This document shows positions 1 through 64,000 of a stretch of 64,000 nucleotides of DNA, piece after piece. Position numbers and translations under genes: made by a program. Each line of letters opens with the position of its first letter. Within the stretch, counting starts at the first letter, position 1. The stretch lies in the NCBI GenBank assembly GCA_964270895.1, contig OZ185440.1. One strand, 5' to 3'. This DNA is from Podarcis filfolensis (taxonomy: Eukaryota). The notes beneath the pieces were generated by a model that worked only from the letters and a program-made list of their open reading frames with translations, was not told the DNA's origin and did not search any database.

Positions 1-801
1 TATCAACTAACTGACATTGAAGCAGATGGGTCTAAAAACAGGCCTTGTTGGACCCTTGAGAAATAGCCCAGTTTCCCTACTTCCCTGAGGTGTCTGCAGC
101 AGAAATGTGTTGATCTTATGGGGAGTTTGGCTTTCTGGAGCCTAACCGGCTTCTCTTTACTCCACCATTCAGAGCAGATGGTTCTCCTGCTCCATCTCAG
201 TTGGTTCTGAGTGGGGAGTGGGGAAGAGCAGCCCAGGCTTTCTGGTGAGAGCAGTAGCATGTGGAAATGGCAGTTCCTTGTATCTGCTTGTTCTTCTTTT
301 CCTCACATGGATGTTGGAAATGATGGGCGGTGGGGGTGGCAAACCAATTATTCCCTTTTTAACTTTTCTGCCATGTACACACTATGACAGGAGTGCCCTG
401 AACTATTTTTTGCAGTGTCTTTGGCTGACAAAATGAATTTCTGTGAAACAGAATATCTGACAGGATAATACTGGGCACTCTGCTTTCTTTCTTTCTTTTT
501 CTTTTTGAAAGTTTGATGTTTCATTTCCATTCATAAGCAGAAGTGGAATATTTTGTATACCTCAGTCTAGCACAGTTCATGGGAAATCATTTGCCTCAAT
601 ATTCCCATTTTGTATTTTTTGTGTGAACTGCCCTTGGATCTTTGGATGAAGGGCAGTGTACAAATTTAATAAATAATAATAACAACAAGAAGACAGAATA
701 TCACCCAGAAACTTTATAAAAATTTCATATCTATCCTGTCAACACTCGTATAGTCTTCAGGAACTGTTGTTGAAGTTTTGAAGTATTTACACATACTTTA
801 A

Positions 802-1020
<219 letters not shown>

Positions 1021-4000
1021 TAGAGTTCCTTCTTCAGTTTACAAGTTGGAAAGTCAAATTTTACCTAGATGGGGCACTATACTTACGGGACGTCTCCCAG
1101 TGCCCCTTTCCATGAACTGCCTCATTTAGCTGTTGCCTCCACAGAGCCGTCAATGGTATCCTCAACAACTGAGTTTCATAGTAACTCTGTCCTTAAAATT
1201 TATTGTGACATTAATTAAAACTGTTGATCCAAATCTAAGAGATGATTGCAGCATTTTCACCAGAGGCTGCTGGTGACAACTGTCTTAGCCATTGTTTGAC
1301 CTGGTTTTCCAAGTGTAACAATAGGTCTGGTGAGCAGCCCAAGGTAGTGAAACCTCCATGTTCTAGCTTCATTCCCTCTTCACAGCTCTACCAAGCGTCA
1401 TTATTTCAAAAGCTTGCCAACCTTTTCATTATTTCTTGACAAAGAAATGGGAAACAGAAAATTGCCTTGTATCACATCAGACCATTGGTCTACACTGACT
1501 GGTGCTTGAACTCCAGAGTTTCAGACAGGAGTTTTTTTCAGCCCTGTTTGGAGATACAAGGGATTGAACCTGCAACCTTCTGCATGTAAAACGTGTGCTT
1601 TGCTGCTAAGCTACAGCCCCGAGGACTTTCTCAAAAGATTCTCCCCTCTTCCTCTGCATACCCACCACATGCAAGTGCAGTTGTTACTTATTTGTTGAAT
1701 GGGACATTTTCAACACAAGGTAGCATTTCTGTTGTGGGGATTTCACATTTACCCAGCACTCAAAACTCTGCTGATTTTTTGCTAAGAAAATTCTGTTTCT
1801 GCCCCTACTTCTCAGCTATGGTGTCTTTTTGCAGCTGGGAGTGTTGAGTGAAATATCATTCCTGTCTCCTGAGTTTGAATAGTGCCCATGGCCCCAAGCA
1901 ACACAACTCCCCAAGATGCCAGTGCCATTTAAAAAGGGGATCAATTTATTTTTTTGTTACTTTTGAAGCTGAGTGTCAACCTGCTATACAACTCTCCTGG
2001 CCTTATGCTGCCTCCCTCCCCGCACCCTCCTTCCCATCACAGCAATGTTCATCCATGGACTGTTGGCATTTTGGAGACAGGGCCTTCCAGAGTTAAAACT
2101 ATATCTCCCACAGATATATATGTACATGCATACACACACATGGCTTCCCTCCCCCTTGGTTAATTACATGAGGACAAGGTATCACGCTATTGCTGCTGGA
2201 TTGGCATTAGCATGAATATGAGTGAGAGAAGCGTGTAGGCTTTTTTATCATCTGGAAAGGCTTGCAGAGAAAAAGGTGAGACTCCACAAATGGAGGGCGT
2301 CTGTGTTCTGTCTCTGGCAGCTCCAGGGAACGTGACCTTAGTTAAAAGGGGGGGAAAGCCCTTCTGCTGAAAGCTGTCTAACCGCCTTACTGATTCCAGA
2401 CCCCATTTGCTTCATTATTATTTTTCAGAGCTCACCGCCTCCAAGATGCTAGAGTTCCAGGAAAGCATAATAACCCAGAGCCATATCCCCTGTGTCTGGG
2501 ATTTTATTACAGTTTGGAGCTGTTTTACTGCTAGTTCACTTCACTCACAATAACAACAACAATAATGATAATAATAATAAAAAGCTCCAACTTCATAGTT
2601 CCTGCTAGAACTGATGGGTTGGGGGAGACACAAGGGAGCAGCCTCAGATGAGGTTTGCTTGAACTTTCTTTCTGGGATTCATCAGCCTTGGTTCATTCTA
2701 TTTTACAGACCATTTCCTAGCAATAAATTTTCTAGCTTGTAAGTAAAAATATATCTTAACAGGTAGCAGAAGCTATTTGAGAATTTAGGGAATCGTGTGT
2801 GAGAGAGAAAGAGAGGGGGGTGGATGTGGGAGAGAGAAATGTTGATTTTTGCAAAACAGCCAAATTGTAAAGGGTTTTTTTTTAGTCTACGTTTATTTTC
2901 AAATTCACTGTTCTTTGAAAACTATTTCCTCTTCCAGTATAGTTATTTGCAATCCCTCCTGTTCATTATTTGAGTGCTCAGAGCTAGTTAACTATTGCAT
3001 CCAGACAGTGATTATTGTGATTTTGGACCTAAGACTGGTCTCAGCCTTCATGTGCAGGGAGCTAATAAGGCTAAGCCATTGCCACTTCCCCACCCCTCTC
3101 CACTTAGGGCACAATCCTAAGGGGGTGTTGCAAGGATCATAGGGATCATAGGATGCAGCAGATCTTTTCCTCTGCCTATGGAGAGGGAGGCCAATGAGCA
3201 GATAAGGGGATCTGGTCATACAAGCCTCCCTGTTGCGGGCACAGAAACCCCACTGGCCCTTGCTGCTTTGCTGTTTGTGCTCCGATAGTAGTAATGGCAT
3301 GTTGGGAACTCAGCAGAAGAGGCTTTGGATCCAGCCAATTCAAAGGTCTCTCATTCCTCCAACACATTCCAGGAATTGCCAGGTTGTTGGTGGTGTGCCA
3401 AGTGTGCTAGTCCTGGGACTGTACTTACTTTCCAGCTCAATTGGGCAGGCAGGTGAAGAAAAACACCAGATCAGGGGGAACACACCTTTTTTTCTGCTGG
3501 TGTGAACCTACCAAGGTGTTGGATATGACAGTTCCTCCATCTTGGATTCTCTCTTTCCCATAAGATTGTCCTGCTCAACTTCTCATCCAGATACAGTAGC
3601 AAACAGCTTGCTGGGGCGGTACTGCTCACTTAACCTCCAGTTGATCACACCATTGCTGCTTACCAAGAAGTAGAGGGTGAGGTGGCAGTGAGGTCAGTGT
3701 AGTGCAGACTCACTTGCAAGAGCACTGGATTGACTCTGCCAGTGTGTTTGCACTACACTGACCTTACTGCTGCATTGCCCCTCTACCTCCCAATAAACAG
3801 CAGCACAACCAACTAGGAATCTTGTGAGTGGCAGCAGCCCACCATTGCTACTGTCCAGTCATTGGTTGTTGTGAACCTACAGTCTTAGCCATATATCTGT
3901 CACTTCTCAACAACTGGTGGCTTCCTGCTCATCTTTAACATAACGCTTCTGCTTCAGAACAATGCTCTGGGTAGCCTGCGCACTGTGTGCATGACCAACA

Positions 4001-5263
4001 TCAACTTAGGCAACAGAACTTGTGCACAAGGATGTATTTTGAGCAACTGCCTCTGAGGAAGGTGGCTACACTTGAAATGTCACTTACTATACCTACATGG
4101 TGGGCTACATTCTTCTTACTATAAACAGCTTCACATAGCCCCCTTTGAAGTTCATCTCTCTCACCTTTCCGGTGCTGTTCTGCTTCCCCCACCCCCACCC
4201 CGAAAGTGGCAATGGAGGCCACATTCTAGACAGAACTTAATTGCACATCTAAGTCCCTGCTTGAACTGGTTCCTTTCGGCTCAGTGCGCATCTAAGCCAA
4301 GGTTTGGCTTAGCATGTTTGTTCAAATCAGGGCTTGTGGTTATTACTGAGGACCCCCTATTTTTCAAAAGCCAAGCAAATCAGAAGGAGTTGAGGTTGGA
4401 TGGGTGCAGGGAGGAGCGGAAGCAGAGTCCCCTCCACCACATGGGTTGAGTGGGAGAAGATGGAAGTGCATCAAGCTGCTGTCAGTGGGGCAGCCAGCGA
4501 AGCTGCATGTCCACTGTGGCTGCTGCTGCTTTTCTGCTACTGAGAAAAGCTGCTCCACCTCAGTGCCAGGGGCAGGTAGTGCCACAGTGCCTGGAAGTGA
4601 AGGGTGATCAGCTGCCCCATTCTCTGTCAGCCTGTGGGAAGGCAGCTCATATCAGCAGTGTTATCAGCTAGGATCATTGTGCGATATTGGTGGTGCCTTG
4701 AAATTAGCTGCTCTGTTCTCCCTCGCGCGAGGAGTGATATATTGCCAAGTCAAAATTGTTATCGTGATGTGATTTCAAAACTGATTTTGGCCAATACAGT
4801 ATATTGAAAAATTGCACACTGCTAAAACAGACCATAAAATATGTGGTATTACCATGCAAAAATGACAAGGAAATAGTTGGAGGGAAGGCAAGGGATGGGG
4901 CCACAAATCCCATGGGTGCATTCCGTGGATTCCCAGGGGTCCCCGGACCCCTAATTGGGAACCACTGGCCTAGAACAAACCTTGATGACAGCATATGGGG
5001 GAAGGAGGAGAGAGCTTAATCAGAAGCTCTGGTTCAAACGGCATGCTAGACCAAATTTTGGTTTAGCTGTTATGCCACGCTGAGCTAAAAGGACCCAGGA
5101 GGAGCAAAACTGCTATAGTTCCCTTCCTGAGATCCTACACATTCATGCTAAGCCACAGTTTAGCTTCGTGTTAATGTCACCTGTGTTTTGAACCCAGGAG
5201 TACCACCCACCAATTTTATTTCTTCATTGAGTGGGCATGCATTCAACTGTCACAATTTCTTAA

Positions 5264-5512
<249 letters not shown>

Positions 5513-8299
5513 TGAGCTAGATTTGCTCACAGTTGTGGCCTGCAACATTGGAATGTTCCTTCTCCTAAGCACACAACATGCTCCAGAGCTAAGAAATTAT
5601 GGGACAGTTTTCAAGGAAACATGATAGCCAGTCATTTGTTCTGTTCTCCATAAGAGTAAAAATCAGTTGAAATTCTTTGGAAGATCCTGAGATAGGCATG
5701 ACTGCATGAGCAGGCCAGCTACTAACTAGCCATGCTTTCAGGCACCCACCCAAGTAGAAAGGGAAGATGCTAAAATACTGCTTCAAAGATGGAAGAGGGA
5801 CCTGATGCAGAATGGAACTGTACAAATTAGTCTCCACTCCTATTAACACCTGGCAGCTTTTTGTTAAGCAGCAATATAATGAACTTATCTGTATGGCAGT
5901 TAATTAACACCCTTAATCCCCTCAGACTTCTTTCCTAACTTTCTTAGTCCTCAGTATGCTTTGTTGGAAAAAAATAATGTAAAGTTTGTATTGCTGTCTT
6001 GATTTAAAAATAAACAAACAAATGCATAAACATGAATTTTAGTTCATCATTCTGAGCACTATAAATGTTGGTTTTCTTACTTTGAAAAAAAGTTTAAAAC
6101 CAGGTGAAAAAAATGAACTTTGTAGTGTAGAAGAGGGAATTTTACCCGCTGAAGTTCCCTGTTTAATGGTTGTGTAAAACAGGAGTTTTTGTATAAAGGA
6201 GTTCTGTCTTTTTTCACCTGGACACTCTGTTTAAAACCCTGCTGTCCTGAAATAGATGTTACTTCAGCATATCTTCAGAGTACATGCAGGAGAGGATCCA
6301 TAGGTGGGGGGTATTTAAGCTGGTGGCTGCTTTCCAGGAGCCAGCCCTAGACATTTTGCTGCCTGAAGCAAAGGACAAGATGGTTCCTTCCTATTTAATG
6401 TACAAAGTCAGTAGGGCTGGCAGGTGATGGATCAGCATTGTCCACCAGACCTGAGGGCACCAGGCAGACCACGTGTCCTACAACAGAGTGGAATGAACAG
6501 GGTCTTGGAAGGAATGGCAAGCGAGAGAGTTGATGCCACTGGCCCCATAACCCAGCATCTGCTGCCTCACTCTACTGTTTCCCTGTGGTTTGTTACCCTG
6601 TCCAGTAGGTTTAGTTGGGGTGTCAAGAGGAGAATTTTGGTGATAGATCTGCCAGCCCAGCTTTACAGAGGTAGATTTGTTCAAATTTTCTAATTTGAAC
6701 AAATCTACTTTTGTAAAGCTGTTTTATCTTTTCTTTCAGGGGGAGGGAAAACATCAACATTTAGGCTGCAATCCTGTGTGCACTTACCATGGAGCAAGCC
6801 TAGTTGAACTCTGTAGGGCTTACTTCTGCATAGGCATGCATTGCACTGTTATTAAGCTTTCTGATCGATTTCATTGTAATTTTTTTTAAAAAATCAAACT
6901 CTCATTCAGAAATAAGGTGCAGTAGATTTTTGGGAGATCAACAGCCGAGTCCTCAAAACTGTCATTTCCAAGATAATGGGAATTTATTCTCACTTCTGTG
7001 TTTTTTTTCCCTTTTGAATAGGAAATGTATGGTAAATGTGTGCTTCCATGCAATTAACATGGCTAGTCTATTTTACTGACTCATGTTTAGTTGCTGCCTT
7101 TTCACTGTAGAGACCCTTACAGAAAACAGTTAAAAGCAACATTATAAGAAGTATTAACATTAAATAATTGCAGTATAAAAAATGCAGTTAAAAACATTTA
7201 AATCCAATTAGCTCAAAGACCACAGCCAGGTCTGACGGAAGAGGGACGTTTTTCTCAATCGTCTGTAAATCCCAGTAGTGCTTAATCCCACTCTGCTAAA
7301 GAAGTTGTCCCTTCCTATGCTTTACCTCAGCATGACTAATCATAAAAAGGGGAAAGTATTTCTCTTCCTGTACAAATACCTTGGAGACACATAGCACTTT
7401 GGGCATGCAAAGTGTTAGCTAACCCTCATACACTTCACCGCTCACTGACATGATACCAGGTCACAACCCAGGCCTCAAGAGGCAACTGGCTTGGGTCTAC
7501 AGCTGTGTTCAACATCAGGGCCTGTTTCCCTCTCCAAATCAGCAGCTGTAAGTTCTCCCCTCCCTTCTGGCTGGGGAAGGCAGCTGCTAACATGTGATGT
7601 AGTGCAGGTGTTTTATTCTGACTGCGTAAGGCCTGGCCCTAGGGAAGCTGGGCGTGTGTTAGGAGTTGAGGTGGGAAGAGTTGCTTTATGCTTAGGTTAT
7701 GGCCCCTTTCATCTCCATCCAGGTTCTGCCTTCATGGCTTTCTTTTTATGAGTTTGTGGCAATTAGGTTAATGAAGCCAATGACGTAAACATGAAGCCAG
7801 TAGGCTGACTGTGGCCAACAGACTGTGCCTTCCAGCGCCAGTGAACTTCCCTTTAGGAAAAGAATAGGTGGCCCTGGCATCTCCCTCAGCAAAGACTCTA
7901 CTGGGAAAGCATATTTTCTGCTTGTGGTTACTTCTGAGCATCTCACTGGGAAAGTGGCAGTGGAAAACTTGCAAACTCTCTTCCCATTCCCAGCCCTTTT
8001 GCTCCATTTGGGGTTCTTGTGTCAGCCCTGAGATTCAGCCCTTTTACTTGTATACAAAGTTGAGGAATGTGTTGGCCCTAATCTTGTGACGCACTCCCAA
8101 GCTGATACTTCTGTCCTAATTAGTCAGAAACGATTTCCACCTTTCCTCCCCTCCCCAGTTCTGTACTTGTAGTCACTGGCATGGTTTAGAACCACTTTTT
8201 CACTCATAAACATTATGTACTAAAAGGATGGGGGAAAGATCCCTTTATTCAGACAGGCAGATAGGCAGTTTTTATCCCAGCATTCCTCCAAGGAGCTCA

Positions 8300-8430
8300 G
8301 AGCAACATACATGGTTCCCTCTCTTTTATCCTCAACAACCCTGTGATAGGGTTAGGCTGACAGAAAGGGAGTGTGACCGGCCCAGTTGTCATCCAGTGAG
8401 TTTCATAGCTCTGGAGATTTGAAGCTGGGC
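8300..8430 (-). mobile_element. MIR/CORE-like SINE fragment
   Basis: TTATCCTCAACAACCCTGTGATAGGGTTAGGCTG motif shared with 63300-63430. Confidence 0.55.
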
Positions 8431-8604
8431 TTTTACCCTTTTTCAACCTTCATGATTTTTAGTGTAACATTGTGGTTAAGAGTATTAAGGAGTAATTGCT
8501 GTGCATGAAATAATATTGAATATGTGTACTTCAGTGCTTATTTTACTTGAGGGGGTTAGGTCTAACAATGCAGCCTAGACTGCAGAGGAAATAATGGCAG
8601 TTGG

Positions 8605-8608
<4 letters not shown>

Positions 8609-8639
<31 letters not shown>

Positions 8640-8644
8640 TGTGT
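8609..8644. repeat. (AC)14 microsatellite followed by (GT)4
   Basis: Direct reading. Confidence 0.95.
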
Positions 8645-8796
8645 TTGCTTCTGTTAGAATGACTTTGACAAAAGACTGCTGGCAATGGGTACAGTTTCAA
8701 AATCTCTGGTTATTGAGGAAGTAAAATAATCCAGGCCTCAGGGATGTACCGTCTACTTGGTGGAATGTGGCTTATACACTCTTTTCCTGTTCCCAG

Positions 8797-8913
8797 ATAT
8801 TGATGAATGCTCCTTTGACAGAACCTGTGACCACATCTGTGTAAACACACCAGGGAGCTTCCAGTGCCTGTGTCACAAAGGCTACACACTCTACGGACTC
8901 ACCCACTGTGGAG
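8797..8913 (+). CDS. SCUBE3: SCUBE3 exon 9, calcium-binding EGF 8
   Basis: cccag|ATATT...GGAG|gtatca; 117 nt; [39 protein letters not shown]. Confidence 0.96.
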
Positions 8914-11831
8914 GTATCAGTGTGACAGATAAGCATGAGTGGGACTTGGCTGTTCTTTGTGACCTCTTTGGCACCTCTTTCTTGAACTTTAAACCTTCTA
9001 CCTCTCTCAGGTATAACTGTCCTCTTTCTGTTCTAAGCTGAAGCCTAGTGACCTTTGACCTCCAAGGGACCAGTTCAGACTGGTTTTCATTTATGGACAG
9101 TAAGCTTTGAGAAAGTCTCCATTGCTCATGTAGTTTCTGCTTCACCCAAAGCAGGGTCCTCCCTGTAATATTGTCAGTAATCATTCAGCTCTAAGCTGAA
9201 AACAGAACCTGGAGAATATCAGCAAGCCCAAGAGCTGAATAGAAGTTAGAAAACGGTTCTTGCACATTGGGTAGGTAAAGTCATTTTTAAATTCAAAGAT
9301 GACTAAAAACTGTTCCTATTAATGTGCAAGGTAATATTCATGAATACTTAGTATCTTTCAGAAGACACTGATGCTGGCTTCAGTTGGAAGTGAGACACTT
9401 TACTATGTGATGGTGGATCACAGGCACAGTAAGACAACTGCTGTGTTACTTATCAAAGATAGCTCTCCTGTATCTCATGTTAGATGGAAATCTTTAGGCA
9501 AGATGCTAATAGCTCAGATTGAGCTCAATCCATTGATGAGGATCTTGCATTCTAAACACCGAGGCCGTGTCTGCTGTCATGTATTTCAGTTTGACATTCC
9601 CTCGCACTCTGTGAAGTTGTTAGTAATGAAATTTAGACTGTGTAAAGACATGACCGTGTAGAGTGGTGTCTCTGATGTGATACAGCACATTACTGCAGTT
9701 TAGACCCAGCAGCTCCTGCCTTCGTGCTTCATGGTGCAGACATTAGTAGAATAATGTAGTTCGGGATCAGCTCATAACCAGGTTAACAGTGGGTGGCCAT
9801 ACAAGCAGTGAAGTTACCAACATAGACCTGTGAAAATCTGAAAGCACAGACATGGAGAGCCTTTCAGAGTACAGGTCATTCACTGTTTGTGTACCACAAA
9901 TTACTGGGTGTCTGGTATCCCAGTGCTTCTGTCTGGATTATACTGGTGGCTTATCCTTTAAGACAGGAAAACAAAAGCAGGTCTGTTCACTGCAAGGATA
10001 AACTCTGCAAATCTAAACACTTGTTGGATCTCACATCATCAGCATAAACATATATATGTATGGTGCTGTCTATAATGAGTCACACCATTGGGCCATATAG
10101 CCCAGCATGATCTGCTCATATTGATAGTGGCTCCCCAGTATCTTGGACAGAGATGTATTCTAATCTTGCTGAGATCCTTTTGATTGTAATCACTAAGGGT
10201 GAAACCTTGGAACTTCTACTTCTAATACATGTGCTCTACTAATGATCTCTTCCCAATGCATCTTAGTGGCCCTAGTCAGAGAATCTTTGTATGGTGAGTT
10301 GCTTATGTGATGGATTTTATGGACTGTGTTTGCCCTTGCTTGAAGTGTAGAGAATACTATAGTTTATGCAGAAATGTTTCATTTGAATGTTCTTTATAGT
10401 CTCTACATAATTTGTCCACAAAACAGCTCTAACACAACAATTCCAATTTTACACAAAAATTAAACTGAGACTTGCCCAAGCCAATGATTGAACCAAGCAA
10501 GGGCTGAACAGGTTTCTTAAAGCCTGGCCTACCATTCCTGCACCTGGACCACAAGAGAGATTTCCGCCCCACCCCCCTCTTTCTTGTGAGACCACATTTA
10601 GTGAATTATGTTTCCTAAAATATGTTTGCTACTCTTTGCAGAGAGTGGCAGGACCAGACATTTGTCTCTGCAGCTATAAACAAGGTGACAGGAACGATTT
10701 GTGTCTTGTCCAGTGGGATGTGAGTAGGGAAAACCCCACTGTGAGTTTTTGGCAGAGGATTTGAGGTGGGTGGAGGGGAACTTCAGAAAGTTTTATGGTT
10801 TCTCAATGGAGGGGGAGGAAAGGGTTGGGGTTGTGCCAGCAAGAAAAATGGAAAGACAGATGGAAGGCGTGGAGGGGTTTGTTGGAGCGTGTTGCTGCAG
10901 CAGTGTGGCTTGCCACGATAAATATAAGGGAGAGTTATTTCTCTCAAGATGCCCTAGATTATACAGACTGAGGCAGATGCGTAAACAGACTGCAGCAATT
11001 ACACGCACACAAACATGCACGCAAGCAAAGTATGCAGACTGGCAAAAGTGAAGTGCACCTGAAAACTGAAAACACAAATTCGCCCGTTGGGCTCAATTTG
11101 CCACTCCTGTCAAACTGGTGCAGATTCATGGTCTTCAGTGTGGTAAAATGTAATCACAAATCAAAAACAGCATATTGTCCGAGTGCCAATGTTGTCACGC
11201 AGCTTCGTAAGTATTGTTTAAACTGCATGCTGGACCTTTACTTGATGTCTGTCCAAAGTGTGCTAACATTCTGTGGTTGCCAAGTACAGATCCCCTCTGT
11301 ACTTGCTTGAGATGAAGCTGTTTCTGCTTAGGCAACCAATTTTGCTCAGTCCTTTGCATGATAACAGGCAGAGCCCAGCTATGGATCACAGGTGTGGACA
11401 CAGAAATCACATTGCAAGGAGACAGTTGTAGATGGAGTGTATCTGCATCACTAGCATATTTTGTGAGAAATGTCACATTTAATTGTCCTGCTAGGAGAGG
11501 CTTATTGTATTGAATTAGTTGCTTGCAAAGGAAGGTTTCATATCATTGTTAATCATAGACCTGAGATGCATATGTGCAGGAGGCTGCACGCTTCCGGTGC
11601 AATATTGCTAAATGGGGGGGGGGGGAGAGAGAGAGACTGGAAACGCTCCTAAGAGAAACAAGGGCTATAGGGCTAAGTAAAGGTTCCTCCACCCTTTAAT
11701 CTTATTTTGGTTCTGGGAGTGGGACTGGCGACTATGTATACACCATACATACAGTTCCCTACGAAAGCTCTGTAATGGATAAACTACAGCTCCCAATATA
11801 CTTTGCAGGAAGTTATACACTATAACATTTT

Positions 11832-12002
11832 TAAACAGTGTTTCTGTGCACTACTCTGGTTTCGCCAGAAGCGGCTTAGTCATGCTGGCCACATGACCCG
11901 GAAGCTGTACGCTAACTCCCTCGGCCAGTAAAGCGAGATGAGCGCTGCAACCCCAGAGTCGTCTGCGACTGGACCTAACAGTCAGTGGTCCCTTTACCTT
12001 TA
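11832..12002 (+). mobile_element. 5'-truncated Sauria-type SINE
   Basis: CTGGCCACATGACCCGGAAGC...GGTCCCTTTACCTTTA 3' end. Confidence 0.85.
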
Positions 12003-15000
12003 TGCATTATAAATATGCTTCAAATGTATGGTGTGATCACAGCTGAGAGAGAAGGTTTTACTCAATGCATACCTATGATATGAAAGTACAGCTGCCTTAG
12101 ACTACCTAAGGAATTTGATTTGAAGGGTGGGCATCCAGGCTCATAGCACATCTTCTTTATGCACTGTGTCATGTTACCTGTTGAGGAAATAAACCAAACA
12201 AATCAGTACACAAGGGAGATGGGGGCAACTGGCTAGGTCACACACCAGAATAGAAAAGGAGCTAGATGCTATAATATATCACAAATTGAAAAATGAGTAA
12301 TTAGGCATTTGAAAGGGGGCTGTTTCCTGTTGAAGAAATCAAGCATCATTTTGCAATTTTTATCAAGAGAAATGTAGGCAGCACAACAGAAGATTGTTCT
12401 GCTGCTTTGCTTGGCGCTGTTTGGGCCCTAGCCTCAGTAACATGAAGGCAATGAAATATTGCAAAGCTTGTAAGTCAAGATGGAAAGGTTTTGGTATTTG
12501 GGGGGCTTGTCTACATTTTGCATTCCTTGGCTCAGCTACAGTAAGTGATTAAGAACTTAAATTATATACCAGACACCTGCAGCCAGAGATTTGCCCAGTT
12601 AATCTGAAGTAATATGCAAATTTCTGCCTTCCTCACTTTTTCACACTCTTTTCAAAAACCGTCCTTCCTGCTCCAAGGCTTTGTATGATGAGGTTTCCTG
12701 CATCTCTCTTCTGCTTCCTTGATCGCATGACCTTCAGCCCTCACCCTCTCAATTCCAGTGCAATGTATCATCCGTACAAATTGTGTGGGACTTTCCCCGT
12801 CTTCTTCCTTCCTCCATGAACCATACCCTCAGTTACTGTTCCTTGTAGGCTCTGTGTCCACCTTACAGGGGACTGCACTTCTAATCCCAAGCTCTTGTGC
12901 GCAGTGTTCCCCCCCTCTTCCGCCTTATTTTACCTCAACCACAACAACTTTTACATTCTACCTGCAGCAACCATCCCTACAGGTTTCTAGGCCCTGCCTG
13001 ATATTTTGTCCCTTCTGATTTCCCCACAACGGATGTATATACCAGTTCTGGTCACATCAAATATTTAGCCATAAACTTTATCACTTGAAATTATTTAAAA
13101 AGAGAGGATCAGGCAGACACCACTAGATAGTTTGATTGTCATTCATCTTGCTTTGCCAAAGTAGGACTTAACTCTGTGCTCTCCTGCTTTAACTTATGGC
13201 CTTATTTGAACATTCATTACTCTTCTTTGGAATTCTCTGATTCACACTGAAAGCTGAAAAGGAATCTTATCCAAGACCACATCAAACAATTAATCCATTT
13301 TTCATTGCTGGTTTAGGACACTAAGCTCCAGGAATACTGTGTTCCCACAGTAAATTAGATTTAACCCTGTGGAGGAAGATAGAAGTGAAATTAAAAGGGA
13401 TATGCTAGACAGGTCTTTTAAAATAAAAAATTAAAGATATGTCCCATCAGTATCATTATTAGGCTTCAGAGATAACTCAGACTCATGAGTGCAACACGAT
13501 TATTAACCCAACCCAGTGCCAGTGATGGGCTATTCTGTGCCCTAGACAAAGCTAGCTACTTGCACTCCACAATTGTTTTAATTGCTAACTTCAGTGCTCA
13601 AAAACTGATGTCTTGTAGAAAAAATTGAAAAGCACAAAATTTGAAACTGCTAAATAATCTTTGTGAATTATGATGTTAAAATTTAAGTCTCTTAATAGTT
13701 TCAATTTCAGGCACATCAAAATCTCAATTTGTGTGCTTTTCCTTCTTGTGGTGGCATAAGCCTTGGAAGTCTTTGAGCTATTGCTGTAAGTCCACAGCAC
13801 AGAACTTCAGCGCCAATATCTTTGTTTCCATTGTGCATCAGTGATTTTTCCAAATGCTTGCAGCCCTTGAGTACATCTTCAGTAGATATTTTGTTGATGG
13901 ATACTGCATATATGATACAGGAAGCCAAATAGGGAATTATAGTGGAGCTGTTATAGCTTGTATGGCCACGACTGAAACAACATAGTAGAAACCTACTTTG
14001 AATTTCTACTTTTGTCCTCGCAGTGCCTCTTCTTGGGCCTCATACTCAAACTGCCATTTCTTCCTCCTTTTCCCTAACCTGTTGTGTCTCAAAGTTTGGT
14101 AGTATTTCTAGCTCCTTTGCAATCTCAGTAACATCTATCAAAACTTGTTGAAAACCCTCATCACACCTGGAGCCCACAAGTTGCAGTTGCCCTTGTCACT
14201 GAATTTAAATCAGCTTCCTTATTTTATAGCATTTTGCTTGTGAGATTAACATGGAAAAGGATGTTGTAACATGCGATACCACAAACTGTTTTATTTATTT
14301 ATTTATATAGAGCATTTGTAGCCTGTTCTTTCACCAAAAAAAGCCTCCTGAGTGGCTTGCATAAAAACAAAACAAGACAATCGCTACCCACGGGTTTATG
14401 AGCTTACAAAAAGTGGCTTGCAAAAAGATGAATTGGCACAGACATCATTTGGGTTTGGGTTTGGGTTCCACAGTTTGGGTTCCACAGATTGACGTTTGCT
14501 CTGTGTTTTAGAGGCAGTATTCTTCTGCATGCCATTTGCCATCTTGTAGTACAAGAAATTGGGGGGGGGGTGTCAGATCCCCCCAAATAGCCCAATGAGG
14601 ATTGAGATTGCTTAGTGGCTGTGGAGGGAGGCCGGGAAATGGAAAACTAGGGTGGGGAATGGAATGCACTGGAGTGGGTGGAATGTTGAACAACAACACT
14701 GCACACTCCTAACATTTTGCTGCAGGTCCCATTTGTTGACTGTATGAGGCATCTGGACACAAAAATGGGAAATAACTGGAGACAGCTATCACCACCAGGC
14801 TTTGCTTTGTGCCCTTTGTTGCCCTCAGGGGAAGGTTGTCACATTCCACTCAGGATTATGGTTTTGAACCAGAATTCTAAAGGGGAGTGACATTCAGAAA
14901 ATACTGGGGGCGGTGGATTCTTTACCACTGAAATTAGGTGAAGCAAAGTGTTACCTCTTTCCATCTTCAGGGAACTTCACAGACTCGCATGTGTTGCCAT

Positions 15001-15339
15001 GAAGAGTGTGAGAGCTAAGAGTTGTAACTTAGTGGCAGACCACGTTCTTTGTATGAAAAATGGTTCAGTCCCTAGCATCTTAATGTAGGGCTGGAAAACA
15101 CATCTTGGAGACCTGCTGTCAAGTCCTTGTGGACCACAGCTGGGCAGCCAAGTGCAGCCCATTGCTGCTCTCAATACGGTCCATACTGAGAGCATACAAA
15201 GAGAACCCTGCCTTTAAAAAAAAGCTGTGTTAGAATTGCTGGGGAGTTCAGACTTTAACCTCCCTGGTAATCCCAAGCAGCTAGGGAGGGGGAGGTACTT
15301 TAAAATGGGGGGGGGGAGGAGGGCAGCCTAGGAGATGCC

Positions 15340-15942
15340 TGTCCTGCCTCTGCCCCTGCTCAAGTCAGGAGCTGGAGTCTAGTGTGAGTCAGCAATCAAA
15401 GAAAAACGCAGTGTCAGTGAAGTTAACTCTTTATTCAAGAAACCAAAACGGCACAGGCCTAGTGATCCCAGCAACTCTTCCCAGTAGGCCTGCTCCAACA
15501 AGTTGCAAGGATTGAAGATCCCTGCTTTTCCCCCACTCTCTAAGGCTCCCCCTCTCCAGGATCTTTCCCAAGCAGTTGCAAACAGCACCAGCACACAACC
15601 CCCCTCTTCATTTCTCTGTGTGTTCTAGGAGACCGGGGGGAGGTGAACTGCTTGCAGCAGGAGGGGGAGACTCCCTGGCTTCTTCAGCAGCCTGCCCCTC
15701 ACTCTCCTGGCCCCATTCCACTCCAGCTTCAGAGTTGGAACTGCCCTCTGCCACAGCCTCTTCCTGCTCACCAAACCCTGTTACGTCTTCTGCTTCTGGC
15801 ACCTCCTCCCAGTCTGCTCCTTCTTCTCCCCTTGGCTGCTCATTGTCATCCTACCACCAATCCCTGGCTCTGAGCCTTCTTCCCCTGGGGTGCTCCAGCT
15901 GGTGCCTTCCACCACTCCTATGCATCCAGCCAGTCCATGACA
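15340..15942 (-). mobile_element. Putative solo LTR
   Basis: Minus strand starts TGTCATGG and ends GGACA; AATAAAG on minus near 15430; no clean TSD found. Confidence 0.4.
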
Positions 15943-16761
15943 GCCCAGTACTAGGTGCAGCCCTGCCCATTATATGTGGCCCTGGACACCCACCCGCTGC
16001 TGCATGTGGCCCTCAGGAACAAAAGGGTTGCCCATTCCTGGTCTAGGCAGTACTGAGCTAGATGCACCAAGGGTACAAGGTGCATTCCTAACTTTCTCCT
16101 AGCTAAAAGCTCCCTTGGGATGGGAGAAAGTGAGTTACATAAATAAACAAGATGAAATGGAACCAAGCCCAAGAATGGCTTGGCAGTGCCATATGAGTCA
16201 GCACCCGGCCTACTCCAAAGAGTTGGGAGCAAAGCCCATGACCTTAGTGTGCCCCATTGTGTGGGAGTGTGCTTTGGCAAAGCCTGGAAGACTGAAGCCT
16301 TTGTAAGTGGAGGTTTCAGAACAAAGCTCTGCCTTCATGAGTTGTTTTGACTCTTCCTCTCCCATTGTTTGCTCGCTTCATGCTAGACCTTTAGCACTGA
16401 TTTCCATGGTTGTGGTTCTCTGTGTGCCATAATGGGGAGAGCTGCTGAAAGGGGGCAGCACTGGTAGACTGTCTGACACAGCTGTCTTTTGAACTTTAGC
16501 AACCAAGCCTTTCCATTTTATTCTGATCTCTGCTCACAGTCACACTCTTGATTTCTGGAATGACTCTAAAGCAGGGTCTGATGAGTTCTTTCTCTCATCG
16601 TTGATTACCTATTCTTTATTGGCAAAGGTAGGGATGAGGCAGGCTTCCCGTACAATGGATGGGATTAGACATTTTCTATTGTGGGAAATATTAGATAGAC
16701 TAAGCAGGCAGCAGGTTGCATTTCCCGACAGTTGCTAAGTTTTCCTAGAATAGGTTTAGAG

Positions 16762-16893
16762 CAGTTTTCCCCAACCTAGTGCCTTTCAGATTCCCCCACC
16801 CTGATTATAAATCCTATCAGCATATCCAGTGACCAGGGATGATGGGAGTTGTGGTCCAACAACATCTGGAAGGCACCAGATTAGGGAAGGCTG
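16762..16893. mobile_element. Older degenerate copy of the palindromic hAT MITE
   Basis: Degenerate TSD GTTTAGAG/GTCTAGGG; retains GGGATGATGGGAGTTGTGGTCC and AACATCTGGA; similar decayed copies near 23818-23931 and 57556-57694. Confidence 0.6.
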
Positions 16894-17383
16894 GTCTAGG
16901 GAAACAAGCAATATTTTCAAAATGTGCCTCCCTATGTATTTTGGGGCCTATTTATATCTCTGACCTCCATTACCTCTAAAACGTCACTACCACCAGCTGA
17001 TGGGGTTGTGCAATTGCATGTTAAGTGCTGAACTTGGCTTTTGGCAGACCACCTAAAAGGTGAATTAGCAGTAAAATATCAAAAGATGAATTTAGCCTGT
17101 GGCAATGCAGCGACACAAATGGCAGCATAACTGGGAGTCAGGATGGGCTGGCAGAAAAAGGACTGCCACAAGCTGAGAAGGTCATATTACTGACTAGGCT
17201 GCAGTTCCACCAGATGCTTGGGAGTGTGTGTGGAGCAGGTTTGTATGTGGAGCTTAAGCACTACTTAGCAGCAAGCTCATTTCCCATGAAGCTCTAGTTT
17301 GGCCTTCCCAATTACAGCATGCTTTAAAAAATAAATTGTCTACCAGTCTAAACCTATAATAGGTGTGTGCACACTGGTGAATG

Positions 17384-17525
17384 GAACATAGGAAGCTGCC
17401 TTATCCTGAGCCAGATCTAACTCAGTATTGTCCGCACTGACTGGCAGTGGATCTCCAGAGTTTCAGGCAGGAGGACTGAACTTTGGACCTTCTGCATGCA
17501 AACAAGATGCTCCACCACTGAGCTA
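17384..17525 (-). mobile_element. tRNA-derived squamate SINE (Squam3-like)
   Basis: Minus strand TAGCTCAGTGGTGGAGCATC...GCATGCAGAAGGTCC...CTGCCAGTCAGTG...AGGCAGCTTCCTATGTT; decayed relatives near 1476-1620, 10075-10255, 15015-15160, 22490-22690, 63040-63158. Confidence 0.7.
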
Positions 17526-18117
17526 CACACTGAATGGAAAGCCCTTGTGACCATCACGGAGCGCAGCATTCTAAATGTGCAAGGGGGGACTGTCATCTTT
17601 TCTTATTATTCCACTCAGTATCAATACCTCTAGCTACATATTTTTCCTATTCTTTGTTAGCCTTTTCCAGTCTGTTTTCCTCTGTTTTCTCCTCCACTGA
17701 CAAACTTGTAAACTGTTGGAAGTGCGACTGCAGAGATCATCTAGTTTGTACTCTTATTTATTTAAGAAACTTTGCTAACAGAAGCACCTCAAGGCAGGAA
17801 CTTATGTCTTTGACTTATGCTGTAAACTCCCATGTATGCTGATGGCACAATATATACAGTATATGAATATTTGATCTTGCAGCTGTCTTTCCTGAATGAC
17901 AAGGTGAATCAGCAGCAGAGGTTATCGTATGTTTTTATTGTCTTCTCTCCCTCTCCCTCCCTGGTCTCTTTCCCACTTACTCTTTAACACTTGGTTCTTT
18001 TTTGTCTGATTACCAACCCATATTATAGTTCTGGAACCAGAGTCTTGGATACTCTAATCAGAATGTTCCATTTGTACTATGTTGTCATATTCACTGCATC
18101 TCTTCGTTGCCCTTCAG

Positions 18118-18240
18118 ATGTCGATGAATGTAGCATCAACCGAGGAGGCTGCAAGTTTGGCTGTATAAACACCCCTGGCAGCTATGAATGTACTTGCCCT
18201 GCTGGGTGCAAACTTCACTGGAATAAAAAGGATTGCATAG
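18118..18240 (+). CDS. SCUBE3: SCUBE3 exon 10, calcium-binding EGF 9
   Basis: ttcag|ATGTC...ATAG|gtgagt; 123 nt; [41 protein letters not shown]. Confidence 0.96.
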
Positions 18241-19019
18241 GTGAGTGTAGAAAAGGGCTGAGGTCATGCTGCCCTCCAGAGGCAGAATGTATTTCAGCAG
18301 GCAATGTTCTAGCTGAGGACAAAATTACTGTAGTAACTGAACAGAGAACAAGGAGACTAATTTTAATGTGGCATTGTTGTATGGCACTGTTTTGATAGTT
18401 TAAATTCTGATGCTGTTAAAAACCACAAAGTTATTAATGAGAATTCCACACGCTGGCTGGTGCTGTGTGATTGCCAGTAATGCAAAACTTCTCACCATGC
18501 TGTGATTTATCGAGAGGAGTGAGATTGCAGAATAGGCAACCACAACATTTTACTCAAACACAGAAAACTAGCTTAAGTTTTGCAGAAATGTGTTGAACAT
18601 TCCCAGGTGTTTTTTTTTCCTGCAATACAATAAAACCTAGAGAGGCATGTCCAAAAATGAAATATGAGATTCTTAAATAACTGTCACAGAATCTGTGTTT
18701 GGAAATTCAGGCATTCTCAATTTTTAGCAGATTCTGCTCTTGCTGGTCCAGTAGTGACCCTGCATGCTTTTAGACTTTATTCCTTCAGTGGTGAGCTGAA
18801 AAACTCAGTACAACACAAGCAGAGAAGTTGCTGTAGCAGATACAAGTGGAAACAGTAGTACAGTAGTAGTAGTAGTGGACTAATGCCTATTTACTTCCAC
18901 TGGAGAACAAGGTTTGGCTTTGCACTGTAGCCATCCCAATATTTGTGTGCTCTTTTTAAAATTACACCATCTCATCTGCATATTGCTATCATTGCTGTCT
19001 GTTGTTGCTTGTTCTTCAG

Positions 19020-19136
19020 AGCTGGTGATATGTTTGGCTGGTGCAGTATCTCCACGAGCCACACTTACCTGCAACAAGAATGGCAAGAAGGACAGCTGCT
19101 CCCTCACCTGTGCCTCTAAGGCTCGCTTTCTACCTG
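19020..19136 (+). CDS. SCUBE3: SCUBE3 exon 11, start of spacer region
   Basis: ttcag|AGCTGG...CCTG|gtaggt; 117 nt; ELVICLAGAVSPRATLTCNKNGKKDSCSLTCASKARFLP, Cys pattern as in human SCUBE3. Confidence 0.92.
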
Positions 19137-19259
19137 GTAGGTGCACCAATCTGCCACTCCTTCACCCCAGGAAATTTAATAGCTTCACATTCAAGAGGCT
19201 GCAATATTTGGAGGCTTGTGGGCATTGTGCCATTATGGGACCCTGTTATTCTCTTGCTA

Positions 19260-19369
19260 AAGGTAAAGGTAAAGGGACCCCTGACCATTAGGTCCAGTTG
19301 TAGCCGACGCTGGAGTTGCAGCGCTCATCTCGCTTTATTGGCCAAGGGAGCCGGCGTATAGCTTCCGGG
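19260..19369 (-). mobile_element. 5'-truncated Sauria-type SINE
   Basis: 9-bp TSD CTCTTGCTA; ACCTTT tail; 3' part about 94% identical to 21963-22069. Confidence 0.88.
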
Positions 19370-20421
19370 CTCTTGCTACAGGATTTTTAATCTTCTGTCC
19401 CCATTTTTCTACTGCATTTGAAGCCTTATTCAATTCCATTCCTCAGTCCTATGGCCTGTTCCCTTTTCTATTCCCACATAAGCTCTTGGAGGTTTTCAGC
19501 TTTGATTTCAGTGACACTTGCAGGAGAAGGAACAGTTGACAAAGAACTGGGATGTGAATAGAGGTTATTTGTGCTGCTTTAGTATAGCACTTAACCCATG
19601 TGCAGGGCCATCATCAGTACTTAGTATCCTTGGGCAACTGCCAAGGCCCTGATACCCTAACAGAGCCCACCACTGATGTTGTGGTCCTGTCCATAAAGTG
19701 TTCACCTGATTCCAAAGGCTGAATAATATACACATTGGGACATAAGTTGTCACATTAGCTTAAGGATGTAAGCTTGCAAAACGGGAACTCTCCCCCACTC
19801 CCACCACTGTGTGCAGCCTATGCTCTTCCCAATTCTCCCCTGGAGGGTTGTGGAATCCTCTAAAACAGATTTAGGGGGTACATGGGAGGTGATGGATGGG
19901 GACATTCCATTGCACAAGTGGAAATCTTTGGACTGGCAGACTGAGTTAACTTACCACTGCATCAGATGCAATCCCTGGCTGATTGGGGACTTTTTAAGTA
20001 CTCTTCATGCATTTAGCTTTGGCTCACTCTCCCTCTGGCAAGGCATATGTGATCTCACTCATGAATGGCTCCCACAAGGCTGTGAGCCATGAGAATTTGC
20101 TCAGATTATCCACACTCTGGCACCATCTGTGCTCCTTTTATGTGCTTGTATTGCACTGGGATTCTTTGGTGGGTTGTTTATTCTTTCTGAATGGAAATCA
20201 TGGGGGTGGGGAAACATAGTAACGGGTTCTGGCCAAAACTGGGCTGCTTTCATCCATATGATTGATGGGCAAGATCAGGCATGGGCTAATCTTTCAAAAA
20301 TACATTTGGGGTTTGGGCTGGGCTGGGCTGGGCTTACAAATACAGGCCCATGCAGGCATACATTTAGAAATATCTGGCCACAGGCCTCCGCTGATTACGA
20401 CTTGATTATTTCTCTTTGCAG

Positions 20422-20514
20422 AGTCTGACAATAGCTACACAGTGAGCTGCGGTACCCCAATATTGCGGCAGGGACCTCCACCGAGGCCCAGCAATGTCAG
20501 CCATCCCTGTGTTG
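20422..20514 (+). CDS. SCUBE3: SCUBE3 exon 12, spacer
   Basis: ttgcag|AGTCT...GTTG|gtaagt; 93 nt; ESDNSYTVSCGTPILRQGPPPRPSNVSHPCV; not in the ORF track (no Met). Confidence 0.9.
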
Positions 20515-20598
20515 GTAAGTTTGGTCTCCTGAGTCCTCAGGGCTCCTCCCGAGACTCGCTTGGCTCCCCTGATACTTAGCACCTGCCTTTTCTTTTAG

Positions 20599-20715
20599 AG
20601 ACTGTCACTGCTCCAATCAAACAAAAGGCTTCCTTCAAAATCAAGGATGCTAAATGTCACCTGCACCCACGCATGAAAGGCAAGCAGGATGAGGTGGGCA
20701 GGAATGCTGCACTAG
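20599..20715 (+). CDS. SCUBE3: SCUBE3 exon 13, spacer
   Basis: ttttag|AGACT...CTAG|gtgagg; 117 nt; [39 protein letters not shown]; preceded by an 84-nt intron. Confidence 0.93.
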
Positions 20716-21163
20716 GTGAGGTACTCCCTCCTTTGTATGTCTTCTCAAAGCCTTCCCTTGGGGTTGTTTTCAGTCCTAAGTCTTGTATGTCACGAAAGCA
20801 GCTCTTTGGATTTAGCATGCAGTCCTTGTAAGCATTCTCTTGTGATGCTTTTAAGGACCAGGGGACTGTGCTTTCCACATTTGCCATAGTTGAATACTGC
20901 AACTATTAAAAACCAGCCACACACAGAGGGAGCTTGAGGCTCTGGGGGTCAAGTCTCCCTGCACTCACTCATGGGCATGTGGTTGGGAAGCTGTGGAATA
21001 GCTGAGGCTTTTATGCTTTTGTGCCTTTGAATGTGTAAGAGCCCAGAAGCAGAAAAGAGAGGATAGAAGGATGAAAAGAACCCTAAGCGTGGGGGCCCTC
21101 CCCTCCACAGAGGATGATGTAGTGCGGAGGAAAAAACTGATAGCAATAACACCACAAATGGCT

Positions 21164-21365
21164 AGGTAGCCGTGTTGGTCTGCCATAGTCAAAACAAAAA
21201 ATTTTTTTTTCTTTCCAGTAGCACCTTAAAGACCAACTAAGTTAGTTCTTGGTATGAGCTTTCGTGTGCATGCACACTTCGTCAGGTATCTGACGAAGTG
21301 TGCATGCACACGAAAGCTCATACCAAGAACTAACTTAGTTGGTCTTTAAGGTGCTACTGGAAAGA
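21164..21365. mobile_element. Penelope-like element remnant with inverted pseudo-LTR arrangement, very young
   Basis: 13-bp TSD ACCACAAATGGCT (21151-21163, 21366-21378); perfect 77-bp inverted arms 21209-21285 / 21290-21366; GTAGCCGTGTTGGTC and TAGCACCTTAAAGAC segments resemble reptile Penelope ends as recalled; hammerhead core present. Confidence 0.8.
21285..21324 (+). ncRNA. Minimal type I hammerhead ribozyme motif (Penelope-type)
   Basis: Helix I GGUAU(21285-89)/AUACC(21320-24); CUGACGA 21290-96; helix II GUGUG/CACAC; GAAA 21312-15; palindromic AGCU helix III; U16.1-C17 cleavage site after 21319. Confidence 0.75.
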
Positions 21366-21579
21366 ACCACAAATGGCTGTGTGGGATTGTATCATTGGGA
21401 AGTCGTGCCTGAGAAAGTGCCTTAGCTAGTGTGGGGAGGTTATGGGAGTAAAACGATGAGCTTCCTGCCACGGGATAAAGGAGAGAAGCCCTGCTTGGTT
21501 GTCACAGAGGAAAATGCCTGTTAGGATTTCAGAGAGAGCTTGCTTGGAGGATATTAACACCGCGCCCCATCTTTCCTAG

Positions 21580-21741
21580 GTGGGGCAGCCCCTTGCTCAG
21601 ATTGCCAGGTGACATTTGTGAACTTAAAGTGTGATTCATCCAAGAAGGGCAAAGGACGCCGTGCCCGCAACTCCCCCAACAAGGAGGTGACTCGCATCAC
21701 GTTGGAGTTTGAAGCTGAAATCAAGCCTGAAGAAATTACAG
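21580..21741 (+). CDS. SCUBE3: SCUBE3 exon 14, spacer with basic furin-type cluster KKGKGRRAR
   Basis: cctag|GTGGG...ACAG|gtagag; 162 nt; [54 protein letters not shown]. Confidence 0.94.
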
Positions 21742-21962
21742 GTAGAGAAGGTGACTGAGAAAGCTTGGCTTTCCCCTCAGAGATAGGGGACAACATCACA
21801 GAGTAATATGAGGAAGAGACCTCATGTTCCAGGAACACCCATCTCAGAAGAGAGTACAAGAGAAGGACTGGTTGACCCAACTTTCCTAAATATTGTTAAA
21901 AGATTGTTTAGAAAAGGCAATGTCTTGTTTTATTTATGCATACACACACTGTCATAAATATA

Positions 21963-22316
21963 GTAAAGGTAAAGGGACCCCTGACCATTAGGTCCAGTCG
22001 TGGCCGACTCTGGGGTTGTGGCGCTCATCTCGCTTTATTGGCCAAGGGAGCCGGCGTATAGCTTCCGGGTCATGTGGCCAGCATGACTAAGCCACTTCTG
22101 GTGAACCAGAGCAGCACACGGAAACGCCGTTTACCTTCCTGCTGGAGCGGTACCTATTTATCTACTTGCACTTTGACGTGCTTTCGAACTGCTAGGTTGG
22201 CAGGAGCAGGGACCAAGCAATGGGAGCTCACCCCCTTGCGGGGATTCGAACCTCCAACCTTCTGATCGGCAAGTCCTAGGCTCTGTGGTTTAACCCACAG
22301 CGCCACCCACTTCCCT
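21963..22316 (-). mobile_element. Full-length Sauria-type tRNA-derived SINE
   Basis: 13-bp TSD TGTCATAAATATA (21950-62, 22317-29); minus-strand head GGGTGGCGCTGTGGGTTAAACC, B-box GGTTCGAATCC, (ACCTTT)n tail. Confidence 0.9.
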
Positions 22317-22831
22317 TGTCATAAATATATACATACACAAATTCATTGAAATGAATGGACATGATTACTAGCTTAGGCCCATTCATTTTAGTGGGTATAC
22401 TTAGTTGGATACAACTTTATAATATGACGAGTTCTTTAGTTCATAACATCTGGGGGTGGGGCGATGAGGTTGAGGAAATTTGAAATATATGAAGCTTCCC
22501 TTTTCTGACTCAGACCATTGGTCTGATTTATCCAGCATGGTGCACTCTGTTTGGAAGTGGTTCTGCTGGGCCTCAGACAGAGGTCATTCCCTGTTCCACT
22601 ACCTGAGATCCTGTTAACTGAGGATGCCTGGGATTTCAGCCAGAATCTTCTGCATGTAAAATGTGTGCTGTACTACTGAACTACGGCCATTCCCCTAGCA
22701 TGAGACTGGAATAGATTATGCTGATTTAACAGCAGCTGGAAATAAAAAGGGACATAAGGTTGTCTTTGGAAATGGGGTTTCTTCTTCCTAGTGCTAGGTT
22801 AAACAGCACAGTCTCATTCCCTCATCTCCAG

Positions 22832-23035
22832 CCAGCTGCAATCTGAACTGTGTGCGGCAGAAGGTTGAGAAAAAACTGAAATCGGCAATCAAAGCACTGA
22901 AGAAATCCATAAACCAGGAACGGTTCCTGATCCGCTTTTCGGGGATGGAATATGAAGTGGCACGGAAGCTGAGCATGACTCCCGAGAGGCAGGAGAGCTG
23001 TGGGCCGGGACAGGAGAGATTGGGACCTAAGTGTG
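22832..23035 (+). CDS. SCUBE3: SCUBE3 exon 15
   Basis: ctccag|CCAGC...TGTG|gtaagg; 204 nt; ASCNLNCVRQKVEKKLKSAIKALKKSINQERFLIRFSGMEYEVARKLSMTPERQESCGPGQERLGPKC. Confidence 0.94.
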
Positions 23036-23347
23036 GTAAGGAAACAACCTGAATTGGTTGGGGGTGAGGAAAGGAAGAGTAAAAGAACCATTTGCATATT
23101 AACTGCAAGCCTTTAGTGCTACACTGCTGCTCTGATGCCATTGCTGCCAAATCTAACATCTATGGCAGCCACATGTGCTTACAGACAATAGATACGGTTA
23201 CTGTGCTCATTCTTTTGAGGGCCTGAGCTGTATTATTGTAACATGGGCAAGGAGAGATCCTGGGGTCTCTGTCCTGCAAGAAAGACAAGGGTTATCTTGG
23301 GCATTGTCTTGGCACATGTGTCACTAGCGCTTTTGCCTCTCTCTTAG

Positions 23348-23509
23348 TTAGCTGCCTGCAAGGAACGTATTACCATGGTCAGATGGAGCAGTGTGTCCCT
23401 TGCCCTCCAGGGACCTACCAGGAGAAAGAAGGCCAGCTCTCCTGTGACCTTTGCCCTGGAAGTGATGCTTATGGGCCAGCTGGAGCAACAAATATAAGCG
23501 CCTGTGCAG
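23348..23509 (+). CDS. SCUBE3: SCUBE3 exon 16, Cys-rich (GCC/ephrin-receptor-like) repeat 1
   Basis: cttag|TTAGC...GCAG|gtacag; 162 nt; [54 protein letters not shown]. Confidence 0.94.
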
Positions 23510-24623
23510 GTACAGGGATGAGCTGCAAGGTACTCTAAACCTATAGCTGAGGTCCAATATCCTAGGACACTTGATAACCTGTCCCAGAGTAGCCAACAGT
23601 AGCTCTCGGAACTAGAATGAATTAGTGGCCACAGCAAAGGGAATGGAATTGGTAACACCCACAAATTGGTAACACCTGCACTTTCCCTTCCACACCAAAG
23701 AATGGCAACTAGTTCATAAGCATTGGCCCTAAACACAACATTTACAAGAGGCCTAGGATGGTGGTTTTGTATGTAAGTAACTGGCATGGTAGCCACTTCC
23801 AGCTTTGATTCACTACTGCACCCTTCGCACAACCTAAGGACCTCCAGATGTTGGGGCTACAATTCCCTTCATCCTTCACCATTGGCTAAGGTGATGGGAA
23901 CTATAGACAAAATATCTGGAGGAGAAGGCTGACTAGAGCAATATCTCAGTGTTGCCTCAGAAAAGGGCCCCAAAGATAGCTGCCAGATTGTGCACAAGAT
24001 GCTTTACTTCCCCTCTAGCATTCCTCCTGCCCTGTCACTCTGGAGCTAGTTCCACTTTGAAGTACAGAAAAAGCTACAGAGGCTACAGCTGCTCATATGT
24101 TCTAAACTGTTTCCTAATTCCCCAACTAATGACAGGAAAACAGCTGTTGCCATTGATTGCACTCAGAAGTAGGGCAGGATGGGCAGCTCGGAGGTGCACC
24201 TATTATCGCCGTGCCTGGCGGTTACTCTTAAATGGCAAACTTTATTTAACGTAATTTGTTAAATAAAGAATCTGGGCTTGTGAAGCTGCAGCCACGGGGT
24301 AGTTCAGCTTCATGACCCATTTCTTCCAAATCTGTTTACGTATTTATTTCGGGGGAAATTCTTCACATCCAGGACTTGGATAAATGGATCCGATTGTGGC
24401 GTTTCTCCTTCATACCATGGGCATTATCACATTCCAGTACAGAGGCAGAAACATTGCCCAAGGCCATTTCTGGAATGGGTGACGGCTCTCATGGTGCTCT
24501 CCCATGGCTCAGTTATATTATAGTGCATGTTGCATGCTGCTGGTACATTAGAAGCAATGTGTATAGGGAGGCAATACTTAATCTGGACCAATGAGTATCT
24601 CTTTTCTCCTGCATGGCCCACAG

Positions 24624-24791
24624 GTCAGTGCCCCCCTGGCCAGTACTCTGTAGACGGTTTCAAACCCTGCCAACCATGTCCACGTGGCACCTACCAACCT
24701 GAAGCAGGCCGAGCTTTGTGCTTCCACTGTGGCGGGGGACTGAACACGAAGCATGATGGAGCTTTCTCCTTCCAGGACTGTGATACCAAAG
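24624..24791 (+). CDS. SCUBE3: SCUBE3 exon 17, Cys-rich repeat 2
   Basis: cacag|GTCAG...AAAG|gtatgc; 168 nt; [56 protein letters not shown]. Confidence 0.96.
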
Positions 24792-25397
24792 GTATGCTTG
24801 GGGCAACAGCACTGTATAAGACAGGGATGAAGAACCTCAGGCTTGGGGACCAGATGTGGCCCTCCAGACCTCTCTGTTTGGCCCTCGGGCCTCTCCCTAT
24901 GCCGCATCTCTCACTGCCCTGAATTGCACTCAGTTTAAGTGTTTTTGCCTGGCTGGAACAAGTCCTTGAACTCTGGTAATGTGTCTTCCTTGACTGGATG
25001 GAAGACAAAGAGGTGTGTGTAAAGAAGCTAGCTTAGATTAAATCATGCTAGCGCTTCAGAATGTTCACTAACCCACCAGGAAGTCCCTGGGATGAATCTT
25101 GCCTTTGGCATGAACTCACCAGGTGGCCTAAAGCAAGCTACCGTTAGCCTCAGCCCTTCCCATCTGCAATATGGCGGATTATAATGCTGACTGACCTTTC
25201 AGGATTGTTGTGAACATTACAACTAGATAGCCTATGGGAAGTACTTTGGACACTTAAAAGTGCCGTACAGTATTATATTAATACCAATATGGTAATAAAT
25301 GGAATCCCTGTATTACAAGGGATTCCATATGTCAGATGGTAAAAAAATACATATTTAGGACTAATGTACATTTGGTCAGGAGGCAGAAAGAGAGGTT

Positions 25398-25542
25398 AGA
25401 ATCATAGAATCAGAGAGCTGGAAGGGCCACAAGGGTTATCTAGTCCAACCCCCTGCAACGAAGGAATATTTTTGTTCATTGTGAGGCTTGAAGCCACGAC
25501 CCTGAGGTTAAGAGTCTCATGCTCTGCCAACTGAGCTATCCA
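25398..25542 (-). mobile_element. tRNA-Lys(CUU)-headed SINE with CR1-type 3' tail
   Basis: Minus strand GATAGCTCAGTTGGCAGAGCATGAGACTCTTAACCTCAGGGTCGTGG then GGGGTTGGACTAGAT...ATTCTATGATTCT; related tails near 46650-46745 (+) and 35043-35110 (-). Confidence 0.75.
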
Positions 25543-25754
25543 TGTTCAGCCAGTGTTACTATGCACCTTAGTGCTCCTGCTCAATTTGCCTTGCATCCTT
25601 TCAGTGATATTCATCAAGCCTTCTTGCACGATTAGAGAAAGCAATGTTACCAGCAAATTAACTGCCCCAAATAGCTTTTCATTTCCATGAATGCTTGCTG
25701 GTCTTGTATTATTTTGGCAGTCTCTGACACTTTTCTCTTCTCTTCAATGTATAG

Positions 25755-25916
25755 TTCAGTGTTCCCCGGGCCATTATTATAACACCAGCGTCCACCGCTG
25801 CATCCGCTGCGCCGTAGGCACTTACCAACCTGACTTCCGCCAGAACTACTGCATCACATGCCCTGGGAATACCACCACAGACTTTGACGGCTCAACCTCT
25901 GTGTCACAATGCAAAA
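25755..25916 (+). CDS. SCUBE3: SCUBE3 exon 18, Cys-rich repeat 3
   Basis: tatag|TTCAG...AAAA|gtatgc; 162 nt; [54 protein letters not shown]. Confidence 0.96.
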
Positions 25917-26085
25917 GTATGCTTTGGTCTCTGCAGACTGCATGTAACAGAAGTCATTTGCTGAAATTATCTCTGTTTCATTAGCTTCCTATTGGTTTTC
26001 CTTATGCATGCAATAGTAAAGTTTATGGACCAATCTGTACCTGTGTTTACACACAACCCTTATATAGCCACACTGGCATATATAG

Positions 26086-26409
<324 letters not shown>

Positions 26410-28140
26410 TAACCAAATGCTGTGTAGGGGCCATGCAAAAAGGGCAGTGTGGCGATGGGGACTGGCCTAGGTTTTCTCCGCAGTTTCTGGACTATGGAAA
26501 CCTAAGGAGCTATGGAGACTTTGTCTCCCTGCCAGCATGAATAAATGATCAAACCAAGTGATTTGTGTGCCTGCCCTGGCTGATGGAGAGACAGGATGGC
26601 AATTCCATGACTGGGGACCAAGCCAGTGCAAGCAGCTTTGTAGGTCAGCTGAACTGCTTCCTGCAATGCCATCCCCTGGTGGTGCTGCAGAGTAGTAATG
26701 AGCAGGCGAGAGCTGCTTCTTCCAACAAAGTGTCATAGTGTGCAAAGTGCTTGTATTCTGCTGCTGGAGATTCTTTACTATGCATGCAATAGTAAAGTTT
26801 ATGGACCTATCTGTACCTATCTGAATCTATTGCTGGAGTTTCTGTTTGAGACTTCTGGTGGCTTACAGTGCTGACACCTACAGGATATTGGGGAAGCTGC
26901 AAATACCTGATGTATCCTGGATTAAGTGAAGCATATTATACCCTTGAACTGAGAATGCAGAAAAAGTGATTCTAAAAATCAGGTGTACAATATATGCTTT
27001 GAGCAGTCCCTGAACTAACATCACAGTAAGGGTGTAGCCTGCACAGCCCTCACTGATCTTACAGCTCCATTGTCTCTGACAGCCATGCTGATGGACTTGG
27101 GACCATTGTATGTTTTCCTCCCTGCATCCATCAATGTGGCTCTTGTGGGGATCTCTGGAGCAGTTTCCCCATCTTGGGCATGGGGAACCTCCAGTCTTTG
27201 AGCCGAATTAGAACCAGCAGGGATCCACATTTGGCCCATGAGGGCTTTTCCTCCAAACTATGCTCACCTGACATCAGATGTGGGGCAGGTAAGGATGTGG
27301 CTGTGAAGGAACAGTCATGAATTTGAAGTCTGCTCTTGATTGTTCCTTTGCAAATGGAGCTAGCTGACAGCATAGATCAGTGTTGACAGTGAACCCCACT
27401 GGGATCAAGTGCGCTAGGAAGTTCCTGGTGCTGGAGCCAAGGGGACTCGCTGTCAGCACTGATCAGTGCTGAAAGGGAGCCTGTTGGAGCACATGCTTTC
27501 AGCACCAGCCAGTTAATTGGCACCTAAAGTGCCCCTCCAAAGGGGCTTGCTGCAGTTCCCACTTTGAATCCAAACCATGCCAGCAAAGGGGCAAAGTAGA
27601 GAACCCGTTTGAAGGCATGCTGCCAGCCTAAGTCAGCTGACTTTGAATTTGTCACCTTGCAGCATACAGAAATCAGATGACTGACAGGTGAGTGGACTGA
27701 CCCACCTGTTAAAGTAGCCCGTGGAGTATATGGCAGGGGGTAGGTCAGGATCTGGTCCGCTAGCCAGGAGTTTCTCCACCCCTGCCCTAGATGGTGCACC
27801 ACATTTGGCTCCGCAAGCTCTCTCTTTCCTGATGTCTCTTCTGCTTGCTTTACCACTAAGCAAATGAATCTGCACTTCTTTATTTCTGCCTCACCGCCCC
27901 CGAAAAGGAAAGTTGCCTTCAGTAGTTAAGCTGCCAAATGGCATTAGGCTATCCTCAGAGTTTATAACCTTGGAAAGGAAAACACACTCATTTTTGTCTC
28001 ACAGATGTTAGGACTTCAGCAAAGGTGTGAGGCAAAGGAAGCAGGAAGAGCTTTGCTTAGATTTCAGCGGTGTTTTCCTTTTTGCTCAGCCTTCCTAGAT
28101 CTTTTAATGGAGTTTATCTTGGGGTGTGAGATCTGGGTGA

Positions 28141-28383
<243 letters not shown>

Positions 28384-29177
28384 TGAAGTGGGGCTGTAAC
28401 CGCCTGCTTTTAACGCTATACTGTCCCCACTCCTCAGAGACCATGCACTAAGCTTTCCTTGCCAAGAGAAGGCAAGGCACATACAACTCTTGGTTCATAA
28501 GCTTCTGCAGGTGTCTGTGCTCAGTGCATGGTTTTTAGGAATCAAGGCTAGCAAGTTGTCTGGGGCAGTGCTTGGAGGCATAGCCCCTCTGTATCCTCCA
28601 TGTGCTTGCCCTACATATGGATGAGCATCTGCATAGGACGAGCATTTTGAGGCCAGTGAATGGTTAAGAATGGGGGCATGGTCTGAGGTGCTACTCCCCC
28701 CTTCTGCATTCTGATTCGCATGCAAAACCTCTATATGGTTGGATGGCACAGCCTCTCCTCCTCCTCCTAGGCTGTTGCCTTTTCTTCCCTCTCCCATCTT
28801 AGTCCATGATGTTGCTCCCTTCATCTCTTTCTCTTTCTGACCTGGATTGCACCCGGCTGAGGGAGGGAAGAATGAGTCGAGTTCCTTGAACAGTCTCCCT
28901 GACCTGCGGTCACTTGCAAACTCAGAGCCAGTGTTTGGCTGCCCTCCTTTGTACACCCCAAGCCTGTGAGCCGTTTTAGAATGTGGAATTGGGTCAGAAT
29001 TTGGGGGAAATAAAGGAGCTACTCCAAAGAAAGAGACCATTGAAGCAGCTTTGTGCAGCATCAAATTCCTTTTACCATTGTTTGTAGGTACGTGTTTCTT
29101 TCAAATAATAGCAGGTGTGTTAATCCCTTGCTTTTTCTTCCTCATTATCCCTCCCACTTCCTTTCTCAACAATGTAG

Positions 29178-29257
29178 AGGATTATGAACAGCTTGTGGAG
29201 GATATTGTACGGGATGGCAGGCTATATGCTTCTGAAAACCATCAGGAAATACTGAAG
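29178..29257 (+). CDS. SCUBE3: SCUBE3 exon 21
   Basis: tgtag|AGGAT...GAAG|gtgagg; 80 nt; [27 protein letters not shown]. Confidence 0.96.
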
Positions 29258-29504
29258 GTGAGGCTGCTTTTCGTGTTATTGGGGTGATAGAGCATGTACT
29301 TAGCATGCATATGATTCCAAATTCATGCCCAGGCATCTCCTCTTGAAAAAGGATCCCAGGCAGGACTAGGAACGATTATGTGACTTGTCCTTGGAGAGCT
29401 CCTTGCAGAGGGTGGGGAAACATTGAATTGATGACATAAAGGGCCAACTACACATTATGTTACATGTGCACTTTAAAGGCCATAGGTCCCTCAAAAGCCA
29501 TCTA

Positions 29505-29749
29505 CAGTCATACCTTGGTTTTTGAACAGTTCTCGAATGTTTTGGCTCCCGTATGCTGCAAACCCGGACGTGACTGTTCCGGTTTGCAAACTATTTTTGG
29601 AAGCCGAACGTCTAACAGGGCTCCCGTGGCTTCTGATTGGCTGCAGGAGCTTCCTGCAGCCAATCAGAAGCCGCACTTTGGTTTCCAAACATTTTGGAAG
29701 TCAAACGGACTTCCGGAATGGATTACGTTTGACTTCCAAGGTACAACTG
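29505..29749. mobile_element. 245-bp Tigger-like MITE with internal CCAAT palindrome (SCUBE3 last intron)
   Basis: TA+CAGTCATACCTTGG left end, CCAAGGTACAACTG right end; internal 21-bp inverted repeat; related copy near 62698-62940. Confidence 0.75.
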
Positions 29750-29786
29750 GATTCTAATCCCTATAGTGGGAGAGAACAATGATTGA

Positions 29787-30047
<261 letters not shown>

Positions 30048-32761
30048 CCTTGTGACACTTTTCACCAGCCTTCCAGGCTCCTCGACAGCCAAGAAAACTT
30101 TTTCTTACACTTAATTCTTATTTTTCAATGACTTTTTCCTACGAATACAAACCCCATTTTCTCACTATGCAGATGACTCTAACCATTGGTCTTCCCTTGG
30201 CTTTTTCTCCAAACCAAATTCACTGATGACATTGCCCTTGGAAGAAGCAGCTGGCAACCATCCCCTGAGCTTTCCATACTGGAGCCTCAGCCCATGGAGT
30301 TCACATATCCCAGTAAGTGATACACTCTTCACAAGTGGCCTCTACTGGGACCTGTAACTCCAGGGCCGTTTCCGCCTTCTCCCATATATGCAAATTATGT
30401 ACGGCCCCTTCTGCTGCAAGGCAGCTGCCAAAGAGGCTGTTTGTACATCTCTCTGCACATGATTGTCTGCTTCTAGATAGAAACACCCCTGCTACCATAT
30501 CATGCTCCACTCCTGGGACACAGAAGAAACGGGGAGACATTGAGCAGCTTCTAAGCAGCGGAACCGGTCCAGCTGAACTCTTTCGTAAAGAATTGGGGGC
30601 AAAGGACACCCAGAATGTGGAAGGTTATGCCTTATTTATCAGACTGTTGGGGGAGTTTTTAAAAGAGAAAAATAAACCAAGCACAGTCTTGCAGAGAGGA
30701 TCAGATAAAATAAAGCGCAAGTTGTGGGGAGGAAGATCATGTAAAAGAAAAAGACGTATCACAGAAGTGTGAAAGTAAATCGCCCATGTTCATGATGGCA
30801 AGTTTGGTGACTTAAGAGCATTGTTTCGTGACGGAGTCTTGACTTTTTGCTTTCAGAGAAAACATTGGCCTAGCCACAATCTCACATGGAATGATGTCTG
30901 GAAAAAGGGGAAGAAAACATGGTAAAAAGTGAGACTTTCCAATGTGATTTCTCCCCCATGGAGACTGGTGCTGAGAGATCGGACTTCTTATAAGCTCTGC
31001 CAAAGAGTAACTCAATGACAAAAAAAAAAGCAAGCAGTGTGAAGGGCAGGAGTGAGTGAATGCTTGTGCACTAGGACGTTCTCCTTTCTACCTTTTTCAT
31101 ATTATTAAGTGCAATCATTTTTGAGTTGTCTTTATATTATTTAGAGGGAAGTTTTTTTTTCTCCTAGAAACTACAATATTTATACCTGCCTGAGAAAAGA
31201 GAATGTGTGTGTGTTTGTGTGCGTGTGCGTGCATGTGTTAAAATGAAACAGAAATGAATACAGACAAGGATTTGGGGAAATGGTGACTAAATGTGACGTA
31301 AGTTTTCAGCTCTTGGAATCTTTTGTTTTTCCTCACCACAGTAAATTCCAATGTAAATCCTGAAGATCAAGCTCCTTGATTATCCTGTAACCAATGAAAG
31401 GGACACAGGACTTGCGCAGAATATTTCTAGTGACTTGGAAATTACCTTTTGGCCACAAGCAGCTCTTGAGAGAAAATTCAATTCAATATCAAGAATGCAT
31501 ATTAGGGATCTCATATTGGAATGCATCCCTGTGTTAAAGTCTTCTAGCATTTCCAAAGTGTCATCTAACCTCCACTCTTTCTGACAAGTTAGCTTTGCAC
31601 GGGCAGGGAGGTTTTCATATATTTGAACCTGAGGTTCCCCATTTAGATATTGAGGTGGTATAGTTCATTTTTGGAATGTTTCAGTAGGCTCTTATTTCTC
31701 AAGAGGCGCTGGGGCTCGTTTCCTGGGAATCTGCATCGTCCACCTGAAGGCTCTTTTCCCTAAACTCAGAGCTGTAGCCATGAATTCTCAGTGAGAAGGG
31801 GATGCTCTCTGCCCCTGCTCAGAGGTACTCCCTTTTTCAAAGCCTGAGTTCAGCACTGAACTCAGGTTTTGAGATGAGCTGTAGTGAGCCCTAACTTGAA
31901 AACTGAAGTATGCCATTGTCAGTTTAATTCTTCCCTATGTAAGGTCACTTGTCAGTCACTGATCCATAATCCAGTGCAAATACTAGTGATGAAATCCCAA
32001 CTTCTATGGGTGAAATTGTTGCCTTCTCTGAGCCATGACCTGAAACTAACAATTGGAAATGTGTCTTAAAAAGCTGCAAGGCTGCACTTGGATCAGATCA
32101 TCTCTGTTTCCTGTAGTGGTATTGAAGCTTTTCTGCCTGAGTGTTAATAGTTTGCTTTTCTTCTCTTTTGGATCCAGAATCGGAATTTGCCCCATTAAAT
32201 TTACTCTAATCATCTCAGCATTGCCTCTGATGTGAACATTTTTGCAGTACTTCAGCAGGACATATGGCATCATAGTAACACCTAAGAATTCATATCTGGC
32301 TCTGATGTCATCATATTCAGCAATTTCTTACGGCATATAAGCATTTGTTTATCTGGGGAGGGGAGGGGGAGATGCTCAAGTCCAATTGCTTACTGTAGGC
32401 AAAAGTACAGGGCCAGCTCTGAAGGAAAAACTTGTATTGAATTTGGCTTAGAAATTCTACCTGATTTCCTTCTAGCTAGATCCCTTGTTTTTCCATTCTA
32501 TCCTTAATGAAATGTAGAAAATCTAAAGGTTTGAAAAGCTGAAAATTCCATCTCAACATAGGAAATATAACAATTTAAAACAACAAAGCTGAAATATTTA
32601 TAATTGCATTGTGCAGTAATCCACAGTCCAGTATCTCCTATAAAGTAATGATTAAATGATGAAAAAGGTGTAGTCCATAAAGTTATTTGCACTTGATAAA
32701 AGAAATTGTATCTGAACTTGTAAAAAGAAAAGTTTGCATTTCATATTGTCTTTTTTTAATT

Positions 32762-32767
32762 ATTAAA
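32762..32767 (+). terminator. SCUBE3: Candidate distal polyadenylation signal of SCUBE3 (3' UTR about 2.7 kb)
   Basis: ATTAAA at the end of an AU-rich stretch largely free of repeats, followed by GU-rich TTGGTGTTGTGTTG; TE-dense sequence starts just downstream. Confidence 0.5.
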
Positions 32768-32922
32768 TGGAATTTCTTGGTGTTGTGTTGATCTTTCAGA
32801 AGTGCCTTCCACTGCTCTTATTTGTAAATTCCAAATTCATAGCACTGCTACTGCTTAGAATTGTGTTCTGTTCCTTTCTCTCTCTTTCATTCCCCTCTGG
32901 AAACTGACTGATTTTGGCACAA

Positions 32923-33148
32923 CAGTGGTACCTCAGGTTACATACGCTTCAGGTTACAGACTCAGCTAACCCAGAAATAGTGCTTCAGGTTAAGAACTTT
33001 GCTTCAAGATGAGAACAGAAATTGTGCTCCAGCGGCGCGGCAGCAGCAGGAGGCCCCATTAGCTAAAGTGGTGCTTCAGGTTAAGAACAGTTTCAGGTTA
33101 AGAACAGACCTCCGGAACGAATTAAGTACTTAACCTGAGGTACCACTG
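32923..33148. mobile_element. 226-bp Tigger-like MITE, copy 1
   Basis: TIR CAGTGGTACCTCAGGTTA; right TA flank; near-identical to 45112-45337. Confidence 0.88.
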
Positions 33149-33281
33149 TATAAGGCTTTAAGATACCAAGAGTTCTTTGAGCTTCAAAACCTCAAAAAAA
33201 ATAAAATTGAGTATTTTGGTATGGCCCATAATTATGCCAGATGAAGTAAAATAAAGCTTAATTGGTATTTTTGCAACCTTA

Positions 33282-33365
33282 AAAAGGTAAAGGACTCCTG
33301 ACAGTTGAGTCCAGTCGCGAACAACTCTGGGGTTGTGGAGCTCATCTCACTTTACTGGCCAAGGG
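33282..33365 (-). mobile_element. Short Sauria-type SINE 3' fragment
   Basis: 7-bp TSD AACCTTA; AAAGGTAAAGG tail. Confidence 0.75.
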
Positions 33366-33975
33366 AACCTTAGTTTGCTTTAAAACTTGGGCTCATAGCA
33401 GAGAGGACCATACCCAGAATGGATCCTGTTAGGATAGGTTCTTAGAATTACTGATGCTTGCACATCGTTGTTGCTGTCCTTGCATGTAGTGCTGATCCTG
33501 CTAGTATATTTTGATTAGTGGCAGGCAGTCCACAGACACAGCTGATCTCTGGCTTTTTGATGGGCAGCATATATACACACCAATCATCCACAAAAGCACT
33601 ATTACAATCTTTGGAGAAATGAAACATTTGCCAGTATTTTTAGCAACTCATGGTCCCTATCAAAAGAATACTTTCACTCCTGCGAAGCATAATCCACCAG
33701 CAATTATTTCCATTGTGCAGTCCTTTCACAACTCTCCTTCAGGGTAAAACTAGATGTTGTGGAGAAGGGGTTCTTAAACTTTCCATTCCCAATGTTCACC
33801 TGAAACAGCTGAAAATTACTGAGGCTCGCTTGCCACAAAATGGTGTAGGGGCAGAGCCAGTCAAAAATTGGAGGCAGTGTCTGGCAAGTCAGCTGGAAAT
33901 TACAGACATCGCTTTCTTCTTCTTTGTCAGGTCAAAGGAGTTACATAGCTAAGATGACCTCAGGAGGCTCTAGCT

Positions 33976-34112
33976 CAGGCTTCCTCAAATTCAGCCCTCC
34001 GGATGTTTTTGAGACTACAATTCCCATCATCCCTGACCACTGGTCCTGCTAGATAGGGATCATGGGAGTTGTAGGACAAAAACATCTGGAGGGCTGAGTT
34101 TGAGGAAGTCTG
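33976..34112. mobile_element. 137-bp palindromic hAT MITE (ACTACAATTCCCA family)
   Basis: Perfect 8-bp TSD CTCTAGCT; CAGGCTTCCTCAAA termini; long imperfect inverted arms. Confidence 0.88.
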
Positions 34113-34632
34113 CTCTAGCTGAAGAAGCCTTTTTCTTTTGTATTTTTCCCTTCCCACCCCCACGTGCCTCTCAAAAGAATTTTTGCCCATCTTAATTTCT
34201 TCTCCCATTTTCCAACCTGTGTCTTGCACTGGCACAAGGAGGTCAAGGGAGCTGTAGCCCTATCCCGCAATGTTCCACAGCAGCTGGCGTTTAGAGGAAT
34301 CCCGCCAGTGATCCTGGATGTACCATATAGCCATCATGACTAGTAGCCATCAAGAAAAAAATAAAACAATGGGGAAACAATGGGGCTGTGTGTGGAAGAG
34401 AAATATGGTTTTTCTAATGCTTGACACGTGGTTCATTTAAAGGGCTGGAGAAGAGCTCCACCACTTTAATCAGAGCTGTCTCCAGGATTTGGGGGGTGGG
34501 GGCTCTTGGTTCTGGTACCCTCAACAGAGCACTCCCTAACTTGAAAAGGTGGAACATGCTGAGAATTCTTTTAAGCTGTGCCTGATCTTTCTGAATACTC
34601 TGTGTGCAGTGAAATGGTAGCACTGTTAAGAC

Positions 34633-34883
34633 CATGGGTAGGCAAACTTAAGGCCCAGGGGCCAGATGTGGCCCAATCGCCTTCTAAATCTGGCCCGCGG
34701 ATGGTCCTGGAATCAGCATTTTTACATGAGTAGAATGTGTCCTTTTATTTTAAATGCATCTCTGGGTTATTTGTGGGGGCACAGGAATTCGTTCATTTTT
34801 TTCCTTCAAAATATAGTCCGGCCCCCCACAAGGTCTGAGGGATGATGGACCGGCCCCCGGCTGAAAAAGTTTGCTGACCCCTG
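34633..34883. mobile_element. 251-bp non-autonomous hAT (Charlie/OC1-like) element
   Basis: Perfect 8-bp TSD GTTAAGAC; termini CATGGGTAGGCAAACT / AGTTTGCTGACCCCTG; repeated GGCCC subterminal motifs. Confidence 0.85.
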
Positions 34884-35449
34884 GTTAAGACACTACAAGT
34901 GGTTTGTAGTGAGGTTTACAGTGAGGAAAGGGCTTCTTTCAGTAGAATAAATGAGTCCTAAAAGGTACACAAAACAGTACATGCATGGAAAGGGAGAGGA
35001 GTAGAGCCACTTGTCACCAGTGGCACTTATCTCCCATGGCACTTAGAACTGTAGTTCGAAAGGACCCCAAAGGGTAATCTAGTCCAACCCCCTGCAATGC
35101 AGGAATCTCAACTAAAGCTTGACTGATTATAGTCCACCATACAGCTCTCTCAAAAAATAAATGTCATTTGGGAAGGAAAATCGAATTTTTCCAACAAAAA
35201 TACTTTGTGGCTTGAAGAAGATTTCTTTGCAACACAATCACTACCTTAAACTAAGCCTAGGGCTGAGCGCTGAGGTGGTCAAGCTTCCTGTCCGCACCAA
35301 ATAATTCAGGGTGGTAAAAACAAGAAAGGAATTATGAGCCGCTCCAGCGGCATCTTCACCAAATCAGGTGAATGGGCATTAAAATGTGAAATGGCAAATG
35401 CCTCTTCAATAATTTCTCCTTTAATACCACTTCCCACCATATGATGTGA

Positions 35450-36320
35450 ACTAATTGAAAATAAAATCACAAGAGCAAATTTCTGGTGTGATGTCCGCTG
35501 TGCGATTCTTGCCGTTTGCGCTCTACCAAGACACAGGAACTCGATCTGTGGTTTTCGCCACGTGGCCAGCAGAGGGAGCTGTTCACCCATGACTTCGCTT
35601 CCTTTCGAGGCATACAGTACTTTTTTTTGGTCGCACCTGCAAAGGTGGATATATAAATAGAAGGAAGGGCAGATGCTTCGCCGGGATATCTGCGCATGCC
35701 GAAGAATCCGGGGCATGCGCACTAGCAAGCACCGTGGGGGCTTTGCTTTCCTTATCCGGGATTTGGAAGCGACCTTGGCGGGGCCCCGGAACCTGGATAA
35801 TAAAAACGACGAGCAGGTTGGGGAAGCGGGATAAAGCTTCGTCATACAGGTTGCAGGGCAGGTGGCTGCGGGCGAGGCCTGGTGCATGGCGGTCAGGCGG
35901 TGGACTCGGCCCTCCACAGGTCGGTGCCGGCAGGGAGGCGGGGATGAGATGGGGAGATGCTCCTGTGGGGGGTGGATTTCCATCTCCTCCGCCGAGACGC
36001 TGCACCCTGGGAGAGAAAGAGGGGGCGCCCTCGGGTCCCCTCCACCAGCAGAGCCCCCATTGCCCCCTCCTACGTCCCAGAGCCCTCCTTTTTTGCACGA
36101 CTTACCCCTCAGATTCCTGCCCAAGAGGTAGGAGCTCTGTTTTCTTTTTTCCCCTTCCCGGACGCCTTGCAACAGCTGCTTGGCAGGCAGAAATTCGAGT
36201 GGAGATCTCCCCGGCTGTGTGGGGAAGCTGTACCTGTTGGGTTTCTGCCTGCCTAAATCAGAGGAGCTCTTTCTCCATGGAGGGGACTATAGATGGCGTT
36301 CGGGACCCCTTTCCAACTCT
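35450..36320 (+). promoter_or_regulatory. ZNF76: CpG-island promoter / non-coding first exon region of ZNF76
   Basis: Local CpG and GC enrichment; E-box CCACGTGG 35558-35565; CTCF-like TGGCCAGCAGAGGGAGCTG 35563-35581; TATA-like ATATAAATAG near 35650; inverted NRF1-like pair 35691-35700 / 35712-35721. Exon 1 boundaries cannot be fixed from sequence. Confidence 0.75.
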
Positions 36321-37662
36321 ACCATTCTGTGGGGAAAGGTGGCTGGCTCCCTTTTCTGGGAGGGCTCTTGCGTGCAAGCAGAGATGAAGTGACCTGATCA
36401 TCTCCCATCAAGCGTGCTGCGTGCTGGTAAAATGTAGGGCCAGCAAAAGAAAAGAGAAAAGTGACCACAGATGTTTTTCTGTAGAATATCTCCCAGCTCC
36501 TTTCCCGATTGGTAAAATCTCTCCCAGTTCAGCATCCCTCACCTACATGGAGCCCCAGTTATATCTCCTCAATCCAAATGCTAACACTTCATCCGTGATT
36601 TAGGTTTGGTTGCTGAACCCTCATCTGTAACCCTCGGTCTGTTAATGTGCAATACCATTTGTACCACAAGACCCCTGCTAGTAAAATTTTAGAGAATACA
36701 TTGGTCAACAGAATTCACCAAATCAGTTCTGTCATTTCCCTCTTTCCTAAAGCTTTTCACAAAAAAGTAAAGCTTCCTTTCAAGTTCTGTTGATCTTATT
36801 CTATGTTTAAGCAAAGAATATGGAATGATGCCCTTCAGGAGGCTACTTAGCAAATGCCAGTTATTTTCCTGGCAACAGGAAAGGGGAAAGGAACACAAAT
36901 GTATAGAAAGCACACAAAAAAGTTTCTGTAGCTCCATGGCAGATCATGCGGAATATCCCAGGTTCAATCAATATATGGCATCACCATATAGGCCTGGGGA
37001 AGACCTTAGCCCCTGAAACCCATGGAGATCCACTGCCAGTCAATTTAGAAATCCAGAGCGAGATGGTCAGACTCTTTAAAGCAGCTTTTTGTGTCCCAAA
37101 TTATGGAACAGTAACAGAAAGGAGACTACCTTCAATGCTAGCCCGAGTTTCTTCCAGTTGTATGATGAAGGTTTCACCACAGGAGGTGTGGGGGTAGTTG
37201 AAATGGCTTAATTGACCAGATTCATTTTGCAGACTGCCAGTTCATCACTCCAGACTGAAGTTGGTGCTATACAGTTATTGTCTTTCATGGGTCTAAGGGT
37301 GTAGTTGTGCCAGTTTATGGACCAAGAGATTTTGACAAGTCAGTAAAGCTGCAGTCTCATGTTTACAACATTGGCCAGCCCGATATCTTTGGGGAAAACC
37401 ACAAGTAGGACATGAAGCCAACAGTACTCCCCTGTTATTTGACCCGTATCAGAGGTAGGCTGTCTCTGAACATGGAGAATTGTCATGACGAAGAGCCTTT
37501 GGTAGACTTACATTCTAATCCTGTCCAAAGAATTCTACTCGGATTACTTTTTATATAAATGTGAAGAAATTTATATATAACTTGCTGTTTATGTTATAGT
37601 TCTAACATGGAGAACCATCTTATATGTGCAATACATGTCTAAGGAGCCACCACCAGAGCACA

Positions 37663-37735
37663 ATGGAGAGCTTTGGCTTACAGGCAACGACCCTTTCTGA
37701 TGGAACAACAGCCTATGTTCAGCAAAATGCTAATG
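37663..37735 (+). CDS. ZNF76: ZNF76 first coding exon
   Basis: acaATGG start in strong context; MESFGLQATTLSDGTTAYVQQNAN; G|gtgagt donor; 73 nt; resembles human MESLGLHTVTLSDGTTAYVQQ. Confidence 0.9.
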
Positions 37736-38421
37736 GTGAGTAACTTTGGTGCTGTAGTGGTTGCCTTCTTGTGGCTGGTGAGATTGGGACTGATCCAACC
37801 ATATGATTAATGTTCAAAGCACTACACATGCAAGAAGATCTTTGGACATATACACTAGGTTAAAATATTTTATTGGACAAAATTATAGTGGACAAATTGT
37901 TCATGTTTTTTAATTTAAATAAATTAAAGATAAAAACAGAGTAGAGTTTAATGTGGTTTTAATGGTGAGCTTTTAGAAAGAAGAATGTGATCTGTGAGTC
38001 CTGATTGACCGCGGTATGTGTTTGAATAACCAATATGGTACAGATGCAACTAATATGGTACAGAAGCAATGTGACATCTAACTGCCGCACTGAATTGGAT
38101 GGATATATGCTACAGAAGCAAGAGTGGAGTAAAAATGTTCAATTTTAAGGATGTCTCAGCTGGAATGTGGTTTCTGACTAAGTGATTATAAAGTGTTTCC
38201 CAAGGAATCTCTATTTAACCAAATGAGGGAAAGAAGAACTCTCATTTCTTTTTTAAATGATGTGCATAATTGATTGCAAAAGGCTATTGGCAGAAGAGTT
38301 CTGATTTTGATTTTTTTAAAGTAATGTTTGGGTTTCTCTATATTTACTGACATGCCAATTCTTGTACCCAAATATCTTATAATGTAGGTATATATTGGCT
38401 ATGGTTACAGTTTTATATATA

Positions 38422-39676
38422 CAGTGGTGCCCCGCAAGACGAATGCCTCGCTAAACGAAAAACCCGCAAGACGAAAGGGTTTTCCGATTTTTTAGCGGCT
38501 TCGCAAGACGAATTTCCCTATGGGCTTGCTTCGCAAGACGAAAGCCCACAGGGAAATCTCCGGGGACAGCGGGGAAGCGCAGCGCGCCTTCTCCTCTGTT
38601 CCCGGACCTGTCCTGAAGGCTTGCGGTGGGAGGTCCGGGAACAGAGGAGAAGGCGCGCAGCGCTTCTCCTCTGTTCCCGGGGCTTGCGGTGGGAGGAGGG
38701 TTTTTCCTCCCCACCGCCAACATTCAGAACAGCATTCTGAATGTTGGTGGTGGGGAGGAAAGCCCTCCTCCCACCGCAAGCCTTCAGGACAGGTCCGGGA
38801 ACAGAGGAGAAGGCGCGCAGCGCTTCTCCTCTGTTCTCGGACCTGTCCTGAAGACTTGCGGTGGGAGGAAGGTTTTCCTCCCCACCGCCAACATTCAGAA
38901 GGCTGTTCTGAAGGCTGGCGGTGGGGAAAAAAGCCCTTCTCCCGCCGCCAGCCTTCAGAAGAGTTCCCTGCAGGGCTCTCCAAGCTGCGGATAGCAGCCT
39001 GCTGCCCCGCGCGAGGGGCGCTCTGCTTCAGAGCGCCCCTCGCGCGGGGCAGCAGGCTGCTATCCGCAGCTTGGAGAGCCCTGCGGGGAACTCCTGCAAA
39101 GCTCCCCAAGCTGCGAATGTCTGCCCCGCGCGAGGGGCGCTCTGGGCAGCAGGCTGCTATCCGCGCGGGGCAGCAGGCTGCTATCCGCAGCTTGGAGAGC
39201 CCTGCAGGGAACTCCTGCAGGGCTCCCGAAGCTGCGAATGTCTGCCCCGCGCGAGGGGCGCTCTGAAGCAGAGCGCCCCTCACGTGGGGCAGCAGGCTGC
39301 TATCCGCAGCTTGGAGAGCCCTGCAGGGAACTCCTGCAGGGCTCCCGAAGCTGCGAATGTCTGCCCCGCGCGAGGGGCGCTCTGAAGCAGAGCGCCCCTC
39401 GCGCGGGGCAGCAGGCTGCTATCCGCAGCCTAGGCAGCCCTGGGGGAACTCTTCTGAAGGCTGGCGGCGGGAGAAGGGCTTTTCTTCCCACCGCCAGCCT
39501 TCAGAAGAGGTCCGGGGACAGACTGTCCCCGGACCTGGTCTGAAGGCGGTCTCCATAGGAACGCATTAATTGATTTTCAATGCATTCCTATGGGAAACCG
39601 TGCTTCGCAAGACGAAAAACTCGCAAGAAGAAAAAACTTGCAGAACGAATTAATTTCGTCTTGCGAGCCACCACTG
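38422..39676. mobile_element. 1,255-bp non-autonomous Tc1/mariner (Tigger/pogo-like) element with foldback, CpG-rich interior
   Basis: TA on both sides; TIRs CAGTGGTGCCCCGCAAGACGAA / CAGTGGTGGCTCGCAAGACGAA; repeated CGCAAGACGAA subterminal motifs; nested palindromes and about 119-bp tandem units; no transposase ORF. Confidence 0.88.
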
Positions 39677-39953
39677 TACATACCTGGGCATAAGTCTCAT
39701 ATAACTCATTAAGACTGATTTTCAGACCATATACTTAGATTGCACTGTGAGGCTGCAGTTCAATTCATGTTGCTTTTGAAATTACCTTGCTTCTGAATAA
39801 ACATGCAAAGACTGAGCTTCCGAAAAGCACTTTGCTTTGTAATTATTTTCCTTGATAAGAGATTGTCAGGTGAGCCTGGGTGAACATGTTGAATCTTGTT
39901 AACCTGGAGGGCTTTTTCAATGCTGTAACAAATTTTCTTGTCATCTGCTTCAG

Positions 39954-40034
39954 GAGAGAAATTAATTGAAGGGCAAGTGATTGAACTTGAAGATGGATCC
40001 ACAGCTTTTGTCCAACAAGTAACATTGCAGAAAG
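39954..40034 (+). CDS. ZNF76: ZNF76 coding exon 2 (LEDG activation repeat)
   Basis: ttcag|GAGAG...AAAG|gttagg; 81 nt; GEKLIEGQVIELEDGSTAFVQQVTLQK. Confidence 0.92.
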
Positions 40035-41198
40035 GTTAGGAGTAATAGATGTATACCTATTTCAGAAATTTGGGGAGCTTTCACTGCTTTTTTCTGTTTG
40101 CAATTTTCTCTGTGAGTGAACCTCTTGTGATATTTGCACTAAGCCGTAGTGCACTTCTCACAGTTAGAGATGCGTATTTCAGGTAGAAACTGTAAATCAG
40201 CAGGAGGCACACACTTATGTAGAGCAGATAAAATGTGCTGGATTTCAACAGGGCTGCTAATGAGTAAATTTGCCTAAGGGCATCTGTTTTGGACCTACTT
40301 GGTACTAATCTTCCACAAGAATAATATCTTGTGTGTAAGCTGCTGTAGCATTGCAGTGCAATCCTGTTCATGGTTACTTAGAACTGAGATTCATTGAGTT
40401 CAGTGGGCTAACTCCCATTTTGGTGTGCCTAGAGTTGCAATCCTATTCATACTGTCATGGGGGTGCATACCATTGTTTCCATGAGAAAACATGCGTAGAA
40501 TTCAGCTGTTAGTTTGATCAAATATACATCACAACTTAAATACTCCGAATTTCTTATCTGAGACCCATGTTACACATCATGAGGTAGACAGGTTGTACAT
40601 TTCAGCTTGTAGAAATCTGGACTGTACTAATTCTGGTTGGAAGCTGTGTGTCGTTTTCCTTTAATGCCCAGAAGGCAGGAGGCTTCTGAATGCCAGTTGC
40701 TGGAAACTGAAGGAGCGAGTGGTCTTGTGCTCACATCCTGCTTGTAGGCTTCCCATAGACACCTGGTTGGCCACTGTGATAACATAATGCTGGATTAGAT
40801 GAGCCATTGACCTGATCCGACAATCTATTTTTACACCTTCATGTAAAAACCAGATACTTTGCATGTAGTCGTGTTGTAGAGAAGGGAGAATGGTTCCTCT
40901 CCCTGGTGTCATCATTCATCACACGGAAGAAGCTTTGCAGTGGGAGGAGCACTGAATACTAGCTGTGATAATAGGCCTTTTTATGCAATTTGACTTTTTT
41001 CCCCATTCGTGTCATTGAACTGACATGGACAGGCTTCTTTTCAAGGATTATAGAGCAAGGGCCCTGTAGGCCTTTGAGCAAACCATGGCTAGAATTCTTG
41101 AGTTGTTCTTGTAAAGCCAGCTTTGTTTACTTTCTGTTGCATAACAACCTTACAATGCATGGAGTTTATTTTTGTGTATGTTCTGATTTGTTCTGTAG

Positions 41199-41276
41199 AG
41201 TCCATCACATTTGAAGATGGTCAGCCAGTAGCGTTGGAAGACGGCACTATGGCTTTTATACATCATGCTCCCCAAG
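41199..41276 (+). CDS. ZNF76: ZNF76 coding exon 3 (LEDG repeat)
   Basis: tgtag|AGTCC...CAAG|gtaacg; 78 nt; ESITFEDGQPVALEDGTMAFIHHAPQ. Confidence 0.93.
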
Positions 41277-42445
41277 GTAACGATCAGTCTTTGTACCTTC
41301 CTTTCCACATACTAGGTAAAATAATTCGTACACAGTGGGTAGTATTCAATGATAACGAGTCGCTTGATTAAAGGTAATAAATATTACTAACTTCAGCTAA
41401 TTCATTTCAGTGCATCAACTCTGAGTATAACTTAGTTGAATGCAACCCAGTAGTCTAATAAATGTGATCACAGCTGTGTGTGTAGCTATTGGGCTGGACT
41501 CAACTAAATTGTTGCACTAGCAGGAGCCAGTGCAACAAGTCCCACTAGCACAATGGAGCTTCATCCTCCCCATATGCCTCCCAGTTGGCTCTGGGGGTTT
41601 GGGAAAACTTCAGAACAATGCATGGGGGGAGGAGATGGGAGCTCATGCTGTCTGGGAAGCAGAAATGCTTGTGCTGACAGAGCGATCATAATACTGCAAC
41701 ACTGAATTCCTCCCATAGTCTTTTTAAAGTCAAGTCATAAAACAGTTCAGGTTAGTGATGAAGAGAGAAAGCTCTGGGGAATCAGATGTGCAGACAGATG
41801 GTGTGGCTCTTTGCATCACTGCCAAACCTTGAGTTGGAGAACAGAAAGAGTCAGCAAGCTTAAGAACTCTGTCCTCCCCTCTCTCAGGATCAATCCTGAT
41901 TTGGAGAGATAATTGAAGACTACCCTTGACTGGTTTGGATATCATGGTAAATGGTGGTTTAAGGAAACTAGGTAACTTTCTCTTAAGAGTTGGAAGGGCA
42001 AGTGCTTGAGCATATCACTCACTCTTGATGCTTCACAGTATGGTTTGGTAACAGGGAATGTGTTCTGTTTCAGTATCTTATCAAATCCTTTCCCTGTAAC
42101 CATACAAAATCGTCCTATCCAGATTGACAAATTACTACCATGCAAGTAGATTGTTCCTTATTGCTCTGCAAACAGTTCAAGGATGTGTGGAAATCATTCT
42201 GTGGTGATTGTATAATGATTCCACGCAGCTTTTGACTGTGGAATGTGTTTCATGTTGCAATTTTCAGCCATAAATAGAGTTGGATTCTGTTGGTGTTTGC
42301 AATGATTGAATTTTGAACTGCCGTGAAGATTTTGCCATTGATGCTTTTAACTCTTCATCTTTTTGCCAGCTCTAAATGATCAAGAGGTAGATAAGTAGCA
42401 ATTAGAGCTGACATGTGCTACTACAGTGTTTGTGGTCCCCTCCAG

Positions 42446-42648
42446 AGGGTTATGACCCCAACACCTTAGAAGCAATCCAGCTGGAAGATGGATCCACAGC
42501 TTTCATTCATCGTCCTGTCTCCCTGTCAGTGGGCAGCACCACACTGACAGTGCAAGCAGATGTGGGACTGGAGGAATTGGCTGCAGGAGAGAAAGATGAT
42601 TCCTTTGAACTTGATTCCATTACTGCCCTCAAGGACTATGCCAGTAAG
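42446..42648 (+). CDS. ZNF76: ZNF76 coding exon 4 (LEDG repeat)
   Basis: tccag|AGGGT...TAAG|gtgagg; 203 nt; EGYDPNTLEAIQLEDGSTAFIHRPV...LKDYASK. Confidence 0.93.
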
Positions 42649-42942
42649 GTGAGGATATTATTCTGCTTCTGTGGAAGATTCAAATCATCCTGCTTCGTGA
42701 TTCTGCAAACAGAATGAAATACCAAGTTTCTAGAATGATATAAAAGTATTAAATTTATTTATTTGAAGCATTTATATTTTGCCTCTCCATCAGTATTGGC
42801 CCCCAATATCTGGCACTCGTGGCATCAATTCTCCTAGTCTGGTGACATGACTCCACTTTTAGAGTATGTGTGTTTGTAGCAGATGGAATGGTGACTTGCA
42901 GGACTCGTTCAAGTTTAACTACTTCTTCATGTTGCTTGGCAG

Positions 42943-43059
42943 GGCTTCCACGAGGAGGAAGTGGAGAGCAATGGGAAGGAACCAAAGGTTCCTGATAGAG
43001 TTTACCGCTGTGGTTACAGTGGTTGTAGCCGCCTCTTTACCACATCTCATCATTTGAAG
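42943..43059 (+). CDS. ZNF76: ZNF76 coding exon 5, zinc finger 1 start
   Basis: ggcag|GGCTTC...GAAG|gtaagt; 117 nt; GFHEEEVESNGKEPKVPDRVYRCGYSGCSRLFTTSHHLK. Confidence 0.92.
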
Positions 43060-43415
43060 GTAAGTCATCGTCGTAAGCTCACAATGTTGCCTTTTAGAGG
43101 ACTAAAAGCTCTGCTGTACCTATAATGGGAAACCATTGATGCTGTGGAAGAGACAGTAATTCACCAGTGCAAGCTTAAAAAAAAATTCTTTTGGAATAGT
43201 TTTTAAGAGGCTGGATCTGATGCAGTGATGTCGGAGAGAGCCTGGGTACAAACCTCTTCTCAGCCTCTATATTTTAAATTTTAATCTGTTTTAGTATTTT
43301 CACTTTTTGTACGTTTTAAGGTAATGCTGTATTTTTTTCCTGTTTTTCTTGTTTCACCTTTTTGTAAACAGCTTAGGTTTTTTTCAGTCAAGTCGAGCCT
43401 TCTCTGTCTTCACAG

Positions 43416-43491
43416 GTGCATGAGCGGGTTCATACAGGTGATCGTCCATACAGATGTGACTTCTCAAGCTGTGGGAAAACCTTTACTACAG
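43416..43491 (+). CDS. ZNF76: ZNF76 coding exon 6, ZF1 end / ZF2 start
   Basis: cacag|GTGCAT...ACAG|gtaatg; 76 nt; [25 protein letters not shown]. Confidence 0.94.
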
Positions 43492-43669
43492 GTAATGTGT
43501 GTCAAGAACAAAAGATGATCTTGTTCAAGTGGAGTTATGCAGGTCTGAGAAGGAAGATCGAAATGTAGCAAGCTGAGGACTATTGAGCCTAAATGGATAA
43601 CGAAATTGAACTAAGTACAAGGTATAGTTCCTGGTGACTCAAGCTACTTAGCTTACACGAAACTTCTAA

Positions 43670-44029
<360 letters not shown>

Positions 44030-44570
44030 TAATTCCATAATTTTAATCTAGAATAAATTGTGCAGACTTATGTAAGTGTATTTCTATGTATAATGTTTAG
44101 TGTGGGATTTGCAGGCACCATTTATCAGCTCATTTCCCATGCTCAGCACTTTCCAAGGTAACAGCTGATTGGCATACACTTTTCTTTTTTTGCCCACATG
44201 GTTTGATTTCAAACTGTGTGGGCGAAAATAGGTCACCGAATGTCATGTGACCTGAAGTGACTGATACCCACCTGCCAAACCTGTCCCTCGGGTGTGTGTG
44301 GATCCAGCTCCCCACCCCCGATCTAGAATGAGGCACTGTTCAGGTTGTAGCTGCCTAAGGAAAAATGATGGAGGGCCTTTCAAGCTGTCATGCTCATACT
44401 AGCTTCACATATGGCAGTTGGCTCTTTGACACTATAATGAAGATGGAAGACCTCTGCCCAGCCTGGCAAGGTAGCATTTTCACAATTACAGGCAAGAGGG
44501 GCAAGAGTGTCTTAAAATGTCAGTGCTATCACAGGCTTGCTAAGGATGCCTTCTCTCTCTTCCCCTGAAG

Positions 44571-44750
44571 GTGAGAGGCCTTTCAGGTGCCCTTTTGAGG
44601 GCTGTGGCCGCTCATTCACCACCTCAAATATACGGAAGGTCCACATCCGGACACACACTGGTGAGCGACCATATATGTGCCCAGAGCACAACTGTGGGAG
44701 AGGGTTCACTAGTGCCACCAACTTCAAAAACCACATGAGAATCCATACAG
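44571..44750 (+). CDS. ZNF76: ZNF76 coding exon 8, ZF4-ZF5
   Basis: tgaag|GTGAG...ACAG|gtaata; 180 nt; [60 protein letters not shown]. Confidence 0.96.
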
Positions 44751-44756
44751 GTAATA

Positions 44757-44778
44757 TGTGTGTGTGTGTGTGTGTGTG
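44757..44778. repeat. (TG)11 microsatellite 6 nt into the intron after ZNF76 coding exon 8
   Basis: Direct reading: CAG|gtaata(tg)11. Confidence 0.95.
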
Positions 44779-45111
44779 TCTTAATTTTCATATTTCATTA
44801 ACGGGAAACACCATACAGGCAATCCTCAGCATGGTATACTTTCACAATCTGTGGGGGTGGTGTCACTTGGTTGAACTTTATTATGTGTAACACACCATCC
44901 CAGTGACACATTACTGCATTGGGGGGATCAACATGGAAACTATAGTGTGCTTGCTTGCTTGACCCAGTTGTCATCTGTAAGATGGCCAGTTAAAAGAAAA
45001 TGTGTATTGAACTACTAAAAACAAGTAGAGTGAGATTTGAAGCCCCCTTCCCAATTGCTTAAAGTACTCTTGCAGTGTAATCCTATACCTTTTTGAAAGT
45101 AAACCCCACTA

Positions 45112-45337
45112 CAGTGGTATCTCGGGTTACATACGCTTCAGGTTACAGACTCCGCTAACCCAGAAATAGTGCTTCAGGTTAAGAACTTTGCTTCAGGATA
45201 AGAACAGAAATCGTGGTCCGGCGGCGCGGCGGCAGCAGGAGGCCCCATTAGCTAAAGTGGTGCTTCAGGTTAAGAACAGTTTCAGGTTAAGAACAGACCT
45301 CAGGAACGAATTAAGTACTTAACCCGAGGTACCACTG
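45112..45337. mobile_element. 226-bp Tigger-like MITE, copy 2 (ZNF76 intron)
   Basis: TA on both sides; CAGTGGTA...TACCACTG termini; same length as 32923-33148. Confidence 0.9.
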
Positions 45338-45451
45338 TATATTCAATGGGGCTTATTACCTAGCAAGTGTGTTTTGGGATTTCAGCCTTTGCTTTGTGCC
45401 ACAAAGTGAGAGGTACCCATTCCTTTATATTTCCTTCTTCTTATTTCCCAG

Positions 45452-45682
45452 GGGAGAAGCCATATGCATGCCTGGTGCCAGGCTGTGGGAAGCGCTTCAC
45501 TGAATATTCTAGCCTTTACAAACACCACGTGGTTCACACACACTGCAAGCCATACACCTGCAACACCTGCAGCAAAACTTACCGCCAGACCTCTACGTTG
45601 GCTATGCACAAGCGCACTGCGCATGGAGAGCTGGAAGCTACAGAAGAGAGTGAACAGGCCCTCTATGAGCAGCAGATGAGAA
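45452..45682 (+). CDS. ZNF76: ZNF76 coding exon 9, ZF6-ZF7
   Basis: cccag|GGGAG...AGAA|gtgagt; 231 nt; [77 protein letters not shown]. Confidence 0.96.
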
Positions 45683-45789
45683 GTGAGTAGGCACTAGAGT
45701 TTTGTGGGAAGCTTCATACCTTGAGCCTATATATTCTTGTCGTTTCCTGGCTCATTGCCATGCTTCCTTGTGCTTCCTAGTCCTTAAAT

Positions 45790-45925
45790 CAGGCTTCCTC
45801 AACCTCGGCCCTCCACATGTTTTGAGACTACAATTCCCATCATCCCTCACCACTGGTCCTGCTAGCTAGGGATCATGGGAGTTGTAGGCCAAAAACATCT
45901 GGAGGGCCAAGGTTGAGGAAGCCTG
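45790..45925. mobile_element. 136-bp palindromic hAT MITE (same family), ZNF76 intron
   Basis: Perfect 8-bp TSD CCTTAAAT; CAGGCTTCCTCAACCT...AGGTTGAGGAAGCCTG. Confidence 0.9.
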
Positions 45926-46046
45926 CCTTAAATGCTCCCGTCTGCTGTTCCTGCCTTACCTTCAGATAACTTTTTCAAAGCTGTTTCAATGCACTCTGCT
46001 GCTCAAGTAGAGCACTCTGCTGAATCTCCTTTCCTTGTTCTCTCAG

Positions 46047-46174
46047 TTGCCACGTTTGATATACCTTCACTGAAACACCAGTGTATTGTTTCTGTGAAGG
46101 TGGAACACGAGGAGGAGCAGGAGGATTGCAGGGCTGTGCCAGTGACTCTCGTATCTCAGGATGGAGCAGAGCAG
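46047..46174 (+). CDS. ZNF76: ZNF76 coding exon 10, acidic region with SUMO consensus
   Basis: ctcag|TTGCC...GCAG|gtatgg; 128 nt, phase 1 to 0; IATFDIPSLKHQCIVSVKVEHEEEQEDCRAVPVTLVSQDGAEQ. Confidence 0.85.
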
Positions 46175-46423
46175 GTATGGAGTCTGCAGAACTTGAAACT
46201 AAATCCACAGAGGTAACAACTCTCTGGTTTTGTTACCTAGGACAGGTCAGATAATCTTTACCCTGAAAATGCCCTAATCCTAAACATTGGCTATAGTACA
46301 TCTGCATGCAACATCTACTTAAATCATGTTAGCTCCATCCTTGGTACTTAGTTGGACAAGGGTTCTAATCACACCAGTTTGGGTGAATGAACATTGCAGA
46401 GCAGGGTTTTATTTATCTGTTTA

Positions 46424-46566
46424 ATAATAATAATAATAATTTATTATTTGTACCCCGCCCATCTGGCTGGGTTTCCCCAGCCACTCTGGGCGGCTTCCAA
46501 CAAAGATAAAAAATACACTAAAATGTCACATATTAAAAAACTTCCCTGAACAGGGCTGCCTTCAGG
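46424..46566 (-). mobile_element. LINE (L2-like) 3' end with (ATT)n tail
   Basis: (AAT)n run followed by TACCCCGCCCATCTGGCTGGGTTTCCCCAGCCACTCTGGGCGGC, a young lacertid LINE terminus as recalled. Confidence 0.65.
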
Positions 46567-46966
46567 GCTGTTTGTTTCATAAAATGCATACACCATACAC
46601 TTGATTGTAAAATAAACCCCTCAAAATGGTGAATATCACAGAGCCTGGGATAGCCCCACATTGGACAAAAGATTCCTGCATTGCAAGGGGTTGACTAGAT
46701 ACCCCTCATGGTCCCTTTCAGCATTACAATTCTATTACTCTATTACCATATCTTCCTATTAGTGGTGATGTAATCCAATTTTTCACCATTTGCTTATGCA
46801 AGGAACGTTATGATTTCAGGTGAAGAACATGCCTGTGTGAATGAGCTTTTTCTCACTTTACTACTTCTATTCCCCATGCTCCCAGCCCATGAATCAGCTT
46901 GAATCTTTTCTTTTTAATCTGTAGCCTTCAATTTGGCCTGACTCCATTTTCACCTGCTCTTTGCAG

Positions 46967-47122
46967 GTCCGTCTGTCTCCTGAAGACTTGCAAGTACTTG
47001 GCTGTGATATCACCATGCTAACACAGAATGGCACAGCAGTATCAGTGCCCCAGGAAGATATTTCAGCAAGTGGTACAAATGTGCTGACTATGATTGGCGC
47101 CGATGGGACTGAAATACATCCG
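46967..47122 (+). CDS. ZNF76: ZNF76 coding exon 11
   Basis: tgcag|GTCCGT...CCG|gtactc (weak donor); 156 nt; VRLSPEDLQVLGCDITMLTQNGTAVSVPQEDISASGTNVLTMIGADGTEIHP. Confidence 0.87.
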
Positions 47123-47210
47123 GTACTCATTTCTTCTAAAACCTTTGACATAGTCTGGGAAAGTGTTTTTTTTTTAATTGTAATGGTTGTGCTGATGTGA
47201 TACTTTTCAG

Positions 47211-47324
47211 GTTACAATAGTCACTTCTGAGACAAAGGCATCCGAGGATTTGCCCACCGCATCCATCCACCACCAGCAGCTGACAGTACTAGCAACAGCA
47301 AAGGACACTTATATTGCAGTTCAG
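47211..47324 (+). CDS. ZNF76: ZNF76 coding exon 12
   Basis: ttcag|GTTACA...TCAG|gtattt; 114 nt; VTIVTSETKASEDLPTASIHHQQLTVLATAKDTYIAVQ. Confidence 0.88.
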
Positions 47325-48425
47325 GTATTTCATATACACATCTTGCTTAGAGTTTGCAGGCACAGGTGTTTTTGTCATGTTGGAAGAGAGCCTCTTGTCC
47401 CCTTCCCCAAGGATGCATATAGGTGATGAGTCTGACCTCATACTGCCTTACCACTATGCAGCAGAAGCCACATTTTTAGGGCATTGATTGACACAGAGAC
47501 CAGCCAATCATGAAACTAACTCCTCCTCCTTGGCAGCCCTTGTTTCAGTCACACAGAGCAGGTTTTTAAGTGTAAAAATAATAGAGCACCAAACAAATAT
47601 TTGAGCAGAGAACAATGCAGGCTCTTGAAAAGCTAATCAAACGGGACAGCCAGTCTGAAGCATCAGGTGAAGGAGCAACTCTTAAAATTCAGTTTGAAAC
47701 CAGGTACTTGTGTTCTCTGAGGAGTGAAGTGGGAGAACACACTTTTTTTTTTAACTTGGTAACTTCCATCTGGGTTTCAGACTTCTTTGTTCCCCATCAA
47801 TTACGATAAGGAGAAATTGCCTTTGTTGTGAATTTTTGTGGAATGTTTAGGGATTTCAAAGACCACAAAAAGTACTGTACTCTTTTCATCTTGTGATTTT
47901 AGGATTTACAAAGAACACATTAATTGTCATACAGAGCAATAATACTGTATTGGTCTGAATATAGGTTACACTTTCCCCCAAAATCTGGCTTGTATAAAAC
48001 CTGAGTGCAGCCCATAATCACACTTTTACAGGTAAGGAAGCTATGACTTCAGAGATCTCATTTTAGGGCTGTGATCTCTTTCAGGGGCAGCTTATATTCA
48101 GACCAGTACCATAAGTAGCTGTCCCTTGTAAGAAGTCAATCCATTGAGTTAAATGGGGTTTCCGCCCAGGTAACTCTGTATAGCAGCGGTAGGGACCCTC
48201 TGGCCCTGCACCAGGCTTGGCCCACCAGGGGGTCCAATTTGGCCTGTGATTTCCCCCCAAATCATTCCTATCAGCTTATGTCATTGGTAACATCATCTGA
48301 TGGATGGAAGGACAGGCTTTAATTCTTCATTGGCTGAGCACCCAATTTCCAGCAGGGAACAGGATTGTGCAGCAGGATTGCTTATCATTTGAAAGGCATT
48401 AAAATCATTTGCTTTTTACTTTAAG

Positions 48426-48582
48426 CAGTGGCGTAGCGTGGGGGGTGCAGGGGGGGCCGGGCGCACCGGGCGCAACATCTGGGGTTAGGGCAAATCCACG
48501 GGTTAGGGGGCGCAAATCCACGGGTTGGGGGCGCAAATTACTTGCCTTGCCCCGGGTGCTGACAACCCACGCTACGCCACTG
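48426..48582. mobile_element. 157-bp GC-rich hAT MITE
   Basis: Perfect 8-bp TSD ACTTTAAG; 17-bp perfect TIR CAGTGGCGTAGCGTGGG; internal 22-nt tandem repeat. Confidence 0.9.
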
Positions 48583-49136
48583 ACTTTAAGTGAGCTGGGG
48601 AGGGGGCATCTTAAAACTGCAAAGTACTATTCAAAGCAGCTCCCCAAAAGCACATTTTAAACATGACTTTTAATAGAAAAGGGTGAGGCTGCTTCAAAGA
48701 CAGGTTTTGCAAAGGCTTTAAGATAGCCCCCTGTGGTCTTGCTTGAGCTTCTAGGGGCATCAGGGGTTTGAAGGGGGAGCGTGGGGAGACTTGCAAAGTT
48801 ACAAAAGGGATTTTGATAGGTGGAGGCCTCTACCCTCTCCCAGTTGTGATGCCATAACGAGGAGTGGGTAAAATTTGGCCAGTGAGGTGGATCCTGATCA
48901 GGCTGTGACCTGCAGAGCCAAAAAAGATTCCTCACCCCGATGTATGGGATAGATGAAGTCAAAGACTATATTGTATGTTCACAGCTGCCTGATTTCCTTT
49001 TGTGCCCTTTTTACATTTCTACCTATTTTCTTTTCCCACCATGCAATCACTTCATTTCCACATAACTTCCTATGCTGTTTCTTCACTTCCCCGTTGAGCT
49101 ACTTCTGCTTCTGCATATCTACTTCCAAATAATGTG

Positions 49137-49380
49137 CAGTGGTACCTCAAGTTACAAATGCCTCAGGTTACAAACGCTTCAGGTTACAAACTCCGCTAAC
49201 CTGGAAGTGTTACCTCGAGTTGAGAACTTTGCCCCAGGATGAGAACGGAAATCGTGCACTGGCAGTGCAGCAGCAGCAGCAAGAGGCCCTATTAGCGAAA
49301 GCACACCTCTAGTTAAGAACAGTTTCAGGTTAAGAACAGACCTCCGGAGCAAATTAAGTTTGTAACTAGAGGTACCATTG
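49137..49380. mobile_element. 244-bp Tigger-like MITE, related subfamily
   Basis: CAGTGGTACCTC...GAGGTACCATTG termini; right TA flank, left TG; internal CAGGTTA repeats shared with the 226-bp family. Confidence 0.82.
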
Positions 49381-50125
49381 TATGTTTATAGTGCCTTAAA
49401 ATAATTTGTGTGTGAAAGAAAGCCAGCAGTGGTTAACTTTGCATCCAATGTTTACTTTGAAAAGTTATGTGTCTTTAATATTATCTTTCTCTCTGCCAAT
49501 TTGCACTTAGATGCTTGCTTTGTCTTGGGAGCCAGTTCGTAGGCCAGAGTTTAGCAAGTGGGCAGTCCATAACCAAATCCATCTCCTTGGATAATGCTGG
49601 TTGGGTCTTCAGTTGCCAGAGACAAAGGGTGTCTAAAAGTGGAGTTAATGATGTCTGTGACAATATGGAGCAGCATCCAGTGAACTTGTTCCACTGGTGC
49701 ACCATAACCAACCAGTCTGCAGGCAGGGCTGTTTGTGAATGCGTCCTTAGTGCTAATCTCATATTACTATTATCACTTTTCATCCATGTACCTGACCATC
49801 ACTTGTGTGTCTCCCAACCAAATACATATTTTTCTGCCATTTGTGTTCATTTATTTCACTTGGAAACACCAGGCAACTCCATGCTGTCATTAGGCAGCTT
49901 CAGGCAATTGATTTGGGGTGTCATGAAATGTTAGCAGATTATTGATTATTCTGATTTTTTATTATATATTTTTACTGCCAGGGAGGAAAAGAAGTGCTTG
50001 TGAGATTTTCTGCCTCAGGCCTCAAAATTATTTGACCTTAGGTATTAGTCACCATGACTTGGAGCAGTGGGTGGTGGAGATGGGACCACAAACTTGAGAG
50101 TGATGCAGTCTTTTTCTCTTTCCAG

Positions 50126-50230
50126 GTAAAAGAGCAGCAGAGCTCAGATGATGCCATTAGTGTGTCAACCTCAGCAATTCAACAGGATTCTGCAACTCTT
50201 AAGGTATCCACATCAAACAGTGGGTGCTGA
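50126..50230 (+). CDS. ZNF76: ZNF76 terminal coding exon with stop; total CDS 1668 nt = 555 aa
   Basis: tccag|GTAAAA...TGCTGA; VKEQQSSDDAISVSTSAIQQDSATLKVSTSNSGC*; ends in SGC like human ZNF76; all 13 exons join in frame. Confidence 0.88.
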   Translation, partial: VKEQQSSDDAISVSTSAIQQDSATLKVSTSNSGC

Positions 50231-51007
50231 GACCTCACATGGAGCTGGAGCAACTGAAGCTGGATGGATCACTGGAGTCTTCAGAACCTCCAACTCAAAA
50301 GCCAAGTGATGGGTGCTTATCCTCCTGGACCTGAAGAGAGCCCTTACTATTTGCTGCCATCTGTCCGGCATGAATGAGCTGATAACTGAGAAGCACAGAT
50401 GGTGAAGTTACATGAACTATTGGATGCGACTTGGTTTAGAAATATTCCTCCTATAAGTGCTACAACATGTTTTATGGCCTCTTTAAGAAAGCCTTCCCTT
50501 AACTTTCTGAGGTGGCATCCGCACTATCATTCTGGACCTTTCTAATTTCTGCTGAATGTTATTGGAGGAAGCACTTGTATTTCATTTCTTGGAGGGCTAG
50601 AACAGCCTTCATAAGATTATGGGACTTGCATGGCTGGGGAGAGTTATCTCTTCAAAGTTTTTAGCATTAAATGTGTTTTTAGCCATAGAAAGTTCAGGAA
50701 AAGGAATTACGGGTAGATGGGTGCTCTCTACTTTTCCTTACCTCAGATACATGGGAGCAGAAAGTGTTGGCACAGGAGCGGTCACACACTTTCTGAGAAG
50801 AACTGAAATGCACAGTACTGGGGAAGGACAAATATTAATGTGATGGCTGTGCTGTATGCATTTCCTCCCAATTATCGTGGTTTCTTCCCAGTCTCAGCAA
50901 GTGAAATAGACTGAAGCAGACGTGCAAAGGAGAAGAAACAGCTTTGTATTACATTTTATTTGCCTCTTTCACTCTCTGAAATAACAGAAGACGCTAAATG
51001 TGTATTT

Positions 51008-51013
51008 AATAAA
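51008..51013 (+). terminator. ZNF76: Candidate polyadenylation signal of ZNF76 (3' UTR about 0.8 kb)
   Basis: AATAAA followed by U/GU-rich TTTTGGACTTGATGTTTTCG. Confidence 0.6.
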
Positions 51014-51868
51014 ATTTTGGACTTGATGTTTTCGATTTTCTCAGCAGTTGCCTGGACTTCCTTATTAAGGAATTGAGACGTGAAGCAGAATGTGCCTACA
51101 TCCCTGGTCATACTTCACTACAATAAGCTGTAGAAATGTGTGATCAAGTTAAGCAGCCAACAGAGATCCCTACCGATGTTACCATACAGGGTTTTAATCC
51201 TGTTGGGTCCTCCTGAATGAGTGACAAGTCAAACAGCATTTCATTCTGTGAGGCTGATCTATTGTTTGAACTGCCTGTGGTTGTGTAGGGGATACTGAGT
51301 TCCTCCATCTAAATTGGCGTTCTGTTGTAGCATCAGGGAGAAAGTCATCTGTATCACAACAGCCTTAGCCATGACATGTGAACATTGCTCTGAATGGGCA
51401 ATATGGTGCTTCTTTGTTTTTTATATGTTCATTTTGCAGATAGCTCATGCAATTGTATTCTTTTACTCATTTTACTGAGCTGTGTTGGTATGAATATAAG
51501 AGACACACCCAGCTCAAATAGTACTGCACTGTTCTGTTGCAGTTACAACATGTGCAGTGCTGTCTTTTCAAGCCTCCCTAGACCATAACTGTTTGTTCTT
51601 AGAGCACTGCCAGGTGTTCAGGCCTCTTTTTTATCTTTGTATGTTCTTCTGGCATTTAAGTTCTCAGACTAAAATTCAGACCAGGTTCATAAACCTGGAA
51701 CACAAGTTGACCAAAGAGCAAGCAATATTCTGTACTCCAATATTGACACATCCTTTAGATAAAAAACTTTTTAGACTATTAAGCCCATCAATTTTGGGGG
51801 TTCAACTCCCTCAAATATTTTATTGTGGTGTGTGTGAAGGGACCTTAGCCCCTAGGAGTTGGCACTTA

Positions 51869-52046
51869 AGCTACATACTATATACCATGAAAGCACATTC
51901 TTTCCCTCAAAGAATCCTGGGCACTAGTTTAAGTTAGACTGCTGGGAATTGTAATTCCTCAAGGGTGAACTACAGTGCCTAGAATTCTTTGAGGGAAATA
52001 GTTCTTTGAATGTGCTTTAAGGGTATATATATTGTGTAACATAGCC
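51869..52046. mobile_element. Palindromic MITE, probably PIF/Harbinger-type, between ZNF76 and DEF6
   Basis: TTA/TGA 3-bp flanks; arms AAAGCACATTC/GAATGTGCTTT and TTTCCCTCAAAGAAT/ATTCTTTGAGGGAAA. Confidence 0.55.
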
Positions 52047-52379
52047 TGAGTTTAACTTTCCCTTCAGGAAATTAAGAGCTGGAGCATCCTCATCTGATGG
52101 CCTCTGCTTGGAGACCTCTTCCTGCATATTGTAAACTGCCTTGAGTACGCTGAGGGGCAGGCAAGATTAAAACAATTTTTTACAACAAAATTTTGCCAAG
52201 TAGAAAGAGGCCCAGTTCCCCCAACAGGTGGCATTAACCGTGAGAATAATACATTTATGTAGCCCCATGAAATGAGTAACCGGGCAGGAGATTGCAGCCT
52301 TGAGGAAAGAGAACGGGTAGAAAACGAGCGACATGCCAAATCTGAATGTTGTTGGACTCGAATACAAATTGGACTCTCG

Positions 52380-52960
52380 CTAGTGTTTAAAGACGGGCGA
52401 ACTTCCTGTCTTAAAAAAAAAAAGATTTGTATTCATTGTTCTTTGCTCAAATACACTGAACCACGAAAAGGGGGAAGGAAAAAGTGCGAGGTGGCGGCGC
52501 GCAAGCTCCCCGAGCGTCGAGGCGACAGGAGGCGCTGCGGCGCAAAAGCGGCGCGTTTCCTGAGCGGCCCGAGGGAGGATCCTCCTCGCCGAGCCAGCAG
52601 ACTCTGTCCGCGGGGCGCTCGAGCCATGGAGTTGCGAGCCGAGCTTCTAAAGTCCATCTGGTACGCCTTCACCGCCTTGGACGCGGAGAAAAGCGGCAAA
52701 GTGTCCAAATCTCAGCTGAAAGTAAGTGGAAGCGGGTTGAGGGAGAGAGAAAAGGCGGCGGAGGCGGCTGCCTGCTCCCTCAGAGCCCGCGGCGGGCTTA
52801 GGGCGCGCGCTTCGCCTGTCCCCAGCAGGGCTGCCGGCGCTTTGGGAGCCACAGGGCAACTTCGGGAGCGAAAAGAAAAGAAACTCCCCTCACAGCTGTG
52901 GTGGCGACTTAGGGTTGTGGGGTTGCTGTGGATTGCGACTTAGGCGGGGGATATCTAAGG
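52380..52960 (+). promoter_or_regulatory. DEF6: CpG-island promoter of DEF6
   Basis: CpG/GC-rich segment spanning the start codon; ETS-type ACTTCCTGT at 52401-52409. Confidence 0.75.
52626..52721 (+). CDS. DEF6: DEF6 (SLAT/IBP, SWAP-70-like) first coding exon; the rest of the gene lies beyond the window
   Basis: GCCATGG start; [32 protein letters not shown]; AAA|gtaagt donor; 96 nt; KSIWYAF is DEF6-type (SWAP70 has KAIWHAF); synteny with ZNF76. Confidence 0.93.
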
Positions 52961-54217
52961 AGTCGTGTTCTTCTCTTTATTAAATAAAGGGAAGGAATAA
53001 ACATTATGTACTTAAATGTTCTGGTCTTTTAGATGTGCCTTCCCCCTTTCTCTGCATTGGGGTGTGTAAGCATGTGCGTGTTAGAAATAGACATTTGCCT
53101 TCTTCCTGTTGAATTTCCTCTGCCCTTTTCCGAGGCAGCTGGTTGCAAATGCAGCGTTCCTACCCACGCTCTCTACCGGTCTCATAGCTGGCTGCTTTTA
53201 AAATGGGGCAAAGGTTGTGCAGAATGTGGGCTCTGCCCCCCCCCCTTTACAAAAAGCGTTTCTTTCTCTCTCTTCTCCTTCGCAGTAATCTTGTTGGGTG
53301 GGCATGACAGATCTTCTGCTGAGTAGACAAGACTCGCTTTCTTTAAAGGGGCAAAATGAAGAAGAGCAAAACTCTCCTTCCTTGTAAAATCCTTGTAAAC
53401 TTTGAAATAGCAACAAAGGCGGTGCTCTGAATTACAATGTGGACGCTGGGCTTTTGCTTAATCACAGTTTTCGAAGCGGGCGAGATGGCAGATGAGATGC
53501 AAATGCATGCAAGCCCAGCCAAAGTAGGGCAGAAAAGATCTGAGGAACGCTTGATGCAAATAGTGGCGACACCTTGTGTGGATCCTATTCAACTCGGTAC
53601 ATAACACCTTGTGAAATGAGCACAAGCCGATGAGCGTAAGTGATAAAGGTTAAGGCTGGCTTCCTGCACTGCTCTTACATAAAGTGGCGGCTGAACCAGT
53701 GGGGAAACTGTTTTGCCCCCTCTGGACCACCATCCTTAGCCCTTGAGCAGTGCCAAATGAATGCAAATGCTGGGCAGCTGCCCGGCATCCCCAACTGTTT
53801 GCAGAGAACTCCCACGTTGCTGTTGCTGCTGCTCTGTTTTTTTAAAGCCTTAGATTTAACTCTGCAGCTGTACATGACTTTTGAGAAAGTATTTGCTTGT
53901 TTGATTTTTTAAAAAGCAAAAGCGTCTAGTATGAAAAGGAGCACTGATGAGGGCCTCTCTCTGTTTATTTGCACACGCTGGCCTTGCAAGGCGGGAAGGG
54001 TAAAGAGCAAAACAAACAGCAGCATTGAGCCATTGCAAGAATTACATCACTGCCATTTCTTCATGGAATCTTGCTGAGAGCAAAAAGGGGTTGTGTGTTT
54101 GTGTTTACAACTTCCACTCCTTGGTTTAAACGCTGCAAAAGCACAGTATATTTATAAGCAAAAGCATTTTTTGTGGTTACTTTTTACGCATCATAATTAC
54201 ATTGCTACAGTTTATGA

Positions 54218-54353
54218 CAGGCATGGCCAAACTTGGCCCTCCAGATGTTTTGGGGCTACAATTCCCACCATCCCTGACCACTGGTCCTGTTAGCTAGGGA
54301 TGATGGGAGTTGTAGTCCCAAAACATCTGGAGGGCCAAGGTTGGCCATGCCTG
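54218..54353. mobile_element. 136-bp palindromic hAT MITE (same superfamily), DEF6 intron 1
   Basis: Perfect 8-bp TSD GTTTATGA; CAGGCATGGCCAA...TTGGCCATGCCTG. Confidence 0.9.
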
Positions 54354-56297
54354 GTTTATGAGCACAGGTAAAGCAGTCCCTTGGGGTGTGTGCTTAAGCA
54401 GTGGAATCGGTGCCTTTTGGTATACATCCGTAATACAGCAAAATATTTAATTGTTTGTAATGATCAGTGGGCTGGAAAATTTTATTCAGCTATACTTTTC
54501 CATTGAAAACGTTTAATTTTTAGAAATGCAGTGTTTTGTAAATGTAATTACTACCATAATGGATAGAATACCAGTCAAATTGGATAGCTGGAATGGATAT
54601 AATCCCAGTCAAATCAAGAATTAAAGTTGTAATTAACTCCTTTCAAGTGACTATCCATAGAAAGCAGATACTTTTATGCACATGGTTTTTCAGGCATACT
54701 AAAATTAATGTTTATGTCTTCTGCTACCTCTGTTTATAAATTTAATAAATAAATAATAATTAAAATAATAATGTATCCTCTCCCTCTTTTGCCTCCTCTA
54801 TTATTATTATTATCATTATTATTACTTTCCCTTCTCCAGCAGGTCCCGAAGTGGATTACCACAGTCTAAAATTCAGAATTTAAAACAGTTAAAACAGATC
54901 ACAATCACAGAAATAGAGTGGATCCTTTTAAACCACACTAACAGCACCATTCTGTTCTTTTTTACCTAGAATTAAGTGCTACTCTATTCAGTGGCTCTTG
55001 TTCCCCAGTAAGTGTGTTTAGATCTCCCCCTCCCTTATAGTTCAGTTACATCTGGCTATATGCAGCACATAACAGTAACATGACGTACATTTTAAAATTT
55101 CATTTATTAAATCTAAGTCAAATGTTAAATCAGATCTCAGTTAATTTAGGGTGGTGTTGAAAATATTTCCAGGAAATGTTTGGACTTTTTCTGGAAAATC
55201 ACTATTGATGAAAACCAATGAGTATGTAGAGCCAGTTTCGTGGCCAAGAAATACAGGTGTGCCTGAGGGATTATTACATGTGGTCTGAAACACACATGTG
55301 GTCTCAAGTCCCTGTTGGAAGGATATTGTAGAGTAGGAAAGAACCTCAAGTTTATCTAGTAACTAGGTCAACCCCCCAACACAGGAAATCCACTGCAACA
55401 GCATCCCTAGTTGTTGGCCACATAGCCTTTGTTTAAAAACCCTTAGAGCTTATGTGCTATACATCAGGGGTTTTTAAACAATGGTCCATGGATCCCTAGG
55501 AAGTCCATGGATGAGCTTCAGGGGGGTCTGTGAACTGGGTACATAAAAATATTCAGTTTTTAATTTCCTTCCTGCTACATTGAAAAAAGTCTTTGTGGAA
55601 TGGAAAAAATATGAGGAGGGGTTCCAGAGCTTTCACCAGATTTTCAAAGGAATCCAATGACCCCAGAAAGTTTAAGAACCATTTTTTTTTGTACATAATT
55701 AGACAGTGTTGTTAACTATTTATAGAATTGCTTTACACATGTGCCAGTGTTGGTGCTTTAACTACTTTTAGGTGAGTGTGGTGCTCATTTTGTGCGAGTT
55801 AAGTCACTGAAATTAGGGACCTTTTGGAGCATTTTAATACGGACGATAATGTAAAATAGGTACTGTGAGTAACAGAATAACACCGTATACTTAACCAGCA
55901 GGACTCAGTTGCCTCTCATCTTAGTAATTCCTTTAACTTTAGAGTAGTTTCTTCAACAATGGAAGGAAAAAATGAGTGTGCATTCTGTGTGGGGTTCCCC
56001 TTGGGCCTGGTTTGAAAATTCCCAACTGATGCAGAATGTAGCAGCCAGACTACTGCTGGGGGCACCTGACTGACAAAATGTGACACCGTTGTTAAAATGT
56101 CTGCACGGGCTGGCCATTTATTTTATTTATTTCATAAAATCTATATACTGCTTGATGGTAGAAGACTTCAAAGCAGTTTATAAAAACAATAAAACCACAA
56201 GATTATTATTAAAAGCAATAAAATCAATAAAAAATAAAAATCAATAAATTAAAAACACATCAGCGTTCAAAATATCTGGTAGGGATATTTACTACCA

Positions 56298-56580
56298 AGC
56301 CAGATTCAAGGTCTTGATATTCATTTACAAAGCCTTGAACAAATTAGGTCCAGGGACTGCCTGAACCCTTATATCTCAGTTCAGTCACTGAGATTGTCTG
56401 TGGAGGTGTTGCTGGTTGTCCCCTGAGTTGATGGAGCTCATTTGACATGGACAGGAAACCAAGTGTTTGGTGTCATCAGCCTAGTTCCTTGAAATGCCCT
56501 ACCAGTAGAGATTCAGAAGGCATCTTGTATGTTTACCTTTAAACTTTTACTGAAAACTTCTATATGCTGTCAGGCTTATG
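56298..56580 (+). mobile_element. L2 LINE 3' fragment
   Basis: Degraded FKVL..IYKALN and WNALP.EI..A motifs; other L2 pieces near 59680-59770 (-, FSVAAPALWNSLP) and 59905-59990 (+). Confidence 0.65.
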
Positions 56581-59500
56581 CAAACAATTAAGAAAACATC
56601 TTCTGAAACAGTTGAAGATCTATGATTTCAAATTTTTATGTGGCTTTTACTGTACATACAGAATTGTGGTAAACTGATATATATTGGCCAGTGGTCAGAT
56701 TATGGAAGCTGTGGTCCAGTAATGTCTAGAAGGCAACTGCTGCAATAGGTGATAATTTTCTCAGCATGGGGATACAGTGCGTGCCACTCATTTGTTCACC
56801 TGCTATGCAGCTGTTAAAAGTGCAGGACCCTGCTGAAGAGGAAAGTGGTAATTCTAAGTATCTGATAACGTAAACAGGCTCCTTTTTGTGGTGCTTCCCC
56901 GCCCCCCATTTATGGTTGTGCTGTGCCTCACAGATATGTTTCCTGTGGGTATGCAGAAATGATGGTTCCAGTGTCAGCATTAAGATTTTTCTTCCTGTTT
57001 AGTTGCATACAGCTCTCGCTTCTTTAGAAATCTACATGGTTAGGATTGTGCATCTGTGAAACCTGGTGATTTCAGAGCTGGTGCTCATAGGTAAAATATT
57101 TTTTGAGTTGACTGGAGACCTTAGAAATCCACGTGGAGTAAATTTGAACTTGGTGGCTATAGTGAACCCCTGATTCCTGTAAGATTGTTTGCTGCAGCAC
57201 TGCATTTGAGTATGCGGTACTTCCATGGTTAAAGCAATGCTCACAACTTGGTGATAAATGCTGCTGAGCTTACAAAGTACTTACGGCCATAAATTGAGAT
57301 TATGGCTACTACTCTGAGACTGCTGTTCTAAGCATGCTTACTATGGAACCTGTTGAACTCGATAGAGATCACTTTTGAGTAAACATGCTGAAGATAGTGC
57401 CATTAAAAAAATGATTCCTTAGAAAAAATATTGTGAAACCAAACTCAGGTTTGCACGCAGCTGAACAAATCCATGAATGATAATTCCATGGCTATAATTA
57501 TAGCTTAGTTGCTGGAATGTTCAGTGGTGGTGTATCTCTGAGGTCTGCCTTAGACCAGGCGGGTGGCTAACCTGTGTCACTTGAGATGGTGTTGGACTAC
57601 AGCTACCATGAGCCTCGGCTAGTATGGCTAGTGGTCACAGATGATGGGAGCTGTAGTCTAATAACTCTTGGAGGGCAACAAATTAGCCACATTGGACTAT
57701 ATTCTAAGAACAAACAGGAGATGACTACTTCCATCATGCTCTAAAACAGCGGTTCTCAACCTGTGGGTCCCCAGATCTGCTCTAAAAGATGCTTTATAAT
57801 GTGTCAGATTGTTTGTCCAGCTAGGCCAGTGTTGTCTGCTTTTGACTGGCAGGGTTCAGGAAGAGACCTTTCTCATCACTTACTATGTGATAAGAAAACT
57901 GGAAGTACCAGGCATTCAAACAGAGTACGGTACCTTCTGCAGGGAAATCATATGTTCTGCTTATGGTCTCTTCTGTGATAAAACCGTAAGTGTACCTCTT
58001 GACTTGCCAATGGATTTAACCTGCTTTCAAAGCCAGTCATCAGGTGAGGGACCTACAGTGGCCATGTTTGAACATAGCAATAAGCCAGATTTTCTAATTT
58101 ACCTTAGTTTACTGTGATTGAGCAGTGTGCTAGTGCACCCTGCCTGGTTGTTTCTGCTTTGCTCTTAGTCTGGCAAGAGCAAAATAAGCAAACTAGAAAA
58201 CCTTGGTATCCTATTATGTCTGAACCAGGTATTGTGGATTGTTTCTCTTGAACAAGCCATGATCACTAGCTAACCTTAAAACATGGCCTGTTGTTGACTT
58301 GCTGGCATTGGCTTGTTAGGGAACAGCAAAATATGACCCCTGGCTTGATTTTAATGGAAAGCCAAAGCTTCCTGGTTTGTTTGTTCTGCTCATGCCAGGG
58401 GGGAAGCAGAGTGGAAGCAATTGGGCAGCACGTACCAGCATGTTGCTCATTTACAGTAAGCCACAATAAGTCAGAAAATATTACATGGGAATGCAGTCAG
58501 TGTTAAGAATATGAGTCTCTCTCTGCTTGTGCAGAATGCCTTTTTTCCAACATCTGCTTTTAAGTGACCAGGACTTCAAGAGTGAAGTATGGGGTTTTGA
58601 GTAAGGCTTGAGCTGTCAATTCTTTCATTTATCAAAATTATCACCTATTTAAAACTGCATGTCCCAGTCTGCTTACCTCTAGAGCCCTTTTCTCATAGCA
58701 AGTTCACTAATAAATTTTTAGAGCCAACATTATAGCAAAGTCTATGCGAACAGAGGTTGCAACTGCGTTTGTGGCTTCCTGGGCTGTTTAGTAAGGGGGA
58801 TTTTTTGCAGGCACGGAGCCACCTTACTGTTGCCGCTGTGTCTCCTTAAGCTGTGCATGTTGCAACAAGGCAGTTTTCACGTGATTTGAACTTTCCTCCT
58901 TTTAAAATCCAGTAGTTTTTGCAGCTTATGAATCTTCTGATCTAACTCATCAGTGATTTTTTTTTTAAAAAAAACCTTTTATCTTGCAGCAAAATTATAG
59001 TGGGAAAGCCAAGTAGGCTTTAATTTACTGTTAACTAGGGCAGTAACCTGATTAGTGAAATCATAGTCACTTAATTGTATAGATCGTAGTTTATTTTAAA
59101 TTTGCATATAAGAAGAACACAATGAATCTAAATAAATTGTTTGTTCTATAAGTGGTGCGCGTGTATTGCAGGAAATATCTTGGACAGATTTTGCATTTTC
59201 CTCCTCTCACTCACTAGAGGGAATGCCTTTTCTAGAATGGTGGTTGCCATGTGCAGTTTTTATAAGTACTTTTACAAAAAAAACTAATTTTAAAATGTGT
59301 TTCCTGGTTTATCAGAGGCACCTTTTTTTAAACTGATCAGAATGTTTTAAATTCCAATGCTACTATTAACCCAAGTTTAGGCCTGGCTCCCTTAGGTTAC
59401 AGTTTGATGCATGGCAGTGGGAAAGTAAGGAACACAACAAACTAGTAAGCACGGATCAGGGGTAGTAAAAGTGATGTCCTCTCAATATTGTTGGACTCCA

Positions 59501-61511
59501 CTCAGAGCCAGATCAGCTCATAAGGCAGGGTTAGGGCGTTGCCCCTGAGGTGGCATCCCCATGGGCCACCAGCCTGCCTTGCCGCCTCTGCCCGTGCTGG
59601 TAGTGGAGAGGCGGTGCCCCCACTGGCGCCCATTTGGGGCGAGATTGCGTTCATTTTGGTTGAGATCTTGCCTCAAATTGGTGATCTCAATAGGCAACGA
59701 GTTCCAAAGTGCAGGTGCTGCCACGCTAAACACTGAAGTTCCTACCAGTGTGGAATGGGTATTATGTGGCACCTGTAGATGGAATTACTGCATTGCACTT
59801 TATATGGGGCTTCCCTCGCTGTTGATCTAAGAGTAGTTTATAGAGAAAGTTGCAGCACAATTGCTGACAGGAGTGAGAGTCTGTCATCGTATTGCACTCC
59901 TGCTCAGAGATCAGTGCTGGTTGCTGATTAGTTACCAGGCCAAGTTCAAAGTTTTGCTATTAGTATATAAAGCACTTAACAGCTTTGGACTAATTTAAAC
60001 AGGAACCTTTGCTGTATAGTTTTGGACACACACAGTATGATTTAGTTACCCATATTTTACTGATTTTATCTATATTTTAATACTAATCTTTACTTTTGTT
60101 TTTTAACCAGTTTTGTGGGTTTTAACTGTTTCTGTGGAGAGCTCTTTGATTAAGTGGTTGATAAATCTCTCTAAATAAAGCAATCCCTGGCCATTGGCAA
60201 TTCTAGCTGAGGTTGATGGGATTTGGAGTCCAGTGACATCGGGGAGGCACCCCATTGGCTACTCCTGTGTAAAATGACATAATAGTAACAAGTGGGACCA
60301 GCAACAAAACATTCAGGACACCCCATTCCCTCCTCATCTTCCACCCAGTCAGTCATCATTCCAAGTCAGTCTCCCCCTCCAAATATCTTGTGTGCTTCTG
60401 CAAATTTTGGAGTTTCCCCATTCAATGAATGGTGTCGTTTTGCTACACAAGGATCAACATTCAAAGAATGTGTCCACCATTGCTGTATGAGATATGCTGT
60501 TTGCACGATGGACAACAGTGGGTCACTAGACCCTCTTCTCCATCACCCTTCTCTGGGCTAGTCCTTTGCTGGCATGTGGGGTTGTAAAAAGGGGCAAAAG
60601 GAGGAGATGCTGAGCCATCACCATCTGATATGCAGTTTTAAATAGGTGATTGAATTAAATATAGAGAGCTTAACTAAGCTGACGGTGGTAAGGTTACCCA
60701 ACAGAAGTTCAAGAATACCATAATGTTTCACCGACACAATTCAAATCTACTTTTAAGTGTATTCTGAATTCCCTGGTGCAGCTTCTAAGCATGGGCAGGA
60801 GTCAAGGGACCTGTTATAATCTACAGCAGAAGGAAAAGCTATTTTTGCCCAAACTTTCAAGTAACCTTAGGCCATGCTCCTGGCTGTTGATAATAAGCAG
60901 TTTTTCTGCACAGTTATTCATTACAAAACAGGGAAGGGAGCCAAGCAATAGAAGCAGCCTTGTTATTTTATTTCATAACATCATTTTTATTCATTTTAAT
61001 CTTTAAACTGTTTTATATGGTTATGTTGAGATATATCTTATGTTTACATTAGATTAGAGTCTATGGCATGCAGCAATTGCAGGTCTACTCTACACTGTAT
61101 TCAAGAAAGATTAGCCCAGGTAAAATGTGTGTACAGTATAGGATTGCAGCCTAGATTATATATCTTCTTGTTATCAATGACCTGGAATGATGTGTGTGTA
61201 TGTCCTGTGACACAAATGTCCATTTGGTCATGTGGAAGAAGGGAGAAAACTCTGCAGCTCCTCAGTAACCCCAAGATGCTTGGTAGAGGAGCTTGTTGTG
61301 TTTGGGTTCTTCTCCAGGAATGTCCATACCATAACCAATCACAAATAATGTGCTCTGACAAACTGGTTTCTGCTTGTGTTTGTTTGAAGTGGGGAGCTTC
61401 TTGTGACAGACGAAGAACCCAAAGACTCAAGCTGTGACTCATCCTTGAAATTTGCCTGATAGCTGGTGGTCTTCAGCTAAAAGAATAGGTATGTGCTTGG
61501 TATTACTTATA

Positions 61512-61591
61512 CAGGGTGAGTCCTTTAAAAGAGGCCCCGTGGATACAGAGTACACATGTTCCATGGGGCCTCTTTTAAAAGACTAACCCTG
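61512..61591. mobile_element. 80-bp Tc1/mariner-type MITE (two 32-bp arms plus 16-nt spacer)
   Basis: TA on both sides; CAGGGTGAGTCCTTTAAAAGAGGCCCCGTGGA arm with 3 mismatches to the opposite arm. Confidence 0.8.
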
Positions 61592-61620
61592 TATAAGTAC
61601 CCTAATTGAGAAAGCCTAGA

Positions 61621-62382
61621 CAGCAGGTGAGGTGCTAGATGACTGGAGATGGGCAAATGCTGCCCCAATCTTCAGAAAATTGGGATGGTGTGGGTGGGAA
61701 GAAAGATCCAGCAAACTGAAGACTAGTCAGCCTGACTTTCATACCAGGGAAGATAACCAGAACAGTTTGTAAAGTACTCAGTCTTTTTGTTAATGTTGTG
61801 GTTGGTAGGAACCAGCATGGATTTGTCAATAAGTAATCATGCCAGACTAATCTTATCTCTCTTTTTTTATTGGCTTACTGGTTTAGTGGATTTTGGAATG
61901 TGTTGTGGTCATAGTATATCTTGAGTTCAGCAAAGCATTTGATAAACTCCCCCATGATATTTTGGTTAGCAATTTGGTTAAATGTGATCTAGTTGATAGT
62001 ATTGTCACAACTGTTGGGAAATGATGCCCAGTGATTCCCAAAGCTTTCTCATTTATGGTCGTTCATCACATTGGAGCAAAGTGGGGGGAGACAGAGCAGC
62101 ACAGGACTCTCTCTCTCCCCCCCCCCCTCGTCAATTACTTAGGGATGGAGGGATTCCTCATCAAGTTTGCAGATGGTGCAAAACTGGGAGGGATAACTTT
62201 ACACCTCCAAGATGGGAATAAAACTCAAAATAAATTTGACATCTGCAGCGGAGGAGGGATACGTAGCTTGGCAGCAATACATGTGAAATGATCTTGGGAT
62301 TGAACTTGGTCAGAAACTGAATGTGAGTCATCAGGGTGATGTGGCTTCAAAAAAGTCTAATGCCATTTTAAGGGTTTCAATG
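61621..62382 (+). mobile_element. Decayed CR1 LINE ORF2 (reverse transcriptase) fragments
   Basis: Segments read as degraded CR1 RT motifs (DDW..AN..PIF; QHGFV..KSCQTNLIS; YLEFSKAFDKLPHDIL; KL..SHQ.DVASKK.NAIL); continues after insertions near 62945-63025, with CR1 3' end near 63540-63585. Confidence 0.8.
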
Positions 62383-62697
62383 TAACTATAGGGCAATATT
62401 CAACTAAATAATTGCATGAGTGGAATGAATTCAGCTTGTGCAATAGCACTCCCCTTCCGCTGTCCCCCTGTGCAGGCCCAGCACATCCCCAAAACAGCTC
62501 TGTAAGGTTGGGGAAACCCTGAGAACAGTCGATGGGGAGGAGAGGGGGGAAACTCCCACTGTGCAAGAGAAAGTTGTCTGCTCATGCAGGAAGGTACTTT
62601 GTGCTACATTGAACTAAGTTTTCCAAGCCATGGGAAGTAATCGTTTCACTTTATTCTGCACTAGGCAGACACCATCTGTATCCAGGTTTGGGCACTG

Positions 62698-62940
62698 CAC
62701 TTTGTACCTCGGCTCCCGAACACCTTGGGAGTTGAACATTTCAGCTCCCAAACAATCGAAAACCAGAAGTGAGTGTTCCGGTTTTCAAACATTCTTTCAG
62801 AACCCGAACATCCGACGGAGCTTCCAATTGGTTGCAGGAGCTTCCTGCAGCCAATCAGAAGCTGCACTTTGGATGTCAAACGGTTCGGAAGTCGAGTGGA
62901 CTTCCAGAACGGATTCTATTCGACTTCCAAGGTATGACTG
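62698..62940. mobile_element. Tigger-like MITE, second copy of the 245-bp family, nested in a decayed CR1
   Basis: Ends CCAAGGTATGACTG+TA; shares GCAGGAGCTTCCTGCAGCCAATCAGAAGC with 29505-29749; left end degenerate. Confidence 0.7.
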
Positions 62941-64000
62941 TATAGACATGTTGGGATGGGTTCAGAGGAGGGCAACAGAAAACAGGTCCTGTGATAAAAG
63001 CTTGAAGGAACTGGGAAGAGAAGACTGGGGTGAGGGGGCCATGCCTGTTCTGATATGGAGCAGCTCTTCACAATCTTGGGCGCATAGGTATTTTAACTGG
63101 AGGGGCCAGGGATTGAACCTGGGACCTCCTACTCTGTGATACTGAGCTATAGCCCCTTGTTCAGGGTTTAAGTTGTGTTTAGAGCCCATCTTTTTATCTC
63201 CTCTCTTTCATTTCTTAGGTGGAATTCAGATTGAGAGTGAGTGACTTACTCAAGGCCATACCATTTTTTGTATCTTATTGCATTCAAATACCACCTTTTC
63301 CTCCAAGGAACCTTAAGGTGGTGTACATGATTCTCCCCTCCCCATGTTATCCTCATAACAACCCTGTGAGGTAGGTTATGCTGAGGAACAGTGGCTGGAT
63401 CAAGGTCAGCCACTGAGCTTTATGACTGAGTCCCAGAGACTCAGAAAGTAGGAAACTCCTCTTCTGTTAGAGACATTTAAGCAGTGACAGGAGGATGTCA
63501 CGAATGTTTGCAGCAGAGTCATTGTATTGGCAGGTAGTTTTAACTAGATGACTTTTACGGTCCCTTCCAACCTTCTGTTTCTGCGGCATGTGCCCAGGTG
63601 CCGCAGGTCCAGAAAACGGGCAAATTGGTATTGTATAATCTGACATGGAAGAAATGTGACATTTTCACCAGACAGATGGTCAGAACATCCATTTCTCTGT
63701 TCCTCACACAAAATCAAGGCTTGTTGAATCTATTCTTCATCCTTACCCCCTATAATGCTGAAATCCTTTGCAATCCTTGCCCCAGGACTCACCGCATGTC
63801 AGGGAAGGGGTTTGCCTCCTCTGACCATTTTGGAGCATGTCTTCCCTCTGTGTTACAGAACTTTGGTCTGCTAACCCAGGTTTTGCCACGAATGCAGTGT
63901 CTGTCACCTTTTAACATGCAAGGCAAGCTCCAGATCTGAAGCTAGAAGGATCATTCCAGACCCTGGCAGTTGCCTCCAAGCGTCCCCAACCAGGGAGAAG

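What the first reader, a model, noticed from the sequence alone, without database searches (positions are those of the whole stretch)
21151..21378. Intact minimal hammerhead ribozyme on the SCUBE3 pre-mRNA strand, masked inside a perfect 77-bp palindrome (Penelope-like insertion)
Seen: a 202-bp insertion with a perfect 13-bp TSD (ACCACAAATGGCT) in SCUBE3 intron 13. Arms 21209-21285 and 21290-21366 are exact reverse complements around a 4-nt spacer (GTAT). The + strand from 21285 reads GGUAU-CUGACGA-A-GUGUG(CAUG)CACAC-GAAA-GCU-C^AUACC, giving the complete hammerhead core, a perfect 5-bp helix I, helix II, and helix III reduced to the palindrome AGCU, with predicted cleavage after C21319. The mirror copy on the - strand has a broken helix I (GAUAC vs AUACC). 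Established: Penelope-like retroelements carry minimal type I hammerheads in their pseudo-LTRs, with a palindromic helix III that functions as a dimer, and often insert with an inverted end; other intronic hammerheads have been domesticated in amniotes. Inference: the complete copy faces the host transcript but should be sequestered by the 77-bp fold-back and lacks a tandem partner, so the inverted architecture may be what makes a sense-strand ribozyme tolerable in a gene. The hairpin is also a candidate ADAR/Dicer substrate and a cruciform-forming site. Zero arm mismatches suggest a very recent, possibly polymorphic insertion.
Basis: partly seen in the sequence, partly recalled or inferred. 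Interest (0 to 1): 0.85.

Follow-up and report, generated by a model that had tools for sequence, protein, structure and literature searches.

The report
Young palindromic Penelope-type retroelement insertion
This is one very recent copy, still absent from some chromosomes, of an abundant short lizard retroelement of the Penelope type; it landed head-to-head in a SCUBE gene intron, and its "hammerhead ribozyme" is an inherited family motif that is almost certainly inactive here.

Summary
A 202-bp insert (21164-21365) lies between perfect 13-bp target-site duplications. It contains a perfect 77-nt inverted repeat around GTAT. The + strand carries a formally complete Penelope-type minimal hammerhead (21285-21324, predicted cut 21319/21320).

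The anatomy is the known signature of Penelope-like element (PLE) integration:
- a 126-nt copy on the minus strand that ends at the family's canonical 3' end;
- an abutting inverted 76-nt 5'-truncated copy;
- a 45-nt "tail" at one end only.

The perfect + strand helix I is a by-product of where the inversion junction fell. It is not a family feature.

In the transcript every base of the motif pairs with the opposite arm; helix I pair probability is about 1e-41. Published PLE hammerheads do not cut as monomers anyway. Masking therefore explains nothing, and head-to-head insertion is a published PLE hallmark that other scan notes also report across this genome.

Contigs from three DNA runs, one with flanks identical to the window, join 21150 directly to 21366, which is the empty site.

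No Rfam hammerhead model matches. This scan has already noted the same kind of element about 88 times elsewhere in this genome. Verdict: ordinary, low interest.

The parts
21151..21163 (.). Target-site duplication, left copy (ACCACAAATGGCT)
   Evidence: contigs of X1, X2 and X4 carry a single copy of this 13-mer joining 21150 to 21366
21164..21289 (-). Longer, native-orientation copy of the short PLE-type element (126 nt on the minus strand). It starts ATACCT and ends GCTACCT, which suggests one unit of about 120 nt plus a 5-nt terminal redundancy.
   Evidence: many other genomic copies end exactly at 21164 (loose ends before 21163)
21164..21208 (-). 45-nt 'tail' present at this end only, including a variable A/T run
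   Evidence: Absent from the right arm. One-sided 30-40 bp tails are a PLE hallmark. The PAc tail of about 34 nt lies between the two RT start sites.
21251..21289 (-). Minus-strand min-hammerhead core with only 4 native nt upstream; no helix I in this context
   Evidence: MFE -6.6 kcal/mol, helix I absent
21286..21289 (.). Hairpin loop GTAT, the reverse complement of the ATAC that precedes the core on the minus strand
   Evidence: TAC also precedes CTGAAGA in another copy (X4 letters in table 5c)
21290..21365 (+). Inverted, 5'-truncated second copy (76 nt, no tail), in the sense of the SCUBE transcript
21285..21324 (+). Formally complete min-hammerhead: helix I 21285-89/21320-24, core 21290-96, bulged A 21297, helix II 21298-21311, GAAA 21312-15, GCUC 21316-19, predicted cut 21319/21320
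   Evidence: pair probabilities in context are about 1e-41 for helix I and about 1e-19 for helix II
21366..21378 (.). Target-site duplication, right copy
21609..21741 (+). Next exon of the host SCUBE-type gene (spacer region), 243 nt downstream of the insert
   Evidence: AG|GTGAC acceptor, ACAG|GTAGAG donor; gene architecture by Pfam; low + sense RNA coverage

Best explanation
A single, very recent retrotransposition event placed a short non-autonomous Penelope-like element into a SCUBE-gene intron of a squamate. The element is pLTR- or retrozyme-type, with a unit of about 120 nt, and is very abundant in this genome. The PLE machinery made staggered nicks 13 bp apart, which gives the TSD. The top-strand 3' end primed a cDNA from the distal RT start site. 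That cDNA is the arm with the 45-nt tail, 91 nt after the ribozyme cut site. The second arm starts 46 nt after the cut site, near the proximal, tail-less boundary. It was made in one of two ways: by priming from the other DNA strand, or by the first cDNA folding back and being copied. I cannot separate these two and rate them about even. Either way the result is a head-to-head palindrome. Each arm carries the family's minimal hammerhead. The perfect helix I on the + strand exists only because the sequence just upstream of the core (AUAC + C3) equals the sequence just after the cut site (AUACC), so inverting it at that point creates GGUAU. In SCUBE pre-mRNA the region folds as one 77-bp hairpin and the ribozyme fold is not populated. 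The motif has no role for the host gene. Shown: the anatomy, the empty allele, family abundance and transcription, and the fold. Inferred: the order of steps, the identity of the mobilising PLE, and inactivity.
For: TSD, arms and motif. Family membership and canonical 3' end at 21164: tens of thousands of contig pieces lie on 21164-21365 only, and other copies' flanks diverge exactly at 21163/21164. Both arms carry C at core position 7 (21294 and 21281), where other copies have A in 83% (21294) and 98.5% (21281) of the summed depth in X1 and in more than 99% in X2 and X4. With 77/77 identity this points to one source. Empty-site contigs join 21150 to 21366 in X1 (0 mismatches over 1370 nt), X2 and X4. 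Inverted 5'-truncated copies and a one-sided 30-40 bp tail are published PLE hallmarks. The Anolis PLE protein cleaves and extends both DNA strands and starts RT at two internal sites whose spacing is the tail. In that element the two ends lie about 55-59 and 89-93 nt after the cut site, against 46 and 91 nt here. All four motif features that Cervera & de la Pena list as emergent are present: the extra base between positions 9 and 10.1, G10.1-C11.1, the palindromic 15.2-16.2 pair, and a long helix II. The hairpin dominates at every transcript length. Monomers are inactive in vitro, and the PAc ribozyme needs its protein.
Against: No autonomous PLE or second family copy lies in the window, so the link to a PLE reverse transcriptase rests on architecture and the motif, not on homology. 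The tail is 45 nt rather than 30-40. The proximal end is 46 nt from the cut site rather than about 55-59. The native upstream sequence (TAC) is supported by only one other contig and by the terminal redundancy. No run was shown to contain the filled allele, so its frequency is unknown, including whether the reference animal is heterozygous. No cleavage data exist.
Confidence: 0.85

Rival explanations
1. One reading: the sense-strand ribozyme is catalytically competent, and the inverted arm was retained because it masks the ribozyme and so makes the insertion tolerable in the gene.
For: The + strand motif is formally complete with a 5-bp helix I, and the hairpin does sequester it.
Against: Monomeric PLE min-hammerheads show no detectable cleavage, and even dimers are slow. 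The PAc ribozyme needs the element's protein, and no cleaved ends are seen in vivo. Inverted copies are generic to PLE integration, including clades without hammerheads. The insertion is polymorphic and too young for selection to have shaped it. Other scan notes report solo sense-oriented intronic copies in this genome (unverified).
Confidence: 0.04
2. Assembly artefact: the palindrome, or the whole insert, is a long-read fold-back or chimera error and does not exist in the animal.
For: Perfect palindromes are a known read artefact. All three DNA runs examined show the empty site, including one with identical flanks. No filled-site contig was seen among the pieces listed.
Against: A perfect 13-bp TSD, an end exactly at the family's canonical 3' terminus, and PLE-typical tail asymmetry are signatures of real transposition, not of a read chimera. 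Short-read contigs cannot traverse a 77-bp perfect inverted repeat of a high-copy family, so their silence on the filled allele is expected.
Confidence: 0.05
3. Two independent insertions of the same family into the same site, one in each orientation.
For: PLEs tend to insert into or next to earlier copies.
Against: A single TSD pair brackets the whole structure. The arms are 77/77 identical and share a minority core variant. The empty allele removes both arms plus one TSD copy at once.
Confidence: 0.03
4. The hairpin has been, or will be, co-opted as an intronic hairpin-RNA, miRNA or ADAR substrate that affects SCUBE expression or silences the family.
For: It forms a 77-bp perfect RNA duplex. 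Rfam miRNA precursor models give sub-threshold hairpin-shaped hits. The family is transcribed in both senses.
Against: All miRNA hits are far below gathering scores and reflect shape only. No small-RNA or editing data exist. The allele is not fixed.
Confidence: 0.03

Closest known systems
Minimal hammerhead motifs of metazoan Penelope-like elements (Cervera & de la Pena 2014, PMC4209133; Lunse, Weinberg & Breaker 2017, cited in PMC6765202)
   Same: CUGANGA / GAAA / C17 core; an extra unpaired base between positions 9 and 10.1; G10.1-C11.1; helix III reduced to a 4-nt palindrome (AGCU); 5-bp helix II; short helix I. Abundant as solitary and opposite-strand pairs 100-700 bp apart or closer, and reported in reptiles.
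   Different: The helix I seen on the + strand is created by the inversion junction, not inherited. No tandem partner is present. Activity is untested.
Poseidon_Ac (PAc) of Anolis carolinensis (Frangieh et al. 2024, PMC11167929)
   Same: Same ribozyme layout (CUGAGGA-U-helix II-GAAACGUC). Ends of genomic copies lie at two sites downstream of the cut site (about 55-59 and 89-93 nt there, 46 and 91 nt here), separated by a 'tail'. Both DNA strands are used as primers in vitro, which can explain head-to-head copies. Target DNA is AT-rich.
   Different: No sequence similarity outside the core. This element is about 120 nt, has no ORF, and must be mobilised in trans. The tail is 45 nt rather than about 34.
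Complex tandem/inverted PLE insertions with a one-sided tail (Evgen'ev & Arkhipova 2005; Craig et al. 2021, PMC8557442)
   Same: An inverted 5'-truncated copy abuts the 5' end, an extension is present at only one end, and a TSD brackets the whole structure.
   Different: The scale is miniature (202 bp), made only of pLTR-type sequence.
Animal non-LTR retrozymes (de la Pena et al. 2020, PMC7229834; bioRxiv 10.64898/2026.07.22.740005)
   Same: Short non-autonomous hammerhead-bearing units related to PLEs. Reptile families average 176 bp, and monomeric derivatives are common.
   Different: Retrozymes are defined by tandem arrays. This locus has one unit plus an inverted partial unit, and only a 5-nt terminal redundancy hints at a multimeric template.
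L1 twin-priming inversions (Ostertag & Kazazian 2001; from my own knowledge)
   Same: Both target-strand 3' ends may prime cDNA synthesis, which gives a 5' inversion inside one TSD pair.
   Different: In twin priming the inverted piece is the neighbouring upstream part of the RNA. Here the two arms duplicate the same segment and form a true palindrome.
Conserved intronic hammerheads of amniotes (Rfam HH9/HH10; de la Pena & Garcia-Robles 2010; from my own knowledge)
   Same: A type I hammerhead in an intron, in the sense of the host gene.
   Different: Those are canonical, monomer-active and conserved across species. This one matches no Rfam model, is masked, and is not even fixed.

Membership tests
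PLE minimal hammerhead (Cervera & de la Pena 2014) | Conserved core: C3U4G5A6N7G8A9, G12A13A14, A15.1-U16.1, H17 | tested here: met
   CUGACGA ... GAAA GCU C at 21290-21319 on +, mirrored on -. N7 is C here and A in most family copies.
PLE minimal hammerhead (Cervera & de la Pena 2014) | [quoted passage not shown] | tested here: met
   A21297 is unpaired; G21298 pairs with C21311.
PLE minimal hammerhead (Cervera & de la Pena 2014) | Helix III reduced to a short palindrome (15.2-16.2) that can pair only in a dimer | tested here: met
   AGCU at 21315-21318. In cofold, however, two isolated motifs prefer a 14-bp intermolecular helix II duplex rather than the AGCU dimer.
PLE minimal hammerhead (Cervera & de la Pena 2014) | Helix II of 5 bp or more and helix I of 4-5 bp | tested here: met
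   On the + strand, helix II is 5 bp plus a CAUG loop and helix I is 5 bp. On the - strand helix I is absent.
PLE minimal hammerhead (Cervera & de la Pena 2014) | Resides in the terminal repeat of a Penelope-like element | tested here: inconclusive
   PLE-type insertion hallmarks are present: inverted 5'-truncated copy, one-sided tail, TSD, and a canonical end shared by many copies. No RT/GIY-YIG ORF or homology to a named PLE could be tested, because the window has no other copy and there is no similarity to Poseidon_Ac outside the core.
PLE minimal hammerhead (Cervera & de la Pena 2014) | Self-cleavage, as a dimer or with element protein | not testable with these tools
   This needs in vitro transcription. 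One RNA run showed no pile-up of read ends at the site, but those reads come from many copies.
Rfam hammerhead families (type I/III, HH9, HH10, II) | Match to a curated covariance model | tested here: not met
   No hammerhead hit at E up to 10 on 20900-21650 or at gathering score on the whole window.
Domesticated (exapted) intronic hammerhead | Fixed in the species and conserved in relatives | tested here: not met
   The empty site is present in contigs of three runs under three organism labels, one with identical flanks.
Non-LTR retrozyme | Tandem head-to-tail repeats, each with a hammerhead | tested here: not met
   The locus has one unit plus an inverted partial unit, and no tandem repeat. 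The TACCT redundancy at both ends of the 126-nt copy is only a hint of a multimeric template.
L1-type twin-priming inversion | The inverted segment is the adjacent upstream part of the template, not a duplicate | tested here: not met
   The arms are exact reverse complements of the same 76-77 nt.

The most novel reading that the evidence does not exclude
The head-to-head insertions of this family may be in vivo footprints of the two-strand, two-start-site reverse transcription so far seen only in vitro for the Anolis PLE, with one arm beginning at each RT start site. If so, the family would scatter perfect long hairpins through expressed introns. Those hairpins could feed RNAi or ADAR pathways and act as a built-in brake on the family.
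Probability: 0.15. Interest if true: 0.5.

Novelty: new member of a known kind. Interest (0 to 1): 0.2.

Why it matters
The main value is as a clean negative. An eye-catching "intact ribozyme in a developmental gene" turns out to be an ordinary copy of a known kind of element, and its perfect stem is an accident of the junction. Two modest positives remain. The empty allele shows that PLE-type retrotransposition is ongoing, or was very recent, in this lizard lineage. The arm ends (with and without tail) also fit the two RT start sites defined biochemically for an Anolis PLE, so a genome-wide census of such palindromes could test that in vitro model in vivo. A 77-bp perfect palindrome 243 nt upstream of an exon is also a plausible site of assembly trouble and genomic instability.

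Tried and rejected
- Rfam, region at E up to 10 and whole window at gathering score: no hammerhead family matched. There were only sub-threshold miRNA-precursor-shaped hits that reflect the hairpin.
- Search for further family copies in the window (blastn word 7, and a structure-aware motif scan): none. Two loose CTGANGA...GAAA matches at 4053 (+) and 5954 (-) lack the family features and look like chance.
- Exact and gapped pattern scans of metagenome contigs (two scans) and viral contigs: 0 hits, then 34 microbial chance hits, none with CTGAN upstream. No family consensus could be built, so the native helix I could not be established.
- Comparison with the Poseidon_Ac consensus: same ribozyme layout, no sequence homology.
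- Lunse et al. 2017 is not held in the library.
- Findings look-up by sequence gave nothing.
- Read-end analysis at the cut site and A-to-G differences in the RNA run are uninformative for this locus, because nearly all reads on the element come from other copies.
- Not attempted: paralogue assignment (SCUBE3 against SCUBE1/2) and intron numbering, which did not justify a large database search.

Full report
**1. What is in the sequence**

- The 13-mer ACCACAAATGGCT occurs at 21151-21163 and 21366-21378 and brackets a 202-bp insert (21164-21365).
- Positions 21209-21285 and 21290-21366 are exact reverse complements around GTAT. The last pair uses the first base of the right TSD.
- On the + strand, 21285-21324 reads GGUAU / CUGACGA / A / GUGUG-CAUG-CACAC / GAAA / GCUC / AUACC, so the predicted cut is between 21319 and 21320.
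- The 35-nt core-plus-flank occurs exactly twice in the window, once per strand, against 0 expected.
- The insert folds as one hairpin: -154.8 kcal/mol as RNA (z = -26) and -99 kcal/mol as DNA (z = -27).

**2. Host gene**

Open frames on the + strand carry a calcium-binding EGF domain (about 18.1 kb), three Ephrin_rec_like cysteine repeats (23.4, 24.6 and 25.7 kb) and a CUB domain (26.2 kb). A SCUBE-like C-terminal exon lies near 29.9 kb.
- The next exon after the insert is 21609-21741, with normal splice signals, so the insert ends 243 nt upstream of a 3' splice site.
- The few RNA reads on unique flanks have their first mate on the minus strand, which fits a + strand gene.
- I did not verify the paralogue or the intron number.
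- A tRNA-headed SINE of the squamate type at 21963-22316 marks the genome as a lizard or snake.

**3. The insert belongs to a very abundant family, and the minus-strand copy is the native one**

When contigs of three DNA runs were laid on 20400-22100, tens of thousands of pieces landed on 21164-21365 only. The flanks had single-copy depth.
- Flanks of other copies diverge exactly at 21163/21164, so 21164 is the family's canonical terminus. On the minus strand this is the 3' end ...CAACACGGCTACCT.
- Read on the minus strand, the copy is 126 nt (21289 to 21164) and begins ATAC-CTGACGA.
- TAC also precedes CTGAAGA in another copy (X4 letters, table 5c). The 'spacer' therefore appears to be element sequence.
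- The 126-mer starts ATACCT and ends GCTACCT. This is a TACCT terminal redundancy. It suggests a unit of about 120 nt copied from a more-than-unit template, as is usual for Penelope-like elements.
- The + strand copy (21290-21365, 76 nt) is an inverted, 5'-truncated duplicate that lacks the last 45 nt.

**4. This architecture is the published signature of PLE integration**

Craig et al. 2021 describe PLE insertions as highly 5'-truncated. [quoted passage not shown]

Frangieh et al. 2024 studied the Anolis PLE protein.
- It nicks and extends both DNA strands.
- It starts reverse transcription at two internal sites, and the interval between them is the tail.
- In that element the tail spans about nt 85-119 and the ribozyme cut site is at about nt 26-30. 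Copies therefore end about 55-59 or 89-93 nt after the cut.

Here the two arms end 46 and 91 nt after the cut. The fit is good for the distal end and approximate for the proximal one; the tail contains a length-variable A/T run.

Both arms are antisense cDNA attached to a target 3' end of a 13-bp staggered break. This is the geometry expected if both strands primed. It is equally the geometry expected if the first cDNA folded back and was copied, and the 4-nt loop favours that version. Notes from other windows of this genome mention spacerless palindromes folded at other points, which would also favour fold-back, but I have not checked them. I leave this sub-question open at about even odds.

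**5. One event, very recent, not fixed**

- The arms are 77/77 identical.
- Both carry C at core position 7 (21294 and 21281). Other copies have A there in 83% (21294) and 98.5% (21281) of the summed depth in X1, in more than 99% in X2 and X4, and in 357 of 359 RNA reads at 21294.
- In each of X1, X2 and X4, one contig runs from 20400 to 21150 and continues without a break at 21366. It skips 215 nt, which is the insert plus one TSD copy.
- With 31-letter words, such a contig requires reads that span the empty site.
- X1 has no mismatch over 1370 nt of flank. X2 and X4 differ at 9 and 10 sites.
- The empty allele therefore exists in the same species or population and in close relatives.
- I could not show the filled allele in any run. 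Short-read contigs cannot cross this palindrome, so its frequency is unknown. An assembly artefact is not formally excluded, but the TSD and the canonical end make it unlikely.

**6. The ribozyme motif**

All features that Cervera & de la Pena 2014 list as defining or emergent for metazoan PLE min-hammerheads are present:
- the core boxes;
- an extra base between positions 9 and 10.1;
- the G10.1-C11.1 pair;
- a 4-nt palindrome in place of helix III;
- a longer-than-usual helix II (5 bp, against the canonical 4) and a short helix I.

Poseidon_Ac of Anolis has the same layout with unrelated helix sequences. No Rfam hammerhead model matches, as expected for a motif without helix III.

It has a trivial cause. 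Natively the core is preceded by (A/C)UAC, which with C3 reads UACC. It is followed after the cut site by AUACC. Inverting the upstream AUAC·C at exactly this junction yields G·GUAU, the perfect complement of AUACC. The native upstream sequence (GGCUAC, if the terminal redundancy is read through) offers only an interrupted 2+2 bp helix I.

**7. Will it cut?**

Almost certainly not.
- In the transcript, every right-arm base pairs with the left arm at every simulated transcript length.
- In the full insert the helix I pairs have probability of about 1e-41 and helix II of about 1e-19.
- The antisense arm is transcribed first, so there is no kinetic window.
- Single PLE min-hammerheads show no detectable cleavage in vitro, and dimers cut slowly.
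- The Anolis PLE ribozyme cuts only when its protein is added, and no cleaved ends are found in RNA-seq.
- Two isolated copies of this motif prefer a 14-bp intermolecular helix II duplex in cofold rather than the AGCU dimer.
- In the one RNA run examined the family is transcribed in both senses, with no pile-up of ends at the cut site. These reads come from many loci.

**8. Masking for tolerance**

This idea is not needed and not supported.
- A monomeric motif has no activity to neutralise.
- The inverted structure is produced by the integration mechanism, and it occurs in PLE clades without hammerheads.
- The allele is too young to have been filtered by selection.
- This scan has about 88 notes on Penelope hammerheads in this genome. 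About 20 describe head-to-head palindromes in other introns, and others describe solo sense-strand copies. These are unchecked AI notes, used only as leads.

**9. Verdict**

This is an ordinary, well-preserved, polymorphic insertion of a known kind. Its interest lies only in being evidence of recent PLE-type activity and a possible in vivo footprint of the two RT start sites.

Noticed in passing
window 21950-22329: A tRNA-headed squamate-type SINE (body 21963-22316, minus strand) with a perfect 13-bp TSD TGTCATAAATATA (21950-21962 and 22317-22329), in the intron just downstream of exon 21609-21741. It is extremely high copy and transcribed in all runs, with CpG-type variant positions. The single-copy contigs of X1, X2 and X4 run into its first 21-22 bases (to 21983/21984), so unlike the PLE insert it is present in all three.
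   Followed up: partly
window 25475-25545 (-): An Rfam tRNA hit just above the gathering score (30.2 against 29 bits), about 150 nt upstream of the Ephrin_rec_like exon at about 25.7 kb. It is probably another SINE head or tRNA-derived relic rather than a tRNA gene.
   Followed up: no
window 21294 / 21281, in runs X1 against X2 and X4: The C variant at hammerhead position 7 makes up about 17% of summed contig depth at 21294 in X1 (organism A) but under 0.5% in X2 and X4 (organisms B and C). This hints at a young CUGACGA subfamily expanding in organism A only. Depth sums are noisy, and the mirror position 21281 shows only 1.5%.
   Followed up: no
window 21190-21210: The A/T run inside the element's tail is length-variable among family copies: (CAAA)n variants and 6-nt deletions appear in RNA reads. 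This part of the element behaves like a microsatellite.
   Followed up: no
window 4053-4085 (+) and 5923-5954 (-): Two loose CTGANGA...helix...GAAA matches to a generic min-hammerhead descriptor, without the family's flanks or a palindromic helix III. They show that the bare descriptor hits by chance about twice per 64 kb.
   Followed up: partly

Follow-up and report, generated by a model that had tools for sequence, protein, structure and literature searches.

Abundant hAT-like MITEs with ACTACA and Staf-site-like motifs lie, probably by chance, beside and inside a presumed lizard ZNF76 gene

Introduction

Why do several copies of one short mobile element, each with motifs that resemble the binding sites of ZNF143, ZNF76 and THAP11, lie beside and inside a gene that we take to be ZNF76 itself? 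The question arises in a stretch of 64,000 nucleotides from the lizard Podarcis filfolensis (contig OZ185440.1 of assembly GCA_964270895.1), which is referred to here as the window. A first-pass annotation of this DNA had noticed the elements, and we followed up its claims by computation.

Sites of the ACTACA plus Staf type that are borne by transposable elements are already known. Mammalian MLT1J has the same composite motif and is bound by ZNF143, THAP11 and ICN1 (PMC3627581); mouse B2 SINEs also contain matches to the ZNF143 motif, and these are unoccupied (PMC11687419). The M4 motif ACTAYRNNNCCCR of housekeeping promoters contains ACTAYR, which is required for THAP11/HCF-1, and a GCG-to-TAC change is used for inactivating Staf sites (PMC5006282). 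The sequence ACTACAATTCCCA on its own is bound by the DBD of THAP11 and not by the ZNF143 DNA-binding domain (PMC3627581).

Results and Discussion

Intact and decayed copies of the MITE

Three intact copies lie on the plus strand of the window, at 33976..34112 (copy 1, 137 bp), 45790..45925 (copy 2, 136 bp) and 54218..54353 (copy 3, 136 bp), exactly where the first-pass annotation had placed them. All three are flanked by perfect 8-bp TSDs, which are CTCTAGCT for copy 1 (33968-33975 and 34113-34120), CCTTAAAT for copy 2 and GTTTATGA for copy 3. Their termini read CAGGC...GCCTG, with CAGAC in one arm, and the arms of 58-64 nt are 86-93% complementary. The subfamily of copy 3 is set apart by other termini (CAGGCATGGCCAA...). 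The elements are well below the size limit of about 600 bp for MITEs and are non-coding, have terminal inverted repeats and TSDs, and occur in many copies of near-uniform length, which is the build of a MITE. Stop codons occur in most frames of the intact copies, and a protein search with the single frame that is open across copy 1 found no relative. ORFs of at least 180 aa occur in the 64-kb window only over CpG-rich regions, and no transposase ORF was found within it.

Members of the hAT superfamily have short termini of the YARNG or CAG... type, and the autonomous elements encode a transposase with BED, RNase-H-like and hAT dimerisation domains. The termini of the lizard MITE agree with the YARNG pattern at four of five positions. 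The earlier description of the family as hAT-like is supported by the 8-bp TSDs, and the superfamily call uses TSD length and termini only.

Decayed relatives had been listed near 16762, 23818 and 57556. They lie at 16763..16893 (minus strand; an old full-length copy with the degenerate TSD CCCTAGAC / CTCTAAAC), 23828..23932 (plus strand; both arms still discernible) and 57569..57679 (minus strand; copy-3-type subfamily, with ACTACAGCTCCCA kept). A decayed partial copy at 60183..60262 (plus strand) had escaped the first-pass annotation, and there is a marginal half-copy at 56686..56736 (minus strand; nhmmer E ~0.1). Altogether, at least 7-8 family members were counted in the 64 kb, at least four of them decayed.

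Motifs in the MITE arms

Motifs were scored against published IUPAC consensus sequences, with analytic and shuffle controls. Of the two arms of every intact copy, one contains the M4/THAP11 motif exactly and the other has one mismatch to it; a further exact match lies in a decayed copy (57645-57657). The composite motif in the left arm of copy 1 (34014..34038, plus strand) contains an exact M4/THAP11-type 13-mer and has two mismatches over the 25 positions of the ACTACAN+SBS consensus. The same holds for the right arm of copy 3 (54292..54316, minus strand), while the left arm of copy 2 (45827..45851, plus strand), with one mismatch in 25, is the best match in the window. The right-arm motif of copy 1 (CCTACAACTCCCATGAT..., 34051..34075, minus strand) deviates from ACTACA at one position and fits the SBS less well. 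The 21-mers that had been quoted from the three copies were found at 34014-34034 (+), 45827-45847 (+) and 54296-54316 (-). The 13-mer of copies 1 and 2 is identical to a published EMSA probe (TBS, PMC3627581) that was shifted by human THAP11. Exact TBS matches (ACTACANNTCCCA) number five in the 64-kb window versus 0.01 expected, and four of the five are inside members of the MITE family.

Within the 64 kb only MITE arms come within two mismatches of the 25-nt ACTACA+SBS consensus. The analytic chance of such a match is about 2 × 10^-6 per arm; the proposed likeness to the composite consensus is real and far above chance. When compared with the Staf-site consensus YWCCCRNMATSCMYYRCR, the arms agree at 16-17 of 18 positions, a score that ~3 unrelated sequences also reach in 64 kb. 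None of the disagreements is in the core CCCRNMATSCMY, which TCCCATCATCCCT fits with no mismatch, as had been claimed. All mismatches to the SBS consensus fall in the 3' YYRCR tail, and the 3' GCG triplet of the Staf site is absent from every MITE arm, with ACC or GCT in its place.

Each copy does contain two inverted motifs, as the first-pass annotation had observed; this is an automatic result of its palindromic build, which also turns the motifs towards one another, with 12 nt between them. The differences between the left and right arms (AATT vs AACT) are identical across copies 1-3 and were therefore inherited from master copies.

Gene context

Seven C2H2 finger exons lie on the plus strand at about 42960-45680, and a DEF6-like first exon lies at about 52630-52730. 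The names ZNF76 and DEF6 are our assignments from exon translations, gene order and paralogue features; the finger gene is presumably ZNF76, as it adjoins the DEF6-like first exon without a WEE1-like gene between. When the last finger exon was used as a protein query, the matches were generic C2H2 clusters only, so that ZNF76 and ZNF143 are not separable by database match. Likewise, the 60 matches listed by a PDB search for a ZNF143-DNA structure were all generic C2H2 proteins.

Copy 1 lies 1.4 kb upstream of a CpG island at 35500-36000 (GC 0.59, CpG o/e 0.84). Copy 2 lies in sense orientation in an intron, about 108 nt past the last zinc-finger exon, and copy 3 in intron 1 of the DEF6-like gene, ~1.5 kb downstream of the first exon. 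The exon positions bear out the placement given earlier, that is, upstream of the island, in the post-finger intron and in DEF6 intron 1.

That MITE copies lie next to and within ZNF76 is probably a matter of chance. The probability that at least two of three copies fall in the ZNF76 gene plus 2 kb upstream is about 0.17, and neither an M4 nor a Staf site was found in the ZNF76 or DEF6 CpG islands. In human cells ZNF76 transcription is unchanged by ZNF76 or ZNF143 (PMC3936768). These results agree with the remark in the first-pass annotation that the proximity to ZNF76 may be coincidence. Autoregulation of ZNF76, as the main reading, is rejected because the islands lack the sites and the human gene is reported not to be autoregulated (PMC3936768). 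Nothing special is indicated for ZNF76 itself.

Age, abundance and the shared core

The three copies had been called young. This description holds only with reservations, in view of mutual identities of 81-90% (90.5% between copies 1 and 2, 86% between copies 2 and 3, 81% between copies 1 and 3) and of the presence of copy 1 in four related taxa. There it lies at the orthologous site, with flank contigs entering from both sides, and no empty-site joint was found among the joints listed for these taxa. Any fixed insertion would be shared in this way.

The summed word depth of the MITE core bin was 0.8-1.8 × 10^5 times that of single-copy flanks in four runs, a depth that is not a copy number. 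Extrapolation from the density in the window gives about 0.7-1.8 × 10^5 copies. As a rough figure, the family has about 1 × 10^5 copies, and the suggestion that motifs had been dispersed in large numbers holds: the family is huge, and therefore on the order of 1 × 10^5 such motifs are scattered. Exact-pattern scans of metagenome and viral collections gave no match to further copies.

The motif-bearing core is common to MITE subfamilies with different termini. The core bin exceeds the left-terminal bin 17-fold in depth, and loose ends reveal other termini attached to the same core. Copies 2 and 3, with 19 differences overall, differ by ~26% in the terminal 40 nt and by ~9% in the internal 96 nt (counted by eye). 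Since the core is shared across subfamilies whose termini differ, it was carried along by successful master copies.

Interpretation of the motif

The copies at this locus are probably ordinary fixed insertions of a very abundant hAT-type MITE family, with most motifs neutral and unbound and with the placement at ZNF76 due to chance. The MITE would be mobilised in trans by a transposase encoded elsewhere; its insertion duplicates 8 bp. Each arm has, ~37 nt inside the terminus, the sequence ACTACAAYTCCCAYSATCCC. Here an M4/THAP11-type site, exact or nearly so, runs into the first two-thirds (from the 5' end) of a Staf (ZNF143/ZNF76) site that lacks its 3' GCG; spread of the family has distributed motifs of this kind on the order of 1 × 10^5 times. 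Single copies may have latent binding potential, strong for THAP11 and weak for ZNF143/ZNF76, Ikaros or RBPJ. Most copies are most likely neutral and unbound, to judge by the precedent in mammals and the lack of the 3' tail.

A possible but doubtful alternative is that the core was kept for the MITE's own propagation, either as a transposase site or as the site of a recruited host factor, and that its likeness to SBS2 is incidental or was exploited. This would fit a core that subfamilies with different termini have in common and that is far more abundant than the termini, as well as the constant AATT/AACT differences, which come from master copies. The proposed check of motif conservation points the same way in part: in seven decayed arms the ACTACA..CCCA block is 84% conserved versus 71% and 64% for its neighbours (Fisher P = 0.009), although the sample is small, and biased because the decayed copies were found by similarity to that core. 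Furthermore, local alignments always look better conserved mid-segment, a palindromic MITE shows any internal segment twice and inverted, and no transposase was found in the window.

It is unlikely that many copies are bound by ZNF143/ZNF76 and/or THAP11-HCF-1, with rewiring of promoters or enhancers, or titration, as the result and with copy 1 feeding back on ZNF76. The exact TBS 13-mer and the agreement with the SBS2 consensus at 23-24 of 25 positions argue for binding, as does the precedent of MLT1J, which is 88.9-fold enriched in ZNF143 peaks; two of the three intact copies also have a CpG island no more than 1.5 kb away. However, the TBS alone is not bound by the ZNF143 DBD (PMC3627581), no arm has the 3' GCG whose change to TAC kills Staf sites (PMC5006282), and the B2-borne motifs are unbound (PMC11687419). 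According to a preprint, ZNF143 sites with the upstream module and without downstream modules are bound via ZF7, with ZF1-2 dispensable (10.1101/2023.09.27.559875); if this is true, the missing 3' tail of the MITE motifs matters less. The number of sites, ~1 × 10^5 against about 1,200-1,500 conserved mammalian ZNF143 peaks, would burden the genome severely were these strong sites. Feedback on ZNF76 is at odds with the human gene, which is under the control of neither factor (PMC3936768); the placement of the copies is compatible with chance.

Quite improbable is the idea that the SBS2/M4-like core was retained as the MITE exploits the host THAP11/HCF-1/ZNF143(ZNF76) machinery, for example open chromatin for excision or near-promoter insertion. 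If it were true, wall lizards would have ~1 × 10^5 potential sites, roughly a hundred times as many as in the promoters of the host; such a load would need buffering by the genome, and single copies might occasionally be co-opted. That the long hairpin and not the motif matters, with sense intronic copies giving small RNAs or disturbing splicing, is very improbable: MITE-derived microRNAs are a precedent, the predicted folding is strong (-92 to -114 kcal/mol, z = -12 to -18) and copy 2 lies in sense 108 nt downstream of a 5' splice site, but such a hairpin is generic to every palindromic MITE and no Rfam family matched. A microRNA or other known RNA is rejected for now on the basis of the same Rfam search.

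Binding of even a few percent of the ~1 × 10^5 copies would make this family the largest known lineage-specific site expansion for ZNF143/ZNF76, THAP11 and HCF-1, and a natural experiment in the tolerance or use of transcription-factor titration by a genome. Mouse B2 suggests that the copies are unbound, and in that case the family serves as a useful caution for motif work: the repeat would swamp motif scans of squamates, so that promoter-motif analyses must mask it.

Comparison with known elements

The lizard family resembles MLT1J (Ngondo-Mbongo et al. 2013, PMC3627581) in that a repeat consensus with ACTACA and a Staf-site motif is scattered outside promoters. MLT1J is an ancient MaLR LTR retroelement of human and mouse with a complete SBS2 and ChIP-shown occupancy, whereas the lizard element is a cut-and-paste MITE of far higher copy number, whose motif lacks the 3' GCG tail and is known by sequence alone. 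Every intact copy matches the M4/Ronin-THAP11 motif (PMC5006282) exactly in one of its arms. M4 sites lie close to promoters, are conserved and number only 520 in human promoters (PMC5006282), whereas the M4-like sites of the MITE belong to a mobile element found in intronic and intergenic DNA, with copies 1.4-1.5 kb away from CpG islands or within introns. Mouse SINE B2 (Magnitov et al. 2025, PMC11687419) is likewise an abundant repeat with ZNF143 motif matches by sequence. At the ZNF143-CTCF motif pairs of B2 neither protein is bound, while the lizard sites have been read from DNA only; B2 is a retroposon and the lizard element is a palindromic DNA element.

Vertebrate hAT-Charlie type MITEs are the MER1-group elements reportedly described by Smit and Riggs in 1996. 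The lizard family shares with them 8-bp TSDs, termini that start with CAG, the lack of coding capacity and the high copy number. The TSD of copy 1 and those of the old copy at 16763..16893 resemble the hAT-Charlie pattern nTCTAGAn, whereas the near-perfect palindrome and the SBS2-like core are specific to the lizard family.

Structure and copies of the element

Three intact copies of a hAT-like MITE are present at 33976-34112 (copy 1, 137 bp), 45790-45925 (copy 2, 136 bp) and 54218-54353 (copy 3, 136 bp). Direct reading of the sites shows that each copy is bordered by a perfect 8-bp duplication (CTCTAGCT, CCTTAAAT and GTTTATGA, respectively), as claimed in the first-pass annotation; the 21-mers quoted there were also found at their positions. 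The termini are CAGGC...GCCTG on all three copies, and an inverted-repeat scan gave an arm complementarity of 86-93% over 58-64 nt. When the window is rescanned with a profile made from these same three copies, they are returned with E ~1e-46. The profile also recovered the decayed copies proposed earlier, plus one more than had been listed; these relatives are located at 16763-16893, 23828-23932, 57569-57679 and 60183-60262, with a marginal half-copy at 56686-56736.

The predicted hairpins of the intact elements have folding energies of -92 to -114 kcal/mol; strong hairpin folding is a trait of any palindromic MITE. A search of Rfam with the elements matched no family, and the stretch was found in no RNA run. 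A consistent difference separates the left from the right arm of every intact copy (left CAATT, right CAACT; 34014-34075, 45827-45888, 54255-54316), and this asymmetry is inherited from master copies. As a result the helix of a + strand RNA keeps G-U pairs, while a - strand RNA would have A-C mismatches. Short inverted repeats at 61504-61599 (40-nt arms, 93%) and 3685-3770 (34-nt arms, 88%) may represent other MITE families.

Abundance, age and subfamilies

We aligned contigs of four runs, which carry the labels of four related organisms (A-D), to positions 33300-34800. In all four organisms flank contigs run into copy 1 from both sides; the left ones extend to 34005-34023 and the right ones start at 34087-34089. 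No empty-site joint at copy 1 occurs among the joints listed (46 further joints exist). In the flanks, organisms B and C diverge from the window by ~1% and organism D by ~4%; the insertion of copy 1 therefore predates those splits. The three intact copies are 81-90.5% identical in pairwise comparison. This means that they are well preserved and not very young; the first-pass annotation had called them young.

In the bin 34014-34064 the summed word depth reaches 0.8-1.8e5 times the value of the single-copy flanks, a depth ratio that does not equal a copy number. Scaled up to a genome of ~1.45 Gb, the 7-8 members per 64 kb give a comparable number. We take the family size to be ~1e5 copies, as an order of magnitude only; word depth and window density agree with the wide dispersal of motifs that had been proposed. 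Word depth is 17 times greater in the core bin than in the left-terminal one, and loose contig ends show other termini, e.g. ...GGGTCTCCAGCTGTTTTTG, joined to the same MITE core. Between copies 2 and 3, which have 19 differences in total, about one quarter of the terminal 40 nt and ~9% of the internal part differ (counted by eye on the alignment). Together, these results indicate that the core bearing ACTACA..CCCA is the module common to subfamilies.

Two other extremely high-copy repeats (33300-33400 and 34626-34800) flank copy 1, with word depths of 1e5-1e6 times the single-copy flanks in the four runs; the contigs contain many internal rearranged joints of the second one. At 34233-34262 on the - strand, 130 nt from copy 1, there is a weak relic similar to the MITE core (CTACAGCTCCCTTGAC), which is adjoined by a moderately repeated stretch (34269-34370; depth 20-70 times the flanks).

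The arms resemble a composite THAP11 and Staf site

The sequence ACTACANNTCCCA occurs five times in the window with an expectation of 0.01, and four of these five exact matches are within family members; with one mismatch there are 14 occurrences versus 1.1 expected. In copies 1 and 2 the left arm contains, without mismatch, the 13-mer ACTACAATTCCCA, the THAP11 probe of Ngondo-Mbongo et al. (PMC3627581), which is bound by the DNA-binding domain of THAP11 and not by that of ZNF143. Sites of this type are termed M4, and 520 such motifs are counted in human promoters (PMC5006282); the same study assigns ACTAYR to THAP11/HCF-1 and the CCCR part to Ikaros/NFKB1.

The arms also resemble the Staf site, which is shared by ZNF76 and ZNF143 (PMC3627581), as the first-pass annotation had assumed. 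We scored the 25-nt composite consensus, ACTACAN + YWCCCRNMATSCMYYRCR, as printed in PMC5006282. The best arm is the left one of copy 2 with a single mismatch. Two mismatches each are present in copy 1 (left arm) and copy 3 (right arm), and three in the left arm of copy 3. At ≤2 mismatches no match was found outside the MITE family in the 64 kb, and the analytic chance of such a match is ~2e-6 per 68-nt arm. Given many motifs and many repeat families, a genome could by chance hold a match of this kind; still, the resemblance of the arms to the composite consensus is strong and specific. The 18-nt Staf consensus alone is far less telling, because ~3 unrelated sequences per 64 kb score equally well.

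Every mismatch to the composite consensus is confined to the 3' YYRCR tail, and the GCG triplet is present in no arm. A change of this 3' GCG to TAC inactivates a Staf site (PMC5006282). The composite site that had been claimed holds for its exact THAP11-type part, but the Staf part is truncated. A preprint (10.1101/2023.09.27.559875) reports ZNF143 sites with an upstream and without downstream modules, which are bound via finger 7 and for which fingers 1-2 are dispensable.

We also aligned 13 arms, seven of them from decayed copies, to the arm profile. In these seven arms the ACTACAAYTCCCAT block has 84% identity to the intact consensus, versus 71% and 64% in the blocks on either side (Fisher P = 0.009). 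This is only a hint that the motif is better conserved than the rest of the element, given the tiny sample, the detection of the decayed copies by means of the same core and the bias of local alignments towards the middle.

Judged by their sequence, the MITE arms combine an exact THAP11-type site with a truncated Staf site, spread in ~1e5 copies. Both the lack of the GCG tail and the very high copy number speak against most copies being strong ZNF143/ZNF76 sites. Precedents exist in both directions. The composite motif is carried by the MLT1J retroelement family, which is enriched 88.9-fold in ZNF143 peaks and also occupied by THAP11 and ICN1 (PMC3627581). The ZNF143 motif matches in SINE B2, in contrast, are unbound (Magnitov et al., PMC11687419); that study counts 1,240-1,456 conserved ZNF143 peaks for mouse and human. 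That the MITE-borne sites rewire or titrate ZNF143, ZNF76 or THAP11 is a reasonable hypothesis, and the main practical value is that it is cheap to test.

An isolated exact M4-type site (ACTACAGCTCCCA...) is present at 11783-11807 (+) and departs from the 25-nt composite consensus at 3 positions. The site belongs to no recognisable family copy or in-window repeat; a SINE-like sequence begins ~70 nt downstream.

Position relative to ZNF76 and DEF6

Exon-by-exon translation gave seven C2H2 fingers between ~42960 and ~45680 on the + strand and a further exon at ~52630-52730. Repeated activation motifs at the N terminus and a C-terminal tail (HTHCKPYTC...) presumably indicate ZNF76 and not ZNF143. 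We take the further exon to be DEF6-like and not SWAP70-like; the two genes are not separated by a WEE1-like gene. The names ZNF76 and DEF6 are provisional and based on single-exon translations and gene order; they were confirmed by no database hit, and an Atlas search returned only generic C2H2 clusters.

Copy 1 is 1.4 kb from a CpG island at 35500-36000 (GC 0.59, o/e 0.84) and copy 3 is in intron 1 of the DEF6-like gene, at a depth of ~1.5 kb. Copy 2 has the sense orientation and is located ~108 nt past the last zinc-finger exon, counted from its 5' splice site; in the pre-mRNA it would be predicted to form a hairpin of -92 kcal/mol.

The association of the MITE with ZNF76 is due to chance, as the first-pass annotation had allowed. 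If three intact copies are placed at random in 64 kb, the probability that at least two of them hit the gene or the 2 kb upstream of it is 0.17. The density of one copy per 8-15 kb means that nearly all genes of such a size will contain a copy. The CpG islands of ZNF76 and DEF6 contain no meaningful-looking M4 or Staf-type site (within 3 and 2 mismatches). The autoregulation of ZNF143 mentioned in the first-pass annotation is confirmed in the literature and occurs through low-affinity sites; transcription of ZNF76 is affected by neither ZNF76 nor ZNF143 (PMC3936768).

The ZNF76 region includes a second CpG-rich block (38422-39676; GC 0.61-0.70) with dense long palindromes and tandem units.
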